From the IMG/VR virus record IMGVR_UViG_3300035182_001315: a stretch of 64,000 nucleotides of DNA. One strand, given 5' to 3'. The notes below the pieces were generated by a model, which worked only from the letters and a program-made list of their open reading frames with translations, was not told where the DNA came from and did no database searches. Both the position numbers and the translations under genes were made by a program. Shown piece by piece: positions 1 to 64,000 of the stretch (the stretch's first letter is position 1; each line of letters begins with the position of its first letter). The DNA comes from a virus (taxonomy: Duplodnaviria > Caudoviricetes).

Positions 1-636
1 GCTGCTTACGTAAGACAATTGTTCCAGTACTCAAAGACTTACATTACTCCGGTGAGCATTCCTGAGTACTTCAAACCAAGCGTTACACCTAAGGTACCAA
101 TCGTATCTATCGTTACAAGAAATCCGGGTGATGCTGCTAAGATTGCCAAGGCGTTTTACTTGCAGTACCCAATCTACAAGTGGATTACCTTCAAGGAACT
201 TAGAGGTCTTTCAAGAGAACAATTTGCTGAAGACTTGGGTAAAAGTTGCTTAGCCGTATGGGTTGATGAAACTGCTGGTTTTGGTACATTCCCACTTGAA
301 GCATTTGAGTGTGGTACACCTATCATTGGTAGAATCCCTAACATGGTTCCTGATTGGATGGAAACACTTGATGAGAACGGCAATGCTGTTATCAAGAACA
401 ACGGTGTTTGGACCAACACATCAATCAACATTCCAGAACTTATCGCTACATACCTGAAGGTATGGTTCGAGGATTCAGTTCCAACTGAATTGTTGAACGT
501 GATGAAAGAATCAGCTGGTAAATATACACCTGCTGCTCAGGCTGCTGCAATCGAAAATGTGTTCGCACAATTGGTTGCTGAAAGAATCGCTGAGCTTAGC
601 AAACTAATCGAAAACGAAGAAACTGCTACAGCCTAA
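1..636 (+). CDS. GT-B (family 1/4-like) glycosyltransferase, C-terminal part; 5' end lies before the window
   Basis: Frame is open from base 1 (AAYVRQLFQYSK...); ETAGFGTFPLEAFECGTPII resembles the GT-B ExFGxxxxEA..G.P motif. Confidence 0.6.
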   Translation, partial: AAYVRQLFQYSKTYITPVSIPEYFKPSVTPKVPIVSIVTRNPGDAAKIAKAFYLQYPIYKWITFKELRGLSREQFAEDLGKSCLAVWVDETAGFGTFPLEAFECGTPIIGRIPNMVPDWMETLDENGNAVIKNNGVWTNTSINIPELIATYLKVWFEDSVPTELLNVMKESAGKYTPAAQAAAIENVFAQLVAERIAELSKLIENEETATA

Positions 637-1256
637 TGGAAACGCTAATTGACATAATAAGAGAATTGGAAGCTGAGCTGTCATCAAGTAACGGTGACTA
701 CTTAGAAATCAAGGGTATTAAAGAGAGTTATAACCAACGTCTCTTGGCTCAGTCACAATTCAGTGGGGTTACAAGAATCAATTGGCTTGAAACACCTATA
801 TTCAAATCAGATGATAAGACTGGAATTCCATTGACTTCAATCCAAAATTATTTGGGTGTTGACAAGGTACTTATTCAAGCAGTTGAGGAATTCTCATTTC
901 ACCCAACAGAAAGCCAAGTGGTTTTCAACGATGAGATTGATGTATTCGGTTTCCGTGTATCATCAAACATCTACGATACTTCAAACTTGGGAAAGGGTGT
1001 TTGGAAATATCCAAAGCTTTATCATCCAGCAACATTTTCAGAACAGGATAAGATTGTTATCAACTACTCCTTTTCTGACATAAAAGAAAATTTTAAATTA
1101 ACTGATGCAGAAACAAAGGCATATATCCAAGCCGTAGTTCTTCCTCAGGTAGCTGAGTTGATTGAGGCTGACGAATCAAATGCGCCACACCAAAATTATA
1201 TCGGCATAAGATGTTCAAAAAGGAGCATCAAAAGCATAAATAAACATTCAAGCTAA
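636..1256 (+). CDS. hypothetical protein
   Basis: 206-aa ORF, TAATG-coupled to the upstream gene. Confidence 0.65.
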   Translation: METLIDIIRELEAELSSSNGDYLEIKGIKESYNQRLLAQSQFSGVTRINWLETPIFKSDDKTGIPLTSIQNYLGVDKVLIQAVEEFSFHPTESQVVFNDEIDVFGFRVSSNIYDTSNLGKGVWKYPKLYHPATFSEQDKIVINYSFSDIKENFKLTDAETKAYIQAVVLPQVAELIEADESNAPHQNYIGIRCSKRSIKSINKHSS

Positions 1257-1266
1257 AACCATAACC

Positions 1267-2079
1267 ATGGAAAAATCAAACATAACCGTAATTATCCCAG
1301 TACACCAATTACAAACTGAAGGAATAACAGAACTTTTTCAGAACGCTCTTATAAGTGTTCAAATACAAAAGGTATTGCCGGATGAAGTTATTGTTGTAGT
1401 ACCATATGTAAACAATAATGTTTTACATGATGTTAGCGAAATTTTGGACAAACCAGAACTTGCTGCAATCAAAACAATTACAAGAATCGTAGAACACGAT
1501 AAAGGAATGGATTTCGCTTCTCAGGTAAACTACGGCGTATCTCAAGCCAAAACTGAATGGGTAACCATTCTTGAATACGATGACGAACTTGCCAATATCT
1601 GGTTAAAGAACGTTGTTGAATACAGAAAGGCTTTTCCTACAGTAGGATTGTTCATGCCGATTGTTGTTGACGTTGATGCTGCTGGCCAGTTCATCGGATT
1701 CACAAACGAAGCAGTATGGGCCAATAGTTTCTCAGATGAACTGGGTATACTGGACCTTAACGCACTTCTGGTTTACCAGAACTTCAACCTCGATGGTATT
1801 GTTATCAAGAAAGAAATCTACGAAGAGAACGGTGGTATCAAGCCAAGTATCAAGCTTACATTTATCTATGAATTCCTGTTAAGAATGGCGTTCAAGGATG
1901 TTAGAATAATGACCATCCCACGTTTCGGTTACAGGCACGTTAACCAGAGACCAGATTCATTGTTCGCAAGACTAAAAGCTGAAATCGACCCAATTGAAGC
2001 TAAATGGTGGTTGAGCCAAGCTAAGAAAGAATACTATTTTGAAAAGGATAGAAAGCTTTCATACACAACAACGAAATAA
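1267..2079 (+). CDS. glycosyltransferase family 2 (GT-A fold)
   Basis: N-terminal ITVIIPVH, NYGVSQAKTEWVTILEYDD (DxD-like), typical GT2 layout. Confidence 0.8.
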   Translation: MEKSNITVIIPVHQLQTEGITELFQNALISVQIQKVLPDEVIVVVPYVNNNVLHDVSEILDKPELAAIKTITRIVEHDKGMDFASQVNYGVSQAKTEWVTILEYDDELANIWLKNVVEYRKAFPTVGLFMPIVVDVDAAGQFIGFTNEAVWANSFSDELGILDLNALLVYQNFNLDGIVIKKEIYEENGGIKPSIKLTFIYEFLLRMAFKDVRIMTIPRFGYRHVNQRPDSLFARLKAEIDPIEAKWWLSQAKKEYYFEKDRKLSYTTTK

Positions 2080-2807
2080 TGGTCAACAAAAGAGGACGCA
2101 AACGTAAAAATGAAATGTACTTTGGTCCCGAAGAAGAGTTGGCTGTTAATCAGTACCTCGCATCTACAGATGATGCAGAAAGAAACTTAATCTATAATCA
2201 ATGGCTACGTGACCCATTGAACAAAATGATAGAGTCGATTATCAGAAGATACAAATTGTATCGTAAGGGTGAAACGTTTGAGGATTTACATAGCGACACC
2301 CTTTCTTTTCTGATGACGAAGGCACACAAGTTTGAGAGTTCAAGAGGCAAAAAAGCTTATTCCTATTACGGAACAATTTGCAAACATTACATCTTAGGAT
2401 TACTTATTAAGGACAAAAAATATACCAAGAACACCGCATCATACGAAGACATATCCTCAGAGCTTGAAGAAAGACAAGAGCTGAGCTATACAATCGACGA
2501 AGATGAGGTGACCATGGAAGCGTTTTTCAAAACCCTTACAAAAAGTATCAGGGAAGAACTCAACGATGAGAACTTTGCCCCGAAGAAAAAGCTCAACGAG
2601 AACGAACGCAAGGTCGGTCAGGCTCTGATAGAAATATTGGAGAACTGGGAGACAGCTTTTGACTCAATGAACGGTGGCCCTAAGTATAACAAGAATTCTG
2701 TACTCGAAACACTGAGGAACTATACTAACCTTTCAACAAAGGATATCAGACTTGCCATGAGGCGATTCAAGGAGCTTTATAAGCTTCTGAAGCGTCATGA
2801 TTTGTAA
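2079..2807 (+). CDS. phage late sigma factor-like protein (T4 gp55-like, sigma-70 region 2)
   Basis: EDLHSDTLSFLMTKAHKFESSRGKKAYSYYGTICKHY resembles sigma region 2 / gp55 (KF...NPFAYFTQI). Confidence 0.55.
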   Translation: MVNKRGRKRKNEMYFGPEEELAVNQYLASTDDAERNLIYNQWLRDPLNKMIESIIRRYKLYRKGETFEDLHSDTLSFLMTKAHKFESSRGKKAYSYYGTICKHYILGLLIKDKKYTKNTASYEDISSELEERQELSYTIDEDEVTMEAFFKTLTKSIREELNDENFAPKKKLNENERKVGQALIEILENWETAFDSMNGGPKYNKNSVLETLRNYTNLSTKDIRLAMRRFKELYKLLKRHDL

Positions 2808-2857
2808 TTTGACGTATAAAAAGCCTTTTCTGGATATTTATATGTAACTAAATTGCG

Positions 2858-3517
2858 ATGGAAACAGAGAAAATTTGTAAAAAATGTGGTCTAACTAAGA
2901 CTATTTCCGATTTCACCAAGTGTAAAGCTTGTGTTGGCGGATACAGAAATTCTTGTAAAGAATGTACCAGAGCATATCATGTTGATTATCAGAAAATTAA
3001 TCCAGAGGTAAAAGAATATCAGGAAAGGTATCGTCAAAAGAATAAAACTAAAAGGAGTGTTTATCAAATAAATTATGCTAAGAGTATCACCGGCTCAGCT
3101 AATAGAAGAGGGTGGTATTTGAAAAATAAACATCTTTTAGAAAAAAAGGAGAATAGACGAAAATATCGCAAGGTGTATAATAAAAATTCTTTATCACTGA
3201 AATGGCGATTACTCCTGAATAATACTTTAAAAAGAATTGGAAAAAAGAAAGAAGGGACAACAATTGAACTATTAGGATACACTGCGATTGATTTAAAACT
3301 ACATTTGGAATCATTATTTACCGAAGGAATGTCTTGGAAAAATTATGGTGAGTGGCATATTGACCATATCATACCAATATCCAAGTTCGACACATCAACA
3401 CCCGTGAATGTGATAAATTCATTGAGTAATTTACAACCTCTTTGGAAAACTACACGGGAAATTAATGATATTAGTTATTTAGGTAATCTGAACAAATCAA
3501 ATAATATTTTAAATTAA
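2858..3517 (+). CDS. HNH homing endonuclease
   Basis: N-terminal CxxC pairs, basic helix, LGYT..LK.HLE..F..GMSW.NYGEWHIDHIIP...N.L.NLQPLW. Confidence 0.8.
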   Translation: METEKICKKCGLTKTISDFTKCKACVGGYRNSCKECTRAYHVDYQKINPEVKEYQERYRQKNKTKRSVYQINYAKSITGSANRRGWYLKNKHLLEKKENRRKYRKVYNKNSLSLKWRLLLNNTLKRIGKKKEGTTIELLGYTAIDLKLHLESLFTEGMSWKNYGEWHIDHIIPISKFDTSTPVNVINSLSNLQPLWKTTREINDISYLGNLNKSNNILN

Positions 3518-3528
3518 ATTTAAAAATC

Positions 3529-3921
3529 GTGCCACGTAAAAAGAAACAAGAGGTAAAGGTAAACGACTCTGAAAGTCTTCAAGGTCTTATGCAAGAAACC
3601 TACAATGACGCATGTTTACAAATAAATGATACTCAAAGAACTATAAACGAGTTATCAACTGCAACTCCGGCGAATGTCGAAGAAGTAAGTGATATCGCCA
3701 TCATTGTTAGGGAAAAAAGCAACCTTCTTAAAGTGAAGGATTCTGCCATCCGTATCAAGTTGGAAATCGCAAAGCTTCAGAGCGACATCATCAAGAACAG
3801 AGGCAACGTTGAAGAAGCCGTAACGCAAACCAGTAATGGACAGGCAACCTTGGATGACTTCAGTACCGTGAGAGCTATGCTTAAGAAAAATAAGGAAAAC
3901 GAAGATACTGACCTTGGTTAA
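3529..3921 (+). CDS. hypothetical coiled-coil protein
   Basis: 130-aa ORF, GTG start, tightly packed in the operon. Confidence 0.6.
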   Translation: MPRKKKQEVKVNDSESLQGLMQETYNDACLQINDTQRTINELSTATPANVEEVSDIAIIVREKSNLLKVKDSAIRIKLEIAKLQSDIIKNRGNVEEAVTQTSNGQATLDDFSTVRAMLKKNKENEDTDLG

Positions 3922-3923
3922 TT

Positions 3924-5363
3924 ATGTCAATACTATCACAAAAACAAAAGGTGTTTGGAGACATCGCAGCGTTCAGAACTTTAACCGAAGGACTTCCTTC
4001 CTTAAAGACAAGCTCGTCGTTTCCATCCATCAATAACAACGGTGATAGCATCGCATTCCTTTGTGACCTTATCAAGGCCCTGATTGGATATGATGCCCTT
4101 CAGGAAACCGTGGTTACAACACTTGTTTACTCTCTGAAAGACATCGAAAGAGAAATCAAAAATAGCCTTAAACTTGAATTGAAATCAATCGTTAGTTGTG
4201 GTGTTAACCCATCACTTCCATCATTCATCAAATCAAGTGGCCCCGGCATCAAGGTGCAGGTTCCAAAGGTAGACTTTACAAATCTTATGCTGGTTGACCC
4301 AAGGTCAACTGGCGGTAAGATGCTTTACAATGACCTAACCACAAACCTGCTGGATAGCTCAGACTTTAATACATTCCTTTACCAAACAATTCAAAACAAT
4401 GGTACCATTCAGAGCTGGGGACATACAACAGCCGGTGCTGATATCATAACCGTAAGATTCGATGCTCAGGATATTTCAAACGTAAATCCTAACAATACAC
4501 TTACAATAAAAGCGCATCCAACTTACGATAGCAAAACACTTACTGATTTAAACAACGATTATATCGACAGCATCACTCTTTTCAATACGGAAAATCTTGT
4601 GAACAATGTTATTGATATGGTATTCGGAACAATTTCTACAACACTTGGCAAGTCATTAAAACAACTTACAGCCGAGGCACAAATAAACACCGTTATTGAC
4701 AAGATAGTATCTTCAGATAACAGGGATGTAATCAATGACAGTTATTTCACATTCACACCGGCACAGGTAAATGCTCAGAATCTTCAGGCTGCTTCAAGAC
4801 AAATCGGACAGAAGCCACAGGATACTTCAGCGCAGTTTACTACCAGTGTACCATTCGCCATGCTTTCTGCTTCAAGTGCAAGCATCGCCAGTACAACAAA
4901 TCAACTGGATAAAAGAGATGCGGTTATTTCATCATTGAATACGATAGGTAATCAGGTTGCTTTACCAGCTACCAATCCTGTTGACAATGCTGCAATGAAA
5001 CTTAACTTTATTCAGGAAATCGTAAACAACCTTATCAAAGGAATTGTGAATTCAATTCTAAGTCCAAAGGTTATTACAATATTTTTGATTAATTATAAAA
5101 TTGTATACGGCCCAGCTGCAACTTTTACGGATTCAGTTGACTTCCTAAAAAAGAACAAGAACCTTATACACAATATTACCAAGACCATCAGTACGCTTAT
5201 AATTAAGACGTTACTGACTCTTGCAATGAAACAAATTGCTACTTTGGTTGCGGAAGCCGCTGCCAAGCAGTTAATCGATAAGGCCCAATCAAACCTGACA
5301 CAATTGTTGAGCTTGGTTGGTGTGCCACAGGAAACCCTAAGACTAATACTTGGATTATTATGA
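3924..5363 (+). CDS. hypothetical, probable virion structural protein
   Basis: 479-aa S/T/N-rich ORF in an operon with the gp5-like gene. Confidence 0.55.
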   Translation: MSILSQKQKVFGDIAAFRTLTEGLPSLKTSSSFPSINNNGDSIAFLCDLIKALIGYDALQETVVTTLVYSLKDIEREIKNSLKLELKSIVSCGVNPSLPSFIKSSGPGIKVQVPKVDFTNLMLVDPRSTGGKMLYNDLTTNLLDSSDFNTFLYQTIQNNGTIQSWGHTTAGADIITVRFDAQDISNVNPNNTLTIKAHPTYDSKTLTDLNNDYIDSITLFNTENLVNNVIDMVFGTISTTLGKSLKQLTAEAQINTVIDKIVSSDNRDVINDSYFTFTPAQVNAQNLQAASRQIGQKPQDTSAQFTTSVPFAMLSASSASIASTTNQLDKRDAVISSLNTIGNQVALPATNPVDNAAMKLNFIQEIVNNLIKGIVNSILSPKVITIFLINYKIVYGPAATFTDSVDFLKKNKNLIHNITKTISTLIIKTLLTLAMKQIATLVAEAAAKQLIDKAQSNLTQLLSLVGVPQETLRLILGLL

Positions 5364-5812
5364 GTGATGTAAATACAGGAAAGAAACAGGAAATAGCTAC
5401 TGGTGACAACACCAATCTTAGCTCCATATCCAGTATCTTGGGTGTCATTACAGCAGCATTCAATATACCAAAGGAACCTGTGTCTCCATTGCCGCCACCG
5501 CTTATCCTTACAGGTGCTAACATCAGGCCGGGACTTACCGCCAGCGTTATCGCTTCAAGAATTATAGCAAGGCAATCAGAAGCCGGATTGATTCCCGGTG
5601 ATGTTTATGGCGATGGACCAAACACATCAGAAGCTATGCTTTTGATTATCGTTCAGGAAATAATAAACGCTATCCTGACTGAAGCTAAGATTGAGGTTGT
5701 CGTTCCACCGGGAGTTGCAGTAACAACCGTGGGTGTTGGTAACCTTGGTGCCCCAGTGTTATCACAAGGCGCTACAACCAACCTTGGCGTTGGTAGCGGT
5801 GTTATTCGTTAA
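5360..5812 (+). CDS. hypothetical, probable baseplate/spike-associated protein
   Basis: 150-aa ORF overlapping upstream stop; G/V-rich C-terminus; position upstream of gp5-like gene. Confidence 0.45.
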   Translation: MSDVNTGKKQEIATGDNTNLSSISSILGVITAAFNIPKEPVSPLPPPLILTGANIRPGLTASVIASRIIARQSEAGLIPGDVYGDGPNTSEAMLLIIVQEIINAILTEAKIEVVVPPGVAVTTVGVGNLGAPVLSQGATTNLGVGSGVIR

Positions 5813-5822
5813 ACGTTATTTT

Positions 5823-6035
5823 ATGGAAACAACAACAGAAAAAACTCTCAGTGAAGAGGTAAAAGATTTGGAAAACAAATCGAACAATGAGATTCTATTT
5901 GAAATTAAACAAATGGAAGCTGACCACGAAGCCCTTAAGATGAAAATGATTAAGGACTTTGATAAACTTGTCGATATCGAAAAGAGATTCGACAGAGCTA
6001 ACCAAATTTTATTGAAAAGACTTAAGAAAGACTAA
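5823..6035 (+). CDS. hypothetical coiled-coil protein
   Basis: ATG at 5823 (METTTEK...) preferred over upstream TTG in the track; TAATG-coupled to next gene. Confidence 0.6.
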   Translation: METTTEKTLSEEVKDLENKSNNEILFEIKQMEADHEALKMKMIKDFDKLVDIEKRFDRANQILLKRLKKD

Positions 6036-7012
6036 TGTCTGAAAATAAATTCATAACAAATAGACCTACCGTACTGAGTACTGTCGATAACTTGAAATTC
6101 GTCCAGATTGGCGTTGTTGCAAGTGTCGATGACCCAAATGGTTTAGGTCGTATTAAGGTAAAGATACCGGGACCTGCCAACCGTGGCGGTGATGACGGTA
6201 CATTGCTTGAGGATATCCCATGGGCATATCCAATGGTTTCAAAATTCTTTACAGCTCAACCAAAGATTGGTGAAGGCGTTTTTATCCTTGTATTTACAGA
6301 CCAAAAGTCACATAGCGATAGATTATATTTCGGTCCGATAATTTCATCATTGGACAACCTTAATCTGGACCCAGTTAACACAACAGCGTTAACCCCGTTC
6401 ACATTCGCAAACCTTAGCCCAAAAACAAACATTGGCCAGATTCCGGCACTCACCGGAGTCTTCGCCAAGCCAGATGATATCGCTATTCAAGGTCGTTATA
6501 ATACAGACATCCTGCTTAGAAAGAATGAAGTTCTTATCAGAGCCGGTAAGTTTATTGAAGTAAACCCTGATGACAACAACCCATATGGATTCCAGTTCAA
6601 TACAGCCACTCCCGGCTTCTTGCAGATAAGAAATGCGGTGCCTTTGGCCAAGCCAGTGGAGAACGTTACAACCCCAATAGGAAGCGTTGTGAACCTCGTT
6701 GGTAGCAAGGTGAATATCCTTACCCATCAGGACGGAGCCCCACGTTTCAACCTGACTGACCAAGATGAACAAATTACCGACGACGAGATGTTGAATATCC
6801 TTGAAAATGCTCACCAGCTACCTTTCGGCGATATCCTGATTCAATACCTTAGGCTCCTGAAGACAGCCTTCCTGAATCACGTCCATAATGGCAACGGAAG
6901 ACCACCAACAGACCTTGTGGCCGGTGGTGCAGCTCAGAATGTGCTGGCTTTCAAGAAGGCGGCAGAGGACTTGGAAAATCGAATGTTATCCCAAAATGTA
7001 CGAATAAACTAA
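6035..7012 (+). CDS. baseplate hub/spike protein with gp5/VgrG-type OB-fold N-terminus
   Basis: GVVASVDDPNGLGRIKVKIP...PWAYP...P.IGEGVFI...RLYFGPI is the gp5 OB-fold signature. Confidence 0.7.
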   Translation: MSENKFITNRPTVLSTVDNLKFVQIGVVASVDDPNGLGRIKVKIPGPANRGGDDGTLLEDIPWAYPMVSKFFTAQPKIGEGVFILVFTDQKSHSDRLYFGPIISSLDNLNLDPVNTTALTPFTFANLSPKTNIGQIPALTGVFAKPDDIAIQGRYNTDILLRKNEVLIRAGKFIEVNPDDNNPYGFQFNTATPGFLQIRNAVPLAKPVENVTTPIGSVVNLVGSKVNILTHQDGAPRFNLTDQDEQITDDEMLNILENAHQLPFGDILIQYLRLLKTAFLNHVHNGNGRPPTDLVAGGAAQNVLAFKKAAEDLENRMLSQNVRIN

Positions 7013-7040
7013 GAGTTTTGGATATTTATAAAGAAAACAA

Positions 7041-8450
7041 ATGGTAATTAGGACCTTTTTCGATAAAAACAATACTCTTGTAGCAAATGACTATGTGAAC
7101 ACAGCGAGAAATCCCGTTGCGGAACTCTTCTATGGCGGTGCCGTAGGTGAGAACAGATTTACCCGTTTCATCTTCCATTTTGACGAATCAAGACTCCGTT
7201 CAATGTACACTGGCGGAACCTTCACAGACCTTACCAAACTGAAACATACTCTTAAATTAACAAATACCGCTATCTTTGACGAAGAACTTCTTAACAAGGA
7301 TTTCGGCGGAAAGGACAGAAGCTCATCTTTCGACCTTATCGTTTTCAAGGTTAACCAATCTTGGGACGAAGGGGTAGGCTATGACTTCTCTGATTGTCAG
7401 GCATTCTTCGGAAACTGCTCAATCTCTTTCACACCTTCAAGCTGGTATTACCCAACAACTGGTATCTACTGGAGCGGCGGTTCTGGCGTATACTCAGGTT
7501 CACCATCTGGCATCACTGTTGCTACTCAACACTTTGACCTTGGTAATGAAAATATGGAAGTAGATATTACAAGCTACGTTAACGGCCTATTGACAGGCGG
7601 AACAAACTATGGCTTGGGTATAGCATACTCACCAGCTTTCGAGGCGATGTCTACCCGCCAGCTTCAATATGTAGGATTCTTTACACGTCACACACAGACC
7701 TTCTATGAACCGTACATTGAAACAAGCTACAGCAACAATATCACAGATGACAGAAACAACTTTTACTTGGATAAGCCAAACAAGCTTTACCTGTACGTAA
7801 ATGCTGCCGGTAACCCAACCAATTTGGATTCACTTCCGGGAGTTGTTGTATATGATAATGAAGACAACGTATTCTCAGCTTATACTTCATCAGCGGTAAC
7901 CCACGTCACCAAGGGTGTTTATTCAATCGATATCTTGGTTCCAACCGTGGATGGCCTGACTGACAAATACCTTTACTCAGATGTATGGACCGGCATTACC
8001 ATCAACGGTATCAGCAGACCTAATATCAGCCTTACCTTTGAGCTTAGAGATAGCTTGGAGTATTACGGCATTGGTGACGAGGATGCCCTTCCTAAGCCAC
8101 TGGCTGTATCTGTAGCAGGACTTAATAGCAATGAGAAAATCAAGCGTGGCGATATCCGTAAGGTTATTGTTTCAGCAAGAATTCCATATACCGTAGAACA
8201 GTCTCAGACCGTTATCGGCATCAAATATCGTTTGTATGTAACTGAAGGAAAGAATGAGGTTACTGTTATCGACTTCACGCCGGTACAGATTGCTTCAAAC
8301 TATAACTACTTTTTGCTGGATACGCTTAGCCTTATTCCGGGAACATATTATTTGGATGTATTAGTTGAATCAAACCAAGAAGTGACAACGCTTAGAAACG
8401 TTATCAATTTCCAAATCATCAGTGAATCTAACCTTAGAATCAGCCAATAA
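7041..8450 (+). CDS. probable virion structural protein (beta-rich)
   Basis: 469-aa ORF behind an ATATTTAT motif; G/T/S-rich beta-strand patterns. Confidence 0.55.
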   Translation: MVIRTFFDKNNTLVANDYVNTARNPVAELFYGGAVGENRFTRFIFHFDESRLRSMYTGGTFTDLTKLKHTLKLTNTAIFDEELLNKDFGGKDRSSSFDLIVFKVNQSWDEGVGYDFSDCQAFFGNCSISFTPSSWYYPTTGIYWSGGSGVYSGSPSGITVATQHFDLGNENMEVDITSYVNGLLTGGTNYGLGIAYSPAFEAMSTRQLQYVGFFTRHTQTFYEPYIETSYSNNITDDRNNFYLDKPNKLYLYVNAAGNPTNLDSLPGVVVYDNEDNVFSAYTSSAVTHVTKGVYSIDILVPTVDGLTDKYLYSDVWTGITINGISRPNISLTFELRDSLEYYGIGDEDALPKPLAVSVAGLNSNEKIKRGDIRKVIVSARIPYTVEQSQTVIGIKYRLYVTEGKNEVTVIDFTPVQIASNYNYFLLDTLSLIPGTYYLDVLVESNQEVTTLRNVINFQIISESNLRISQ

Positions 8451-8827
8451 TGAAAGACCTTATCAGACATAGAGTACGCAACTTTATCATGGAGAATACC
8501 ATGATTGATGACCAGAGCATGAATCCCGGCACACAATCTCTGTGCAATACCATGAGCGTAAAAACCTATGATGAAGTTATTGGTCGTGTTACAGCAGCGA
8601 TAGGTACCCAGCAAGAAAATCCACAGATGTGGGCGAAGATTCAAAAGCCTCTTTCAATGCTTCAGCAATCCAACAATCAAATTGGTCAGGAAAGAGATAC
8701 AACCATGGATGGCCAGCCAACAAACAATGGCGCAGGCATCACAGGTGACTCAATGGTGGATGAAGCCAACACTTGGTGGGCTGCAATACAATCAATAATC
8801 TGCGAACAAGGTCCAGAATTTCAATAA
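8450..8827 (+). CDS. hypothetical protein with MKDLI...E leader (candidate internal head protein)
   Basis: N-terminus MKDLIRHRVRNFIME resembles other leaders in the window. Confidence 0.55.
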   Translation: MKDLIRHRVRNFIMENTMIDDQSMNPGTQSLCNTMSVKTYDEVIGRVTAAIGTQQENPQMWAKIQKPLSMLQQSNNQIGQERDTTMDGQPTNNGAGITGDSMVDEANTWWAAIQSIICEQGPEFQ

Positions 8828-8831
8828 CAAA

Positions 8832-8859
8832 AAACCCACATTTCTGTGGGTTTCTTTTT
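8832..8859. terminator. bidirectional intrinsic terminator
   Basis: AAACCCACA-TTTC-TGTGGGTTT flanked by A and T runs, between convergent genes. Confidence 0.8.
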
Positions 8860-9703
8860 AACAATCTTTTCTACAACCTTCATTTATCAGATGTCTCATA
8901 TCAGATGGACGACCTGTAGCTCTGTTGTATTTGTTGGCCAACTGTGTATTGCCACCGGCAACCTCTTGCTTAGCCCAAGTTCTTGTTTTATAATTTGCCC
9001 CATAGAATGGATGCCATATGTGTAGTATAGAATTCTTTGTTGTTTTGTGCTTTGCGTAAAGTGTATCCAAAGCTCTCAATAAAGCGATGTCTTCACCACC
9101 CCAACCCTTATCAAATCTCTCATCGAAACAACCCAATATTTCAATAGCTTCTCTGGGCATCACGGTACACATTGCACCATAGCGATGACCATACTTGCTT
9201 ACATCACCAGCATTTTCAATAAAACAATCAGCCGGATGTTCTGGGAATCTGTAAGGATGCTTAGGGTCTGATTCAAGGATACGTTCGGATGCTTCTTTTG
9301 TTAAACGATAAAGATGACGGTAAGGTACATACCACAAGCGGTGGCCACGGTCAATCTCTTCAAGGATTCTATCAGCACAATGCTCGATAACCTTTCCAGA
9401 AATGTATGCATCAGAATCCATAACCACGATAACCTTTCCTGTTGATTCCTTGAAGGCATTGTTAAGTGCTTCGGATTTGCAGAAAATTTCGCTATTGGAT
9501 TTTCCAATTATAATTTCTGCATCAGGTAGTTCGTGTTTCCAATACTTCAATAACCATTTGAACGACCTTTTTCTTATTTTGTCCTCGGATGAAAATGGTA
9601 TCAGAATACTTATCTTAGGTTGTTCATTTTCGCATGGAGCCTTAAAAAAAAGATTGTAAATTAGCTTGCCTATTAACCTTGAAATTCTTCTGAAAATGTT
9701 CAT
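8858..9703 (-). CDS. glycosyltransferase family 2 with GT7-like C-terminus
   Basis: ISILIPF, KSEALNNA, VVMDSD (DxD), FDERFDKGWGGED. Confidence 0.8.
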   Translation of the reverse strand: MNIFRRISRLIGKLIYNLFFKAPCENEQPKISILIPFSSEDKIRKRSFKWLLKYWKHELPDAEIIIGKSNSEIFCKSEALNNAFKESTGKVIVVMDSDAYISGKVIEHCADRILEEIDRGHRLWYVPYRHLYRLTKEASERILESDPKHPYRFPEHPADCFIENAGDVSKYGHRYGAMCTVMPREAIEILGCFDERFDKGWGGEDIALLRALDTLYAKHKTTKNSILHIWHPFYGANYKTRTWAKQEVAGGNTQLANKYNRATGRPSDMRHLINEGCRKDC

Positions 9704-10419
9704 GAAAATAATCTTTTTATTTCTTCGAAAACATCGAACAATTCGTGTTGTCGTTCTGTTATTATGTGTCTGTTTGCTTGTTGTGTTACACCTATCTCCA
9801 GCTCCATTCCGATGCTCTGACTGTAGTCATGCCATTTGAATAGTCCACCTTCTTGGTGCGGATGACTCAAGACCCTTTCTGAGATTTCAATTCTTCTTGG
9901 TATACCAAATGCATCTGCAATTATAATACCATGTAACGAAGAACTAACAATCTTTTTACACTGACCTATCTCAGCAATTACCTTTAGTGGGTCATCACTC
10001 ACATCGATAATCTTAGGGTTGTACTTTAAAAATCTTGGGTCTTTGGTTAATGCCTTATCAGTCCAATGTGCAACAATTCCTAAGTCATATTTCTTGTCTT
10101 CAAGCGGTACCAATTCATCAGCCAATAATCCGAAATCTCCAAATGGAATGCCGGTTAAATGTGGCGCTGTAAGTGGCCCTCTCAGAGCTAAAATAGTAGC
10201 GTTAGGGAAATCTACTACCGTCTTTTCATGTAATTTTCCTGTACCTGCAATCACCCCGCTGAAGTCCTTTGGAAGATGCTCAAGTATAGAGCCCACCATA
10301 ACCAATTCAGCCTTGTCTGGTGTGACAAGGGTCGTTGATAATCCAGTAAATCTTTTGATTAGTAAGTCGGTTAGTAAATCACCGAAATTTTTCTTTCCTG
10401 TCCAGTAATATACATTCAT
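9700..10419 (-). CDS. polysaccharide pyruvyltransferase (ExoV-like)
   Basis: NFGDLL, VGSIL, GTG, ALRGPLT, GDFGLL, IVSSSLHGIIIADAFGIP motifs. Confidence 0.85.
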   Translation of the reverse strand: MNVYYWTGKKNFGDLLTDLLIKRFTGLSTTLVTPDKAELVMVGSILEHLPKDFSGVIAGTGKLHEKTVVDFPNATILALRGPLTAPHLTGIPFGDFGLLADELVPLEDKKYDLGIVAHWTDKALTKDPRFLKYNPKIIDVSDDPLKVIAEIGQCKKIVSSSLHGIIIADAFGIPRRIEISERVLSHPHQEGGLFKWHDYSQSIGMELEIGVTQQANRHIITERQHELFDVFEEIKRLFS

Positions 10420-10519
10420 AACTATAAATATGGGAGGTTCCAGAGAAATTTCTAATACAAAATTAATTATTTGTTGTTAGCCTCTTGACTTATCAACATG
10501 TTGTATTATATTTATAATT

Positions 10520-10600
10520 AACGTTAACTCACGAATTGGTATCGACCCCTCAGAAGGTTTTGAGTTGTCAAAAGGCAACAAAGATATTGGTTCATAATAA
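10520..10600 (+). promoter_or_regulatory. candidate structured 5' leader RNA
   Basis: Two adjacent hairpins (CTCAGA/TTTGAG; GTTGTC/GGCAAC) enclosed by GTATC/GATAT; follows a TTGACT-16-TATATT promoter-like sequence. Confidence 0.35.
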
Positions 10601-10617
10601 AAAAATTAAAAGTTAAA

Positions 10618-11511
10618 ATGAAACAATTTACCACAGGACCAAGAGTCCCAGAGGCCCACATTTGTATTAACAAATCCAAGCTAAAAATCTACAACAAAGA
10701 AACAGACCCTACCTTCTATTTAGAGGACGGGCAAGAGTTCCAAATCGAACTTTACAATCCAACTGAGGACACTATTCTCGCAAAGATTCACCTTAATGAC
10801 AAGCCTATCTCACAGGGCGGACTTGTGCTTAAGCCGGGGCAAAGAGTTTTCTTAGAACGTTACCTTGACGTTGCAAGAAAGTTCCTGTTCGAAACTTACG
10901 AAGTATCCAACTCAACGGAAGTAAAAGAAGCCATCAAAAAGAATGGTGATTTCAAGGTTCAATTCTTCAGAGAATCAAGACCCTTTTACAATCTGCCAAT
11001 CGTCATAACAACGTATACGAACCATTACCCATGGAATCAGCCACACGTTTATCGTATGAGTGACCAGAACCAATACAACGGTCTTCAGGGACTAAGTGGA
11101 AACATTAAGTCAGCCAACGCTTTCTTTAGTTCAACCAATATGGATGTCAACGGACTGGTTGGTTCAACAACGACATACAACAGTAACGCAAACTTTTCAT
11201 CAAGCGTTACATTGGATGGTATGGGAATGAATGATGCGAAAGCCGAACCATTAAAGAAGTCTATCTTGAGAAGTGCAAAGAAGATTGAAACAGGCCGTGT
11301 TGAACAGGGTAGTTCTTCTGACCAAGAATTGACCTACGTAAACAAGTCATTTGATTTGTATGCATTCTGTACTGTTGAATATAAGATGCTTCCAGTATCA
11401 CAGAAGATTAATACCGTGGATGATGTTAACGTTGCTCGCTATTGCGGCAACTGCGGAACAAAGCAAAAAGCTGAACATAACTTCTGCCCAACATGCGGCC
11501 AGAAGAAATAA
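10618..11511 (+). CDS. hypothetical protein with C-terminal zinc ribbon
   Basis: 297 aa; ends YCGNCG......NFCPTCG. Confidence 0.7.
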   Translation: MKQFTTGPRVPEAHICINKSKLKIYNKETDPTFYLEDGQEFQIELYNPTEDTILAKIHLNDKPISQGGLVLKPGQRVFLERYLDVARKFLFETYEVSNSTEVKEAIKKNGDFKVQFFRESRPFYNLPIVITTYTNHYPWNQPHVYRMSDQNQYNGLQGLSGNIKSANAFFSSTNMDVNGLVGSTTTYNSNANFSSSVTLDGMGMNDAKAEPLKKSILRSAKKIETGRVEQGSSSDQELTYVNKSFDLYAFCTVEYKMLPVSQKINTVDDVNVARYCGNCGTKQKAEHNFCPTCGQKK

Positions 11512-11537
11512 AAAATAAGGGTTAACGTATAAAAATC

Positions 11538-11566
11538 GGGTAGAATTTGTATTCTACCCTTTTTTT
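11538..11566 (+). terminator. intrinsic terminator
   Basis: GGGTAGAAT-TTGT-ATTCTACCC followed by T7. Confidence 0.85.
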
Positions 11567-11582
11567 ATGTATATTTATTTAT

Positions 11583-11681
11583 ATGGAAAATAACTATGCT
11601 AAAATGAGAGGTGGTTGTTATTTGTTGACCATCTTATTCTTGGGTCTGGTAATCTCACCGCCATGGGGATTTGCTGGCTAA
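11583..11681 (+). CDS. small (32 aa) membrane peptide, not in the ORF track
   Basis: MENNYAKMRGGCYLLTILFLGLVISPPWGFAG; ATATTTAT 4 nt upstream of the ATG. Confidence 0.45.
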   Translation: MENNYAKMRGGCYLLTILFLGLVISPPWGFAG

Positions 11682-11685
11682 TCTT

Positions 11686-12108
11686 CTAAATCTCCATATA
11701 CGGATAAAGATGGTTCAGAATCTCCTGAGCCGTTGTACGCCATGAAACCAAGATATCAGCAGTAATTAACTTGCTCTTGATGGGTTTCGGATGGTCAGAG
11801 AACCTTACACAATATTGCGGATTGTTTTTCCTGTCATAGATATAAACTGATTCAGTTGATTTGGACCATTTCACCAGACAACCCTTCTTTTCAATCCACA
11901 GGCCAATTCTTTTCAACTTTATACAACATAACATGTGTTCAAACGTTTCAAGGCTGAAGGAATCCTTGCTTTCAGGATGATTGAGGAACACACGCATGCT
12001 TATATCCGCAGAGCCATTGACCCTTGCGTTGAATATCTTGATGTTCGGGAAGAACCTCTTACCCTCAAGATATAGCTCACGAATTTGTGTTTGATTCAAT
12101 TCAGCCAT
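11686..12108 (-). CDS. hypothetical protein, paralog of 12147..12590
   Basis: Shared blocks EGK.FFP, SK.T.S.Y, .R.S.H, D.LV.W.T...EILN..Y. Confidence 0.7.
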   Translation of the reverse strand: MAELNQTQIRELYLEGKRFFPNIKIFNARVNGSADISMRVFLNHPESKDSFSLETFEHMLCCIKLKRIGLWIEKKGCLVKWSKSTESVYIYDRKNNPQYCVRFSDHPKPIKSKLITADILVSWRTTAQEILNHLYPYMEI

Positions 12109-12146
12109 TATACAAAATAAATGAAAATTCTGGAGATATCCAAAAA

Positions 12147-12590
12147 TTAATGAACCTTAACAAGGTCATAAATGGCATTGAGGATTTCAAGGAGAGATGT
12201 ACTCCAGCGTACAAGGAAATCTGGACCGTCATGTGAACCCTTTCTGTGATTAGAAATTCTTATGATTTCCTTGAGCCCACGAACATAAATTGAAGAAGTT
12301 GTCTTCGATTTCTTATATGGAATGTTCTTCTGATTCAGCCAATCCTCAATCTTTACAACCTTAGCGGCAGCAATCTCTTGTTCAAACCCACCCAAGGACA
12401 CTGTACGGTCCTGTTCAGGAATCTCAACGGCCACCTGTGTCTTCTGAGGCTGGTCTGCATTAGCCGGTACAAGTCTCATTTGTGGGAAAAACTTCTTTCC
12501 TTCCTTCTCCAAAGCGGCCAAGGATGCAGGGTCAGACTTGGAATTCTCATCCAATGATTCACGTACTAATTGTTTGATTAAGTCCTTCAT
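12147..12590 (-). CDS. hypothetical protein with MKDLIKQLVRES leader, paralog of 11686..12108
   Basis: ATG at 12590 follows an ATATTTAT motif; shared motifs with downstream gene. Confidence 0.7.
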   Translation of the reverse strand: MKDLIKQLVRESLDENSKSDPASLAALEKEGKKFFPQMRLVPANADQPQKTQVAVEIPEQDRTVSLGGFEQEIAAAKVVKIEDWLNQKNIPYKKSKTTSSIYVRGLKEIIRISNHRKGSHDGPDFLVRWSTSLLEILNAIYDLVKVH

Positions 12591-12681
12591 AACCATAAAT
12601 ATCCAGTTAAAAAATAAAGTTGGGTTTAAACTTGGCGCTATCCAGCTTTTTTTGGTACCTTTGCGCCAAATTGTAAGAGTT

Positions 12682-12945
12682 ATGATTAACCCATTTATAA
12701 AACGTTTGAGAGAAGAAGATATTGTTTTGGTAATCGATACCAAATATAACTTCGACCTCATTACCGCCCACCTTACCAATCATCGTGTTACAGTTGATAT
12801 TGATTGGGCAGACGCATGCTATAATGAGAATGATAACTTTGCCGTTATCGATAACAGCTTCTCATTGGTTGATGATTCATTCGAGCCATCACAGACCGTT
12901 GAAGCCGAAGAGTTCTTTACCCTTTTAAATGCAAGTTATGCCTGA
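12682..12945 (+). CDS. hypothetical protein
   Basis: MINPFIKRLREED..., internal ATG of track ORF 12538..12945. Confidence 0.55.
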   Translation: MINPFIKRLREEDIVLVIDTKYNFDLITAHLTNHRVTVDIDWADACYNENDNFAVIDNSFSLVDDSFEPSQTVEAEEFFTLLNASYA

Positions 12946-13167
12946 GATAATCAAACTGGGAGTTCTCCTACAAAACAGGAAGATTAAATTAAGATGCGGT
13001 GAATATGTACCATATTCACCGCAGAAATTTGGGAATTCAGACCCAATCCACAACCTGAAGAGTCATCAGAATACGTTATCTGTCCATTGCCGGAATGTGG
13101 AAATCAATGCTGGGATTACGAAGGCGATGATGTGCCGGTAAACGAAGATAAAGACGAAGACGAATAA
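12938..13167 (+). pseudogene. small Cys-containing protein split by a frameshift near 13004
   Basis: Frame A MPEIIKLG...KLRCGE then the -1 frame continues CTIFTAEIWEFRPNP...ICPLPECGNQCWDY...DE*. Confidence 0.4.
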
Positions 13168-13200
13168 ACGATTTAAAACTTGCCTTCATGAAGAAATCTT

Positions 13201-13404
13201 ATGAAGACAATCCTAACCACCATTATCCTATTGCTGATTCTCTATGTAAGTACCAGCTGTAGCCCTAACCTGTTGAAGTATGGCCATGAACATCACGAGA
13301 TGGAATTGGTTCAAGAGACGGACAGCATCGCCGTCTTCAGATGTATCAGGAATTGCCCATTTACCCACACGTATTACTTCAAGGGATGGAAGAAAAATCA
13401 ATAA
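13201..13404 (+). CDS. small lipoprotein
   Basis: MKTILTTIILLLILYVSTS-C lipobox-like signal peptide. Confidence 0.55.
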   Translation: MKTILTTIILLLILYVSTSCSPNLLKYGHEHHEMELVQETDSIAVFRCIRNCPFTHTYYFKGWKKNQ

Positions 13405-13406
13405 AC

Positions 13407-13616
13407 ATGGAAATCAAAGAAGCACAACGTGCCCTGTATGACAGCATCAAAGAACATGATGATGTTACCGGCGCATCATCCAATGATGTTGAAATTAAAA
13501 TCATGCTCATTAAGAAATCTAAGAGTGTAATGAAAATTATTCCTAAGACCTACGAAGGATTCAAGGTAATCGTTGATGTTACCGGCGTAATCCGTCCATT
13601 AAGAGCAACCTTATGA
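13407..13616 (+). CDS. hypothetical protein
   Basis: MEIKEAQRALY..., ATG just after upstream stop. Confidence 0.55.
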   Translation: MEIKEAQRALYDSIKEHDDVTGASSNDVEIKIMLIKKSKSVMKIIPKTYEGFKVIVDVTGVIRPLRATL

Positions 13617-13786
13617 CAAAAGACTGGATAAAATGCAGCAACCAACTCCCACAAACCGAGGGGTATTATAGGGTTCGCTATGATGACGGAACAGAGGACC
13701 AAAAACCCTTTCGCATCCGCCCATCGAAGGGCATTAACGGTTTCATGACTGAAAAAAATGTCGTAGCATGGAAAGAAAATAATTAA
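13613..13786 (+). CDS. small DUF551-like phage protein (57 aa), not in the ORF track
   Basis: MTKDWIKCSNQLP.....Y.V...DG......VVAW pattern; ATGA overlap with upstream stop. Confidence 0.55.
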   Translation: MTKDWIKCSNQLPQTEGYYRVRYDDGTEDQKPFRIRPSKGINGFMTEKNVVAWKENN

Positions 13787-13838
13787 TATTTGGTTGCAAA
13801 AGGATAAATATAGTAGTATCTTTGCAAAAATTTATACC

Positions 13839-14147
13839 ATGAGACGACCAATCGTAACCCAATGTGTTTCCGCAATCTTGAGAGATATTTTACGTGAACG
13901 TAAATCTAAAGAATTAACTCTTCTTATCGATAAAGAACAATACTATTTTTTGTATGACGAATCAATTGAATTTCTTAAGAAACCAAAAAAAGAGTTTAAT
14001 TACCATACACAAACACATGAAGAAATTGTTCGTGAATTATTAAATGCAGATGTAATAGCTGATTTCGAATTGAATGAAGAATTCAATGATGATAGTCAGG
14101 AATATAACTTAAGGATAAGTGATATTACTATTACTTCGAACCCTTAA
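13839..14147 (+). CDS. hypothetical protein
   Basis: ATG 14 nt after a TATCTTTG promoter element at 13817-13824. Confidence 0.6.
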   Translation: MRRPIVTQCVSAILRDILRERKSKELTLLIDKEQYYFLYDESIEFLKKPKKEFNYHTQTHEEIVRELLNADVIADFELNEEFNDDSQEYNLRISDITITSNP

Positions 14148-14805
14148 CATAGTTCTCCATGGCCCACATCGGCTGGAGATTATCCAAACACCAACATAAC
14201 TTAAACTCATGGTCATCAGTAGACGTAAAGTTGAACTTGGCCATGGGTATTTTATGGTCAACATGCCATAACCCATAGTTCTCCCAATTCATTCCCTCAG
14301 TGAATAAAGCCTCAAGGTGAGATATCAATTCGTCAAGGGTATATCCCAGCGTTTCAAACGTTGAGCGATATTTGGCCACGTCAGCCTCTTTAAGACAAGT
14401 CCAAACCGCAGTGCGAGTTCTCGCCGCCAGCCGGTACTTGGGGTCAGTTGCCCTTCTTGTTCTTTCATAATCCCTTTGCCTTGCAGCATTCTCAGGATTA
14501 TCCTTGCGCCATTCAGCATGATACTCACGTAATTCTTCACGATTATTTTCAGACCATTCTTTATGATATTTTTGTAATTCTGGTTTTCTCTTTTTATAAT
14601 ATCGCTTGGCAGCGGCAGGCTTCCCTCCAATGTTTCTCCGCCCCGGCTGGTCCAATACAACCCCATTCTCTTTCAGCGTTCGATTGATAACAACCTTATG
14701 CGCACCAATGGCTTTACCTATAGCCGGTGTGCCCATCTTCTCTTCAGTATATAACCTAATTATTTCTTTAACCTGTTCCTTTGTAAATTCTACCTTTTTT
14801 CCCAT
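14131..14805 (-). CDS. HNH homing endonuclease next to the major capsid gene
   Basis: LGYTLDELISHLEALFTEGMNWENYGLWHVDHKIP...LDNLQPMW..EN..K; own TATCTTTG element at 14809-14816. Confidence 0.85.
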   Translation of the reverse strand: MGKKVEFTKEQVKEIIRLYTEEKMGTPAIGKAIGAHKVVINRTLKENGVVLDQPGRRNIGGKPAAAKRYYKKRKPELQKYHKEWSENNREELREYHAEWRKDNPENAARQRDYERTRRATDPKYRLAARTRTAVWTCLKEADVAKYRSTFETLGYTLDELISHLEALFTEGMNWENYGLWHVDHKIPMAKFNFTSTDDHEFKLCWCLDNLQPMWAMENYVKGSK

Positions 14806-14891
14806 ATGCAAAGATACGATTATTTTCTGATAAAGTAAAGAATTTCATACAACCATAGAATCTGTTATTAATGGGTGGCGTTTATACAAAC

Positions 14892-14918
14892 AAAAAACCC
14901 CTGAATAAAATTCAGGGG
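14892..14918 (-). terminator. intrinsic terminator of the capsid operon
   Basis: CCCCTGAAT-loop-ATTCAGGGG followed by T6 on the minus strand. Confidence 0.8.
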
Positions 14919-14943
14919 CTTTAAGTTATTGATTTAGAAGAGA

Positions 14944-16809
14944 TTATCTCAATTCATTTACGTTGAAGGTAGGAACACCATCTACACGAATATGCCCGTA
15001 GAAGCGGTTATTTACGACCTTTTTTGCGTAACGAGTCATGATACCCTTCACCGGAGCGAAGTTGAATGGATTGTACATTGTTGGGGTTAACTGCAACGGC
15101 ACGTAAGGTGCGTAGATATAACCTGTGTCCAAAAGTGACTTACCCTTGTGACCGATGATAACACTATACGCTGGAGCGTAAGGGTCACGGTAAACTTGGT
15201 AACGACCACCTAAAGTACCGATACGTTCGATACCCATGTTGTACTGGTCCTGTTCTGGGTTAGCGTCAGATACGTGGAAATATTCCAAGTCATCAAATAC
15301 AGCAGAGATTTCAGAAGAAACTACGATGAAGTTTGCACCACCACGTAAAGTTGACTTGTGAATCTGAGCAGAGATTTGGTTTACTCTTGTGATAAGAGTT
15401 TGGTTCCAGTCTTTCTGAGTGTATGGACTTGCAGCAGATGAAGCTTTTCTCCAACCGTTGTAATCCCAACGCAACTGCCATGCAGCAGCCTTTCTGATGT
15501 CTCTCAAGATTTCTCTGTCGATTTCAGCCGCAACCTGCTCAGACAACATAGCTGTAAGTTCAGCTTCTGCGTCGATGTTATGGAATGCGCTAACGTCTTG
15601 AGCAAGCTCTGGAGACCATGTAGCACGTAATTTTCTTTCTTCAACAGCAACAACAACTTCGTCCAATTTGAATGATACTTCACCCATTTCAGTTTCAAGT
15701 TCCAATGAAGCGTATTGGCCCCAAGCAACAGAGAAAGAAGCAGCTGATAATGATACAGAACCAGCGTAAGTTGTAGCAGATGCACCGATGTAACCATCGA
15801 ATGTAGAAGTACCCGGAGATACTAATGAACCAGCCGCAGTTGAACCAACTGGGTGAGTCAAGTCAAGACCCAAGTACAAAGTACCTGTAACGTCAGTCAA
15901 GTTCTGGTAATCTACGATACCACGACCGTACTGCTGAGTCATAAGACGGAAAGGAACTTCCTTGTTGATAGCGATAATTGTGTTACCGTCCTTATCAAGG
16001 ATTGCGCTGTTAGCGATAACGTGGATAGAAGCCAAGAAAGATTCTGTATCCATTGAGTTACCGTCAGCACCAGCAAGGATTTGCTTAGTTGCGTATGGAG
16101 TGAAACCAGTTACGCCAATGATAACCTGACGAACAGTACCATCGTTACCAGCAGCTACAGGAACACCGTTTGCGATGCTGTAATTACCAGTTGAATCCAA
16201 AGCCAATACATTGTAACCACCAGTGATGATTGTCAAAGTACCCTTAGAGTTATCGAACATACCATCGTTGTAGAATATATCGTACAAGTTCTTAGCTTGG
16301 TACTGAGTGATTGCACAACCTGTAGAGTTGATACATGATGGAAGACCTACAGCAACAACGTTACCATTGTTCATACCACCCAATGCAGTGTGTGCAGAGA
16401 AAGTAGTACCGTAGATGTCAGAAGCTGCTGTCTGAGTGTAGTCAGAACCGGCAAGACCGTTTCCGTCAACACGAGAAGATGTCTGAGGTACGAAGTAGAA
16501 CAACTTACCGATTGGCATGTTCATAGCTTGTACAGACACGATGTCGTTAGCCAAAAGCTTAGAGAATACTCTTCTCACGATAGGGAATACAACTGTTTCG
16601 AAAGAACCAGAAGACTGTGAGGTTGTAGATTCGCTCAACAAAGTTGAAGCTTGGTTTTCATACAACTGAGCAATGTTTTCCTTAACGTGTCCCTTAAGAC
16701 CTTCAAGGAAGCCAAGTGATTCCCACTTAGCTTGGGTTTCCTTACGGATAGCCTTCATGTGGTTTAAACCGATGTTACCCACTTGGCCAGATGTTAATAA
16801 ATGTGACAT
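14944..16809 (-). CDS. major capsid protein, T4 gp23-like
   Basis: FPIVRRVF, VSVQAMNMP.G..FY, RKLRATWSPELAQD..AFH.IDAEAEL, GYIYAPYVPL, GIMTRY. Confidence 0.95.
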   Translation of the reverse strand: MSHLLTSGQVGNIGLNHMKAIRKETQAKWESLGFLEGLKGHVKENIAQLYENQASTLLSESTTSQSSGSFETVVFPIVRRVFSKLLANDIVSVQAMNMPIGKLFYFVPQTSSRVDGNGLAGSDYTQTAASDIYGTTFSAHTALGGMNNGNVVAVGLPSCINSTGCAITQYQAKNLYDIFYNDGMFDNSKGTLTIITGGYNVLALDSTGNYSIANGVPVAAGNDGTVRQVIIGVTGFTPYATKQILAGADGNSMDTESFLASIHVIANSAILDKDGNTIIAINKEVPFRLMTQQYGRGIVDYQNLTDVTGTLYLGLDLTHPVGSTAAGSLVSPGTSTFDGYIGASATTYAGSVSLSAASFSVAWGQYASLELETEMGEVSFKLDEVVVAVEERKLRATWSPELAQDVSAFHNIDAEAELTAMLSEQVAAEIDREILRDIRKAAAWQLRWDYNGWRKASSAASPYTQKDWNQTLITRVNQISAQIHKSTLRGGANFIVVSSEISAVFDDLEYFHVSDANPEQDQYNMGIERIGTLGGRYQVYRDPYAPAYSVIIGHKGKSLLDTGYIYAPYVPLQLTPTMYNPFNFAPVKGIMTRYAKKVVNNRFYGHIRVDGVPTFNVNELR

Positions 16810-16830
16810 ATTGATTATGTTTTTAAGTTT

Positions 16831-18147
16831 TTAGTACTTATCTTTATTTTCAACTCTCTTAATCAAATCTTTGATTCTTTGAGTAGAAGGGTCAACGTAT
16901 GCAGTTGCTTCGTTTAATTGTTTTGAAGAACCTGTAGCGACCTCTTTTATTATTTTGTTTTCTACCGCTTCGTTTACTGGTTTCTTAGACTTAAGCTCGT
17001 TAACGATAGTTTTGTATAATCTTTTTGATTGTTCAAGAGTTGTTACCTCTTCGTCGAATCTCTGGATAAATTTCTTCTTCTCATCCTTGGTAGTTGCATG
17101 TTCCATGAACAATCTTGTTATGTAACTAAGATTGCTATTGAATACTACAGTTTCCACAAGCATGTTTCTGAATTTCTTTAGGGCTTCTTTGTATTCTTCG
17201 TTCTGGCCCTTAAGCTTTGTAGCTTCAGTCAACAATTTGTTGTACTTAACTTCAATGCCTTCAGTAACTATTTTCTTTGCAGTTGTAGTTGACTCTTTAA
17301 CGCTTGCTGCGCCAGCTCCCTTTGGTTGGCCAATCTTAGCCTTCCCCGGTAATCTGTGTGCTTGTGCAAGGCCAACAGGAATTGCTTCCTTTACCAAGTC
17401 TTCCTCTTCACCTTCAACAGGTGCTTCACCTTCTGCAATTGGTTCTTCTTCATCATCAGTAGCAGGAGCTTCTTCGCCACCTTCAGCTGGAGTTTCGGCA
17501 TCATCATCATCATCATCATCATCCATAGCGATTTCGTAACTCATCTCATCATCGTCACCACCTTCTGCGCCCATGTCACCACCAAGTTCTCCACCGATTG
17601 CTTCGTCACCTACTGGTGCTTCTGCTGCTGGTGTGCCACCTGCCTTAACAATGTACTCTCCCGGTTCGCTAATAGTCATGTGAATTTCGTCACCCACAAC
17701 TTCGATTTCGTCTTCGCCACTCAATTTCTTGTAGATAGCTATAACGTCATCATCTGAGGCATCAGTCATATCTAATTCATCCCCATCCAACGCATCTGCG
17801 TCCGTTCCAAATTCTTGACCCATTTCTGGTTCAACTTCATCTGAGGTTTGAATAGCTGAATCGTCAGTTTCGTCCCCGCCAATGCCTTCGATTCCTGCGT
17901 CTGGAGTTTCTGCGCCCACTTCTTCTCCTGCTGGAGCTTCAGTTTCTTCACCATCCATTTCGCCATCTTCATCACCATCGACAGTTTCTTCTTCAAAATC
18001 ATTTTCAGTTAATGATTCTTTCACCAGACCAGCAATTTCTTCTTTCGCAACGGAACGAAGTATTTCTTTGGTATTGGCATTCAAAGCATTCTTGATTTTT
18101 GTAACATCAAGTAACGCTTCTTCAATAATTGATTTCTTTTCTGCCAT
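16831..18147 (-). CDS. prohead core/scaffold protein (gp22-like)
   Basis: Very acidic low-complexity middle, coiled-coil C-terminus, between protease and capsid genes. Confidence 0.75.
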   Translation of the reverse strand: MAEKKSIIEEALLDVTKIKNALNANTKEILRSVAKEEIAGLVKESLTENDFEEETVDGDEDGEMDGEETEAPAGEEVGAETPDAGIEGIGGDETDDSAIQTSDEVEPEMGQEFGTDADALDGDELDMTDASDDDVIAIYKKLSGEDEIEVVGDEIHMTISEPGEYIVKAGGTPAAEAPVGDEAIGGELGGDMGAEGGDDDEMSYEIAMDDDDDDDDAETPAEGGEEAPATDDEEEPIAEGEAPVEGEEEDLVKEAIPVGLAQAHRLPGKAKIGQPKGAGAASVKESTTTAKKIVTEGIEVKYNKLLTEATKLKGQNEEYKEALKKFRNMLVETVVFNSNLSYITRLFMEHATTKDEKKKFIQRFDEEVTTLEQSKRLYKTIVNELKSKKPVNEAVENKIIKEVATGSSKQLNEATAYVDPSTQRIKDLIKRVENKDKY

Positions 18148-18276
18148 TTTATTGTTTTTTGTTGTTTTATTTATTTCTGATAAATAACAAAATGAGTATT
18201 ACTCACTTACATAATAAATATATCTTTTTTGAAGAAAAGTTCTTTTTGATAAAATTTTTTTACCAAAAAAGGATAC

Positions 18277-18972
18277 TTAACCCAATAAAAAGCTATCTAA
18301 CCCCTCGTTAAGTGTACTTTTCTTCCCCTGAACGCTCTCCACATAAGGTTTTGCCTCGGCTGCATGCTTAAACATCCATGACCCCGGCGTACTTGGAGCC
18401 GTTACAATATCCCAGCAAATCAATTCAAAATCCTCTTGTACGATGAAATCACCCTTCACTTCCTTCAACGAACCAACACCTCTTGAGGAAACCCCAATCA
18501 TAATGTTGTTCCTTAAAAGGTTTGCAACCTCGTCACCCTTGGTAGAAACAATGCCGTAATTGATGTAACCCTTAGACATAAGGATTTCCATTTGGCCCAT
18601 AAGCGTATGCCCTTCCCACCAAGTCTTGATGATATTGTGGGAAATACGGTCACCGGCAATTACTGATGATTCTGGGTGATCCAATTCACCAACAGCTCTT
18701 CTTTCGTGAATAGCTTGCTGATAAATTTCATTCTGTGTCTTGAGAATATGTTCTGGGTAGATTCTTCCATTACGGTTCTTCACGTTGTACTTCTGAAGAA
18801 CAACATATACAATTAGGGTATCTGTAGCATCACCCTTTCCAGCATCCAACTTTGCGAATTCTCTTATGAGGTTTGAATTCTTTGGGTCAGTCGGAGAGAT
18901 ATAACCGGCATCCTGCTCAATTAAGTAGCCAAACCCTGTTTTACCTGCCTTTAATATTTTGATGTCATCCAT
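18277..18972 (-). CDS. prohead core protease, T4 gp21-like
   Basis: NRNGRIYP, AVGELDHP, ISH, GVSSRGVGS, WDIV..PS. Confidence 0.92.
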   Translation of the reverse strand: MDDIKILKAGKTGFGYLIEQDAGYISPTDPKNSNLIREFAKLDAGKGDATDTLIVYVVLQKYNVKNRNGRIYPEHILKTQNEIYQQAIHERRAVGELDHPESSVIAGDRISHNIIKTWWEGHTLMGQMEILMSKGYINYGIVSTKGDEVANLLRNNIMIGVSSRGVGSLKEVKGDFIVQEDFELICWDIVTAPSTPGSWMFKHAAEAKPYVESVQGKKSTLNEGLDSFLLG

Positions 18973-19044
18973 ATTTGCATATTATCTTAATAAATATGCA
19001 CTTAACAACAAAAAACCCCAGCTTTAAGGCCGGGGCTTGTTTTC

Positions 19045-19488
19045 TTATTTCTTTTTCTTGTGGAAGGTGAAGTTCTTGTTGCTTTCGAAGATGTTTTTGA
19101 TGACCACGTTAACGATATCCTCAACTATTGGCATAAGGTATTCTGAGTTAACTGGAATCTCGTAATTCAAATATAAGGTTATTTCACAGTTTATAAAGCT
19201 ACGCTTGCCGTACTTTATCCCAGATTCCCTGATATCGAAGTCAATTATAGTCCTATCTTTTGCGAAGGGACTGGCCACATCCAGCGATAACTCATTGAAG
19301 AGGGCCTGTCTGATTTCTTTATCGAGGTTTCTGATTATCCTGCCGTACCTGATTTCTCCTTCTGTACGAGGGTCCGCCCAAGCGGAAATGTTAATGTAGA
19401 TAGCTTTCGGGGCTTTGTTATTGACGCTGCCGTAAACAATGTTGTAATTTCTGAATTGCTCAATTTTGAGTTCTTTGCCTTTTTTCAT
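19045..19488 (-). CDS. hypothetical protein
   Basis: 147-aa ORF followed by a hairpin/T-run at about 19011-19035. Confidence 0.65.
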   Translation of the reverse strand: MKKGKELKIEQFRNYNIVYGSVNNKAPKAIYINISAWADPRTEGEIRYGRIIRNLDKEIRQALFNELSLDVASPFAKDRTIIDFDIRESGIKYGKRSFINCEITLYLNYEIPVNSEYLMPIVEDIVNVVIKNIFESNKNFTFHKKKK

Positions 19489-19544
19489 AGAATATACCCG
19501 GTGTTTTTACTAATATACTCAATTTTAATGAAAGAGTCAAGTGG

Positions 19545-19880
19545 TTAGAATTTACCCCATAATACTACAGCTAAACCAACCAAAATTTGAAGAACCGAAA
19601 TAATGGCAACGGTTGCCACCCACTTTGACTTCTGCTTGTAGATTTCATCCTTGGCTTCCTTCATCTGAGCCGGTGACCAAACATCACCAACCTTCTCAAT
19701 CCAAATCTTGTGGTCAGCCACAGCCTTTTCAGTATTTTTAAAGTCAGATAGAACCTTACCCATTTCCTGAAAACGGAAACCAATGTCCTCACGCATCTTT
19801 TCGTAATTCTCATTGAGTCTTTCCAATTCTTTTAGAACAAGTTTACTATAGTCGCCCCATGTGTCTTTAACTTCTGACAT
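19545..19880 (-). CDS. coiled-coil protein with C-terminal transmembrane helix
   Basis: KWVATVAIISVLQILVGLAVVLW hydrophobic tail. Confidence 0.6.
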   Translation of the reverse strand: MSEVKDTWGDYSKLVLKELERLNENYEKMREDIGFRFQEMGKVLSDFKNTEKAVADHKIWIEKVGDVWSPAQMKEAKDEIYKQKSKWVATVAIISVLQILVGLAVVLWGKF

Positions 19881-19884
19881 AATT

Positions 19885-20115
19885 TTAAATGTTGCTTAAT
19901 ATTTTTTTTATTTGTGCGCACATCTTTTCGTAGAACTTTAGCTTATCGGCTTCAACCAAAAAAGTCTTTGGCTCAACCTCAACTATACCAGCAATTTGGT
20001 CAATTATTTCTCTGGAAGATTTTCTTTCAGATGATTCCTCTGTCATTCTTGCTGTAAGCTCTCTTAACTTCAAGATGTTTTCGCTTGGTCTTCTTAGAAC
20101 GTTTTCTTGTAACAT
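19885..20115 (-). CDS. hypothetical protein
   Basis: 76-aa ORF in the head operon. Confidence 0.5.
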   Translation of the reverse strand: MLQENVLRRPSENILKLRELTARMTEESSERKSSREIIDQIAGIVEVEPKTFLVEADKLKFYEKMCAQIKKILSNI

Positions 20116-20132
20116 GTTTGTGAAAATTTTTT

Positions 20133-20909
20133 TTAGTTATTAATAAGGTTATGCTTTAAATCAACCAATTTTAATATCTTAGTGATTATTTCAGCTTCAT
20201 TAATCTCCGCCTTATCAGCCATGAGCTTCGTCTTAACCTTCAATAACTTGTCCTTTGAATCGTCATCGGCTGTAGCAACCTTGGTATCTACCAGCGTTGC
20301 ACACTCGTTAACCAATTCCTCATATTGTGCCTTCTTTTCGTCAAAGTTTGATTCCAAAAGAACTCTCAAAACCTTCTTGTCACTTTCATCTAACGTAGAG
20401 TACTTTTCGTTGTATTTTTCAACAACCAAATTCATGAACATGCTCATAGGCAATTCCACGCTTTCATTGATTTCTTTTGGTTTGTTGTTTGCCATGTGGC
20501 CCGAAACATTCTTAATCTCATCGATAACCTTGTCAACATTCTGGCCGTTTCTCTTGATGAAAATAAGCTTGGACAAAGATTCATGCAGCGGAGCCAATTC
20601 GTAGTCATCTACCATTTTGGTACCAGTAACCAAGCTTGCCAATTTCTCGTTCTCCTTAAGGATGTCAGCCGGTTTGAATTTCTCCAAAAGCTTTATGTTT
20701 TCAGAGATGTAGAGGTTAGCAGATACAGGGTCAGTCTCAATCTTGTGCTCAATGTTGTCATAAACCATGAACTGAGTCTTCAAGATTTCACTTTCCTTTA
20801 GGGCCTTTATGTACTTCTGAAATAATTTCTTGCTATTGGCATCCTTTGAAACGATTCCCTCAGCCAGCAAATTATTAAAGACGTTCTTTATTTTTCCGAA
20901 ATTTTGCAT
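20133..20909 (-). CDS. hypothetical head-associated helical protein
   Basis: 258 aa, downstream of portal, ATATTTAT motif upstream, internal INE/LHE sites. Confidence 0.6.
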   Translation of the reverse strand: MQNFGKIKNVFNNLLAEGIVSKDANSKKLFQKYIKALKESEILKTQFMVYDNIEHKIETDPVSANLYISENIKLLEKFKPADILKENEKLASLVTGTKMVDDYELAPLHESLSKLIFIKRNGQNVDKVIDEIKNVSGHMANNKPKEINESVELPMSMFMNLVVEKYNEKYSTLDESDKKVLRVLLESNFDEKKAQYEELVNECATLVDTKVATADDDSKDKLLKVKTKLMADKAEINEAEIITKILKLVDLKHNLINN

Positions 20910-20957
20910 GTAACTTTATTTACATTATAAATATTGTAATTTAACGTAAAAAATCAA

Positions 20958-23024
20958 TTAATCCTTCAACATATCGTCGATATCAGAAATCATTCGATTG
21001 ATTCCCTCGTTGATTTTCACGTTCTTATTGTAAATCTTCACGTTTTCTGTTGGTTTTTCCTCACCATTTACGCTGGTAATCAGCTTATCTATGAAGATTC
21101 CGTTATATCTGGCAGTTCTCTCGTTGAGCTTTTTCTTAAGAATTTTCTTCTGTTCATTAAGAATATTGGCCCTTCTTTTAATTTGCTCTGCCGTTGGGGT
21201 TACCGGTTCTGTTCCGCCAGCCGCTGGTTCTGGAGCTTCCGCACCACCTTCAGCCGGTTCAGCTCCACCCTCTGCGCCACCTGTCGCACCGCCTTCTGGG
21301 GTCTCAGCACCTTCAGTTCCTTCCTCATCCTGACCGAAGTCCAAGTCAGTTTCTGAGGTTCCACCACCACCAAAACCACCACCTAAGCCACCGCCTCCAC
21401 CGGCAGCATCAGCACCTTCTTCACCGCCTTCTGGGGTACCGCCCTTCATCGCAGCAGTCATATCACCGTAAAGTCTGTCCACGATATCAAACATACCAGT
21501 ATGCTTGATAACTGAAGCTGTATTGGCCAATTCAGCCGCCGCAGCCTTCTCCATTCTCTGTTCAAGTAAATCCTGCTTAATTTCATTGTCAGACCAACCA
21601 AGGATTTCTCTCTTGGCTCTGGTCATAGACATAGCACCGAAACCGTTACCGGCATCAGATACAGAATCCTTATAAAGAGTCATCTTCAATTGAGAATGCT
21701 CAACCTTCAACATTTCAGCCTGTGTTGATGGGTTATTAAGAGTAAGTGTAAAATTGTCCAAGTCATCCTCGAATCCCAAAAGGTACAAGTGAATGATAAC
21801 AATCTTGTTCAATTCCTGCAACATCGTTTGCTGGATACGGTTGATGGTTCTGGAGAAACGGATATCCTGCAAGGCAAGATTCTTACCGTCACCAGTTGTT
21901 TCATCAAAGCCCAAGAACGGCTTAGGAACTCTCAATGCTGTAAACAATTTCTTCTGCAAGTACTCGATATCCGCAATCTGGTCCAAGTTAGATGCACCCG
22001 GAAGTGTATCGATTGGATTTGGAGCGTCTTCTGTTCTTACTGGAATGAAATAATCTTGGTCATTTGAAAGCTGATTGTAACGAAGGTCCATCTGGCCGGT
22101 TGCTGGGTCAACAACTGGACTTCTTTTGAACCTGTTCGCAATTTCATTTACGTATGATTCTACATCCGCTTCATCGATGTTACCAACGAAGATTTTATAG
22201 ATTCTTCTTTCTGGGGCTCTTGTTACACGGTAAACCAACATCGCATCCTCAGAAAGCAACAGCTGCTTCCAGATTCTTCTTGCTTTCTCAAGTACTGATG
22301 TACCATAAGGAAGTCTTCTGTCATCGCCAAGCAATCTGAAGTGAGCCATCTGCAATGAATTGAATTCCATGTCACGACCTCTCCAATAGAACTTAACCTT
22401 ATCTGATTTTGATGTTGTCTGGGAAGGATTCTGTGAAAGTACATCGAACAAACCACCATCTCTTCTTTCCATTTCGTAGTTCGGCATCTGCTTAGCACCA
22501 ATAATACCATTCTGGTCATCGATGTTCAAGTAAACAAAGTTGTCACCATACTTACAGGTATTACGGGTCCACATCGGTAAAGAGGTATGAATGTCCAAAC
22601 GGTTGAAGATAAGGTCTTCAACAATTCCCTTTACACGCTTACTGTCTGAGTAAACGTTCACCATTCTACCGTTAGAGTTAAGGGTAGTTGATTCTTCCAT
22701 CATGATATCCAAAGCTGCGGCGATTTCTGGGTAGAACTCCATAGCCTCGAAGTCAGAATATGAACTGATTCTGGTTGTTTCGTAGTTAACGGACTGCTGG
22801 AAAAGACCATTTTCAACCTTCTTCCAAGTTTGTCCTAAATATTTATTTTGCTGAGCCTGAAGCTTAGCTGTCTCGAATGCTGCTTTGTCGGTAGTCTTGA
22901 TAAGCACATCGTTGCCGATGTTATATCTCTGGGTCTGCGGCTTGCTGGTTTCTTTGGTCTTGAAACCTTCTGGGCCTAATATCTGACCTAATTTTTGAAA
23001 TACCGTTAGTTTTTGTTTAGCCAT
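20958..23024 (-). CDS. portal protein, T4 gp20-like
   Basis: SYSDFEAMEFYPEIAAALDI, LLLSEDAMLVYRVTRAPERRIYKIFVGN, DYFIPVR, IDTLPGA.NL. Confidence 0.93.
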   Translation of the reverse strand: MAKQKLTVFQKLGQILGPEGFKTKETSKPQTQRYNIGNDVLIKTTDKAAFETAKLQAQQNKYLGQTWKKVENGLFQQSVNYETTRISSYSDFEAMEFYPEIAAALDIMMEESTTLNSNGRMVNVYSDSKRVKGIVEDLIFNRLDIHTSLPMWTRNTCKYGDNFVYLNIDDQNGIIGAKQMPNYEMERRDGGLFDVLSQNPSQTTSKSDKVKFYWRGRDMEFNSLQMAHFRLLGDDRRLPYGTSVLEKARRIWKQLLLSEDAMLVYRVTRAPERRIYKIFVGNIDEADVESYVNEIANRFKRSPVVDPATGQMDLRYNQLSNDQDYFIPVRTEDAPNPIDTLPGASNLDQIADIEYLQKKLFTALRVPKPFLGFDETTGDGKNLALQDIRFSRTINRIQQTMLQELNKIVIIHLYLLGFEDDLDNFTLTLNNPSTQAEMLKVEHSQLKMTLYKDSVSDAGNGFGAMSMTRAKREILGWSDNEIKQDLLEQRMEKAAAAELANTASVIKHTGMFDIVDRLYGDMTAAMKGGTPEGGEEGADAAGGGGGLGGGFGGGGTSETDLDFGQDEEGTEGAETPEGGATGGAEGGAEPAEGGAEAPEPAAGGTEPVTPTAEQIKRRANILNEQKKILKKKLNERTARYNGIFIDKLITSVNGEEKPTENVKIYNKNVKINEGINRMISDIDDMLKD

Positions 23025-23068
23025 ATAGCGTTTATTGAATTATACTGTTTTTATTAGAAAAATCAAGG

Positions 23069-23311
23069 TTATTGAACGTAATCACATTCTACATAGGCAA
23101 GTCTTTCAACCTGTCCGTTCTGAGCTACAACCACATTATATGAATAGGTTGATATCCAATCCTGACCTTGAGAAAATGGGGTTGCATTACAGAAACGATT
23201 ATTCTTACCACCACCTTGTGGTGCCTTATAAATAGACCTGTCTGGGCACCAAGTGTAAAGTTCACTGGTGTAAGTTTTTACTGTATAACATCCTCTTTTT
23301 TGTACTGGCAT
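23069..23311 (-). CDS. small Cys-containing hypothetical protein
   Basis: 80-aa ORF between terminase and portal. Confidence 0.5.
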   Translation of the reverse strand: MPVQKRGCYTVKTYTSELYTWCPDRSIYKAPQGGGKNNRFCNATPFSQGQDWISTYSYNVVVAQNGQVERLAYVECDYVQ

Positions 23312-23323
23312 TTTGTTTAAGAT

Positions 23324-25138
23324 TTATTTGGTACCACTAAACAACCACATATATTGGCCTTTAGGGTCTTGCATATTCCTCGCAACCTTAGGGCTGAAGT
23401 TTGGCTTCCTTGCGGCTTCCTTATGCTTATTTTCTTTTGAAACAAATCCCTGTCCACGCTCAGCCTCAGTAAGAGGGGCTGGGGCAGCAGGTGTCTTGGC
23501 ACCATTCATCCATCCCTTAAGCATGGCTTTCGTTTGTTTTGCAAACTTCTCAAGATTCTTAAATGAATGCTCAATAACCCAAAGTGCCATGGCCATACCC
23601 ATGATAAGGTCATCATGATAGCCTTCCTGATGGTCAGGTCTACCATTCTTATATACAAACGTCTTCATCTCACCAGTAAGCCTTACAGACCTAATGATAA
23701 CACCCAACGTTCTTACTTTTTCTTCGAAATTTGAAACCATCTGTAAACGAATATTGTTTACCTGCAATCCCGGAATCTTCTCGTTGTTCTGTTTCTTGAT
23801 ATTCTGTAACTGCTTCTGCTTGCTTGAAAGGACCTTGCTACCCACGTTGTCATGGTGAAGTCTCTTGTATTCAAACTCAACAAGCTTTAATACTGTTGAT
23901 ACACCCATACCACCAGTGATATCCACAACGACATATGCCTTGTAATCATCACCGTATTGCTCAACAAGCTGGGCCAACAAATCCGGCTGAATCTTTCCTT
24001 CAAATTCCAGAACCTGTTCCATGGTGGTAAAATCAAGAATCTGAATGGTTGATTTATCTGCACCATCACCTCTTGAAACGTCCACGCCCATAACGTACTG
24101 ATGCCCTTCAACTGGGTCAGCCCAAATCCAAGTATCATTGTCAGGGCCAGTCTTTCTGATTGGCTCTCTCACGTTTAATTTCTTTTGTCTGTCGATATCA
24201 ACCTCAGCAATAACGTTACCACCAGAACCGATGAATGATACATCCAATTCCTGCGCAATCATTCTTGAGTCGTTGTTCATACCACGACACATTTCTTCAT
24301 ACCATGAAGACGTAGGTTTCCAACCTTCTTCAATTCTATGCTCATATGATTCAAATGAAAATTCAACCTCAGCCTCAACTTCTTGATTTTCCACATCACC
24401 TCGTAACCATTTCAAGTCTCTGTTATAACGATAATCCTCATACCATTTCATTTCAATGATATTGAAGTCATTTTTACCAGATTTAGCCTTTTCGTATGTT
24501 TTGTAGTAAAGTGCGTCCAAACCATTTGGAGTAGAAATAAGAGTAGCTTTACCACCCGTACCCAACGCTGTAAGTGCAGCACCAAATACTTGGTCACCGT
24601 TGTCAATGTGGGCTGCTTCATCCATTACAAGGTATGTAGGGGTGAAACCTCTAAGGGCATCCTTGGAAGTGGCCACGGCCTTAACTCTCGAACCGTTTGG
24701 TAATTTGATTTCTTTTACAGATTCTTTTCCGAAGATTGATTTGGCTTCAAGCTTTTCTGTGCCGTAGTATTCAGGCCCCCAGACCCAACGAGGCATTTGT
24801 GAGAGGAAATCCTTAATCTTGGCCAAGAATTCGAAGGCAAGTTCCTGTTTGTTCGCAATAATCAGAACCGCTTCGGGGTTTTCTTTATCTGCCAACGCAA
24901 CCTTAACTGCCATGAAAGCGGCGGTAGTAGTAGATACCCCAGCCTGTCTTGGTTTTGTAATCAGATTAAAACGATGCTTATCGTAGCACTGGATAATCTC
25001 TTTCTGTCTCTGGAATAGCTTGAATGGAACGAAACCCTCTTGAGTCTTGTCAAAAGTCTCCAAATAGGTTTCTATTGCATAGATAGGATTATCTAAGCAT
25101 TTGGCGTATTCCTTTATGATTTCTTGTCTGCTTAACAT
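23324..25138 (-). CDS. terminase large subunit, T4 gp17-like
   Basis: KPRQAGVST (Walker A), LVMDEAAHI (Walker B), LISTPNG, GVDVSRGDG.D.ST and HDDLIM nuclease motifs. Confidence 0.95.
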   Translation of the reverse strand: MLSRQEIIKEYAKCLDNPIYAIETYLETFDKTQEGFVPFKLFQRQKEIIQCYDKHRFNLITKPRQAGVSTTTAAFMAVKVALADKENPEAVLIIANKQELAFEFLAKIKDFLSQMPRWVWGPEYYGTEKLEAKSIFGKESVKEIKLPNGSRVKAVATSKDALRGFTPTYLVMDEAAHIDNGDQVFGAALTALGTGGKATLISTPNGLDALYYKTYEKAKSGKNDFNIIEMKWYEDYRYNRDLKWLRGDVENQEVEAEVEFSFESYEHRIEEGWKPTSSWYEEMCRGMNNDSRMIAQELDVSFIGSGGNVIAEVDIDRQKKLNVREPIRKTGPDNDTWIWADPVEGHQYVMGVDVSRGDGADKSTIQILDFTTMEQVLEFEGKIQPDLLAQLVEQYGDDYKAYVVVDITGGMGVSTVLKLVEFEYKRLHHDNVGSKVLSSKQKQLQNIKKQNNEKIPGLQVNNIRLQMVSNFEEKVRTLGVIIRSVRLTGEMKTFVYKNGRPDHQEGYHDDLIMGMAMALWVIEHSFKNLEKFAKQTKAMLKGWMNGAKTPAAPAPLTEAERGQGFVSKENKHKEAARKPNFSPKVARNMQDPKGQYMWLFSGTK

Positions 25139-25202
25139 ACTAATAAATATGTTGAAAGCAGTTTAAAGGCTGATTTTGTGCTTTTTGGAGACCTTACACA
25201 AA

Positions 25203-25227
25203 AAAACCACTCAGGCGAGTGGTTTTA
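25203..25227. terminator. intrinsic terminator hairpin
   Basis: AAAACCACTC-AGGC-GAGTGGTTTT. Confidence 0.7.
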
Positions 25228-25233
25228 ATTTTA

Positions 25234-26448
25234 TTACATAAATGGTTCAATTTCGTCTTCATCGTTGTTCGTATCGATACCCAGTTCGTTAAGGGCATTT
25301 CCGAATTCTTCTTCCTGTAAGTCACGTCTCACATCGTTAACAATTGTCTTGATGTATTTCTTGCCTTCTACGGTACCGGCAAGAATTTCCTTCATTACCT
25401 TGTGGAATTCCTTCGCAGGTAAAGCAGCCAATTCAGAATATACATGGTGCTTCAAATCAAAGTCATCCGCATCAATCGCATCAGCAAATTGTTCCCAGAT
25501 AGCTGGGCCCATTCTCATATCCCATGGCTCAGCGGCAAGGAAATCAGCCTTATTTATAACATATTCAGCAATTTTCTTTTTCTTTGGCAATCCATGAGCG
25601 GAAAGCAATTCCATTACACCCTTTACGATTTCGTGAACCAATACTGGGAAAACCATAGCCTGAGCATAGATAATCGCCTTTGGATTCTTCGCAGATGGGA
25701 ATTCAACCTTCACAACACCACCACTAACACCATTGTCCATCTTTGGAATAATGTAGTACATGTAATCAGCAGCAGCCATCATCTTGGCATATTTGTTTGG
25801 AAGCTTAGGGTCAAGGTCGCCCAATTCCTCAGCAACCATATGGAACATGTGATTACATTTCTTTGCGGCACCCTGAGTCATTGCATTAAGCAATCTTCTC
25901 TTATAAACTTCAGCGTTTGTATTTTCGATTTCTTCGTGGTTCTCAAACTCCATTCCTTCAACCGGCATTGGCTTAGGATTCTTTTTGGTACCTTCAATAG
26001 AGATGTGCGGAGTCAATTCAGCGATGATTTCAACAGCGTCTGGGCTGATATCATATTCTTTACGAATCATTTCAACCGCCAACTTTTCAAGCTCAGCCTT
26101 GTGCTTTGATTCCAATGCGATGGTTTCGAAAACCAATGGCATCATTTGTTGCTTAACTTCTTCATTACTGATGTTGTTTACATCAAAGGCTCTTTTGTAT
26201 CTCTTAGCAACTTCACTGAAACGCTTACCCATAATCTTTTGGGTAAAAGAATCTTCATCACCTTCTGGAAATGCAGGGTGCTTACCCAGCGAGTGCTTAT
26301 CGTCTCTCAACTCGTCTTCGAGTTGTGGGTGCATCCTTTCAGACATGTTCTCTGGGTAGACAACAGCTTCGTTCAATGGTGTTCCACCATTACCACCCTT
26401 GGTTGCGTTTAGTAATGCTTTTTTAGCTATTTGATTGTAGTCCGGCAT
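25234..26448 (-). CDS. hypothetical head-module protein
   Basis: 404-aa helical ORF upstream of the terminase. Confidence 0.65.
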   Translation of the reverse strand: MPDYNQIAKKALLNATKGGNGGTPLNEAVVYPENMSERMHPQLEDELRDDKHSLGKHPAFPEGDEDSFTQKIMGKRFSEVAKRYKRAFDVNNISNEEVKQQMMPLVFETIALESKHKAELEKLAVEMIRKEYDISPDAVEIIAELTPHISIEGTKKNPKPMPVEGMEFENHEEIENTNAEVYKRRLLNAMTQGAAKKCNHMFHMVAEELGDLDPKLPNKYAKMMAAADYMYYIIPKMDNGVSGGVVKVEFPSAKNPKAIIYAQAMVFPVLVHEIVKGVMELLSAHGLPKKKKIAEYVINKADFLAAEPWDMRMGPAIWEQFADAIDADDFDLKHHVYSELAALPAKEFHKVMKEILAGTVEGKKYIKTIVNDVRRDLQEEEFGNALNELGIDTNNDEDEIEPFM

Positions 26449-26452
26449 AATT

Positions 26453-27556
26453 TTATTTTAAATCTTTAACTTTGATATTTTTGATTATATTCTTTCCTTC
26501 AGTTACCGTAGAACTTGTACTAACAGATGTTGAGCTACTTGAAGCGTCATTGCTGGTTGTGCTTGAAGAATTGGTTTGTGCGTTCCTGATTCCAATAGTA
26601 ATCTTTTGTAACTGAGAACTTGGAACACCAATTAGCTGAGCAAAATCAATAATAACCTGAGCCTGTGCAACCTGATTGTTCTTGATGTTTGTAATAACTT
26701 CCTTTGGAATCTTTTGCTGAATCAAACCCATAAGCTTCTGTGAGCTTGCAACAATGGTTGGGTCAACCGGCGTATCTTCCTTCATCATTCCCTTCTTACC
26801 AAACAATACTTCATCCAAATACTTCTTGAATTCCTTTATCCCCATATATTGTTCGTCTTCAGTCATGCTTGCCTTCGCCAAATCAGAAACACCCTTGAAC
26901 TTTCTTGCTTTGCCTTTCTTTCTGTTTACGATGAAATGCTTGAAGCCTTGGTAAGCCTTAAAATCCTGTCCAAATTCTGGTGATACATTTGCTTGTCCTT
27001 TATCTTCAGCTTCTTCCATACCATGGCCAGCATCTTGTGTTACTGGTACCGGCGCATCGGTTGGGTTTTCAGCAGGAACTTCCTGTTGAGCTGGTTGTTC
27101 TTGTTGTCCCTTCGCTGGGCCAGCGATGGTATCTTCGAAAGTCTTCATATCGTAAACTACAGGGCCATCTTCAGTTTCTGGTTCGTCATGCGAATATACA
27201 CCTAAAACCTTTTGGTTGTCTGGTGTCATTGCACGGCACATTTGATAAGTTTTGCTATTGATGGTGAAAGGCTGGGAGATTTGACTTGTTTTAGCGTCCT
27301 TGACGTTTGAAACGTAAATCAATCTTACCGGCTCTTGACCAACGGTAGCTGTATCTTCATCAATAACATTTACCTGAGCACCTTTCATTCCAGCTATATT
27401 TTTCTGAAGGGTAGGGTCAGACAAATCCTTCTTCTTGATGTTGATGGATGTCTTGCCGTTGCCGCCAGATGAAGCCTGAGATGATGCTGTTGAAGATGAG
27501 GTATCGCTTGATGATTGATACGACATGTCTTCTTTTATGTTATTGTTGTTTTTCAT
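26453..27556 (-). CDS. hypothetical low-complexity protein, probable virion component
   Basis: 367 aa, S/T/Q-rich linkers. Confidence 0.6.
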   Translation of the reverse strand: MKNNNNIKEDMSYQSSSDTSSSTASSQASSGGNGKTSINIKKKDLSDPTLQKNIAGMKGAQVNVIDEDTATVGQEPVRLIYVSNVKDAKTSQISQPFTINSKTYQMCRAMTPDNQKVLGVYSHDEPETEDGPVVYDMKTFEDTIAGPAKGQQEQPAQQEVPAENPTDAPVPVTQDAGHGMEEAEDKGQANVSPEFGQDFKAYQGFKHFIVNRKKGKARKFKGVSDLAKASMTEDEQYMGIKEFKKYLDEVLFGKKGMMKEDTPVDPTIVASSQKLMGLIQQKIPKEVITNIKNNQVAQAQVIIDFAQLIGVPSSQLQKITIGIRNAQTNSSSTTSNDASSSSTSVSTSSTVTEGKNIIKNIKVKDLK

Positions 27557-27968
27557 ATTTATTGGTATTGAATTCCAGTGTTAGGTCTTTTTCATACAGC
27601 TTGTCTTTTATGTCTTTGGCAAGTTCTCCAAACTTGAAGCAAAGCCTCTTGGTTGGGTATGTATCATATGCGTCGATGTATTCCCAAGCCAAAGCGATAA
27701 CGCCATCAACCGCATCCCAAACAGCGAACGAATCACTGTTTTGAACGACATCCAGCTTCAGCTCTGACTTTAACATCCCAACGCTCTTAATAAATATGTC
27801 GTGCGGCGGATGTGGTCGGCCAGATGCCGGATAAGTATCCCACTCATCACCATCAATGTCCTCAGTTATATCAGAAAAGATGAATTCATAAAGGTAATTT
27901 CCCTTATAATCTTTCCCAACCAAGTTCACATATATCAGGTACAATTCCTTCATTATTGGATATAGCAA
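27540..27968 (-). CDS. hypothetical protein
   Basis: 142-aa ORF overlapping both neighbours. Confidence 0.6.
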   Translation of the reverse strand: MLYPIMKELYLIYVNLVGKDYKGNYLYEFIFSDITEDIDGDEWDTYPASGRPHPPHDIFIKSVGMLKSELKLDVVQNSDSFAVWDAVDGVIALAWEYIDAYDTYPTKRLCFKFGELAKDIKDKLYEKDLTLEFNTNKYEKQQ

Positions 27969-29368
27969 TTTAACTCGTACTTAGAACCCATGCCATAAAT
28001 CTGCATGTGTAATTGCTTTTTAGACAATTTATTGCTTTTCCATAAAGGAATAGAATAACGGTTTGATTTACCGGCATCAGGCTTAGATGGGCCAGCACCA
28101 ATAATATCATCCCAATCATTCATATCGATTCTGTAGCCTTGGTCTTCAGCATATTTTTTACCAGCGTATGTAGCATTTGCAAATATCTCATGGTAAAGTG
28201 GATAGTCGTATTTTGCCTCATCCAAAGCTTTAGGGTCAGGTCTAACTCCCGGTGTCACAACTGGCTGAAATGGTTTATCCCTTCTGCTTGGTTTGCTTGG
28301 AGCAGGAGTACTTGGTTTTGTTGTTGGAGCCGTTTTTGGCTTTTCTGGTGCAGGTGCTGGCATTTCTTCTTGATTAAAAGATTCCTTTAAAATTGATTTG
28401 ATACTCTCTTTATCTGCGAAGATACAAGTATTTTCTTCAATTGGCAAGTTTTCTTCTGTTTCTTCAGCTGCTTCCAACATATCATTAGACCCCAGCTGGA
28501 ACATGTTGTTCTTCTTTGGGTTATCTAAAAAAAATTGGCCTTCTTGCACCGATGGTTTTTCTACACCATATTCCTTAAGCTTAGCGAAAATCTCTTGAAG
28601 GTCTTCGTAATCAATTTCATCCTTAAGGTCATTCAAGAATTCGTTACGGTTTACCTTGCTGCTAAAAGACACAAGGCGAGTAAGAACCTGCTTAATTTGG
28701 TCAGAACCGTTATCGTAAATCTTAACAAGTTGTTGAGCGTTGTTATCGTTAAGTGACATTTCGTTCATAGCACCTTCTCCGCCTGCTGCTGGAGCTTCTG
28801 CGCCTGCTGCTGGAGCTTCTGCGGCAGCTGCTGGGGATTCGCCTGTTGGTGCTTCAGCATCAGCGCCCGGAGCCTGAGAATCGTCCACATCATCACCCTT
28901 ATCTTCATCACCCTTGTCGTCCTTGGTTTCAGCGTTGGCTGTACCAGCGGTTTCAACCTTCTTGATAATATCTGATTGGTCTTCAGCGTCCATGGTGCCG
29001 GTGTGGGATGCTGATAACAATGAGTTAATAGCAAACTTTTCCAGTTCCAAATCAGGTTGGCCTTGGGTTTCGTTGTATTTTCTTAGGGATTGTCCTAACT
29101 TACCAGTAAGTTGTTCGATGAATTTCTTTGGGTCAGATTCTTCGCTCGCTTCAACACCGGCATCAAATGGCTGGTCGTCGAAAGGCTTATCGTTACCACC
29201 GGCTGGAGCTTCACCAGTAGCTGGTGCTGTAGCATCCAATCCCAAATCAGGGGCTGCATCAGCAGCTGGGGCCGGTTCTTGAGCTGGAGCAGGGGCAGGG
29301 GTAGGGGCAGGAGTTTCACTGCCCAGCTTCAACTTGTATTTTACTTCGTTTACTTTAGGGAGTAAACT
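27953..29368 (-). CDS. low-complexity A/P/E-rich protein, probably the -1 frame extension of 29350..30048
   Basis: No early ATG; frame is open back to the A9 run at 29368-29376. Confidence 0.6.
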   Translation of the reverse strand, partial: SLLPKVNEVKYKLKLGSETPAPTPAPAPAQEPAPAADAAPDLGLDATAPATGEAPAGGNDKPFDDQPFDAGVEASEESDPKKFIEQLTGKLGQSLRKYNETQGQPDLELEKFAINSLLSASHTGTMDAEDQSDIIKKVETAGTANAETKDDKGDEDKGDDVDDSQAPGADAEAPTGESPAAAAEAPAAGAEAPAAGGEGAMNEMSLNDNNAQQLVKIYDNGSDQIKQVLTRLVSFSSKVNRNEFLNDLKDEIDYEDLQEIFAKLKEYGVEKPSVQEGQFFLDNPKKNNMFQLGSNDMLEAAEETEENLPIEENTCIFADKESIKSILKESFNQEEMPAPAPEKPKTAPTTKPSTPAPSKPSRRDKPFQPVVTPGVRPDPKALDEAKYDYPLYHEIFANATYAGKKYAEDQGYRIDMNDWDDIIGAGPSKPDAGKSNRYSIPLWKSNKLSKKQLHMQIYGMGSKYELNCYIQ

Positions 29369-30048
29369 TTTTTTTTATTTTTTCCAGAAACAACATCATC
29401 TACGATGTTATCCATTTCAGCCAAAGAAGTCTTGATTGACAAACGCCCTTCAACAACCGGAGCCTTACCATCATTATCTTCAACTTCCAACATGTCATCA
29501 ACAGCCTGTTCAACTTCAGAAAGTTCAACATCATGTCCTTCCATATCCATATCTTCGCTTTCTGAAATCATGTTACCACACTCAGAGCATTTGCCTTCGT
29601 TGATTGGTGCATGACAGCATTCGCTTTCATTAACGCTTTCGTTTGTAGCAAAACCTTCACCAAAAGCAACATTCTCAGAAAGATTGTCGTTTTCGAATAC
29701 GTTGATTTGACCAGACTTGCCCAAAGCTTCGTTTAAGCTATTGAACTTAAGGTTCAAGAACTTGATAGCCTTAGCGTAAGAAGGGTGAGCATGAGACTTC
29801 TTGTTCTGAAGTCCGCCGATGTATTTGAAATCCTCAGAAAGGATGTTATCCTTCTTATCAGTAACCTTGATGTAATACTCGTGGTTTTCACGAACAATAC
29901 CATAAACGTTACCGTCTGGACCTACCTTGGTAAGCTCAACAGTTGAGGTTGAATGATTCTTGTTAAGAGTAGTAATACCCATTAACTCCTTCATACGTTC
30001 GTTAATTTCTTGGCCTTTTAAACCAACTGGACTGATTCTATCTTTCAT
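29350..30048 (-). CDS. hypothetical head-module protein ending in a KKK-coding A9 run
   Basis: 232-aa ORF behind an ATATTTAT motif. Confidence 0.7.
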   Translation of the reverse strand: MKDRISPVGLKGQEINERMKELMGITTLNKNHSTSTVELTKVGPDGNVYGIVRENHEYYIKVTDKKDNILSEDFKYIGGLQNKKSHAHPSYAKAIKFLNLKFNSLNEALGKSGQINVFENDNLSENVAFGEGFATNESVNESECCHAPINEGKCSECGNMISESEDMDMEGHDVELSEVEQAVDDMLEVEDNDGKAPVVEGRLSIKTSLAEMDNIVDDVVSGKNKKKVYSLK

Positions 30049-30079
30049 AAAAGTGTTTTATTTTAATATAAATATGTCG

Positions 30080-30337
30080 TTATGCGGTGTAAGAACCACC
30101 AATGATGCTGGAATCCTGTCGATTATCGATGGTTTCACCCAAAAGTACACAACCAGTTGCAGCTGTGATGGTTTTAACCTTAATCTTTATTGATGAGCCA
30201 GCACCCATTGTAACCGTTACACCGTTGATAACTGGGGTAGCAGCAGCACCACAATAAATTTCAGTATATGTATGTGCAGTGAAGTTTGGAGCAGTAGCGT
30301 CAACAACCAGCGAGTGAATATCATTTAATAATGGCAT
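30080..30337 (-). CDS. small probable virion protein
   Basis: 85 aa, A/T/G-rich, ATATTTAT motif upstream. Confidence 0.55.
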   Translation of the reverse strand: MPLLNDIHSLVVDATAPNFTAHTYTEIYCGAAATPVINGVTVTMGAGSSIKIKVKTITAATGCVLLGETIDNRQDSSIIGGSYTA

Positions 30338-30431
30338 AGCTTAATTTTATTATAAATATTCAAAAAAACCAGAAAAAATGAAAAAAGGCTCCAAAACGGA
30401 GCCTTTCTTTAAACTTATGTTCTGTAAAAGC

Positions 30432-31163
30432 TTACGCTACTACATACTTGATGCCATCAATAACCAACCATTTGATTTCGTTGATGTTAACCTTTCTCAG
30501 GTTCTTGCCCTTTCCTTCTGGGTCTTCGATGTCCATGTCTATAACATCGTAGAAACCGTTGGTAGAGGCGAACTGTACCTTGTAACCTCTTAAAACTCTT
30601 TCTTCACCCTTCTCGATTTCGTTGATTGGGTTTTCCTGTACGAACTTGAATGCATCCTGCATGGTTACGTCACCGGCAGAAATCTTAGCCAAAGCGTCAG
30701 CAATTTGCTTGTCTTTAGCTGCGTTGAATGCTTTCTTGGTAAGAGCCTTGCCCTTCTTGTCGAAACATACTGAGAAAACCTTGGTAGTGTGGATGTCAGA
30801 CCAAATGCTTCTGATACCCTTAAGCTTAAGGTCGCCTTCTCTTAATTCGCCGATGTCTTCACCCTTCTTCTTCAAATCCTCAAGTTGCTTGGCTGTCCAG
30901 AACTTGTCATCAACTCCAACCTCGACTTCAGCTGTTTCGTCGTAAAGGTCCGCTGTTGTAAGTAATTCTGAAACATAATGGCCGTCAAGCTGAATGACCT
31001 TGCCAGATTCTAAATGCTTGAACTCATAAGCCTTGCCGTTTAATCCTAAGAAAACGTAATGGCTTTCTTCGCTGAATACGAAGCCTGCTTCGATTGACTT
31101 CAGGTCAATTGGTAATTTTGTTGCTGTTGTTTGTGCTTTCGCTTGGGTTGTTGTTGTTCTCAT
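30432..31163 (-). CDS. hypothetical protein
   Basis: 243-aa ORF followed by hairpin GGCTCC/GGAGCC at about 30387-30404. Confidence 0.65.
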   Translation of the reverse strand: MRTTTTQAKAQTTATKLPIDLKSIEAGFVFSEESHYVFLGLNGKAYEFKHLESGKVIQLDGHYVSELLTTADLYDETAEVEVGVDDKFWTAKQLEDLKKKGEDIGELREGDLKLKGIRSIWSDIHTTKVFSVCFDKKGKALTKKAFNAAKDKQIADALAKISAGDVTMQDAFKFVQENPINEIEKGEERVLRGYKVQFASTNGFYDVIDMDIEDPEGKGKNLRKVNINEIKWLVIDGIKYVVA

Positions 31164-31192
31164 ATTAATTGTTGGTTTTTACGTGGGTTGGA

Positions 31193-31942
31193 TTATTTTG
31201 TTTCTTCCTCTTCAGTTCTTAAAAGAGTCTTTGTGTAGAATGCTTCTTTTACATCCTCACCCAAAGAAACTGACTTAGAATACATTGCTCTTGCTCTTAC
31301 AGTTGTGTCGAAAGCTGCCTTTACGGTTGATGCTGTGTTGGCATGAACCATCGTGTTGCTGGCCTTAAGGCTAAGCGTGTTGATAGCATAGTTAACTTCA
31401 GTCTGAGTACCTACGAATGTTGTAGTGAAGCCCTTATCTTCAAGGTCAAGAATTAACTTGCCAAGATAAGCAGCGCCGGGAGCACCCTTGTACTTGCCTT
31501 GTGATTCGTTTTCGCCACCATCAGTGAATACATTCACCAAGACTTTATCATCAACGCTGTAGTTGGTTGCACGTAAATCCAATACGGCTTCAAGTGTTTC
31601 ACCAACCGCTTGGTTTAATGGAGTCAAGCCGCCAGTACCCATACCCTTATAAGAAGAAGGGATAGTGCTGGTGATTGGAAGTCTTGTTACAATGTTGCGT
31701 CCTTCGAACTCAACAATCATAACTGTGTTTTCAGAGTCAGTGTCATTTTTAATTCCGTAAAGAAGCTCATTCAAACCGCCGATAGCAATACTGTATTTGC
31801 GATTAGAGTCCATAGACCCAGATGCGTCAATAATAAAGATGTTGTGAATACGTGGCTTTCTGCCGTTTGTAATGGTAGTAGTTGTAGTGGTAGTTGTTAC
31901 AATAGTGATGTTTGGGTTACGATTTACGATTACTTTTTTCAT
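31193..31942 (-). CDS. von Willebrand factor A (MIDAS) domain protein
   Basis: IFIIDASGSM (DxSxS), GLTPLNQAV, VNVFTDGGEN. Confidence 0.85.
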   Translation of the reverse strand: MKKVIVNRNPNITIVTTTTTTTTITNGRKPRIHNIFIIDASGSMDSNRKYSIAIGGLNELLYGIKNDTDSENTVMIVEFEGRNIVTRLPITSTIPSSYKGMGTGGLTPLNQAVGETLEAVLDLRATNYSVDDKVLVNVFTDGGENESQGKYKGAPGAAYLGKLILDLEDKGFTTTFVGTQTEVNYAINTLSLKASNTMVHANTASTVKAAFDTTVRARAMYSKSVSLGEDVKEAFYTKTLLRTEEEETK

Positions 31943-31979
31943 GGTTATTGGATTTTGATAAAGATACGAAATTAAATAA

Positions 31980-32027
31980 AAAAATCAAGTCTTTTCATAA
32001 AATATTTTATGAAAAAACTTGATTTTT
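31980..32027. repeat. 48-bp near-perfect palindrome in the promoter region of the vWA gene
   Basis: AAAAATCAAGT-C-TTTTCATAAAA-TA-TTTTATGAAAA-A-ACTTGATTTTT, one mismatch. Confidence 0.85.
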
Positions 32028-32046
32028 ACTATTAAATTCGCACTTT

Positions 32047-32439
32047 TTACCCTTTCTGGTTGTTGCTTTTGGCAAGCTCCCTGATAATCATTTCGGCGGT
32101 AGAAACGTTCGTTGCCAGAGGGACATTATGAACATTACAAATACGCAAAAGCATATTTACATCGACTTGGTGAGGATGTACATCCAATGGGTCGATAAGG
32201 AAAATAACACACAATAATTTTTTCTCCACAGCCATGGTCGCTATTTGAGCATCACCACCATGTGGGCCGGATTGAAGGAGTTGTACATTCAGACCAGCAT
32301 TGGCGATAAGCTTGCCGGTAGTTCCGGTTGCAACAATGTTGTAATTTGCGAGAACAGATACGTTCTTCATGGCCAAGGCAACCATCTCTGGTTTCTTGCC
32401 GTCATGGGCGATAAGTGCTATGCTTCTTTCTTCTATCAT
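32047..32439 (-). CDS. mgsA: methylglyoxal synthase
   Basis: IALIAHDGKK, ATGTTG, SGPHGGDAQI, DPLD.HPH.VDV, PLATN. Confidence 0.92.
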   Translation of the reverse strand: MIEERSIALIAHDGKKPEMVALAMKNVSVLANYNIVATGTTGKLIANAGLNVQLLQSGPHGGDAQIATMAVEKKLLCVIFLIDPLDVHPHQVDVNMLLRICNVHNVPLATNVSTAEMIIRELAKSNNQKG

Positions 32440-32497
32440 TTCTTTGCGTTTAAATCTGTATAGTGAATACCACATCCCAAACAAATGTAGTAGCTAT

Positions 32498-32743
32498 TCA
32501 CAATGTATGAATTGTAGCTGGGGCCAAGGACTCCGTTGTCTTCCGTCTGTTGAAAAAATTTCTTATCAGTTGCTTGACAAAGAGGACAACACATCGCTTC
32601 AACCTGTTCATCTCAAGAACTGCTTCCTGAGCCAAACGAATTTCTTCCAGCTCTCCCAACAATTCAACTGATTCGGTATCACAAACGGAGACGAGATTCA
32701 TTATTAGCAGCATCAGCCGCTTGTTCTTTTCTGTTTCGGTCAT
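32498..32743 (-). CDS. hypothetical protein
   Basis: 81-aa ORF between thyA and mgsA. Confidence 0.45.
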   Translation of the reverse strand: MTETEKNKRLMLLIMNLVSVCDTESVELLGELEEIRLAQEAVLEMNRLKRCVVLFVKQLIRNFFNRRKTTESLAPATIHTL

Positions 32744-32744
32744 G

Positions 32745-33851
32745 TTAATTGCTTAAGGCTGCTTCAATCTTATCATGTGATTGGTAATCCACCAATTCAA
32801 AATCCGATATCTGGAAGGTTGAAAGGATTGGAGCACCTTCAACAACCGCTGGCTTTTTGATGTTTACCGTTGGTAACTTAAACGGAGAACGATTCAATTG
32901 AACAAAGGCTTGGTCGATATGGTTTTGGTACAAGTGAGTATCACCAAGGTTACCAATAAGCTCTCTCGGAATCATGTTTACTTCCTGCGCAAGGATAAGC
33001 AACAATAAACCATAAGAAGCAATATTGAACGGAAGACCCAAGAAGGTATCAACACTGCGCTGATTCCACATAAGTGAAATAGTCTTATGCGGAGCGTGAT
33101 AAGTATCACAAATCTCATGCATACGAATGTTCGCCTCAGCTTGTTCTTCAGGTGTTTCTGGCTCCGGCCCAACGCCGAAATCAAATGGGTCAAACAAAGG
33201 GTTCTTTAATACAAAGTCAATTCTTTCACCCAGCGTAGCATCACGAGTGTAAAGTTGGAAACCATAATGACAAGGTGGTAACGTCATGAACGGAACTTCA
33301 TCAACCTTCCAAGCGTTCACCATAAGTCGGCGACTATTTGGGTTGGTCTTCAGGTCGTTCACAAGTTCAGCAATTTGGTCGATAACCAAATGGTTAGATT
33401 CCCACTCACGCCATTGCTTTCCGTAGGTCGGCCCCAGCTCCCCATAAATATTAGCAAAGTCATTGTCAGACTTTATCTTCTCAGCAAATTCCTTTGGAGT
33501 TAACGGAGTGTCATAGGTTGGTTCTTTATCCTGCCATGGCTGCGGAGTTGTTGGCTTTAGGTTAAGAGTACCCAGATACTTTTTATATGCATCACCGTTC
33601 CAGATGTTGCAATTGTTATCAACAAGGTACTTGATGTTTGTACCGCCTTGAAGGAACCAGATAAGTTCTGTAACAACAGATTTGAAGTGAATCTTCTTGG
33701 TTGTAAGCAAGGGAAATCCTCTGCTCATGTTATGACGGATGGTGTGACCAAAGATTGAAATTGTACCAGTGCCGGTACGGTCACCTTTCTTTGTGCCATC
33801 AATGATAATCTTGTTCAGAAGAAGTTGATAATTTAAGTCGAGTGTATTCAT
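32745..33851 (-). CDS. thyA: thymidylate synthase
   Basis: DRTGTGT, FPLLTTKK, LPPCH (catalytic Cys), QRSVDTFLGLPFNIASY, GDTHLY.NH. Confidence 0.97.
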   Translation of the reverse strand: MNTLDLNYQLLLNKIIIDGTKKGDRTGTGTISIFGHTIRHNMSRGFPLLTTKKIHFKSVVTELIWFLQGGTNIKYLVDNNCNIWNGDAYKKYLGTLNLKPTTPQPWQDKEPTYDTPLTPKEFAEKIKSDNDFANIYGELGPTYGKQWREWESNHLVIDQIAELVNDLKTNPNSRRLMVNAWKVDEVPFMTLPPCHYGFQLYTRDATLGERIDFVLKNPLFDPFDFGVGPEPETPEEQAEANIRMHEICDTYHAPHKTISLMWNQRSVDTFLGLPFNIASYGLLLLILAQEVNMIPRELIGNLGDTHLYQNHIDQAFVQLNRSPFKLPTVNIKKPAVVEGAPILSTFQISDFELVDYQSHDKIEAALSN

Positions 33852-33862
33852 AATATGAAATT

Positions 33863-34238
33863 TTACCAGCCGTTATTTTTTTTAGGCTTAGGGTTAGCGT
33901 TGAAGAATAATTTCTGAAACCAGTTACGACTCATCAGTCTTATGCTCATGTCATTGAACTTTGTTTTAGCCTTGTACCTCAAGTCTCTTTCCTGATGAAC
34001 TTCTGTTCTGCTGTTGGATACAGATTCAGAAAGTGCTTTGTTAGCCTTTGTCAATTCAGTAATCATTTGGTCGTTAGAATAAATAACGAAGTTTTGTCTG
34101 CCGTAGCCGTCAAGCAATAAGCATTTCTTTTCTTCGGAAGCTTCAAGAAAAGCATTATAACTCTTTGCAAGTGCTTGGTATTCGTGATAAGGAATGATGA
34201 GCGTTTTTTTCAGCTGGCATCGGTAGTGATTGTGACAT
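33863..34238 (-). pseudogene. hypothetical protein interrupted by one extra A in an A7 run (34204-34210)
   Basis: ATG 4 nt after upstream stop gives MSQSLPMPAEK; the long frame KTLIIPYHEYQAL... is offset by one base. Confidence 0.5.
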
Positions 34239-34242
34239 GGTT

Positions 34243-34773
34243 TTATTTTTTATAGTTAACAATTATTATTTCGCAATCTTTTAATTCTCTCTGAATAACA
34301 ACCTTTATTTCTTCCCAGTTACCACCAGCCAAGCCAGCACCAATTCTTGGAAGACCAATAACCTTACCCTTAAAGATATGATTCATCTTTCTTAAACAAA
34401 GAGTCAACGCATCAATATCAAATGGTTTCTTATCACCATCAGCATGGTTTGAACCATAACGATATTGGGTATAAGCATTTACCACGTAGAATAATTTTCC
34501 ACCGGCTGGCGGTGCTTCGGAATCCCAGCCGTATGTTGTTTTGCCATTCGGCATAATAAGAATTTTTCCGTACTCAATAGAACCAAGCTTGTTGATATCA
34601 CCCTTGAACTCCATCCTTTCGTAATGGAAATAGTTACAACGAAATGCTGTTGCCATTTGCGGAGCGATACCAGCACCCATGGCACAAAAACAATTACAGC
34701 CGTGGGCGATAACATCGAAGGTTCCTTCCTTGGCAAGACTTATCAGGTCGCCATCAATTTCTTTATAGGACAT
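34243..34773 (-). CDS. macrodomain (ADP-ribose binding/processing) protein
   Basis: GDLI, IAHGCNC...MGAGIA, VVNAYTQY, IGLPRIGAGLAGGNW. Confidence 0.9.
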   Translation of the reverse strand: MSYKEIDGDLISLAKEGTFDVIAHGCNCFCAMGAGIAPQMATAFRCNYFHYERMEFKGDINKLGSIEYGKILIMPNGKTTYGWDSEAPPAGGKLFYVVNAYTQYRYGSNHADGDKKPFDIDALTLCLRKMNHIFKGKVIGLPRIGAGLAGGNWEEIKVVIQRELKDCEIIIVNYKK

Positions 34774-34775
34774 TG

Positions 34776-35375
34776 TTATATTGTGTTAAATCTGTTTTTA
34801 AATGTTGCTTCGTCTCGAATATCAGTACCATCAACATCTCTGTAAAGCCATCCCTTTGGTGCCAATATAAGAGCTGGGATGTTTAATTTGATTGCTGCCT
34901 TTATACCAGCCTCATCAAACCCACTTTGTCCACCGCTTCTTATCAATTCAATCTTGGTCAGTAACTTTGGTGAACATAAAATGTGATTGAGAACACCATA
35001 TGTCATCTTATCAACTTCTTGTTGGGTAAACCTTCCCTTCATTGTGTAAAGACCATTCCCAGCAATGTTAAGCGTCTTGGCCTTGCAATCATTCAATGCA
35101 TGAATAGCAGCTTCAAGCTGAAGAATGGAATTGATATCATGAACATCGATTGGGATGTATTTATTGCCTTGTTCGATTACAGACGTTTTGGTCAATACTT
35201 CCCCACCCGTTGAGAAATCAACGGCGAATGCTATGGTAGCATCAGCACTGGCATTCTTGATTGTTCTTATCTTATAGCCATGAGATTGCTCTTCCTCGAA
35301 ATCAACCATACTCTGTTGTTTAGCGTATTTTTGAATCAAAGAATTCACAAATGATAATCTTGATTTATTACTCAT
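34776..35375 (-). CDS. SLOG/YpsA-related protein
   Basis: RT..NASADATIAF, LNIAGNG, RSGGQSGFDEAG...APKGW. Confidence 0.65.
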   Translation of the reverse strand: MSNKSRLSFVNSLIQKYAKQQSMVDFEEEQSHGYKIRTIKNASADATIAFAVDFSTGGEVLTKTSVIEQGNKYIPIDVHDINSILQLEAAIHALNDCKAKTLNIAGNGLYTMKGRFTQQEVDKMTYGVLNHILCSPKLLTKIELIRSGGQSGFDEAGIKAAIKLNIPALILAPKGWLYRDVDGTDIRDEATFKNRFNTI

Positions 35376-35587
35376 TAGGAAGCCAGTAGTTTTTCTAATT
35401 CACCTTCCTTGGTAATGATTTCAACAAGCGTCTCAACCTTTGATGACCTGAAGAAAATTGATTCTTCTCTTTTACCACTGAAGAATGCCAATTGGGTATC
35501 CCTGTCGATGATGTACCACAAATTTTCATAAGGGTTAAACCAGAAGATGAAATTGTAAAGCTGTTCCTTGTTTTTCAGTTGTTCCAT
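35375..35587 (-). CDS. hypothetical protein
   Basis: 70-aa ORF coupled to neighbours. Confidence 0.55.
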   Translation of the reverse strand: MEQLKNKEQLYNFIFWFNPYENLWYIIDRDTQLAFFSGKREESIFFRSSKVETLVEIITKEGELEKLLAS

Positions 35588-35589
35588 AG

Positions 35590-36039
35590 TTACAGTTTGT
35601 TTTTAAGTTCAAAATACTTTTCGATGTCTTTCTTTATTTCCTCAGCTTTCTTACCGAAGACATCAATAGACAGGTCAGCACTCTTATCGGTGATGTATGT
35701 CATGTCGGTAATGATTTTTTTAACCAGCGCATCAACCAATGCCTTAGCATCATCATCCTTGGTTTTGTTAACTTCTTCAATGATGAGTTCAGGGTTTATG
35801 GCATCCAGCTTTGTTGTTAGATATTTCTTGATGTGTGAAGAGAATACAGCACCTTGACTGTCGGCGATTTCAAATCTGAAGTAATCAGCCTTTGAAACAC
35901 CGGCGTATTTGTATTGAGTACCGGCCTTAAATATGATTGTAAGGTCTTGGGTAACCGTATCGTAGGTTGAAGCCAAGATGTTGGATGATTCATAAATCAC
36001 CTTAATCTTCCCGTCTTTCTCTTTTCTTTTTAACAGCAT
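35590..36039 (-). CDS. KTSC domain protein
   Basis: SSNI....YD...QDL.I.FK.G.QY.Y.GV....Y..F..A.SQG..F...IK. Confidence 0.8.
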   Translation of the reverse strand: MLLKRKEKDGKIKVIYESSNILASTYDTVTQDLTIIFKAGTQYKYAGVSKADYFRFEIADSQGAVFSSHIKKYLTTKLDAINPELIIEEVNKTKDDDAKALVDALVKKIITDMTYITDKSADLSIDVFGKKAEEIKKDIEKYFELKNKL

Positions 36040-36053
36040 AGGATATATTGTTT

Positions 36054-36287
36054 TTAGATTGTGTGTGTTCTGTAAGAATCTACCTGATTCAGGTTAAAGA
36101 TTTTTCCAGTACTACTTATTGAGCTGTTTTTTTCATCACGCTCATCAACGATGACTACAATATAATCACCAGTTATCATAAGTCCACAGTCTTCGAACTT
36201 AAGTAGCTCAATATTAGGTATATCTGAATTATCAGAAGGTCTTTTTAATAGCAGTTCGACTCTGCCGAATTTTGGAACAGTATTCAT
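36054..36287 (-). CDS. hypothetical protein
   Basis: 77-aa ORF. Confidence 0.55.
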   Translation of the reverse strand: MNTVPKFGRVELLLKRPSDNSDIPNIELLKFEDCGLMITGDYIVVIVDERDEKNSSISSTGKIFNLNQVDSYRTHTI

Positions 36288-36371
36288 TTTTGAGGATAAA
36301 TTTATATATTATTGGTAAAGCTACGAATATTTATCTTTGGAGTCAAGTTGACAACTTAAATAAAATCATAG

Positions 36372-36379
36372 TATCTTTG
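36372..36379 (+). promoter_or_regulatory. Bacteroidota-type -7 promoter element for the Clp ATPase gene
   Basis: TATCTTTG matches TAnnTTTG, 14 nt before the ATG. Confidence 0.65.
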
Positions 36380-36393
36380 CTAAACCAAACAAT

Positions 36394-38925
36394 ATGAACA
36401 TAGAAACAAGCCCAAAGGTCAAAGCAATTATGGCCAAAGCAAATAAAGAAGCAAAGTCGTTTGATGATATTAAAATCAGACCAGAGCATATTCTACTTTC
36501 TATACTTAATGACGATGATAATCTGTGTGTTACAATATTAAAAACACTTCAGGTAGATATCACCGACCTTCATGATAAGCTATCTGATAATCTGCGTAAA
36601 ACAGATTTAACCCCAAGAGTTTCAAGAGCTGGAAAAGAAAAGCTTCCGTTTTCGGATGAATCTCAGAAGGTAATGAAAAATTTGGATGCTGAATGCAAGA
36701 ACTTTAATGACAGAATGATTGACACAACCCATGTTATTCTTTCAATCCTTGCTAATAAAACACCTTCAACAACCTTACTTAGCGAAGTAGGTGTAACTTA
36801 CAAAACTTTTAAATCAGCTATGTTAGACATCAACGGAACAAACACAGACCCAAAGAGCGAACATTTCGAAGAAAATGAAGATTTTCCAGAAACCCCAGAA
36901 CCAGCAAAAAGAAACAAAAAAGTGAAAGAAGCATCAAAAACTCCAGTCCTTGACAACTTCTGTCGTGATATCAGCAAGGCAGTTGAACGTGGCGAAATTG
37001 ACCCAGTTGTTGGCCGTGCCAAAGAAATCAAAAGAATGGCCCAAATTCTTTCCAGAAGAAAGAAGAATAATCCAGTTCTTATCGGTGAGCCGGGAGTGGG
37101 CAAAACAGCTATCGTTGAAGGCTTGGCCCAGATGATTTATGATGGCAACGCCCCAAGACCTCTTATTGGTAAAAGAATCGTTGCTTTGGACCTTGCAGTA
37201 TTGGTTGCCGGTACCAAATACCGTGGCCAGTTTGAAGAAAGAATGAAAGCCGTATTACAGGAATGTAAGGCTAACCCAGATGTTGTTCTCTTCATTGATG
37301 AACTTCATACAATTATGGGTGCCGGTAACGCATCAGGTTCATTGGACGCATCAAACATCTTCAAGCCACCTTTGGCTCGTGGAGAACTTCAGGTTATCGG
37401 TGCAACAACACTTGATGAATTCAGAGAATCTATTGAAAAAGACGGTGCTCTTAACAGAAGATTCATTCAGGTATTGGTTGAAGAACCAACCGTGGAAGAA
37501 ACCATCATTGTCCTTAAGAACATAAAGTCCAAATACGAAGCTCACCACAAGGTGACATATACCGATGAGGCTATCGAAGAGTGCGCAAGACTTGCTCACA
37601 GATACATCACGGACAAATTTTTACCAGACAAGGCCATCGATGTTATGGATGAGGCCGGTGCTGCAACAAACATTGAGTTTGAAAAGCCGCAAATCATAAA
37701 GGACCTTCAAGCAAAGAGAGATATTATCCTTTCCAAGAAAAAGGATGTTGTCAACAAACAGAAGTACGAAGAAGCCGCTATGCTCAGAGATGAGGAAAGA
37801 AAGGTTGAAGAACAATTGAAGGCCGAGCTGAAGGAACTTAATGCAAAGCTCGACAAAAAAATTACTCCAGTTGGTGTTGAGAATATCGCTGAAATCGTGT
37901 CAATGATGACAGGTATTCCACTTACAAAGGTTTCAAGCCAAGAAAGCAAGAGACTGAAGAATCTGGATAAAGAACTTCAAGGCAAGGTTATCGGTCAGGA
38001 CGAAGCGATTACAAAGGTTGTTAAGGCAATCAGAAGAAATCGTGTTGGTATTACCGACAAGAACAAGCCAATGGGCTCATTTATCTTCCTTGGCCCTACA
38101 GGTGTGGGAAAAACAGAACTTGCAAAGCTTTTGGCAAAGCAAGTGTTCGGTGACGAAGAAGCAATGATTCGTATCGATATGAGTGAATACATGGAGAAGT
38201 TCTCCATAAGCAGACTTATCGGTGCGCCTCCGGGCTACGTGGGTTATGATGAAGGTGGCCAGCTTACCGAAAAGGTAAGAAGAAAGCCTTATTCCTTGGT
38301 TCTTTTGGATGAAATCGAAAAGGCTCATGAAGATGTTTATAACCTTCTGTTGCAAATTTTGGAAGACGGTCACTTAACTGACGGTCTGGGTAGAAAGGTA
38401 AACTTCAAGAATACCCTTATCATCATGACATCGAACATCGGTACCGCTGAATTGGCTGCAATTGGTAGCTCAGTTGGTTTCCAAACGCTCGTTAGTGGTG
38501 CTCAGGACCTTTCAAGAGAAAAGGCTGTTATCGACAAGGCATTGAAGAAGAAGTTCAGACCAGAATTCTTGAACCGTCTGGATGATGCAATTGCCTTCAA
38601 CCACTTGACTCAGGAAGACATGCACAAGATTATTTACATGGAATTGGATAAGGTTCATGCAAGGCTCAAGGAACAAGGTTACAAGTTGACCATTTCTGAA
38701 GATGCCGTTAAGCATTTGGCCGTGGAAGGATACAGCAACGAATTCGGCGCAAGGCCGCTGAAGCGTGTTCTTCAGAAGCAGATTGAAGACCCTGTGGCTG
38801 ATAATATCTTGGACGAAAGCCTTGTAAAGGGTGGAACGATTAAGATAGGATTCGACAAAACAGAGAAAGTCATAACGGTGAAAGTCACCGGCGTTTCGAA
38901 AGAAGCGAAAGAAGCGGTAGAATAA
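36394..38925 (+). CDS. clpC: ClpB/ClpC-family AAA+ chaperone (Hsp100)
   Basis: Clp N-domain, two AAA modules ([13 protein letters not shown]; [17 protein letters not shown]), UVR-like middle coil, FGARPLKR. Confidence 0.9.
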
Positions 38926-38930
38926 ATTTA

Positions 38931-38956
38931 AAACCCCACTTTTTGTGGGGTTTTTT
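38931..38956 (+). terminator. intrinsic terminator
   Basis: AAACCCCAC-loop-GTGGGGTTT followed by a T run. Confidence 0.8.
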
Positions 38957-38970
38957 GATATTTATTGGAT

Positions 38971-39372
38971 ATGAAAGGGTTAATTAAACATTTACTAAGA
39001 GAAGGACTATTTGACGCTGATTCAGAAAAGCAAAAGGCTTTATTGGATAAGTTTGTTGAATTTGCATGCGATTTCTTAAAGATTCCTAAATCCAAGGTTA
39101 TCTTAAGGTTCGACCGTGATGGACTTACAACAACCGCTGCTTATGGCAACGGCGAAACTCAAGTCTATGCGAAGGACCGTGCTATTGTTGACATCATGCG
39201 CTCCATTGCCCATGAATTAACCCATAACAAACAGGATGTTGAAAAGAGACTTCAACAAGATAAACACGAAACTCAAAATGCTGCCGGTTCACCAATCGAA
39301 AATGAGGCGAACGCTACTGCCGGTGTGATAATGAGAAAGTTCGGTGAAATGTATCCAATAATTTATCAATAA
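38971..39372 (+). CDS. HExxH zincin-like protein with MKGLIKHLLRE leader
   Basis: IMRSIAHELTHNKQ followed by ENEANA; ATATTTAT 5 nt upstream. Confidence 0.65.
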   Translation: MKGLIKHLLREGLFDADSEKQKALLDKFVEFACDFLKIPKSKVILRFDRDGLTTTAAYGNGETQVYAKDRAIVDIMRSIAHELTHNKQDVEKRLQQDKHETQNAAGSPIENEANATAGVIMRKFGEMYPIIYQ

Positions 39373-39675
39373 ATGAAACTCGAAGAACTTTTAGAAAGAG
39401 CCAAGGACCTTATCCTGAACGGAACAATCAAAGGCTACACTTCCCAAATGTTTGAGGAAGCTGTAAAGAACGACCCTGTTCTATTCGCAGAATTATTGGA
39501 TGAAGTCGGCCAGCAAGTAAAGGATTCAGATAGCCACAAGCAAACCGTAAGCATTTACGGCGAAGAACTCTCCGGCGTGGCCCTTGCATTCCATATGCTG
39601 AAGGTCGCAGAAGAACAAGGGATACAGGAAAATTTTATCAGAAGCCTTGTCTACAAAAAATTAAGAATCCTTTAA
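39373..39675 (+). CDS. hypothetical protein
   Basis: 100-aa ORF abutting upstream stop. Confidence 0.55.
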   Translation: MKLEELLERAKDLILNGTIKGYTSQMFEEAVKNDPVLFAELLDEVGQQVKDSDSHKQTVSIYGEELSGVALAFHMLKVAEEQGIQENFIRSLVYKKLRIL

Positions 39676-39757
39676 CCCAACATATTCATGGCTGAAACAA
39701 ATCCTTTTGTTGTCAGTGTAATGACCATTGTGAATATTCTTGTGAGTAACATCAATT
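39661..39757 (-). pseudogene. orphan diverged copy of the GNAT gene 3' end
   Basis: RIDVTHKNIHNGHYTDNKRICFSHEYVG versus RTDVTHKNVFNNHYTDNKRLCGSFEYIG in the gene just upstream. Confidence 0.8.
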
Positions 39758-40237
39758 CTAAATTCTATTTTCGCCGATGTACTCAAAACTACCACATAAT
39801 CGCTTATTGTCTGTATAGTGATTATTAAAAACATTTTTATGGGTAACATCGGTTCTTAATTTCTTATGTTTATTAGTTGGTTTCCATAGTGGGGATTTTT
39901 CACGATAATCTATCATGCGTGGGTGTGCTGTACGTGAGAAGTACCTGTGGCCCTGTTCCAGATGGATTTGCGCCAGTGCATCCGAAAACCTAACACCAAT
40001 ACCCAATCCTTGAAAGTCAGGCAGGATAACCGTCCTGTGACCTCTCCAGCCATTCTTGAAATACGGGTTCGGCATCGACATGGTTGCACCAAACGCCACA
40101 ATCTCATCCTGCCAGATTCCTACATAACATCTGGCGACATTATTGATATCACCACTTAGATAATGATGGTTCTTAAACATGGGCCATATATGATAGCTCG
40201 CTCTGTATACTTCAATCCTGATTTCTGGGCGGACAAA
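39758..40237 (-). CDS. GNAT acetyltransferase domain, -1 frame continuation of the ABC ATPase
   Basis: WPMFKNHHYL, HRTVILPDFQGLGIG (acetyl-CoA binding QGxGIG), YFSRTAHP. Confidence 0.8.
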   Translation of the reverse strand, partial: FVRPEIRIEVYRASYHIWPMFKNHHYLSGDINNVARCYVGIWQDEIVAFGATMSMPNPYFKNGWRGHRTVILPDFQGLGIGVRFSDALAQIHLEQGHRYFSRTAHPRMIDYREKSPLWKPTNKHKKLRTDVTHKNVFNNHYTDNKRLCGSFEYIGENRI

Positions 40238-40833
40238 AAAAAACCCTGATTGAATTCCCCAGAATCGGTATCAATTACCCAATCAGGTTCCAGCCAATCC
40301 AAGATATCCCTGTGACATGTGGCCACAACTACATTGTTTATCTCATTGCTCTTAAGGTATCTCGAAAGGGACACGGATGCAGCCCTTGCAACATTCCTAT
40401 CCACCACGCTGGTAAACTCATCAATAATGCTACCTGACTTAAGCTTTCTGGCAAGGTCAGCCCTGAACTTTTCACCGTTGGAAAGGATGTCATAAGGCTT
40501 GTACCATGAGGGAATGCTGTTTAACCCAACCGCACCCATCTTATTGATGGCTTCATCGGGGTCATTGAAATGAGAAAGTATGGATTTTGTGTTATCCCAA
40601 ACTGGGGTATCTTCGGTACCAAACTGGTTAAGCAGTGTTGATTTGCCGGAGCCGGATGAGCCAACAATAACGCCGAGTCTGAATGTTTGAGGAATGGTTG
40701 CCGGTACCTGCCATGGCAAGAAGGTTGATGTGCCGTTGAATGCGCAATCAAAAGCCTTTTCACTGGCTAATATAAACTTATCTTTGGTAACTTGAGCGAC
40801 CAGTGGCTGGTCAGACCTGAGCAATTTTTCCAT
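40156..40833 (-). CDS. ABC-type ATPase (soluble, no membrane partner)
   Basis: GSSGSGKS (Walker A), LSNGE (signature), IIDEFTSVVDR (Walker B/D-loop), ATCH (H-loop). Confidence 0.88.
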   Translation of the reverse strand: MEKLLRSDQPLVAQVTKDKFILASEKAFDCAFNGTSTFLPWQVPATIPQTFRLGVIVGSSGSGKSTLLNQFGTEDTPVWDNTKSILSHFNDPDEAINKMGAVGLNSIPSWYKPYDILSNGEKFRADLARKLKSGSIIDEFTSVVDRNVARAASVSLSRYLKSNEINNVVVATCHRDILDWLEPDWVIDTDSGEFNQGFFLSAQKSGLKYTERAIIYGPCLRTIII

Positions 40834-40940
40834 CCCTGAGAATATACGGATGGTTGGGAAGATGTCAAGAGATTCATAAAATAGAATAGCTTGTGGATTT
40901 TAACACCCACAAGCTGTACTATTTATTTGTTGTTTTTAAC

Positions 40941-41144
40941 TTATTTCTTGCCTTCAGTAAGCTTGTTTAGCTTCTCTTCCAAGTTGTTCAACTTTGTTTC
41001 CAAAATTGCGTTCTTGTCACCCTTAGCAGCTTGTTCAGCTAACCATTCTTTCTTCTTAACGCTAACCGCTTCTGTAACAATTCCATCGATTAAATCTACC
41101 AAAGCAGATTCTGTAATTCTAACGGTTGTTTTTATTTTTGACAT
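40941..41144 (-). CDS. small protein with VRITES leader (candidate internal head protein)
   Basis: MSKIKTTVRITESALVDLIDGIVTEA; ATATTTAT upstream; track ORF 40941..41423 over-extended. Confidence 0.6.
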   Translation of the reverse strand: MSKIKTTVRITESALVDLIDGIVTEAVSVKKKEWLAEQAAKGDKNAILETKLNNLEEKLNKLTEGKK

Positions 41145-41223
41145 AATAATGTGTTTTAGGGATTCTTTATCTCTTAATAAATATGTTTCGTTTCCAAAAA
41201 AGATAAAAAAACCTAAAAAATTA

Positions 41224-41748
41224 TTAATGTGCATATTTATCCCCGGCGTAGGATGCTGCCCACGCTTCTGGCTTGATTTTGAAGTCGTAACCCATACCCA
41301 GAATGTAACCAATAGCAGAGCTAAGGGCCTTGTGAGACTCCCATCTTGGGTCAGGGTTAATGTCGGCGTGAATTTCAAGCTTGATACCCCACTTGTCCAA
41401 AAGAGGTGCGATTTCGTAGGCAACCTCGATAGACTTGCTAACTTCGGTCATCATACGTTCGTTTACACCTTCCTTGTTCATTTTGTGAACATTCATCTTG
41501 AAGCTTCTTTCGATACACTTTCCACCCAATCCCTTTGTTACACCACCGCCAAGGTCTTCCCTTACGTTGATAAGGATTACAGTCGCAAACTTATAGCCAC
41601 GACCTTCCCTCTGAGAGTCAGTACCAACTGAAACCAGCATGATGTGTCCTTTAGCTCTTTCTTCCTGAATCAGGTTTTCAAGATATTCCAAGATTGGAAG
41701 TTCAATTAACCGACCTGCTCTGTACCATGTGTTTGTCTTCTGTGCCAT
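41224..41748 (-). CDS. RNase H-like protein (YkuK family)
   Basis: VSVGTDSQ, FATVI, E...S...A..I, EIHADIN, KP.AWAAS..GD. Confidence 0.75.
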   Translation of the reverse strand: MAQKTNTWYRAGRLIELPILEYLENLIQEERAKGHIMLVSVGTDSQREGRGYKFATVILINVREDLGGGVTKGLGGKCIERSFKMNVHKMNKEGVNERMMTEVSKSIEVAYEIAPLLDKWGIKLEIHADINPDPRWESHKALSSAIGYILGMGYDFKIKPEAWAASYAGDKYAH

Positions 41749-41815
41749 AAAAATTTTTTTTATCTGTTAAATAAAAAAGTCCCCAGCTAATGAGGACTTA
41801 TTATCTTATAAGGTG

Positions 41816-43234
41816 TTATATCTTTGTTTGTGGTAATAACTCCTTTAATTTCTGATAATTGGCAGTCCCTATTTCATCTTCCTTTACAACGATACGGAAT
41901 AATGAACCGCCGTTGCTCTTATCCAAATATTTAATTTCCTCAGGAATATGCTTTAACCTGTTGCCAAGAAGGTTGAGTAAGTCAACGTTCTTCAGGTTGC
42001 CAATTTCCTTTGGAAGTGATGTTAGGTTGTTCCCCGGCAAAGACAGCATTTCAAGTGTTGTCAGATTACCAACCGATGGATGCAATTCACAAAGCTTCGC
42101 ATTCGAAATGATAAGCTGTTCGATGTTCTTAAACTTTGAGATATCAGGAAGTCTTGGAATTTCTCTGGTGGTGATTTTGATTGATGGAGAATTTGCATCC
42201 AGCAATTCAAAAAGACTCTCAGCAAAACCAAACTTTATCAGATAGTCCAAATATTTGTTCTTATCGATACCAGTTTTGTTGGCCTTCGCCATCGCCATTA
42301 ATTCTTCATAGAAAAAATTGGTAAGCCCTTCGCTTTGCCTTAAAACTTTTTCATAGATGCTTACGTTCCCTGAGTTGCTTCTGTCCTTTAACTGGTCAGT
42401 CTCAAAGTGAATCTGATAAAGCTCTTGGGATTCTCCCGTGAAAAACTTATTGTTGATAATGATATACAAATTTGATGTTGGCCCCAGCGGTGTTTTATAC
42501 GAAGTGTAATTCGTAAACATACCGTTGTTTTTTCTCGCCGTACACCAGTTCGCAAAACCATCAAATACTTCACTCGCATCTGTTGACTTCGGAATATAAA
42601 GTGTAAACTTTCTATCCTTAACAGGAATGATAGCCTGCCCTATATCAACAAATCTTGTTATCTTCCTTTCAACTGCGCTTGGTTCCCTCTCAATAAATGG
42701 GTCAACCGCATCAAACAATTGAGATAAGGATTTATACTGGTTTATATCCGTAGGGTCTTTGATATCTTTTACAATATATGAACCCTTGCATAATTCCTTG
42801 AATCTTTGTTTTCTTTTATTACCTTCAAACAGAGTGATATACGCACTCGCCTGTGGCAAATCCTCAACCGCAAATCTCAACGCCATATCCAAAGCAGTAC
42901 CACCTTTCCAGATATATCTTGTGAATGTATTAAGCATCCACTGTACATACGACTTGTTCGGTGTTGGGTCGGCAGCAATCATCGCAGTAAAGGTTTTCAG
43001 CTCGATGCTGATTTTCTTTATCTGCCTGTCCTTAACCTCAGAAGTACTCTTGGTCCATGTTAGGGCAAGCGGTGATTCTTCGGTTCCAATTAACTTAACC
43101 TTATAACCATCAGCCTCTAACGCTGAGATTTTTTCATCAGTTGCTTTGGTTTTTCCCTTTTCGGATATGCCTTCGAAAACATCGAACTTCTCCGCTAAAA
43201 ACGAAATTCTATCTTTGGTTTTTTGCTCTGTCAT
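41816..43234 (-). CDS. protein with a central WCT..YxxHF domain and C-terminal leucine-rich repeats
   Basis: LCELHPSVGNLTTLEMLSLPGNNLTSLPKEIGNLKNVDLLNLLGNRLKHIPEEI matches LxxLPxxIGxLxxLxxLxLxxN. Confidence 0.8.
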   Translation of the reverse strand: MTEQKTKDRISFLAEKFDVFEGISEKGKTKATDEKISALEADGYKVKLIGTEESPLALTWTKSTSEVKDRQIKKISIELKTFTAMIAADPTPNKSYVQWMLNTFTRYIWKGGTALDMALRFAVEDLPQASAYITLFEGNKRKQRFKELCKGSYIVKDIKDPTDINQYKSLSQLFDAVDPFIEREPSAVERKITRFVDIGQAIIPVKDRKFTLYIPKSTDASEVFDGFANWCTARKNNGMFTNYTSYKTPLGPTSNLYIIINNKFFTGESQELYQIHFETDQLKDRSNSGNVSIYEKVLRQSEGLTNFFYEELMAMAKANKTGIDKNKYLDYLIKFGFAESLFELLDANSPSIKITTREIPRLPDISKFKNIEQLIISNAKLCELHPSVGNLTTLEMLSLPGNNLTSLPKEIGNLKNVDLLNLLGNRLKHIPEEIKYLDKSNGGSLFRIVVKEDEIGTANYQKLKELLPQTKI

Positions 43235-43292
43235 AGTTTTTCTTTGAAATACCCACGAAGATACTCATTATTCTGATGCAGGGCAAGTTTCT

Positions 43293-43634
43293 TTAGAAAA
43301 ATCTTTTATAGAAATCTTCCTCGGCATATTCCTCAATCCTTTTCTTCAGAAAAGACACAAAGGCGTTAAGTTCGTCTGGGTTATATCTTGAGAGGATATC
43401 CAACAAAACCTCGTTGGCATTTTCCTCGTCAGTAACTCTATATTTTATTTCCTGAAAGTAAATGCCGTCATCCAGTTTGAAGAGTTCACTTATCATCAAG
43501 TTATATACTTCCCATCTCGCCTCGTTCTCTTCGTCACAGTTCTGAATGATGCTGTTGATTAGCTGACTGTATTCTTTATCAAGCTTGGTGTTCTTTCCTT
43601 TTCCTTTTTTAACAATGAAATCATAACGTTCCAT
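43293..43634 (-). CDS. hypothetical protein
   Basis: MERYDF..., ATATTTAT upstream. Confidence 0.55.
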   Translation of the reverse strand: MERYDFIVKKGKGKNTKLDKEYSQLINSIIQNCDEENEARWEVYNLMISELFKLDDGIYFQEIKYRVTDEENANEVLLDILSRYNPDELNAFVSFLKKRIEEYAEEDFYKRFF

Positions 43635-43713
43635 AAAATGAATATTGTGGTAAATGTTATATACCATAAATATCATTCAGTTTTTGAATATCGGCCCCAT
43701 GAGAGGGAAATAA

Positions 43714-44034
43714 TTAAAAATTCTTTATCTTATGATAAAGTCTTTCGAGTTCAGGGGATACGCTTTTAATAGGTTGGATTACCTCTATGCAGACACGGTT
43801 TGGGTCCGTATTCTCAGTGAGTTTATATTGAAGTTCTTTTACTCTAAGATGGTCTTTAATCGAATGTTTTAATTCCAGTATAACCTGATTGTACGTTGCC
43901 CAAGCTTTCTTGTCTCTCTGATTACCGTTCGCAAGATTGGTCGTTACCTTATTCTCGTACTGTTCTTCCAAGAATGTTTCAAAACTACCATACTGTTCTC
44001 TTAGCACACTTTTTATCTTGCTGCGGATATCCAT
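43714..44034 (-). CDS. hypothetical protein with IKSVLRE leader
   Basis: MDIRSKIKSVLREQY; shares RVKELQYKLTE/E..N.N..L similarity with the adjacent 43293 ORF (EIKYRVTDEENANEVL). Confidence 0.6.
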   Translation of the reverse strand: MDIRSKIKSVLREQYGSFETFLEEQYENKVTTNLANGNQRDKKAWATYNQVILELKHSIKDHLRVKELQYKLTENTDPNRVCIEVIQPIKSVSPELERLYHKIKNF

Positions 44035-44039
44035 ACCGT

Positions 44040-44378
44040 TTAATTTAACGCCACGTTCTTCGAGAGTCTGTTGTCCTTTATATTACCGAACATCCAATCC
44101 TTTATGACCTGTTGGGTAAACGCATCTCCAAGCTTATACTTTTTCTTAAAATACTCATACAGGTCCTTCGGTGTAATCGTGGATTCGTCAGCCTTTATCA
44201 TAACCATAGGCTCTTCATGATACTCACCACCCTCACGCATGATGCCAAGCATCGGCTCGTAGTTTGTATCCAAATCCTTAACAAGCCTCTCAACCAACGA
44301 CTCATGAGCATTAACCTCATTAAGACGCTTCTGAAGCTCCTTAAGCTGACTTTCCTTTATAATTAACTTAGTTCCCAT
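44040..44378 (-). CDS. hypothetical protein with KLIIKESQL leader
   Basis: MGTKLIIKESQLKELQKRLNE; ATATTTAT 5 nt upstream. Confidence 0.6.
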   Translation of the reverse strand: MGTKLIIKESQLKELQKRLNEVNAHESLVERLVKDLDTNYEPMLGIMREGGEYHEEPMVMIKADESTITPKDLYEYFKKKYKLGDAFTQQVIKDWMFGNIKDNRLSKNVALN

Positions 44379-44432
44379 ATACCATAAATATCACTTTAAA
44401 ACAAAAAAGGACCGCTATGCGGCCCTAATTTT

Positions 44433-44747
44433 TTAGTTCTTTAATTTGTCTACCATCTGCTGTAGAAGGTTCTTGGTTTGAACGCCCTTAAGCTTTTCAA
44501 CCACCTCACCACCCTTAAAGAATAAAATCGCCGGAATACCGCTTATACCATACTTTGAAGTAGACACAGAATTCATGTCTACGTTCAACTTCCCAACCTT
44601 TACGTCTGGGTTATTCTTAGCCAATTCTTCGATAACTGGGCCAAGAACTCGACAAGGGCCACACCACGGTGCCCAAAAGTCTACTACTACCAAGTCGCTG
44701 CCACCCAAAAGCTCAGGGAGATTCTGGTCTGTAATTTCTAATGCCAT
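44433..44747 (-). CDS. trxA: thioredoxin
   Basis: VVDFWAPWCGPC, GIPAILFFKGG. Confidence 0.95.
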   Translation of the reverse strand: MALEITDQNLPELLGGSDLVVVDFWAPWCGPCRVLGPVIEELAKNNPDVKVGKLNVDMNSVSTSKYGISGIPAILFFKGGEVVEKLKGVQTKNLLQQMVDKLKN

Positions 44748-44790
44748 CTTTTTTGTTTTAATTTAATCGCTTGTTATATAAAATAAATAC

Positions 44791-45108
44791 TCAGATAACT
44801 GAGTTTCGAAAATATATCTTCATCAACCGAACCGTCTCTTCAAACAATAACCACTTCTCATTTATAAAGAAATCATAAATGTACTCCATCGCCTCACTAA
44901 AACTCAAACCGTAAACCTGACTTAAGTAGTTCTGTACCTTGATGATAGGTCTCGTTTCCGCCAAGGTCAACTGCTTCAACCGGATTGATGTTTTAATATT
45001 CAAACAAAATCCTCTGTAACTCATGTGTTTAGGCATCTTTGCACACTCAAATGCCATCAGCGAACGTTCGCAAATATCATAATAAATAAAACTTTGAATG
45101 TTGCTCAT
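44791..45108 (-). CDS. hypothetical protein
   Basis: 105-aa ORF. Confidence 0.5.
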   Translation of the reverse strand: MSNIQSFIYYDICERSLMAFECAKMPKHMSYRGFCLNIKTSIRLKQLTLAETRPIIKVQNYLSQVYGLSFSEAMEYIYDFFINEKWLLFEETVRLMKIYFRNSVI

Positions 45109-45140
45109 TTTGCTAAAAAATAAGAATATTTATAAATACC

Positions 45141-45416
45141 ATGGAAACACTACAGGAAAAAAAACTGATGGAAAAGTTTTTAAAGCTTAACTACCCAATT
45201 TACCGATTGAAGCACCAAATGCGCTTCAAACGTACCATCATTTTCGATACCGGCGAATCCTTCTTGCTTAGTGATAAACAACAAGTGAACGCCCTTTATG
45301 TAAGACTATTCGACCTGATTAGTCTGGTTTTTTGCTCTGACCGTCAATTAATCCGCACCGTACTAAGAGATTTTTTAAACCTGCGAGAGTCTTCAAATAC
45401 CAATATTTTATCTTAG
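45141..45416 (+). CDS. hypothetical protein
   Basis: 91-aa ORF, ATATTTAT 7 nt upstream. Confidence 0.55.
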   Translation: METLQEKKLMEKFLKLNYPIYRLKHQMRFKRTIIFDTGESFLLSDKQQVNALYVRLFDLISLVFCSDRQLIRTVLRDFLNLRESSNTNILS

Positions 45417-45602
45417 TCCAGAACGCCACTATCACCGGCGTAATCCCTAACATCATAAAGATGTTCCCATGTGCCTCACCACATAGGCCAAAGATATGTC
45501 TTAAAAACTCAATCATGTAAAAAAAAATTTGCAACAAAGATACAATATCCAAACCAAACTGCAAGTGTTTGACTAAAATTTTATTTTCATTATATTACCC
45601 AC

Positions 45603-46124
45603 ATGCCTAAGATTAAACTCACCGTAGAACTAATTCCAAAAACCTGTCACTACTCTAACGTCAGAACCACAGTAAAGCCCTCAGAATGGAATAAGATTCG
45701 TTTCTTGGCCTACGCCGCAGCTGGAAATAAATGCCAAATTTGCGCCCAGAATGGCCTTGACCAAGGTTATAAACATAGAGTAGAATGCCATGAAATCTGG
45801 AGCTACGATGAAGTTAATAAGATTCAAGTACTAACCGGCCTCATCGCCCTTTGCCCAAATTGTCATTTAACCAAACATTTTGGACGAGCAAGTGCGATTA
45901 ACAAACAAGCTGTCGTTTTTAATCAGCTTGAAATAGTTAATGATTGGGACCACAAAGATTGCTTAAATCATATTGTGGAATCATTTGAACTTTACAAAGA
46001 ACGGTCTAAGCATAGGTGGAAATTAGATTTATCACTTCTAACCCAACCGCCATACAATTTGAAAATAAAATTACCAAGTACTCGTAAATTTAAAAAACCA
46101 AAATTTAAACGCAAGAAGCGTTAA
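45603..46124 (+). CDS. HNH-fold nuclease-like protein
   Basis: CQIC, ECHEIW, LIALCPNCHLTKH. Confidence 0.7.
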   Translation: MPKIKLTVELIPKTCHYSNVRTTVKPSEWNKIRFLAYAAAGNKCQICAQNGLDQGYKHRVECHEIWSYDEVNKIQVLTGLIALCPNCHLTKHFGRASAINKQAVVFNQLEIVNDWDHKDCLNHIVESFELYKERSKHRWKLDLSLLTQPPYNLKIKLPSTRKFKKPKFKRKKR

Positions 46125-46380
46125 AGATTTGTTGGAATATATTCTCTATTTAAAGTCCCATCATTATTTAATTTACTATGAATAATATTATGACAACAAG
46201 CACATAATACAGTGCATTTATTTAATTCAGGAAGCAAGTTCTCCCAAGATTTTTTTCGGGCTATATTCCAATTAAATTCTTTTTCACTTGGATTTATATG
46301 ATGAAAATCAAATGATGAGTAATGTCCTGTGTAATTACATCGTGTACATTTTCCGCCCAAATAATCAATTGCTCTTTGTT
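46121..46380 (-). pseudogene. HNH endonuclease, apparently 5'-truncated
   Basis: AIDYLGGKCTRC......FDFHHINPSEKEF...ELNKC.VLCACCH..IH; no convincing start. Confidence 0.65.
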
Positions 46381-46563
46381 GAACATGTTGCGGCCAGCTT
46401 TGAACAATATAAAGAAAGGTCAAAACACCAATGGAGCCTTGACCTTTCCCTGTTATGTGAAGAACCTTATAATCTTGAAATTGATGCTTCCCTTAAACGT
46501 AAGTTCAAAAGGAAAACCTTTAAGAAGAAACGGAAGCGAGCGAAGAAAAAGAGTTCTTCCTAA
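46375..46563 (+). pseudogene. orphan diverged copy of the 3' end of 45603..46124
   Basis: HVAASFEQYKERSKHQWSLDLSLLCEEPYNL versus HIVESFELYKERSKHRWKLDLSLLTQPPYNL. Confidence 0.8.
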
Positions 46564-46763
46564 ACTCAGCATTCAACTCACGACCACAAACAAATAATGC
46601 TGCTTTCTTGTACTCAGGAAATTTCGGGTCATCCAACTCATGCTCATCGACCTCTTCAAAATAAGCTGGCTCATGCATATCACGAGTTCCATCATTATAA
46701 TAGAACGCTGGCTTTAAGGCATATTCACCGGCCCGTCAATAACAAAGTATTTTAGAAAGTATC

Positions 46764-47036
46764 TCATAATGGTTGTAGTTTGCCGCCAGCATCAAGTACG
46801 GCTTTGTCTTCATCAGTTAGAACTCTGGAGATGTAAGAAACAGTTGTAGCAATATCTTCATCAACCTCCAAACCAGTCTTGCGGTCGAAGGTCCAGCCAC
46901 AGTCAATGATGTCCTCATCAACCTTCTGAACAATGAGATATACAGGAATGCAAAATCCCAGCATACGCTCAATAACATCACCTTCCTTTATCGCCAGAAG
47001 GACTTCGGCACTCAGTGGTTTATATTGCTGTTTCAT
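46764..47036 (-). CDS. hypothetical protein
   Basis: 90-aa ORF. Confidence 0.55.
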   Translation of the reverse strand: MKQQYKPLSAEVLLAIKEGDVIERMLGFCIPVYLIVQKVDEDIIDCGWTFDRKTGLEVDEDIATTVSYISRVLTDEDKAVLDAGGKLQPL

Positions 47037-47043
47037 ATTAATC

Positions 47044-47409
47044 TTATAATGATACTTCTTGTTTTAATATCTCACATAATACACTTTCCAGCTCATACTT
47101 CACCTTCATATCCATATTCGTAACCAGCATGTGAGTTCGAAGAGAATTAAGGCTTATCATCGGGCCATTGCCGCCCGTTTCAGCCTTCTTCTTGATGGTA
47201 ACAGAACCAACCTTTGGTACCTGCACATCATCCAATTCTTCCCCACGTAATTGCTTGTAAAGTTGTTCAATTGAAATTGTAAGAATTCCAGACTTCATTC
47301 CCTTCAGCTTGAACTGAATGGTTTGGTCAGCGGTCAGTGTAACCTGTATCTCACGGTCGTCATGCTTAATCGTTGATTCTCGTGAAAGGTCTCCGTTTAA
47401 GATTGTCAT
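47044..47409 (-). CDS. hypothetical protein
   Basis: 121-aa ORF behind TATCTTTG at 47426-47433. Confidence 0.6.
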   Translation of the reverse strand: MTILNGDLSRESTIKHDDREIQVTLTADQTIQFKLKGMKSGILTISIEQLYKQLRGEELDDVQVPKVGSVTIKKKAETGGNGPMISLNSLRTHMLVTNMDMKVKYELESVLCEILKQEVSL

Positions 47410-47459
47410 AATGGTAATGTTTTGACAAAGATAAGGTATTTAAAATTAACTTCCAAATT

Positions 47460-47678
47460 AATATCTGCGAGACACCGATGGCTTTGACCTTTCAAAGAAA
47501 TTCAATGCATTGATTATCAACTCAGCATTGTCCTTTACATAACATGTTCCAATCCGGCTGTCAGTCAGAGTATCAGTAATCAACTCCGATTCCAACATAG
47601 AAAGGTTTATTATTAAAGACATGTTCCCTGAACTCTCTGGTCTAAAAAAACGTAAACATAAAATTTTTCATTTCCCAT
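47460..47678 (-). pseudogene. degraded GIY-YIG-type endonuclease remnant
   Basis: MGNEKFYVYVFLDQR then, in another frame, NKPFYVGIG; broken by frameshifts and stops. Confidence 0.45.
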
Positions 47679-47708
47679 ACATATTTATATGTACAGGAAT
47701 GTAAATGT

Positions 47709-48617
47709 TTAAAAATTTTTTTGGCCCTGATTAACATTGAATGTGAAGATTCCTTCCTTGTTCCACATATCCAACACCTGCAACCTGTCATCATAAACAC
47801 AGATTGGGTTATATGTTCCCTGAACATAATGATGCAATATCTCACGCTTCACAACCGTATCCTTCCTGCCGTCACCAGCCGGTCTCATAAACATCACATC
47901 CGGCTTGAACCCATGAAGCTCACACCACTCCAACGTTACCGCACGACAAACCTCATCCCTGCCGGTAACAAAAATGATTATTCTTCCAAGGCTTCTATGA
48001 AAATCAATATGCTCAACAACAATCCTGTTGATGTCGTCACGGTAAACTTCCATCCAGTCAAACGGCCCACGATTGCCCATATGAGCCAACGTTCCGTCTA
48101 TGTCAAATAGAACAGCCTCAGGCAACTCAGAATCCCAGTCAGGCTGAACAAGCGGAGCCTTCTGCATCTTCACCGGCTGGAAATCAAACGTACCCGTAAG
48201 ATACTTGTAATCCTCAACCATCTTCTTGATGACACCAGCACCCACCTTAGCATCACGTCCATTGTCACGCTCAATTGCCTTGTCAAGGCTGATATCAAAT
48301 ACACGATAATCAATGTCAGCTTGGAACCGGAAGTTCTCAATGATATTATCAATGTACCGCTGCTTCAGATTCGTATTATCAACAATCACATTCAGCTTCT
48401 TCCCCAGACACTCACCAATGACGTTGAATATCATCTTGGTTATCATATCCTCAATCTTGTTCTCACAAAGCTGGGAATTCTTAAGCATCATGCGGAAGTC
48501 ATCACGATTCACACGAACGTAATCAGCATGGTTGCGCACAAACTCCTTGGCCCAAGTAGACTTGCCTGACCCCGGAATGCCAATAAGTATCAATATTTTT
48601 AAGTTGCTCTTTTTCAT
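47709..48617 (-). CDS. pseT: polynucleotide kinase/3'-phosphatase (T4 PNK-like)
   Basis: GIPGSGKSTWA, VNRDD.R, DNTNL kinase; HAD phosphatase LFDIDGT, VYDDR; start MKKSNL at 48617. Confidence 0.92.
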   Translation of the reverse strand: MKKSNLKILILIGIPGSGKSTWAKEFVRNHADYVRVNRDDFRMMLKNSQLCENKIEDMITKMIFNVIGECLGKKLNVIVDNTNLKQRYIDNIIENFRFQADIDYRVFDISLDKAIERDNGRDAKVGAGVIKKMVEDYKYLTGTFDFQPVKMQKAPLVQPDWDSELPEAVLFDIDGTLAHMGNRGPFDWMEVYRDDINRIVVEHIDFHRSLGRIIIFVTGRDEVCRAVTLEWCELHGFKPDVMFMRPAGDGRKDTVVKREILHHYVQGTYNPICVYDDRLQVLDMWNKEGIFTFNVNQGQKNF

Positions 48618-48794
48618 TTCTTTTTCTTTTCTTTTTCTTTTGCCAGAACCAACGTCTGCTTCTCGCCCCGCCAAACATGAGGGATAAATAAACGTACCCA
48701 ATAATCCATAACAGGATTCGAATACCAATCACTAACATAAATAAGAACCCTATGGTTTCCATAACGTTCCAATGCTATTTTATTTCCATATATT

Positions 48795-48992
48795 TTAGTT
48801 TAAATAAAGTTTGAACATTGTGTGCAATAACCTGTCAGCTTCAGGAAACTTGTTCCTCGCCGCCAGCCCCTTCGAATACTCATTCAGGTCTGGGAAGTAA
48901 AGATACGGTAACCATTGATAGTTTTCACTCTTTGTCATAATTAGGATAAAGCTTTTCAGACTCCATGAACGCCTCAAGATAACTTGAACCAA
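48795..48992 (-). CDS. hypothetical protein
   Basis: Short ORF overlapping upstream gene; start uncertain. Confidence 0.3.
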   Translation of the reverse strand: MVQVILRRSWSLKSFILIMTKSENYQWLPYLYFPDLNEYSKGLAARNKFPEADRLLHTMFKLYLN

Positions 48993-49260
48993 TTATCTTG
49001 TACAACGCATCAGGATGATACATCGGAATGCAAACACCATCGTACATGTGATATTCCTCACACAACAAATGATGCTCTTCGCAAACCGTAATTCCATTGG
49101 CCAACACATAACCGCTGTTGGGCATCTCATGTCTATCTTTAATGTGATGAACTTGAAGATTCTCCTTTTTGTCACAAAATACGCACTGATACTTATCTCT
49201 TAAAAGACATGCTTCATTAAAATCTTTCCTCCAAAGTTTATGGAATCGTTTCATACTCAT
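48925..49260 (-). CDS. HNH-like protein
   Basis: RDKYQCVFC....LQVHHI......NGITVC..HH. Confidence 0.65.
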   Translation of the reverse strand: MSMKRFHKLWRKDFNEACLLRDKYQCVFCDKKENLQVHHIKDRHEMPNSGYVLANGITVCEEHHLLCEEYHMYDGVCIPMYHPDALYKIIGSSYLEAFMESEKLYPNYDKE

Positions 49261-49664
49261 AATTTATTTTTATTATATTCTACATGGGGGCAAATCCCAC
49301 CATTAATCGCCCTCCCCAAATTACAATTAAAACATAACACTTGTAAATCGGGTCTTTTATCTTCATTCTTTAATTTTAAATAATATTGATAAGAACTACC
49401 CTTCCTCGAATTATATAAATCCTGTCGTTCGATATTACCATTGTTATTAACATGGTCAATAGTTAAAAAATTATGTTCATCTTCTCCACAACAAGCACAA
49501 CAATTACCGTATTTATCAATTACTATTTTTTTTTTTTATTTTTTGGCGATAATTTTTTTGTTGTGTTTTATTATCGTGATTTTTAACATATTTTTCTTGT
49601 ATTGATTTTTTTTAATTAAACAATCTGAGCAACCAACAGAATTTTTATTTGCTTTCTTATTAGC
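49257..49664 (-). pseudogene. degraded HNH homing endonuclease
   Basis: VIDKYGNCCACCGE...FLTIDHVNNNG, then after a frameshift LQVLCFNCN.G...CPH; an in-frame TAA at 49536. Confidence 0.75.
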
Positions 49665-49979
49665 ATTAAATTCAGTCAACCCAGCATCAACAATCATCCC
49701 AACATACAAGTTGGCATCAACCGCCTTCTGGAATATCTCATCCAACTCAGCCTCAGAATCTACACTCAAACAAATCTTGGTGAATGTCCCATTTAACTAA
49801 CTATCAATTGCATCACCCTTAAGCATTCGCAAATTTAATTCATTGTGTTTATCATCACCACCACCATCCATCAAATTCAAGATAACCTTCATCGAAGCAT
49901 GCGCCCCTTGAGCAATCATCTTGCCCTTCCTCATGTTCAAAGCCTTACGCATCACAATAACCTGTTTGCTTATTTTCAT
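49665..49979 (-). pseudogene. pth2: peptidyl-tRNA hydrolase 2 (PTH2 family), inactivated
   Basis: KQVIVMRK.LNMRKGK..AQGAHAS; TAG at the expected Trp (DS*LNGTFTKIC); truncated after DAGLTEFN. Confidence 0.8.
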
Positions 49980-50632
49980 GGCTTTAATTTATTTGGTGTA
50001 ATAGCAGAATGCATCCAGTGCTGGTCAGTAGTAACATGCTTTGCCCTCACAAACTTACCAACATTCAAATCATACTCGTCATATCCAAACTCCCCAATAT
50101 TTCTTGTTACATATCCCTCATTCTTCGTTGTGTCAATCGAATCAGCCAGCTTCCTCAACTCAGCTTCATTATATGGCCCAACCTGTAACAACGGAACCGT
50201 CTGCAACCCCAACATCTCACAAATATCCAACGTATCCACCCACGAAAGACAACGATTCTTGTCGTTCCAAACACTGAACACCATGAAGTATGTAGGAAGC
50301 TCTTCGTATAAAAGACTGTGCTTGGCATAAAGATTTTCACCACATATGCGCCAGCCCTCAGGTATATCATGCCTTATCTGGCCCCATAATCCCTTAACCC
50401 AGTTACGGGAATCGTGATATTTGGAATCTATCGAACGTGCATGCATCCTGTCAGGATAAAGACTGGTATTTTCCCCATCCATCTTTAGGGTTGTTATGGT
50501 CATCATCGGACTGCCGGTACCCAGATAATTTTCAAATGAGGTCATATCATGATGAAACTTGTCATCACTGGTTGAACCCAATGACCACTCAAAATGATAC
50601 GTCCTCGGAAACTTAAAATACATCTGTTCCAT
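49976..50632 (-). CDS. RNA ligase family protein
   Basis: KMDGEN (motif I), HARS, ICGENL.AKHS, F.VFSVW, EGYV.R, KFVR..H. Confidence 0.85.
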   Translation of the reverse strand: MEQMYFKFPRTYHFEWSLGSTSDDKFHHDMTSFENYLGTGSPMMTITTLKMDGENTSLYPDRMHARSIDSKYHDSRNWVKGLWGQIRHDIPEGWRICGENLYAKHSLLYEELPTYFMVFSVWNDKNRCLSWVDTLDICEMLGLQTVPLLQVGPYNEAELRKLADSIDTTKNEGYVTRNIGEFGYDEYDLNVGKFVRAKHVTTDQHWMHSAITPNKLKP

Positions 50633-50928
50633 TATTCTGCCGGTTTGTATGTTAAAATATTTACCTTATCAGCCTCAGCACCAGAAAACAGCTCATAAAC
50701 TGAATTCTCCGTCCTGAACCTTATAAACCCTTCACGCTCTTCAAGAATCTCCAGAATCACAGTGGTCAACCAATAATCCAAAGGCGGCCTCCCAATAAAC
50801 AAGCTCCCACCAACCGCAACCTCCCTCACAAGTTCCTTCTTAAAGGTATTATCCTCATTCCATAAAAGGGTTGAAACCCTTTCAGATTCGAATTGAAAAC
50901 CCCAGCCAGCCTTGAATAGTTTGTACAT
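50632..50928 (-). CDS. hypothetical protein
   Basis: 98 aa, ends FRTENSVYEL. Confidence 0.55.
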   Translation of the reverse strand: MYKLFKAGWGFQFESERVSTLLWNEDNTFKKELVREVAVGGSLFIGRPPLDYWLTTVILEILEEREGFIRFRTENSVYELFSGAEADKVNILTYKPAE

Positions 50929-51004
50929 AATCTCCCATTTTCAGCGAAGATACCAGTTTTATTCCTAAGTACCAAATATTTATTTAAACAAATCCAACAT
51001 TCTT

Positions 51005-51838
51005 ATGAAATTTTTTGACAGGCCCTACATTTTCGAAAACCTTAACCCGCCAACCATCGTTGACGAAGTTAAAATCATGCATGACACCACCCTGAAAAAT
51101 ATGGAGTCTGAACTCAAAATCCCTAAAGACGTATTCCAATCATTCCAAATCAAAGATAACCTGAACCCAGAAATCTGGCATGATGGTAAACTTAATCCTG
51201 AAGTACGCATAAAGCTACTCGACATCGCAACCAACTTCGTCAACGACCTTAAGCTCCCTCAAATAAAAGTGAAAGACGTTCTATTCGTAGGCTCTCTGGC
51301 CAACTACAACTGGTCAAAGTTCTCCGATATCGACCTGCATATCGTCGTTGACTTCGAAGACTATAAAGAAGACCCTGACTTCATAAAGTCATTCTTTGAT
51401 GCTCAAAAGAACCTCTTCAATATGAACCATGACATAGAAATCCATGGCCACCCAGTTGAAACCTACTTCCAAGACAGAAAAGAAAAACTCGCAGCATCAG
51501 CCGTATACTCAGTAAAAAATGATAAATGGATTCTTAAGCCACAAAAAGAATCATTCAGATTGGACAAAAATGTAATCAGAAGAAAAGTGGAAAAGTTCTT
51601 CGATAAACTCAAAGACCTTAAGGCTGCTTACGACAACGGCCAGTATAAACTCGTTTTCGATGGCGTAACATCAATCATGAAATCCCTTAAGAAAATGAGA
51701 CAGTCCGGCTTGGAAAAAGGTGGGGAATTCTCCACAGAAAATATCATCTATAAAACCCTCAGAAGAACTGACGCTATGGAATTCCTTGACTCACTTAAAA
51801 TGAAATCATACGATAACCTCATGGCCGTTACCGAATAA
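51005..51838 (+). CDS. Pol-beta-superfamily nucleotidyltransferase-like protein
   Basis: GSLANYNWSKFSDIDLHIVVD (GS..DxD) and a third acidic residue in VETYFQD; ATATTTAT upstream. Confidence 0.7.
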   Translation: MKFFDRPYIFENLNPPTIVDEVKIMHDTTLKNMESELKIPKDVFQSFQIKDNLNPEIWHDGKLNPEVRIKLLDIATNFVNDLKLPQIKVKDVLFVGSLANYNWSKFSDIDLHIVVDFEDYKEDPDFIKSFFDAQKNLFNMNHDIEIHGHPVETYFQDRKEKLAASAVYSVKNDKWILKPQKESFRLDKNVIRRKVEKFFDKLKDLKAAYDNGQYKLVFDGVTSIMKSLKKMRQSGLEKGGEFSTENIIYKTLRRTDAMEFLDSLKMKSYDNLMAVTE

Positions 51839-51921
51839 GCAGCTACTCCGGCGAAGCCAAAAGTCGTATAAATGATTTTTTAATTTCTTGTGTATCAGCT
51901 ATTTGTGTTTCCTGACCAGTA

Positions 51922-53499
51922 TCAGCCGTGCTTGCCGTTGCCGAACTCAGCAATAACCCCGTCATGCCATACAGACTGCATGTTGGGATTCAGAAGGCTG
52001 GGATGCACATGAACATTCGAATAATCGGTTACAGGCTCATATTCGATGTCGTCAATGTTCGTTGCAACAAAGGTGCCGTCAAGAATAATAACGCTATCCT
52101 CGTTGCCATTCACCTCGTCAATGTCGTTGTTCCAATGGCCAGACTCACACTCAACTACCGCATGTTCCTCATACTCTGACCTGAACTGCCAATTGTCAAA
52201 TACACTCGCTGGCGCACCATCACGGTTAAACGGATTCGGGTCCTCTTCACGGTCCTGATGTTGCTCAACGGCATGCCAACCCGACTTCACTTGCGACTCG
52301 TCAGCGCCATCCCAGTATTTGGACAGAACCTTTACATCCGCATATATCTCCGCATTGAACTCATCAATATGAGCCTGTACCGGCTTGCTTAAGAAATCAG
52401 GGGCATTCACATTCTTTAAGCCCTTGAACTGATTAAGCCTGAGCTTAGGCTCCTTCTCATAAACAGACTCAGCCTTCTCGTAATCATAGGTATATCCAGT
52501 CCCAAACCTTATCTCAGCCGTAAACCCATCCAAATGAAATATAGCACAATCACCATTGTCAACCTTTGACGGATACGTACCCACACAATGCTTCTGCAAT
52601 AAGCCCTCAATATATAACTCCTTGTTGGTTTCCAATAACTTATAACCGTATTTGTCACTGAAGTCACGATAGACATTCCTTATCCTCAATTGCTTCAAGT
52701 CCTGAACGTCAAATAACGTATCGGTTATCTCCTTGGCCCAGTCATCATGCTCTTCCTTTAGCCTTCTCAGGCTCCATGAAGCATTTATCTTCTTGCCAAG
52801 AACCACGGCCATCTTACAAGAATCCATAAACAACCCATCCTTTAACATCTCTGGATAAAGATTCTCTATGTTCACCATTATCTTCCTCATCTCGGCCCAA
52901 ACCTTAACCAACTTCTCAATGTCATGACGGGGACCTGACGCAGCAATAAGAACCTTCACCACCGGCAACGGTGCCTTGAAGAAATGCTTAACAGCCGCAT
53001 TATACGAATATAACTTGTTCCTTACAAACGTGTTCAACGCATTGCCCTGCAATATCGGATTCTCTTCAATAAACCGCAACCACGTAAACTTCCCATGAAA
53101 ATACTGCTTAAGCGTATGCGTGTTCTGCTTCCTATCAGCATGACTCCATTCTGAATTAAATAGCAACAATGATGCATATGTCAGCTGGACAAACTGCTTT
53201 ATCCTGCCGTCATTTATCATGTAATAAAACATCCCACCCTTGTATATGATTGACTTTATCTTCTTCTCAAAAGAAAACCACTTGTTGGTCGTAGATATAC
53301 CAAATCGGTTCTGAAACAAGATTATCTCAAACGTCCCGTCTGGACGCTCAAAACGTACAAGACGCTTCGTAGTGTACCCACCCTTGTTATTGAAATATAC
53401 CACCCTCGCCTTATGAGAATCAGCCAAATACAACTCCCTTAACTTGTCAACCTTCTTGCTCTTTTCCTCAGCCAATAACTCCCATTTTACTTCACCCAT
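51922..53499 (-). CDS. PcfJ-like domain protein
   Basis: L..EHDDW, ELYIEGLLQKHCVGTY, QFKGLKN. Confidence 0.65.
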   Translation of the reverse strand: MGEVKWELLAEEKSKKVDKLRELYLADSHKARVVYFNNKGGYTTKRLVRFERPDGTFEIILFQNRFGISTTNKWFSFEKKIKSIIYKGGMFYYMINDGRIKQFVQLTYASLLLFNSEWSHADRKQNTHTLKQYFHGKFTWLRFIEENPILQGNALNTFVRNKLYSYNAAVKHFFKAPLPVVKVLIAASGPRHDIEKLVKVWAEMRKIMVNIENLYPEMLKDGLFMDSCKMAVVLGKKINASWSLRRLKEEHDDWAKEITDTLFDVQDLKQLRIRNVYRDFSDKYGYKLLETNKELYIEGLLQKHCVGTYPSKVDNGDCAIFHLDGFTAEIRFGTGYTYDYEKAESVYEKEPKLRLNQFKGLKNVNAPDFLSKPVQAHIDEFNAEIYADVKVLSKYWDGADESQVKSGWHAVEQHQDREEDPNPFNRDGAPASVFDNWQFRSEYEEHAVVECESGHWNNDIDEVNGNEDSVIILDGTFVATNIDDIEYEPVTDYSNVHVHPSLLNPNMQSVWHDGVIAEFGNGKHG

Positions 53500-53516
53500 G
53501 TAAAAACGTTTTTATG

Positions 53517-53987
53517 CTAAGATTTCAAATTTGCGTAATACCTGATATAACTCTTTAAACACTTGCTCTTTATCTTTATCCAATGCTCCATATTCACCTG
53601 AATACCCAACTTCTTCGCAAGCTTCAACCCCTCATCCCAAGCCAAAAACTCTTCCTCAAGCGAAGATACATGATAAACCTTTCTCCTGCTATATTTATTT
53701 TCCTTCTTGTACAACTTCACCATCTCCGCATGTGCCAATACCGGCAACCTCTTCTTGAACTTGTCCCAATCCTTCCTAAGCTCATGGTGACCCATCTCAT
53801 GAAGGAAGATATATACAGTTTCCTCATAGGTCATCCCAGACTGAATGAATATCCCCTGAGGCTCATTCTTCGTCTTCGTATCCTGCTTCATGTATGAGAT
53901 ATCATGGTAGTCAAGACGAACCTTGTACCCCTGTTTCTCGGCGTACTCAGTCAACTTAACCAAACCCTTCTTGTAACTGTATCTCAT
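53517..53987 (-). CDS. HExxH metallopeptidase-like protein (ImmA/IrrE-like)
   Basis: YIFLHEMGHH, EEEFLAW. Confidence 0.6.
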   Translation of the reverse strand: MRYSYKKGLVKLTEYAEKQGYKVRLDYHDISYMKQDTKTKNEPQGIFIQSGMTYEETVYIFLHEMGHHELRKDWDKFKKRLPVLAHAEMVKLYKKENKYSRRKVYHVSSLEEEFLAWDEGLKLAKKLGIQVNMEHWIKIKSKCLKSYIRYYANLKS

Positions 53988-54026
53988 GATGGTCCCTTTT
54001 TTAATAAATAGACCATAACCTAACCC

Positions 54027-54407
54027 TTATGCGTTCACCTCAAAGAAATAATTATAAACAACACAGTCTGGATTCAACTTCCTGAAATCAGGAAATAACG
54101 TGTCACCTATCGTATTGTCATTTATATGACTGATATGCAACTCTTTAAAGAATTCAGCATACTTCTCATACGTCTTCTTCCCACCTATACACCAATCTAT
54201 CCCCTTCAGGTTCGTCTCATACTTGTCATCCAAGATGATATGACGACCCTTAAGAGGCGGTAGCGTCAAATGGGTGGAATAACCTACCAAAAGGGTGGAA
54301 GCCTCTGTAATGGCCTTAAAATGCTTGAAGTCGGCACCGGAGCGCCATGGCAATCCACCGTTAAGACCAATGAATCCGAGACAATTTGTTGCAATAATTG
54401 CTTTCAT
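54027..54407 (-). CDS. folA: dihydrofolate reductase (compact phage form)
   Basis: IGLNGGLPW...DFKHFK, VG..T..LPPLKGR, IGG...Y, GDTLFP. Confidence 0.9.
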   Translation of the reverse strand: MKAIIATNCLGFIGLNGGLPWRSGADFKHFKAITEASTLLVGYSTHLTLPPLKGRHIILDDKYETNLKGIDWCIGGKKTYEKYAEFFKELHISHINDNTIGDTLFPDFRKLNPDCVVYNYFFEVNA

Positions 54408-54646
54408 CTTAAATCAAGTTTTTTAAATATTAAATTATTAAATTTTCTTTCACTCTTTATTAACCTCTGTATGAAGGCGTTATTTTCCCATTAGGATCCC
54501 AGATTTTATCTCTTTCGATGTTGGCTTGGCGCAAGGCGGTCATGAAGGTTGTTTCCATAAGAATTGAATTTGAGGCAAACCTACAAAAAGGTTTTGATAT
54601 TCGTACAAAAATGTTCGCCGTGGAACACTCTCCTTTTTCTGAAGCC

Positions 54647-54837
54647 AAAATTTCCCAGAAAAATTTTTTTGAAAAGGGGTCTGATCGGAAAAATTCTGGA
54701 AAAATGACGAGTTAGTAGGAAATAATCGCCAGATGGGACCCATTGGCTTTTTTTAGCAGGAAAATTTCCCAGGAAAAATTTTTAAAAAAAAGGGGTACCC
54801 TATGTGTAAACCCAAAAAATTTCCCAGAAAAAATTTT
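54647..54837 (+). repeat. three direct iteron-like repeats AAAATTTCCCAG(G)AAAAATTTT plus one degenerate inverted copy
   Basis: Copies at 54647-54667, 54761-54783, 54816-54837; inverted-like at 54689-54705. Confidence 0.85.
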
Positions 54838-54844
54838 ACCGTGT

Positions 54845-54954
54845 GGGGTCATGGGGGCCATATAGGGGGCATACGGGGGGGTATATAAGGGGGGTAACGG
54901 GGGACGTGGGTACGGGAGGGGGGTGTACAGGGGGGGGGGGGGGGGGTAAACGGG
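54845..54954 (+). other. G-tract cluster (11 runs of 3 or more G, including G17); candidate origin element
   Basis: Read directly; GC skew changes sign across this locus. Confidence 0.6.
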
Positions 54955-55039
54955 TGGTTAGATATGTCGTTTTGTATTTGAGGTATTTGTGTTTCATGTT
55001 GTAAAGATAAGACTATTTTTCGGATTACCAAATTTATTT

Positions 55040-55879
55040 TTAATCTTCATTTTCCATTACGTAATTGTCTTCAATCACATTATGTGGGCAATGGTTTGGC
55101 CTTAGGGTTACGTCCTTTACTTCACTCTGAAGATTTGAGTGCAATACTGCCTCCCAGCTTAGAATTCCTTTCCTTTTATATACAGTAAAGGTTAGGCCGC
55201 TGAAGACATTAGCCAGCTCTTCAGCACTATTATTTTTGGTAAATTCGTCCCAATAGGTAATAAAGTCATTTAGGGTGTTTCTGTTTTCCCAATTGTTAGG
55301 GAATTTCTTTTCTGCCATCTTATAGCCGTAACGGTGAAGGTTACGGATTTTTGCAAGGGTTACAGATTGTTTGTATTCCTTAGCGGCTTCGTGTTTTTGT
55401 TCACCGTCTGAAAGGGGCGCAATTGTCCTTTCTTTTGCGTTTTTATAAAGGAGTTCACACTGATATTCAAGTTCGCCGTTATCGGTTGGGCGTTGTGTTG
55501 GTACGTTACTTTCAAGGGTACGGCCAAAGTTAGTATAACCGCAAGAGATTGCCTCTATTATTTCGTTTTCTGTGGTGCCTCTCATTAGTTCGCCGTTAGA
55601 GCGCCAAGAGTTACCCAATGAGCGCCTAATGTTCATAGTATCAACAAAGTACATGTAAGCGCCCATTGCTGTCATTTCGCCGCCTATGTTCATTGCAGAG
55701 TCACCCATAAAATACTTGTGAGTGTATTCATGCCAGTGTTCAAAAACATCGTGAAATATACCGGTACTGCTCCAAAAAGCGTTAAACGGTGAATTATCGT
55801 TATAGGTTTCTTTGTGAGCCAAACCCCATTCACCGTTAGCGTCATCACAAAAGAAGCGAAGGTTTACAACGTGTTTCAT
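55040..55879 (-). CDS. hypothetical early protein with HDxxEH motif
   Basis: GIFHDVFEHWHE; behind promoter at 55903. Confidence 0.65.
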   Translation of the reverse strand: MKHVVNLRFFCDDANGEWGLAHKETYNDNSPFNAFWSSTGIFHDVFEHWHEYTHKYFMGDSAMNIGGEMTAMGAYMYFVDTMNIRRSLGNSWRSNGELMRGTTENEIIEAISCGYTNFGRTLESNVPTQRPTDNGELEYQCELLYKNAKERTIAPLSDGEQKHEAAKEYKQSVTLAKIRNLHRYGYKMAEKKFPNNWENRNTLNDFITYWDEFTKNNSAEELANVFSGLTFTVYKRKGILSWEAVLHSNLQSEVKDVTLRPNHCPHNVIEDNYVMENED

Positions 55880-55993
55880 AATTGGTTTGTTTTTGATAAA
55901 TCAAAGATAAGACTATATTTCGAAACTTCCAAATTTATTACATAAAAAAAGCGGGAAATTAATCCCGCTTTTGTTGACCGTATCCCTTTAAAA

Positions 55994-56521
55994 CTAAGGT
56001 TGAATTATTTCGTATATTTCCCCTTGGAACTTTAGTTGTTTTACGTTCTCCAGATATACTTTACGCCAAAAGATTTCCTTTTCAGTCCCTTGATTTTCTG
56101 CTTTTTTACTTACTGGCAGAAAGGGTTCAAGCTTTGTTTTCGCTATTTCTACGCCGTTGAAAAAGTATCTTGTTTCTGGTTTGCTGTTGGTGTTTGGCCT
56201 GTACTGAATCACTGGTTTACCTTTAAAATAACCTACAAAGCTGTTATTGTCTCCGTATTCTAAAGGCATGGTATTTTCACCCTTTTCGTATTCGGTCGGG
56301 CTTTTGCCTTCACGCTTTAGCTGGTTAATTACACCGGTTTCGTATTCAGTGTTTAGCATGATTGCCACATCTGACAGTTTTTTTACGCCCATGTACGGGT
56401 TATCAGTTTTGCGCATTTTTGGCTCTGTCATCTGTACAATGTTAGCAAAAATATTTGCGCCTTTAGTAGTTTTGAAGGCGAAAAGGATTGCTTCAAGTTC
56501 TTTTACTGTTACGTGTTTCAT
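55994..56521 (-). CDS. hypothetical early protein
   Basis: True start MKHVTVKEL at 56521; track start lies in the promoter. Confidence 0.65.
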   Translation of the reverse strand: MKHVTVKELEAILFAFKTTKGANIFANIVQMTEPKMRKTDNPYMGVKKLSDVAIMLNTEYETGVINQLKREGKSPTEYEKGENTMPLEYGDNNSFVGYFKGKPVIQYRPNTNSKPETRYFFNGVEIAKTKLEPFLPVSKKAENQGTEKEIFWRKVYLENVKQLKFQGEIYEIIQP

Positions 56522-56932
56522 TTTAAATAGTTTTTGTTTGAATGATGAAGCAAAGATAAGACTATTTTTCAAACTTCCAAACAATTTACAGAAATATTTT
56601 AATTAATATTAGGACTATGAATCCAGCGGCTAACAGCTTTTTCATTATTTGTTTGTGTAATGGTTAGTAAATACGTTTGTGTAAGAGATTGCGCCGTCTT
56701 TATCCACTGATTTGATACGGCTATAAACCACGCTTGAAGTAGCTGTTAAGCGGCTAATATCAATCTTGCTGGTATAGGTATCGGTTGCCTTGTCGCTGGC
56801 ATAATCTGGCATTGTGCTATTGAAGCAATTGAGATTACAAGGGCTAAAAGGGATACGATAACGTGTTTCATTTTAAATAGTTTTTGTTTGAATGATGAAG
56901 CAAAGATAAGACTATTTTTCAAACTTCCAAAC
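56511..56932. repeat. 72-bp exact direct repeat of promoter + leader + first codons (56511-56582 and 56861-56932)
   Basis: ACGTGTTTCATTTTAAATAGTTTTTGTTTGAATGATGAAGCAAAGATAAGACTATTTTTCAAACTTCCAAAC twice, 350 bp apart. Confidence 0.9.
56645..56871 (-). pseudogene. small secreted protein split by a 1-nt deletion near 56823
   Basis: Signal peptide MKHVIVSLLALVISIA; -1 frame continues ...YSRIKSVDKDGAISYTNV, matching the Bacteroidota YYRLKQVDxDG motif. Confidence 0.55.
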
Positions 56933-57025
56933 TTTATTCAGGTTATTTTCCGGCTTTAGTAGACCTGCTGTCTACCAACTTGCGTACCTTGTGAGGTAAC
57001 CGGCTTTTACCCTGTTTTGTTGCAA

Positions 57026-57298
57026 CTATTTTGAGTTACGGGCTATCTTGTGAAGTCCCTTAACAACATCCTTCAATATGGTGTATCTCATTGAGTGGCT
57101 TGTGGGATACTTTTCAGCGTCATCCATAGCGTGGTTAAGGAGTTGCTTTTGTTGGCCTGCTGAAAGTGTTGGCAGTTGTGAGTTATGCAAACACATTGAA
57201 ACAAGGGTTTTAAGCATGGCAAGGGTTAGCTTTGTTTTCCCGTCGATCTGGTAAGCTATATCTTTATCTTGCCAATCGTGAAATATTGCATATAGCAT
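57026..57298 (-). CDS. hypothetical early protein
   Basis: 90-aa ORF overlapping upstream stop region. Confidence 0.55.
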   Translation of the reverse strand: MLYAIFHDWQDKDIAYQIDGKTKLTLAMLKTLVSMCLHNSQLPTLSAGQQKQLLNHAMDDAEKYPTSHSMRYTILKDVVKGLHKIARNSK

Positions 57299-57300
57299 GA

Positions 57301-57480
57301 TTAATTATTGTGTATGGTTTGATTAATTTTGTACACTTCCATTGATGTATTGTAGATGTTGATAAATACTTCATTAAATGAAGGGTTACCAGCTGGCATA
57401 ACAGTTGACTGAATTTTGATACCCGTCTTTACTGGTTCAGCTTGTTTTTTCGGAGCTAAGAGGCTAAGTAATTGTTTCAT
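57301..57480 (-). CDS. hypothetical early protein
   Basis: Start MKQLLSLL at 57480 behind promoter 57506. Confidence 0.55.
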   Translation of the reverse strand: MKQLLSLLAPKKQAEPVKTGIKIQSTVMPAGNPSFNEVFINIYNTSMEVYKINQTIHNN

Positions 57481-57553
57481 AATTGGTTTGTTTGAATGAT
57501 GAAGCAAAGATAAGACTATTTTTCAATAGTCCTAACTTTTTTACAAATTATTT

Positions 57554-57898
57554 TTAAAATTGGTAATTTGTTTGCTTTTCAATGTTTTCGTCGATTACTT
57601 TTACAAGCTGGTCAAAATAAAGGTCTTTAATTTCCTTTACGATTGTACCCATTGTAGAGGTCAAAAGAACGTCATATAAATCCATTCCGTTAACGCTGAT
57701 ATAAACGTGCCCCTTATGCTTATACCCGTTTGATTTGAAGCGTAAGGCTTTTTTATAGCCCTTTTCCGTTATTACGGTAAACGCAGTTGCGCCCCAGCTC
57801 CAAAAGATAGACTGAGAACTACGCAATAATTGTAGTGTTTCATTCGGGTTAATATCCCGGCAGGCTTTAAAATGTTCGGCTAAATTAATCTTACTCAT
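57554..57898 (-). CDS. hypothetical early protein
   Basis: Start MSKINL at 57898; SWGA...LRFK..G.KHKG.V.I..NG.DLYDV. Confidence 0.65.
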   Translation of the reverse strand: MSKINLAEHFKACRDINPNETLQLLRSSQSIFWSWGATAFTVITEKGYKKALRFKSNGYKHKGHVYISVNGMDLYDVLLTSTMGTIVKEIKDLYFDQLVKVIDENIEKQTNYQF

Positions 57899-57962
57899 AA
57901 TTGGTTTGTTTGAATGATGAAGCAAAGATAAGACTATATTTCGGTATTTCCAAACTTTATTT

Positions 57963-58223
57963 TTACCAACTTTGTGCCATCCAGATAAGGGTATTTTCTA
58001 CGTTGGTATTGAACTTATTTGAAGTGGAAACAGCTTGTTCAAGCAATTCGCTTGCCCCTTCACCCTGAAAAAAGTATTCATCATTGCCGGAATAGATAGC
58101 CAGATAGGGCAATCCCCAATTAATGTCTATTATTTTTTCACCAGCTGGTTGTGTTTCCTTGAAGTACTTACGGGCTGCTTTAGCCGTCCTGTTTATATCT
58201 GCTGCAAATTGTCTTGTAGTCAT
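57963..58223 (-). CDS. hypothetical early protein
   Basis: 86 aa; TAATG-coupled to a 36-aa ORF at 58223..58333. Confidence 0.6.
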   Translation of the reverse strand: MTTRQFAADINRTAKAARKYFKETQPAGEKIIDINWGLPYLAIYSGNDEYFFQGEGASELLEQAVSTSNKFNTNVENTLIWMAQSW

Positions 58224-58452
58224 TAGTTAACGTTTAAAGTATTGTCAAAAAATAGGATTAGCAGGTCTGTAATTGCTGCACTTGTTTCGTAACTGTGGTA
58301 AAATTCGGGATTGATTTTAACTGTGTTTTCCATGTATGTTTGATTTAGTACTGTAAAGATAAGACTATATTTCGAATTACCAAACATTTTCTAAAATAAA
58401 AAACCCCGACATTTGCCGGGGCTGTTTTACTATTCAGGGCGAACCTGTTTTA

Positions 58453-59400
58453 TTATCTTACTATCTTTACATCTGATACGGTTGTTTTGCCGTCTATATC
58501 AATCTGCTGTATGCGGAAATAAGTGTATTTTTCCTTAGCTACAGCAACATCATTGCTTTTTGTGCAAGAGGTAAACCCAATTAGTGAACCCATTACCAGC
58601 ATCCCGGCAACCATTAACCCCTTACGATTCTTTACCATCCCGGCGAAGATAAGCAGCAACACAATGCCACCCAATAAGCCAATACCAGCCTTTTCAACGC
58701 TTGTAAGTGTATAAATGTAATCTGTAGATATTTCGCTTGTACCATCTGCGTAATGAGAAGCAATAAAGCCAATGTTTGAGAAGTTTATACCATCTGTTGA
58801 ACCCTGAATATTCCAACCCTTATTAGAATGTTCGCTTGTAGTTGTCCAACGTAAAACTACGCTGCTGTTTACCTTTGAAGCTGTAAAGTTAATCAATATA
58901 ACCGGCAACCCACCTGAAATAGTACATGTGTTTGCGCTTAAAGCAGATTCAGCATAATTGTGATTGTTTGTAATTGTTGAATTACCGCTAATTTTGTAAC
59001 CTATTGCATTACCTGAATAATTGTCATTAGCTGGGTCTGATGGATTATTTCCGTTATTGTTCGCATAAGTACAAGTAAGCTGCGCAGTAAGATTTGGATA
59101 AATACCGTTTGTGTTTGCATACTGGTAAACCGTAACTTGAAAGGATTTTGTTAAATCGTTTTCGTTTGAATTTGTTCCGAGTGTTGTTAAATATTTAACG
59201 GTTGTTGGGTTTATTGAAGTACCAGCCGTAAAGCTAAAACCTGAATTAAGTGTTAACTTGACGTTTTGCGCACCATCAAATAAAGTTCCTTCAAATACAA
59301 AGGTGTGAGCCGTCCAGCATCTAGACTTAGGTTTAATGTTGTGAGCAAAAGAACTTGCCGTTATAATAAGAGCAAGGGAAAATAAAATAATACGTTTCAT
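58453..59400 (-). CDS. secreted/membrane protein with Bacteroidota LPVxLxxF Ig-like domain
   Basis: Signal peptide; LPVILINFTA..V.LRWTT.SE.SNKGWNIQGSTDG..F..IGFI; internal hydrophobic segments ending TSC; YFRIQQIDIDG. Confidence 0.75.
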   Translation of the reverse strand: MKRIILFSLALIITASSFAHNIKPKSRCWTAHTFVFEGTLFDGAQNVKLTLNSGFSFTAGTSINPTTVKYLTTLGTNSNENDLTKSFQVTVYQYANTNGIYPNLTAQLTCTYANNNGNNPSDPANDNYSGNAIGYKISGNSTITNNHNYAESALSANTCTISGGLPVILINFTASKVNSSVVLRWTTTSEHSNKGWNIQGSTDGINFSNIGFIASHYADGTSEISTDYIYTLTSVEKAGIGLLGGIVLLLIFAGMVKNRKGLMVAGMLVMGSLIGFTSCTKSNDVAVAKEKYTYFRIQQIDIDGKTTVSDVKIVR

Positions 59401-59544
59401 GTTTTAAATTTTAGTTTTAAATGATAAGAACATTGCAAAGATACTATTATTTTCCATAACTCCAAATCTATTTTAAGGAAAAAGAATTTTAAAAATACTT
59501 GCTAAAAAGTTTGCAGTTTCAAAAGATAGTCTTATCTTTACACT

Positions 59545-59631
59545 GTCGTTACTGTTGAACGTCAGGACAGGAGGAAGTTTCTTTATATACAGGAACTTGA
59601 GGTATACTCCAACCTACACGCTACTTTTTTT
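59545..59631 (+). ncRNA. candidate small structured RNA
   Basis: Plus-strand copy of the early promoter (59527-59540), long interrupted hairpin, T7 run, no ORF. Confidence 0.4.
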
Positions 59632-59705
59632 AAGAGTTTTAAACACGAAAAAAACCCCGTAGGGTTTTCCTCTATTGTATAACCGTCCACTGTTATATCA
59701 TTTCA

Positions 59706-59947
59706 AAATCGTCTTCAGGGTAATCTTCATCTCAGTACTCCAAAGCCATATCAAAATCCGGTTCAAAATCTTCATCTATTGGGTTATCATCCTGTAGTTC
59801 TTCAGGAGAAATATACAGGTCGAAATCGTCTTCAGGGTAATCTTCATCTGAGTACTCCAAAGCCATATCAAAATCCGGTTCAAAATCTTCATCTATTGGG
59901 TTATCATCCTGTAGTTCTTCAGGAGAAATATACAGGTCGAAATCGTC
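59706..59947. repeat. 117-bp tandem duplication with one mismatch
   Basis: Units start 59706 and 59823; differ only at 59733 (C) versus 59850 (G). Confidence 0.95.
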
Positions 59948-59971
59948 AAATTGTGCGTTTTTGTCTTGCAT
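59732..59971 (-). CDS. extremely acidic early protein (DNA-mimic candidate)
   Basis: 79 aa, close to half D/E, two 39-aa repeats; behind promoter 60005. Confidence 0.7.
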   Translation of the reverse strand: MQDKNAQFDDFDLYISPEELQDDNPIDEDFEPDFDMALEYSDEDYPEDDFDLYISPEELQDDNPIDEDFEPDFDMALEY

Positions 59972-60057
59972 AATTGTAGAGTTTTAATGTTTGAATGATG
60001 AACCAAAGATAAGACTAAATTTGGTTATCTCCAAACTTTTGTACAACTATTTTTAAA

Positions 60058-60267
60058 TTAATTTTCGTAATACCATGCCATTTTATTTTTGGCTGTATCG
60101 CTGAGCATATCACTTGCAATCTCCTTTACCTTATTGTCAGGTGTTTGTTCGGTAATTTCACAATCTACCATTTCGCTATACTGCCAAGGCTTTTGGCGGC
60201 ATTCTACCATAGTTTCGTTAAACAGGTCTAACTTTTCTTTTAAAGCTACGCTAATAGGCTAGTTCAT
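60058..60267 (-). pseudogene. 69-aa ORF with TAG at codon 3
   Basis: ATG AAC TAG CCT ATT... then open frame PISVALKEKLDLF...YYEN. Confidence 0.45.
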
Positions 60268-60268
60268 A

Positions 60269-60445
60269 TTATAGTGTGGTTTGATGAATGTAATCAGCGG
60301 CCATACATTCAAGCAGTTCCATTGATTCGCCGCCTAATAAACCGTAATCCAATATTTCAGCAGGTGTTAACGGGGCAAGCTTTGCCTTCGCTATCAATCC
60401 GTTAAAGATTGCTATTGATTCCGTTTGTGTGCGTACTATTTTCAT
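60269..60445 (-). CDS. hypothetical early protein (58 aa), not in the ORF track
   Basis: MKIVRTQTESIAIF..., directly behind promoter 60451. Confidence 0.55.
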   Translation of the reverse strand: MKIVRTQTESIAIFNGLIAKAKLAPLTPAEILDYGLLGGESMELLECMAADYIHQTTL

Positions 60446-60532
60446 GGTGTAAAGATAAGACTATTTTTCAATAAAACAAATTTGTTTCTATGAAATATTA
60501 AACTATCTTTGCAGTTCATCAAATCAATTAAT

Positions 60533-60931
60533 ATGCAAATTATTTTAAGCAATGAAGAAAAAGAACAGGTTCTTCATACAATATTATGTGACGGGTTGAG
60601 TCCGTTAAATGGTTGCGGATTAGATATCAAATATAGTGATAAATCCTATGCAGCGGCCAAAAAAACTTGGCTTGAAGCTAATCCGGCTAAATCACCATGC
60701 CAGGAGGATATTTGGTTACAGATTATCAAGGATGGTAATTTTACGATTGTTGATTTGGAAGGTGAAGGCGAACATACCAAAAAACTAACCTTGGATATGC
60801 TTGATTCCATCAAATCCGAAAGGGTTGTAGGATTGATTAAGAATATCCTCGATGAGGATGGTGATTACGATGCATGGGATGCGTTTGATATCCTTCAATA
60901 CATTCTGTACGGTGAATTGGTGTTCGGTTAA
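60533..60931 (+). CDS. hypothetical early protein
   Basis: MQIILSNEEK...; TATCTTTG at 60504-60511; ends D..LQY.L.GE.VFG; terminator at about 60938-60960. Confidence 0.65.
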   Translation: MQIILSNEEKEQVLHTILCDGLSPLNGCGLDIKYSDKSYAAAKKTWLEANPAKSPCQEDIWLQIIKDGNFTIVDLEGEGEHTKKLTLDMLDSIKSERVVGLIKNILDEDGDYDAWDAFDILQYILYGELVFG

Positions 60932-61044
60932 CTTACAAGGCCCTTAGGGGCCTTTTTTTGGCTCTATTCGTTTCCATGTACACAAATGTGTACCTATAGC
61001 AAAAGGCCCCGTTAAGGGCCTTTAAAATGCGTTAGATTGAAGGG

Positions 61045-61269
61045 TTAAAGACTAGTATCATTCATTAGGAACTCATCTGTCAGACACTTAGGGCATCCCC
61101 AAAACTCTTTATTGTATTGCCTGCTAATATCGGTTATGTATTTCAGTGACGGCATTGTCCCGTCAATAACGGGTATCTTTTGGGAGTTTTCGTTGGGGTT
61201 TGGGTTGATATACAAGTTCCAACACATATTACAACGGCAAACGTATTGGGGTGTGGCATGTATTAGCAT
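61045..61269 (-). CDS. small zinc-finger-like protein
   Basis: CNMC and CPKC pairs. Confidence 0.55.
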   Translation of the reverse strand: MLIHATPQYVCRCNMCWNLYINPNPNENSQKIPVIDGTMPSLKYITDISRQYNKEFWGCPKCLTDEFLMNDTSL

Positions 61270-61312
61270 GGTTAGGGGTTTAGAATATAAATATAAGACT
61301 ATTTAACCAAAC

Positions 61313-61488
61313 TTACAAATTATTATGAAGAAAATCTTCAGTGAATAGATATTCCTTCATGGCATTGGTTAGCCGTTCCAGAACATCATTAGCCATGGCA
61401 GGGGATACGTTAAAGGTGTATTGCTTATGCACCTCTACAATATCCTCTATTGCCTTCTTTATCTTGTATTAAGAATGTTGTGTAACAT
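61313..61488 (-). pseudogene. small ORF split by a 1-nt deletion near 61469
   Basis: MLHNILN then -1 frame YKIKKAIEDIVEVHKQY...FLHNNL. Confidence 0.4.
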
Positions 61489-61497
61489 CGTTGTAAA

Positions 61498-62064
61498 TTA
61501 AAGGGTTATCAAATCTTCAGCCTTTGCGCCTGCTTGTTCAAGTATTCCGTTTTCCAGTATATCACTACCGTAAAAACCCCAACAAGAATCTTGCTCTTCA
61601 CCGGCATCCTTAGCCTCTTCATTGGCGTAGGTTTTAAAGCCAAATGTTTCACCAGTAAGAAACTGGTTATACGTGGTAACTTCAGCCAGTAGGTTAAGCC
61701 TTGCCTTCTCAATGATTTTTTTTGTCACACGCTTAACGCTGTATTCTTCACGTAGCTTTGCCTTTGTTATGTAGATAAACCCAATTTGACCAGAATCCCA
61801 AGGGCAAGAGAATGGAGTAGTACGGATTGTAATACCTGAATGGTCATACATGTACATTGGAAGAAGTAAACCGATACCCTGTTTTTTAACAGCGGCCATT
61901 GCCTCATCGGGAGAATCGTATTTGTGCTTGTCGCCAAGTGTATAACGTCTATGGAAACAAATCATTGTACCAAAGTTATCCCACTCTTCACGGGGGTTTT
62001 GTGCATCGTTATCCTGAATTACTTCAATGATACGGCCATCTTTTAAGTTGTAAGTGTTACGCAT
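61498..62064 (-). CDS. hypothetical early protein
   Basis: NPREEWDNFGTMICFHRRY.LGD, LPMYMYDHSGITI..TPFSCPWDSGQIG, DSCWGFYG. Confidence 0.7.
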   Translation of the reverse strand: MRNTYNLKDGRIIEVIQDNDAQNPREEWDNFGTMICFHRRYTLGDKHKYDSPDEAMAAVKKQGIGLLLPMYMYDHSGITIRTTPFSCPWDSGQIGFIYITKAKLREEYSVKRVTKKIIEKARLNLLAEVTTYNQFLTGETFGFKTYANEEAKDAGEEQDSCWGFYGSDILENGILEQAGAKAEDLITL

Positions 62065-62182
62065 AGTTGTATGTTTGTTTTATGATGAATCAAAGATAAA
62101 ACTATATTTCGGTATTACCAAATGTTTTTAAAAATAAAATGCCCCAATTAAGGGGCATCTTATAGGCGTATCAATAGCCCTT

Positions 62183-62446
62183 TTATTTCAAACCAACTAT
62201 GCTCTTTAATTCTGCTTTAATCTGCCTTGCGTCCTCACCACGCCATGTAGTGGCATTGCTTAGGAAATAGAGTACCAAAGATTCGGCAGTATCAGCGCCG
62301 TACATATCTCCCTTCTTTTCCACTGATAACATTGCATTGGCGTAGGGAACAGCGCCGAAATACATCTTGCCTTTGCCTTGTCCAACCGGCCAATACTGAA
62401 AAATTTCCTGTGCGATAACGTTGATAGGTCTGTGTGTGTTTGTCAT
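62183..62446 (-). CDS. hypothetical early phage protein
   Basis: RPI..IA.EI...W...YFGAVPY..AM...YFLSNA.TWRGE.AR.IKAELK. Confidence 0.7.
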   Translation of the reverse strand: MTNTHRPINVIAQEIFQYWPVGQGKGKMYFGAVPYANAMLSVEKKGDMYGADTAESLVLYFLSNATTWRGEDARQIKAELKSIVGLK

Positions 62447-62500
62447 ATATCGTATTGTTTAGAATACAAAGATAAGACTATTTTTGACACTTCCAAACTT

Positions 62501-62725
62501 TTATTCCACTTCTTCTTCAATTTCCTCAACCTTTCCATCGTAGTCAAGATTTTCCATATCAGCAACAAACATAAGGAACAACTCAAAGGTATCAGTTGAA
62601 TGCAACCGGCCAATACCATAGATACCATTACCCTTATAACCAGCCTGACTTTCAAAAGTCTTACGGTAACGCTTATCCATTGATTCGGTAACTTGTGGCT
62701 CCAATTGGGCTATTATCTTGCTCAT
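62501..62725 (-). CDS. hypothetical early protein
   Basis: 74 aa, ATGA overlap with upstream gene. Confidence 0.55.
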   Translation of the reverse strand: MSKIIAQLEPQVTESMDKRYRKTFESQAGYKGNGIYGIGRLHSTDTFELFLMFVADMENLDYDGKVEEIEEEVE

Positions 62726-63171
62726 ATAGAAAAGGCTTTAATAGAATCTTTTAAGATATGCAGGTTAGACAGTATCCGGCTGTTATAGCAGAATCTGTCA
62801 CCCATGAATTCCTGTAGGGTTACGGCTTCAAGGCAATAGTTTTGCAGGATTGAAACAAGTGTAACCTTCATGCGTACAGATGGAATCATTTCCTGACTTA
62901 TGGTTTGCCCTTCGTCGTTCTTTGTGTATTTGTAAACATCAAAGTTTACAGAATCACTTTCCAGAATTTCGTGTACGGCTTCATTATCCAATAGCAACTT
63001 TGTGCCGCCAATGTACCCACGTATATCCAGCGTTTGATAAAATTCGTTTGGAGCTTTGTCGTGCCAAAGGCTATGATTGATAGCGGCATCGATTTTTTCC
63101 TTGTCGAAGGGAATGACGTAAGTGTCTTTGTATTCGTTTGTGTAGAGGTCGATGTACTTTTGCTGTACCAT
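62722..63171 (-). CDS. hypothetical early protein
   Basis: Start MVQQKY at 63171 behind promoter 63191. Confidence 0.6.
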   Translation of the reverse strand: MVQQKYIDLYTNEYKDTYVIPFDKEKIDAAINHSLWHDKAPNEFYQTLDIRGYIGGTKLLLDNEAVHEILESDSVNFDVYKYTKNDEGQTISQEMIPSVRMKVTLVSILQNYCLEAVTLQEFMGDRFCYNSRILSNLHILKDSIKAFSI

Positions 63172-63233
63172 AGTTGTTGATTTAGAATACAAAGATAAGA
63201 CTATTTTTGATATTTCCAAATCTTTTTTAAAAT

Positions 63234-63560
63234 AAAAAAAGGGCCGATGTAGAAACATAGCCCTGTCTAAATCCAATATCCTATGAAAAACCGACTTTGA
63301 AATTCGGTGGAAGCGAAACGGTTACCCGTCCCTTTATATTTAGCTCATTCACTTTTACACGTGCTATTATGTGAACCCCTTCATACATTGAGCTTTCGCA
63401 ACTCCCCGAATTTCTTAATGTTGTTTAGGCTCCGCCTGTTAAAACAATTGGATTACCTAATACTTTTAGAAAAACCGCCCCTACACTGGTGTAACCTTTC
63501 CAGCAAAGTTTTGATAATAGCCCTGCATATTAAGCAGGATGATGAGGCGTGTTTTACCTA
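63234..63560 (-). ncRNA. candidate structured non-coding RNA (about 325 nt) ending in a terminator
   Basis: Several hairpins, an 8-bp long-range stem, a GTAA-capped stem, terminal hairpin plus T run; no credible minus-strand ORF. Confidence 0.45.
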
Positions 63561-63566
63561 ATATTT

Positions 63567-63680
63567 TTAACGATGTCCGTACCCAACATATCCACGGGTA
63601 GCCTGACAACCATTCTGAGTTCTGCATGATGTTGCAAACAATGCTGCAATTACCAATACTGCTAAGATTATACGTTTCAT
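63567..63680 (-). CDS. tiny lipoprotein (37 aa)
   Basis: MKRIILAVLVIAALFATS-C lipobox-like signal; TATCTTTG at 63708-63715. Confidence 0.6.
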   Translation of the reverse strand: MKRIILAVLVIAALFATSCRTQNGCQATRGYVGYGHR

Positions 63681-63750
63681 AAATTTCGTTTGTTTTTTAA
63701 TGTGATACAAAGATAATTCTTTTTTCGTAACTTCCAAACTTTTCACCAAA

Positions 63751-63981
63751 TTATTTCATCTTTATTATTTTCTCTATTTCCGCCTCACTAACTTTCCCCT
63801 CTGCTATTACCTTAACCGTAATCAGTCCAGCCGTTGGGTGTTTCCTGTGTCTGAATTCATGTATGGTTATATCCTTTTGCCTGTAGCTACCCATATACTG
63901 CCATGATTCGCCGTCATTGGTGGCAATTGAAGGGGCTTCAAGTCCTTCGTTAATTGGGTGTGTTTCCAGCCAGCTCCACAT
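63751..63981 (-). CDS. hypothetical protein
   Basis: 76-aa ORF; WQYMGS motif; start may lie further upstream. Confidence 0.5.
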   Translation of the reverse strand: MWSWLETHPINEGLEAPSIATNDGESWQYMGSYRQKDITIHEFRHRKHPTAGLITVKVIAEGKVSEAEIEKIIKMK

Positions 63982-64000
63982 AGAGTGCCATTCAGAGCTG

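Follow-up and report, generated by a model that had tools for sequence, protein, structure and literature searches.

Portable N-terminal tags ending in (L/I/V)xE on late proteins of an uncultured T4-related jumbo phage are candidate capsid-targeting propeptides

Seven dispersed late genes of an uncultured phage encode proteins that are unrelated to each other and yet begin with short peptides ending in (I/L/V)xE, which raises the question of what these peptides do. The stretch of DNA analysed, called the window below, comprises 64,000 nucleotides of the IMG/VR record IMGVR_UViG_3300035182_001315. The phage is an uncultured jumbo (giant) phage related to T4, and its promoters are of the Bacteroidota type. 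In phage T4, gp21 cuts after (I/L)xE, and the internal proteins are packaged through a short N-terminal capsid-targeting sequence (CTS), reportedly described by Mullaney and Black in 1996. The initial annotation of the window proposed that the seven leaders form one family that functions in the same way. The CTS of the T4 internal proteins IPI–III and the Alt propeptides are removed by the prohead protease gp21 (PMC9026906, PMC3012670), and the packaged ADP-ribosyltransferase Alt provides a precedent for enzyme cargo (PMC5512222).

The window contains a head module of the T4 type, which was called from PHROG and Pfam matches and from the gene order relative to the T4 record. Its genes (14944–25138) are arranged in the order portal, small core-like genes, S77 protease, acidic scaffold, and gp23-like capsid protein. 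Its main components are as follows (a slash marks a candidate cut):
20958–23024, minus strand: portal protein, with which the T4-like head module begins (phrog_213, 2.7e-61)
18277–18972, minus strand: T4 gp21-type prohead protease (Peptidase_S77; PF03420, 7.7e-23)
16831–18147, minus strand: acidic scaffold-like protein, located between the protease and capsid genes, as is T4 gp22
14944–16809, minus strand: gp23-like major capsid protein with the propeptide junction LSE(58–60)/STT (phrog_138, 4e-69)

Alignment of the protease to the T4 gp21 structure (PDB: 5JBL) and to wild-type T4 gp21 shows that the catalytic His of GELDHP and Ser of GVSSRG are both retained; both are Ala in the crystal form of T4 gp21. 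The scaffold-like protein is conserved in relatives and contains 16 (L/I/V)xE sites. As previously annotated, sites similar to those of the leaders occur in the scaffold (LVKE/LTE, residues 41–48) and at the capsid junction. In 79 relatives, residue 58 of the capsid protein is L, I, or M, residue 59 is variable, Glu60 is present in 79 of 79, and the next residue is mostly A, S, or T. The LSE of the window capsid protein, followed by S, occupies the same position as the LTE of T4 gp23, which is followed by AEIGG. No gp24-like vertex protein was identified within the window. The top capsid match among cultured phages is 37–42% identical, and a near-identity DNA search of cultured phages with the head region gave no match.

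Two shared classes of tag occur on the late proteins. The class 1 tag has the consensus MKxLIKKLLRE, whereas the class 2 tag has 21–25 residues with two sites 12–13 residues apart and the consensus MKKIIRLTESDLxRIVKRVIxE. The tagged genes, referred to by the position at which reading starts, are listed here with their scores against class profiles built from relatives, with the window excluded:
8450–8827, plus strand: diverged class 1 leader MKDLIRHRVRNFIME/N..., 125 aa, conserved small module family; 8.2 bits
12147–12590, minus strand: class 1 leader MKDLIKQLVRE/SLDE..., 147 aa; 22 bits
38971–39372, plus strand: class 1 leader MKGLIKHLLRE/G..., 133 aa, small HExxH zincin-like domain; 27 bits
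40941–41144, minus strand: class 2 two-site leader MSKIKTTVRITE/SALVDLIDGIVTE/A..., 67 aa; 13.6 bits, the best class 2 score in the window
43714–44034, minus strand: weak class 1-like leader MDIRSKIKSVLRE/Q..., 106 aa; 4.1 bits only
44040–44378, minus strand: class 2 two-site leader MGTKLIIKE/SQLKELQKRLNE/V..., 112 aa; 11.2 bits
51005–51838, plus strand: Pol-beta-type nucleotidyltransferase (NTase; PF01909), 277 aa, family-specific propeptide MKFFDRPYIFE/N...VDE/V, ending in VTE

All seven N-termini read as initially annotated, and a check proposed at that time, a search with profiles of the leaders, recovers five of the seven. The next-best class 2 score among 685 N-termini is 4.4 bits. The reading of the seven leaders as a single family was rejected, because the profiles and the homologues of the NTase give two classes and one family-specific propeptide: the N-terminus at 51005 matches neither class, and that at 44034 is a weak variant of class 1. 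The start codons at 12590 and 41144 are located within longer frames that begin with TTG. The presence of any (I/L/V)xE near the N-terminus was discarded as a criterion, since it is common by chance and roughly one in four ORFs satisfies it; in the window it is found in 11 of 17 late and 25 of 88 non-late ORFs. The excess over chance lies in the specific leader classes and not in this loose pattern.

Conservation of the tags differs from gene to gene. Orthologues of the 8450 protein read MKxFIKKLLRE/QMIDGQ, and the module starts directly after LRE, IME, INE, ITE, VNE, or LNE, both behind a leader and behind another domain; a tblastn search of cultured phages gave no match. In the closest complete relative (G001) and a second relative (L101), the orthologues of 44378 retain ITE...LSE, and those of 41144 retain both sites. 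The orthologue of 44034 in G001 reads MELRDKIQRVLRD, with LRD instead of LRE, and that in L101, as called, does not have the peptide. Neither the 12590 protein nor the mature parts of the proteins at 8450, 12590, 44034, 44378, and 41144 have a match in Pfam, PHROGs, or Atlas.

The two enzyme assignments of the initial annotation hold. The 38971 protein is zincin-like: residues H81, E82, H85, E110, and E112, which comprise the HExxH motif and a downstream Glu ligand, are invariant in 41 homologues. Leu or Ile at position 9 and Glu at position 11 of the leader are also conserved in this family, whereas position 10 varies among R, N, K, Q, T, and V. In the predicted structure (pLDDT 89), the leader forms a separate low-confidence helix. 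The top Foldseek matches are all zincins (SPRTN, Wss1, PprI/IrrE, abylysin, selecase), albeit weak (E 0.02–0.3, TM 0.37–0.48); there is no Pfam match at E 0.01, and some homologues carry the source label ImmA/M78. A search for related loci with the HExxH protein alone found none. The 51005 protein matches PF01909 with 23.6 bits (cut-off 21), and the GS...DxD signature (G96, S97, D108, D110) is invariant in 25 homologues. Residues 1–18 are disordered in the model, and the first propeptide site is not kept in all homologues. Foldseek gave only weak matches to CD-NTase, ANT, and minimal-NTase folds, and a VIA-wide search gave mostly helical-bundle matches; therefore, no NTase subfamily was assigned.

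What stays invariant, in the tags as well as at the junction of the capsid propeptide, is the (L/I)-x-E skeleton alone. The same modules that are encoded by separate tagged genes in the window occur in relatives as tagged multi-module chains, and the module borders in these fused proteins coincide exactly with (L/I/V)xE sites. In relative L045, a class 2 leader, the zincin, and the NTase are joined in one protein, and in relative L068 the multi-domain chain has 1248 residues. In other relatives, the NTase module is located behind IKE, ISE, or IDE joints. The longer NTase homologues run on exactly after SV(S/T)E, the position at which the 51005 protein ends.

All seven genes follow the motif ATATTTAT, either directly or as members of an operon that it precedes, as had been noted. 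The motif occurs 28 times in the window, compared to the 4.9 copies expected, including the following:
7022–7029, plus strand: ATATTTAT
12595–12602, minus strand: ATATTTAT, 4 nt upstream of 12590
38958–38965, plus strand: ATATTTAT, before 38971
41177–41184, minus strand: ATATTTAT
44384–44391, minus strand: ATATTTAT, after a terminator hairpin and 5 nt upstream of 44378
50976–50983, plus strand: ATATTTAT

The distance from the motif to the ATG is 4–5 nt for 12590, 38971, and 44378, 21 nt for 51005, and 32 nt for 41144. The genes at 8450 and 44034 are the second genes of units that open with the motif, the latter in the late unit of 44378. Copies of the motif are also located before the terminase, protease, and portal-side genes, and based on this position before structural genes the motif is a putative late promoter. 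Co-occurrence of leader and motif, which the initial annotation had suggested examining, was found with an odds ratio of 5.4 (p = 3e-8).

The tags are portable among unrelated proteins. The exact class 1 pattern occurs in 96 IMG/VR stretches and the class 2 pattern in at least 120, compared to none for the reversed-order control of either. The mature parts of 116 class 1 proteins form at least 45 unrelated clusters, and those of 120 class 2 proteins form approximately 100. In loci picked by the capsid gene alone, the two motifs are 32 and 60 times more common at N-termini than inside proteins. Every tested leader-bearing contig that is at least 86% complete encodes an S77 protease. G001 has only about five such tagged genes, and the set encoded here is thus no larger than that of T4. 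Furthermore, unbiased clustering of N-termini in G001 yielded only a class 2 trio, which indicates that tagged genes are few in this subclade.

The presence of the tags and of the protease, the pattern of the sites, the spread of the tags over unrelated proteins, and their association with the late motif can be read from the sequence itself; we infer that the tagged proteins bind the assembly core, are cleaved, are present in the virion, and are ejected into the host. It is likely that the tags are capsid-targeting propeptides taken off by the head protease. The late genes encode a small set of proteins that open with a short basic helical tag, and during assembly of the prohead this tag would anchor each of them to the scaffolding core. 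The S77 serine protease, which is of the gp21 type, would then cut behind the Glu of (L/I/V)-x-E and release the mature protein within the head, where it would remain with the DNA. The NTase at 51005 would be processed at the same type of site in its own propeptide. The earlier proposal of T4-like targeting leaders cut after (I/L)xE is strongly supported by comparison, through the S77 protease, the head module, the capsid junction, the portability, and the motif link; its single-family part is lost. Delivery of the tagged proteins to the host would follow the packaging, and they may act against host defences or in host takeover, as had also been proposed.

The tagged proteins could instead be components of the assembly core that undergo processing, like T4 gp67, gp68, and gp22, and would be degraded or expelled at maturation; the tag and the cut site would then be real, but there would be no injected cargo. 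T4 core proteins also have (L/I)xE sites near their N-termini, the 8450 family is kept beside head and tail genes, and most class 2 proteins are small and without a Pfam domain. However, relatives with class 1 leaders bear enzymes of host-modifying types (ART-PolyVal, GNAT, poly(A) polymerase-like, and kinase domains), the zincin and NTase of the window have no obvious role in assembly, and the mature parts are extremely diverse, unlike conserved assembly parts. We consider a function restricted to the core unlikely. It is distinctly improbable that the tag is a signal of another kind, either an amphipathic helix for association with the membrane or nucleoid or a propeptide that silences toxic enzymes in the producing cell, removed by the head protease or another one without capsid targeting. 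The class 1 tag is a basic amphipathic helix (hydrophobic moment 0.64–0.77, net charge +1 to +3), set apart as such in the HExxH model, and several of the cargo types would do harm if they acted too early. Nevertheless, 11 residues attached to at least 45 unrelated folds are unlikely to inhibit each of them, the tag does not have the hydrophobic core of a secretion signal, and it is found together with S77 proteases and shares its terminal site with the capsid propeptide.

The shared N-termini might also reflect the nucleic acid, as the start region of near-leaderless late mRNAs or as a promoter-plus-leader cassette that serves as a homology arm in the shuffling of genes, with no role for the peptide. 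The short distance between the late motif and the ATG, which is often just 4–5 nt, is in agreement with this, as are the A-rich DNA of the class 1 leader and the clustering of leader genes and their swapping among relatives. In contrast, the residues are fixed while synonymous codons vary: class 1 L9 is encoded by CTT (50), TTA (39), and CTA (15), and R10 by AGA (74), AGG (30), CGA (8), and CGT (4). The terminase gene at 25138 and the gene at 10419 have the same 4-nt spacing to the motif and lack the peptide, and for approximately half of the leader genes a copy of the motif immediately before the gene is missing. Sites that follow the same grammar are also present within fused proteins and in the capsid protein. 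An explanation at the RNA level as the main cause was rejected because of the synonymous variation and the equally spaced late genes without the peptide, and a purely nucleic-acid origin is very improbable. Recombination at the promoter–leader cassette may well occur in addition to a role of the peptide.

As capsid-targeting propeptides, the tags are a variation on the CTS principle already known from T4. The systems share short N-terminal peptides ending in (L/I)xE on otherwise unrelated late proteins, a gp21-type S77 protease within a T4-like order of head genes, few tagged genes per genome (approximately 5–8), and enzymes among the cargo, which are here read from sequence and compare with T4 Alt. 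They differ in the tags themselves, basic MKxLIKKLLRE and two-site class 2 here, which are conserved over a large uncultured clade on dozens to hundreds of families, and in the putative cargo of a minimal zincin and a Pol-beta NTase. The N-terminus of T4 gp24, MAKINELLRE followed by S, is similar to class 1, in which xLLRE precedes S, G, or N (residues 8–11); however, the peptides of T4 gp24 and gp23 are located on shell proteins and not on portable cargo. In phiKZ-like giant phages (201phi2-1, phiKZ gp175, SPN3US gp245), ejection proteins are processed in a similar manner (PMC9026906, PMC10052503): many proteins inside the head are cut after Glu by a diverged gp21-like protease, the propeptides contain redundant cut sites, and the host receives a large cargo of proteins. 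Nevertheless, these phages are a separate lineage with a different site logo, for which no shared portable N-terminal tag is described, and the capsid, portal, and protease of the window are closer to those of T4. No description of the tags reported here was found in a limited search of the open-access literature.

If the tags function as in T4, they enable the proteins injected by thousands of uncultured jumbo phages to be read from sequence only. These proteins are the first to act in host takeover and counter-defence, and for most of their families no function is known. Another possible use of the tags is as ready-made handles with which foreign proteins could be loaded into the capsids of Bacteroidota phages.

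For the polyvalent proteins of phages and conjugative elements (Iyer et al. 2017, PMC5512222), packaging and delivery are likewise predicted for domains of the zincin-like metallopeptidase, Pol-beta NTase, ART, and GNAT types. The L045 fusion of a zincin and an NTase of the window's types is similar to these, whereas in the window the domains are encoded by separate genes, each with its own tag. Since the joints contain head-protease sites, processing by the S77 protease is more likely than by the zincin. We tentatively speculate, although with some doubt, that a large clade of uncultured Bacteroidota jumbo phages loads, cuts apart, and freely reshuffles an enzyme arsenal using one head protease, a portable tag, and (L/I/V)xE joints, and that the minimal zincin and Pol-beta NTase are a conserved co-injected pair that acts on the host as soon as infection begins, with nucleotide-based defence signalling or RNA ends as examples of possible targets. 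The occurrence of the two enzymes in split and fused forms hints at a functional pair. Multiple effector domains per polypeptide are present in the relatives only; the tagged proteins of the window are single-domain.

The initial annotation proposed that the products of seven genes, named here by their start positions (38971, 12590, 8450, 44034, 44378, 41144, and 51005), share one family of N-terminal leaders. All seven N-termini read as quoted there, three on the plus and four on the minus strand, and each gene is located directly behind the late motif ATATTTAT or is the second in a unit started by this motif. The occurrence of (I/L/V)xE near the start is by itself uninformative, as it is found in 11 of the 17 late and 25 of the 88 non-late ORFs of the window; the specific peptides are informative. 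A single family does not hold for all seven proteins. Instead, six of them can be divided between two portable tag types, class 1 and class 2, and the Pol-beta nucleotidyltransferase (NTase) 51005 carries a private propeptide.

The class 1 tag, MKxLIKKLLRE(G/S/N)L, heads many different ORFs, often just 3' of the capsid gene, in the 80 capsid-selected relatives that were scanned. Its exact back-translated pattern occurs in 96 IMG/VR stretches, and a reversed-order control with the same codons in none. The 116 distinct class 1 proteins form 45 clusters without BLAST similarity outside the tag, and synonymous codons are free to vary at every tag position. A profile made from these 116 proteins, with the window left out, gives scores of 27 bits for 38971, 22 for 12590, 8.2 for 8450, and 4.1 for 44034, and the next candidates score below 3. 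A second site is positioned three to five residues further in 42% of the class 1 tags, versus 9% per sequence window in the mature parts, and this redundancy resembles that of giant-phage propeptides (PMC9026906). The weakest member is 44034, since the tag of its orthologue in the closest complete IMG/VR relative (G001 151910-152236 (+) vs window 43714-44034) ends with LRD, not LRE. In T4, Asp at that site prevents processing, not targeting (PMC9026906). The public gene call for the 8450 protein (Atlas record) starts at Met14 (8489) and loses the tag. The longer form is conserved among orthologues, and automatic annotation can therefore hide such tags.

The class 2 tag is longer, with the consensus MKKIIRLTESDLxRIVKRVIxE. 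The 120 proteins that carry it form 100 clusters, and 95 of them have a second (L/I/V)xE beginning at residue 20. The pattern was found in at least 120 IMG/VR stretches and its reversed control in none. When scored with a profile that leaves out the window and its orthologues, 41144 (13.6 bits) and 44378 (11.2 bits) are the top two of 685 window N-termini, followed by a score of 4.4. Both have the two-site layout, formed by ITE12 and VTE25 in 41144 and by IKE9 and LNE21 in 44378.

The window is phage DNA whose minus strand carries a T4-like head module:

23324-25138, minus strand: large terminase
20958-23024, minus strand: portal
between portal and protease, minus strand: four small genes
18277-18972, minus strand: Peptidase_S77 (T4 gp21-type) prohead protease
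16831-18147, minus strand: very acidic scaffold-like protein
14944-16809, minus strand: gp23-like major capsid protein

The order of the module corresponds to that of genes 20, 67, 68, 21, 22, and 23 in the T4 record. The protease can be aligned to the T4 gp21 structure (5JBL) and retains the His (GELDHP) and Ser (GVSSRG) of wild-type gp21, whereas the crystallised protein has Ala in place of both. No close match to the window was found among cultured phages, the best capsid matches being 37-42% identical. IMG/VR contains hundreds of relatives with capsid identities of 53-80%, among them complete contigs 345 and 363 kb long. One of the complete relatives, G001, shares synteny with the window over 1-38 kb, where nucleotide identity is 66-73%. 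An S77 protease is encoded on every tested leader-bearing contig of at least 86% completeness.

The tags look like propeptides removed by this protease. In the capsid-selected loci, the two tag motifs are 32 and 60 times commoner at N-termini than within proteins. At the capsid junction of 79 relatives, residue 58 is L/I/M, residue 59 is N/T/S/Y/K, and residue 60 is always E, followed mostly by A/S/T. This junction immediately precedes the conserved PIVRRVF core and corresponds in position to LTE, followed by AEIGG, in T4 gp23. Among 41 homologues of the HExxH protein, the product of 38971, E11 is invariant, L/I9 is conserved, and residue 10 is R/N/K/Q/T/V; judged from this alignment, conservation of the site is limited to an (L/I)-x-E skeleton. 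The module of the 8450 family (QMIDGQNMN...) starts straight after LRE where the gene stands alone, and after IME or INE in the case of the window and a relative (L099); in two-module relatives, where another domain comes first, it starts after ITE, VNE, LNE, or INE. In relatives, long ORFs have the NTase module behind joints that read IKE, ISE, or IDE. NTase homologues of about 420 aa run into a further module exactly after SV(S/T)E, and the window NTase terminates at that point with VTE and a stop.

The tags are best explained by the scheme of T4, in which gp21 processes a capsid targeting sequence (PMC3012670, PMC9026906); the window would follow the same principle. The tag would attach to the scaffolding core, the S77 protease would cleave after its Glu, and the mature protein would be kept in the head and exit with the DNA; we infer these steps from the sequence features. 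The main alternative is that the tagged proteins are cleaved, but serve as assembly parts and not as effectors. The enzyme content and extreme diversity of the mature parts speak against it for class 1, where cargo domains in relatives include ART-PolyVal, GNAT, poly(A)-polymerase-like, GP88, and kinase. The case against it is weaker for class 2, whose proteins are small and whose cargo almost entirely lacks a family. The mature parts of 8450, 12590, 44034, 44378, and 41144 have no family match in Pfam, PHROGs, or the Atlas.

The expected association of leaders with ATATTTAT was borne out, as tagged ORFs are over-represented behind the motif (odds ratio 5.4, p = 3e-8). The possibility that the N-termini are an RNA-level or cassette-only feature fails, because codons vary within the tags and late genes with identical spacing occur without a tag. 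A non-capsid signal is an unlikely alternative, which explains less than the T4-like scheme.

The zincin-like nature of 38971 is upheld by the invariant H81, E82, H85, E110, and E112. The protein would be a minimal zincin, with about 120 residues following the tag, which forms a separate low-confidence helix in the structure model (pLDDT 89). Zincins (SPRTN, Wss1, PprI/IrrE, minigluzincins) make up all of its best fold matches, though these are weak. The protein has 259 homologues, and nearly all of its neighbour clusters in the Atlas are viral. The assignment of 51005 as a Pol-beta-type NTase likewise stands, with PF01909 above cut-off and an invariant GS...DxD; fold searches assigned no subfamily. 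Its N-terminus fits neither tag class. Homologues from this very large family share MKFIxxxxI(L/I)E, with an invariant E21 further on, and the structure model shows residues 1-18 as disordered.

The HExxH and NTase proteins were found on six contigs, the longest of 228.6 kb. In the relative L045 (960-2546 (+)), a single ORF of 529 aa joins a class 2 tag to the zincin, a zinc ribbon, and the NTase, which makes the two genes of the window split versions of a single tagged chain; zincin-NTase fusions are listed in the Atlas as well. A 1248 aa chain of another relative (L068:140-3883 (+)) has the NTase at its end and an internal joint (AELLKE, HILNE) resembling the class 1 tag, and P0229 has a GNAT domain behind the NTase. 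Polynucleotide kinase-phosphatase and RNA ligase genes adjoin the tagged NTase (47709-48617 (-), 49976-50632 (-), 51005-51838 (+)), in what looks like an RNA-repair style neighbourhood.

In its cargo themes the window matches the polyvalent proteins (PMC5512222), but in the window clade head-protease sites mark the joints. The nearest sequence echo of class 1 is the N-terminus of the T4 vertex protein gp24, MAKINELLRE followed by S, which is similar to the way the tag ends, xLLRE(S/G/N), and hints that the portable tag may derive from a shell-protein propeptide. No paper describing these tags was found in a search of open-access text. What the window contributes is the presence of two tag classes side by side, a very large NTase family with a propeptide of its own, and the zincin-NTase pair in split and fused forms.

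The late motif ATATTTAT is present in 28 copies versus 4.9 expected in the window, including positions upstream of terminase, protease, and other structural genes. The early-type motif ATAGTCTTATCTTTG has 26 matches with up to three mismatches versus 3.5 expected and is dense at 55000-63720, mostly on the minus strand, where about 15 copies precede small genes. The arrangement resembles an array of strong early promoters of the Bacteroidota type (TAnnTTTG). At 36394-38925 (+), an early-type promoter precedes the gene for a full-length double AAA+ chaperone (843 aa) of the ClpB/Hsp104 type, and this gene is immediately followed by the terminator and the late promoter that belong to the HExxH gene. 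The spacing from the late motif to ATG is bimodal, 4-5 nt and about 14-16 nt, across all window sites and the capsid-selected loci L001-L080. The short class includes the terminase gene, 12590, 38971, and 44378, and its late mRNAs would be leaderless or nearly so. Family 2 glycosyltransferase and polysaccharide pyruvyl transferase genes behind a late motif (8858-10419 (-)) separate the tail-side from the head-side structural genes.

Follow-up and report, generated by a model that had tools for sequence, protein, structure and literature searches.

The window, a stretch of 64,000 nucleotides from a virus of the Caudoviricetes, contains an ABC-type ATPase reading frame and a GNAT acetyltransferase reading frame that overlap at a run of nine T residues (T9). 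By direct reading, the sense strand of this ATPase-GNAT locus is the minus strand. The features are listed from the upstream end of the gene to its downstream end.

40841..40915, minus strand: terminator-like hairpin (40915-40888), then a sigma-70-like TTGACA-16-TATATT (40868-40841), from a consensus scan.
40156..40833, minus strand: zero-frame ORF of 225 aa, consisting of a compact ABC-type ATPase (1-199) and a 26-residue tail (200-225), with its TAA stop at 40158-40156; from the ORF, motifs and profiles.
40237..40246, minus strand: two overlapping X_XXY_YYZ heptamers, G_GGT_TTT (40246-40240) and T_TTT_TTT (40243-40237).
40235..40243, minus strand: T9 run on the sense strand, the putative recoding site; direct reading, conserved in relatives.
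39758..40237, minus strand: -1 frame segment with F, the linker VRPEIRIEVYRASYHIWP and the GNAT core (motif A QGLGIG), ending in TAG (39760-39758); profile match and homologue model.
40156..40236, minus strand: dual-coded overlap, in which the 26 tail codons and stop share their letters with -1-frame codons for the GNAT linker and for the first strand and helix of the GNAT fold.
40178..40180, minus strand: internal ATG (MFK...), the start of a predicted 140-aa GNAT ORF in the ORF list.
39661..39756, minus strand: diverged second copy of the last ~31 codons (IDVTHKN...CFSHEYVG...), immediately past the stop and in the +1 frame.

The zero-frame codons at the run are Q196 CAG (40248-40246), G197 GGT (40245-40243), F198 TTT, F199 TTT (40239-40237) and L200 TTG (40236-40234), exactly as the initial annotation had read them. 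The -1 frame is closed by an upstream stop and is open from 40270; after T9 it reads F-VRPEIRIEVYRASYHIWPMFKNHHYL... to the TAG. A -1 shift would therefore join 199 + 1 + 158 residues into a fusion of 358 aa, and the fusion of about this length proposed earlier was borne out. Both heptamers lie in the zero frame within the two-frame overlap, as in -1 ribosomal frameshift signals, and T9 is a homopolymeric A/T run on the coding strand of the length (~9 or more) that PMC5009743 gives for transcriptional slippage. Four A/T runs of nine or more were present in the window versus ~1.9 by chance; since this is near the chance number, the presence of T9 alone proves nothing, while its conservation does. 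T9, and not the T10 of one continuous gene that had been considered as the alternative, was read across the site without an indel in Logan DNA contigs from three sequencing runs (of four) that may be the source sample, although such contigs drop rare variants.

The ATPase motifs Walker A GSSGSGKS, signature LSNGEK, Walker B IIDE and H-loop CH were read directly in the expected order and are invariant among 47 relatives. The Pfam ABC_tran model scored 25.2 bits versus a cut-off of 25 and covered the Walker A region alone; positions 19-194 of the phrog_11143 profile were matched by the N part with an E-value of 1.9e-57. The AF2 model of the 225-aa product had a pLDDT of ~90 in the ATPase part and ~43 in the tail, and a Foldseek comparison showed that the model of a fused homologue resembles NBDs, among them MalK and Wzt (E about 1e-6 to 1e-7, probability 1.0). 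In the complex model, the Walker A of one chain faces the signature of the other, with a score of 0.81 versus 0.25 for the best control, a pass that may come from resemblance to solved ABC dimers. The ordered motifs, together with the modelled NBD fold and head-to-tail dimer, place the protein in the ABC class.

The C part matched positions 200-352 (of 357) of the same phrog_11143 profile (E 5.9e-37). This profile has the order ATPase-GNAT in one polypeptide, and in the window the two halves are joined solely via the -1 shift. The window's C part fell below the Pfam cut-offs for Acetyltransf_1 (19.9 versus 20.7 bits) and Acetyltransf_7 (18 versus 27 bits); matches to PF00583 or PF13508 are precomputed for many homologues. 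The acyl-CoA motif Q/RxxGxG/A is present as QGLGIG, with Q279, G280 and G284 invariant and G282 almost so. The C domain of the homologue model aligned to the GNAT structures 1y9k and 2ae6 (TM 0.63 by target), its best fold matches, which are generic small-molecule or protein acetyltransferases; motif and model together identify a GNAT fold. In 98 in-frame homologues, R206, P207, W221, F224 and HHYL of the linker are invariant or nearly so, and in the confident model of a fused homologue (pLDDT 93.5) the linker forms the first GNAT strand (212-216) and helix (218-223). The initial annotation had made its reading depend on conservation of this linker in fused homologues, and it is retained family-wide in those that are in frame. 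Because one profile covers both halves, and the linker is invariant and builds a GNAT strand and helix, the ATPase-GNAT fusion appears to be needed.

Upstream of the gene, the sigma-70-like box at 40868-40841 matched 11 of 12 positions and ended 7 nt before the ATG, in a window whose total number of such sites was not above that in shuffles; similar boxes are found upstream in some relatives. This consensus match suggests that the gene is its own unit, transcribed by a host-type RNA polymerase. Downstream, the second copy of the C-terminal codons was unique to the window among the 80 loci of the first scan. Other members of the family end in frame with this CFSHEY form of the C-terminus, and the copy is likely to be a remnant of 3'-end replacement.

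Homologues could have been split at the position seen in the window or naturally fused, and both arrangements were found. The split occurs in 70 of 80 related viral contigs (56 distinct), with the same -1 offset at the identical codon and 60-75% amino acid identity; the frameshifted loci are nested as one clade (94/96 support) among outgroups that are naturally fused in frame. The run is T9 in 50 of the 56 distinct frameshifted loci, T8 in one and T4 in five, and the exact sequence GGT TTT TTT TTG is present in 50 of 56. In the relatives, the -1 frame becomes open 9-72 nt ahead of the slip site, and the zero-frame stop follows 81 nt past it. Because about 50 distinct and strongly diverged relatives retain it, we consider on comparative grounds that the T9 arrangement is a real programmed signal, not a sequencing error. 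The earlier proposal that recoding yields both ATPase-only and ATPase-GNAT products is thus strongly supported by comparison, as the split falls at an identical codon within one clade. The G GGT TTT heptamer on which that proposal drew is present and fits X_XXY_YYZ, but it is not a conserved element: relatives mostly have C or T before GGT (GAC, CAC or GAT GGT), and what is conserved is T9. By megablast, the 2.8-kb neighbourhood matched none of the GenBank phages, which therefore include no close cultured relative, and a second viral-contig scan with a T4-type protein as seed returned no additional T4-type loci.

The zero-frame tail had been called non-descript, which proved wrong, as its length and sequence are both conserved. 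It is exactly 26 codons long in 56/56 loci (~13% expected from synonymous recodings), and among other 26-codon stretches of the same genes the proportion with an open +1 frame is 16-22%. Pairwise identity at wobble positions is 0.72 in the overlap versus 0.48 and 0.50 in its flanks, which are nearly saturated. Codon choice in the overlap departs from the genes' own usage, with ATC in 53/56 versus 15% and GAC in 43/43 versus 22%. In the in-frame relatives, the equivalent alternative frame from RP to HHYL is also free of stops (25/25 versus ~47% expected, in few clusters of which one is dominant), and the position of the stop is fixed in 56/56 frameshifted loci versus 7/25 in-frame relatives. 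Because the stop-free alternative frame is found in in-frame relatives too, the claim of dual coding is based on the fixed stop position, the other stretches and the site-specific codon bias. Judged from these comparisons, the tail of the 225-aa product is under selection. The lower wobble variation in the overlap could in part reflect constraint at the RNA or DNA level, and not the tail peptide.

The run is shortened in one five-member subclade (T4, with A_AAT_TTT or G_GAT_TTT) and in one further lineage (T8). All five T4 loci and the T8 locus have a 10-bp stem at +7..+16 / +46..+55, 6 nt downstream, with 9.8-10 of 10 pairs formed, -17 to -25 kcal/mol and z -3.9 to -7.6. The same stem has a mean of 6.1 of 10 pairs in the 50 T9 loci. 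In the window, no stimulatory stem was found 5-9 nt downstream (7/10 pairable, longest run 3, -5.9 kcal/mol, z +1.2). Covariation of the stem consisted of four compensatory pairs, with 0/500 shuffles reaching the score, in eight hand-picked loci (five T4, the T8 and two T9 loci selected after seeing their folds). One T9 locus, L055, combines the run with the full hairpin, and a few others keep most of it. By this layout, the heptamer and hairpin of the T4 and T8 loci are taken to be a classical ribosomal -1 signal, while the association of a short run with the hairpin is based on two independent lineages only. The hairpin emerged once loci were separated by run length; across 48 frameshifted loci, RNAalifold yielded nothing meaningful as a consensus structure (-0.5 kcal/mol), and a search of Rfam returned sub-threshold chance matches only.

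Two other candidate elements were set aside. A pairing of GGUUUUU at the slip site with AAAGACC ~65 nt downstream was frequent in single-sequence folds and was dropped because the columns are invariant or coding, so that covariation is impossible to test. An upstream GGnGA was considered as a Shine-Dalgarno-like stimulator; against it, the Gly wobble varies freely and many relatives have Bacteroidota-type TAnnTTTG boxes.

The explanation we favor, at a probability of roughly 55%, is that this is one recoded phage gene encoding a 225-aa ATPase and a 358-aa ATPase-GNAT protein, with the shift produced mainly by RNA-polymerase slippage at T9. Standard decoding would give the 225-aa ABC-type ATPase with its selected 26-residue tail, and a -1 shift at T9 would give the ATPase joined to a complete GNAT acyltransferase. 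The polymerase would slip on the nine-T template and add one extra U, and the resulting U10 mRNA would be read straight through, with ribosomal -1 slippage on U_UUU_UUU or G_GGU_UUU as a minor contributor. Sister lineages with a shortened run would have swapped this signal for the ribosomal heptamer and the hairpin 6 nt downstream. Polymerase slippage is inferred for the window because it has T9 without the downstream hairpin, and the sigma-70-like promoter just upstream was counted in favor of this reading. In bacteria, transcription slips efficiently at runs of nine A or T, and the E. coli ribosome shifts less readily at U_UUU_UUU than at A_AAA_AAG (PMC5009743).

A possible but less probable reading accepts the recoded gene and has the ribosome make the shift, by tandem -1 slippage of tRNA-Phe on U_UUU_UUU or G_GGU_UUU, with transcripts staying U9. 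Canonical heptamers are present in the window, L055 joins T9 to the full hairpin, and the T4 subclade keeps the -1 arrangement with A_AAT_TTT or G_GAT_TTT as its sole slip site; because these heptamers cannot support polymerase slippage, ribosomal shifting works for this gene, and given that it suffices there, T9 might simply be a strong ribosomal site. However, the T9 loci, including the window, lack a stimulatory structure at the usual spacing, exactly nine T are retained though the heptamer needs seven, and the lower shiftiness of U_UUU_UUU also counts against the ribosome. Where T9 was lost, a strong hairpin was acquired or retained, as though to make up for it, and overall the comparison favors slippage over a ribosomal shift at the T9 loci, a choice that the initial annotation had left open. 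That there is no fusion, and that the GNAT half is a separate gene starting at the internal ATG (40180), is very improbable. In Thomasclavelia phage TR-TP1 the ABC and acetyltransferase domains are encoded by neighbouring but separate genes, and the ATG is present in 53/56 loci, yet its letters also specify a conserved Cys of the zero-frame tail, which explains the ATG equally well, and no Shine-Dalgarno-like sequence was seen before it on direct reading. The ATG is probably not a functional start, because a protein starting there would lose the RP...W linker with strand 212-216 and helix 218-223, including family-invariant residues encoded upstream of the ATG in the -1 frame. In the T4 locus L067, moreover, the -1 frame has no ATG, GTG or TTG from its closing TGA to that Met, and two separate genes would leave the conservation of the T run and hairpin without a reason.

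The remaining explanations concern the run length itself. An in-frame T10 was seen in six contigs, of which five are distinct (L060, L069/70, L084-86). Where they could be placed, these contigs sit at scattered tree tips, and in all of them the 26-codon tail frame is intact when one T is removed, which was counted in favor of the recoded gene. They are what phase variation at the DNA level would produce, in which replication slippage toggles T9 (short form) and T10 (fusion) with one product per genome. We give this little credence, as the contigs of the first scan have T9 in 62 cases and T10 in 3, the two-frame arrangement persists without a mutable run in the T4 and T8 lineages, and three assemblies of the window's phage (from contigs that drop rare variants) contained no length variant. 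The T10 contigs may instead be homopolymer assembly errors, and would then be silent on mechanism. Conversely, the window could truly read T10, and the split would then be an assembly artefact or a pseudogene broken recently; errors are frequent in homopolymers, and some relatives do have an in-frame T10. This is the least credible of the readings and is already contradicted by the comparative data, since independent metagenomes supplied 50 distinct and strongly diverged sequences with the same break, the length of the tail frame is fixed and its codons are constrained in their own right, the site takes the form of a heptamer with hairpin in some relatives, and the contigs of the three runs have T9.

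For a phage family 'GNAT coupled with an ABC ATPase', of which Tenacibaculum phage pT24 has an example, Iyer, Aravind and co-workers predicted a role in an uncharacterised acyl modification of a DNA base (PMC7824862). The suggestion in the initial annotation that an ABC-GNAT protein may modify nucleic acid agrees with this prediction. The window protein has the same architecture, and it is related in sequence to the proteins of pT24, Aeromonas phage PX29 (gp085) and Nonlabens phage P12024S (gp24). The members described so far are single in-frame ORFs of ~350-390 aa, whereas the window's clade needs recoding and would also yield a tailed ATPase-only form. The family comprises at least 7,971 database proteins at E <= 1e-10 (8,000 candidates scored). 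It is thus already described; we found no earlier report of recoding in it, and a full-text literature search returned none of a frameshift in a phage ABC/GNAT gene. By its similarity to this family, the window's ABC-GNAT protein is predicted to be a DNA-base acylating enzyme.

Among programmed -1 frameshifts are those of the IS1/IS3-type OrfA-OrfAB transposases and the phage lambda G/GT tail chaperones. As in these, a -1 shift near the end of the first ORF would add a second domain, conservation of the site is the main evidence, and the classical layout of heptamer, spacer and stem is seen in the T4 and T8 relatives. The proteins are unrelated, however, and the site is U-rich, not A_AAA_AAG or G_GGA_AAG, with no stem in the window. 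TmcA, which acetylates tRNA with a GNAT coupled to an NTPase, and Mom of phage Mu, which modifies DNA and has the GNAT fold, offer a functional analogy only: both are GNATs whose target is a nucleic acid, and in TmcA the reaction is coupled to ATP hydrolysis. Neither was found to be related to the window protein in sequence or in any specific structural feature.

The tau/gamma products of dnaX arise by a -1 ribosomal shift at A_AAA_AAG with a hairpin in E. coli, and by transcriptional slippage at a nine-base homopolymer in Thermus thermophilus (PMC5009743). The likeness extends to two products with a common N-terminal ATPase at a ratio set by a fixed site, and to lineages that differ in using either a heptamer with a downstream hairpin or a nine-base homopolymer without one. 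In dnaX, a different gene family, the shifted product is the shorter, whereas in the window the shift would append an entire catalytic domain, and the zero-frame tail, with its 26 codons, is long and is under selection in its own right. Shigella mxiE, with spa/mxi genes, is a case of transcriptional slippage giving an extended product (PMC5009743). An extra transcript nucleotide at a T run there fuses overlapping ORFs into a longer active protein, which is a bacterial transcription activator, not a phage enzyme. The mxiE run is said, after Penno et al., to be nine T, and we know of no alternative lineages of mxiE with a heptamer plus hairpin.

To our knowledge, sites of programmed frameshifting or slippage that comparison supports strongly are few, and most of those in phages lie in tail-chaperone genes. 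Gene callers give a 225-aa "ABC transporter ATPase" and a truncated 140-aa acetyltransferase for this locus, neither of which would be the real product. The clade is a natural experiment, in that close relatives with T9 or with heptamer and hairpin allow direct comparison of the two routes of recoding. The short and long forms would pair through the usual head-to-tail ABC dimer, and the recoding site would set the stoichiometry of an ATP-driven acyltransferase, with both the ratio and the substrate being inferred. A bolder and rather doubtful proposal is that the active enzyme is an obligate asymmetric heterodimer, in which the tail of the short subunit docks on and gates the single GNAT of the long subunit; the recoding site would then be a stoichiometry device, swapped between polymerase slippage (T9) and ribosomal frameshifting (heptamer and hairpin) within one clade while the 26-codon overlap stays constant. 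A fixed ratio of tailed ATPase-only to ATPase-GNAT protein would suggest that the predicted DNA-acylating enzyme works as a mixed dimer, which gives biochemistry a concrete starting point.

The initial annotation had proposed that an ABC-type ATPase and a GNAT acetyltransferase are joined by a -1 shift at a run of nine T. Direct reading of the sequence confirmed this observation at the T9 junction; the coordinates, run length, peptide and fusion length were all correct.

Features of the recoded gene and its surroundings (positions in the window)
40833 to 40158-40156, minus strand: ATPase ORF of 225 codons, ATG to TAA, by direct reading
40243-40235, minus (sense) strand: run of nine T (T9), within codons 197-200 of the ATPase ORF
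40841-40915, minus strand: terminator-like hairpin, then TTGACA-16-TATATT, with the end of TATATT 7 nt 5' of the ATPase ATG (consensus match only)
36394-38925, plus strand: ClpA/B/C-type double-AAA+ chaperone, 843 aa, near the recoded gene
41816-43234, minus strand: leucine-rich-repeat protein, 472 aa, near the recoded gene

The product of the 225-codon ORF (the short form) is a compact ABC-type ATPase whose motifs read GSSGSGKS (Walker A), LSNGEK (signature), IIDE (Walker B) and CH (H-loop); codons 197-200 of the ORF are GGT TTT TTT TTG. Upstream, the -1 frame is closed; it becomes open at 40270 (minus strand), and from the T run it reads F, then VRPEIRIEVYRASYHIWPMFKNHHYL, then the GNAT core (QGLGIG), and ends at TAG 39760-39758. 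Joined at the T run, the two frames give a fusion of 358 aa (the long form). The upstream terminator-like hairpin and TTGACA-16-TATATT are suggestive of a transcription unit of its own, served by a host-type polymerase, and the position of the latter, ending 7 nt before the ATG, would imply a nearly leaderless gene that is separately transcribed. Many related IMG/VR loci (L036, L055, L064, L071 and others) carry TAnnTTTG, a Bacteroidota-type -7 promoter box, a few bases 5' of the ATG; these boxes and the Tenacibaculum and Nonlabens phage relatives hint that part of the clade infects Bacteroidota. The chaperone and leucine-rich-repeat neighbourhood recurs in two relatives (L084 and L086). Directly 3' of the GNAT stop, at 39661-39756 (minus strand, +1 frame), the last ~31 GNAT codons recur as a diverged second copy (IDVTHKN...RICFSHEYVG...). 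It reads CFSHEYVG versus CGSFEYIG at the in-frame C-terminal end, each variant being a genuine C-terminus elsewhere in the family. Of the 80 first-scan loci only the window has the duplication, which looks like a leftover from 3'-end replacement.

Of the 357 positions in the PHROG family 11143 profile, 19-194 aligned with the ATPase ORF (E 1.9e-57) and 200-352 with the -1 frame piece (E 5.9e-37). By these matches the recoded gene is assigned to the phage ABC-GNAT family (phrog_11143). The family comprises at least 7,971 proteins at E <= 1e-10, a lower bound obtained from 8,000 scored candidates, mostly of 350-370 aa and in frame. Cultured-phage relatives are fused in frame in Aeromonas phage PX29 (gp085, 392 aa) and Nonlabens phage P12024S (gp24, 379 aa), and Thomasclavelia phage TR-TP1 has ABC and GNAT as two separate genes. 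In 98 aligned in-frame members the junction reads G-R-x-L-x-R-P, and R206, P207, W221, F224, H228, Y229 and L230 show little or no variation; the window encodes all of these in the -1 frame, from the T run to just past an internal ATG. A relative fused in frame (P0002, from locus L060) was modelled with AlphaFold2 (pLDDT 93.5, pTM 0.87); the model matched ABC nucleotide-binding domains (MalK, Wzt) in its N half and generic GNATs (1y9k, 2ae6) in its C half. Because the GNAT fold's strand 212-216 and helix 218-223 map to the -1-only stretch, a GNAT begun at the internal Met would be truncated.

IMG/VR was scanned for related loci, and frames were assigned by tblastn with the two halves. In 70 of 80 loci the C half lay in the -1 frame, starting three bases past the end of the N half at the same codon. 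The distinct junction sequences (n = 56) read exactly GGT TTT TTT TT(G/A) in 50 cases, T8 in one, and only T4 in five, as GGA AAT TTT or GGG GAT TTT. More distant relatives were in frame without a T run. The codons flanking the junction varied freely (mean pairwise wobble identity 0.48 upstream and 0.50 downstream). In a maximum-likelihood tree the frameshifted loci formed one clade (94/96 support) with in-frame outgroups, and the T4 loci a single well-supported subclade (100/99). Independent Logan assemblies of three runs, which may nevertheless be the source sample, spanned the window's site with T9 and zero indels. The break is conserved across relatives and is thus not an error; its recurrence at the same codon in 70 of 80 loci, the diverged flanks, the single clade and the T9 of the Logan assemblies effectively exclude sequencing error and recent pseudogenisation. 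T10, which restores the frame, occurred in three contigs (two distinct) of the 80-locus scan, as isolated tips of the tree, and all five distinct T10 contigs examined kept an intact 26-codon tail frame after removal of one T. If these T10 contigs are neither very recent nor errors, both frames must still be in use there.

Other homopolymers were seen in the window. An in-frame A9 (K-N-K-K-K; 29368-29376, the minus strand being sense) lies eight codons before the stop of a 232-aa ORF (29350..30048, minus strand), a slippage-prone length inside a coding region, and the following ORF begins at 29332. T12 (49526-49537) and a further A9 (45519-45527) are apparently between listed ORFs. A G-rich intergenic tract at 54880-54960, with several G5-G7 blocks and G17 at 54930-54946 in a phage of 39.6% G+C, could be a G-quadruplex or an assembly oddity.

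The zero-frame extension was exactly 26 codons long in all 56 distinct loci, and its stop always fell at one position, within the codons that specify HHYL in the GNAT frame. When the GNAT-frame protein of each locus was fixed and synonymous codons were redrawn from the genes' own usage, the open tail ending at that stop was kept in only 13% of recodings. In other 26-codon windows of the same genes the +1 frame was open on average in 16% (ATPase part) or 22% (GNAT part) of loci, and in 77% at most. Wobble entropy was 0.70 bits in the overlap versus 1.32 just downstream, and wobble identity 0.72 versus about 0.5 in the flanks. At individual sites of the overlap, codon choice ran counter to usage: ATC at an Ile site in 53/56 (15% usage elsewhere in these genes), GAC at an Asp site in 43/43 (22%) and CCA at a Pro site in 51/54 (57%). 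In-frame relatives have CCC for this Pro and CTC for the stop-bearing Leu. As a caution, their equivalent frame is also stop-free before HHYL (25/25, the sequences falling in few clusters), with a stop at the HHYL position in only seven of the 25. The tail consensus is L-S-x-Q-K-S...Y-I-x-Q...G-x-C-L-K-T-I-x-I, and for the tail alone disorder is predicted (pLDDT about 43). Judged by its fixed stop position, the comparison windows and these codon patterns, the zero-frame tail is under selection.

The region +4..+62 downstream of the site was folded for each locus separately. In each of the five T4 loci, and in the T8 locus, the fold was a strong hairpin of -17 to -25 kcal/mol with z from -3.9 to -7.6; its 10-bp stem pairs +7..+16 with +46..+55, 6 nt past the heptamer. 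Most T9 loci lacked a comparable hairpin (z about 0), and the window folded at -5.9 kcal/mol (z +1.2). Out of ten stem positions, 9.8 were pairable in T4, 10 in T8 and a mean of 6.1 in T9 loci; the window had seven, with a longest run of three, and the T9 exceptions were L055 (10/10) and L036 (9/10). The covariation set comprised eight loci, namely five T4, the T8 and these two T9, which were added after the folds had been seen. In this alignment 97.5% of cells paired, with compensatory double changes at four of ten pairs, while slid controls paired at 21-41%; the covariation score was reached by 0/500 shuffles in what is a partly hand-picked set. The T8 stem is built from different sequence (GCCCAACUAU / AUAGUUGGGC) and is thus a second independent case. 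In two T4-type contigs (L074 and L075) the ATPase frame extends far upstream without a stop, to an apparent 723-aa fusion; either an N-terminal domain is fused there or a stop is missing.

The A_AAT_TTT seen among T4 loci is a canonical X_XXY_YYZ heptamer, and since four T are insufficient for polymerase slippage, these lineages must use ribosomal -1 frameshifting. Both routes are known for dnaX: E. coli uses a heptamer and hairpin, and Thermus relies on slippage of RNA polymerase at a homopolymer run of nine bases (PMC5009743). In bacterial transcription, slippage is efficient at runs of nine A or nine T (PMC5009743). Polymerase slippage is inferred to be the better explanation of T9 loci such as that of the window, because run and stem are complementary (stems are missing beside long runs and present beside short ones) and because exactly nine T are kept though seven would suffice for the heptamer. 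The link between run length and stem rests on two independent lineages, and in L055 T9 and a stem coexist. On balance, slippage is somewhat favoured as the main route at the window's T9. Ribosomal -1 shifting is a distinctly less likely main route there. In E. coli, U_UUU_UUU is reported to be less effective than A_AAA_AAG as a ribosomal slippery site (PMC5009743). That the recoding is real and programmed is given a probability of about 0.9, the rounded sum of the figures for slippage and ribosomal shifting, and all remaining readings are jointly improbable.

ABC ATPases act as head-to-tail dimers. A complex model of the long form (an in-frame homologue), the window's short form and two ATP scored 0.81 versus 0.25 for the best control. 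The calibration mark was reached by 58/80 solved complexes and 2/110 mismatched pairs, counts that are only rough for this complex, which used its own alignments and ligand. Three runs shared at least 90% of contacts, with partner pLDDT of at least 85. The ABC interface may have been carried over from solved dimers, so the pass is a sign of likeness, not of binding. In the best run, short-form tail residues 214-225 contacted long-form GNAT residues 208-217, 241-249 and 277-294; this modelled contact is a testable candidate reason for the selection on the tail, and nothing more.

The window comes from a large tailed phage and carries genes for the portal, major head and large terminase; contigs related to it are up to about 370 kb long. 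Iyer, Aravind and co-workers described phage GNATs coupled with ABC ATPases, including that of Tenacibaculum phage pT24, with a predicted role in an uncharacterised acyl modification of a DNA base (PMC7824862); pT24 was found among the sequence relatives. Unlike the described members, the window gene needs recoding for fusion, and no report of recoding in a phage ABC-GNAT gene was found in the searchable literature. As in dnaX, mxiE and IS OrfAB, one gene would give two products with a common N-terminus, a fixed slippery site setting their ratio. What is unusual here is the selected 26-codon dual-coded overlap, the two alternative recoding signals in sister lineages, and the addition of a catalytic domain by the shift.
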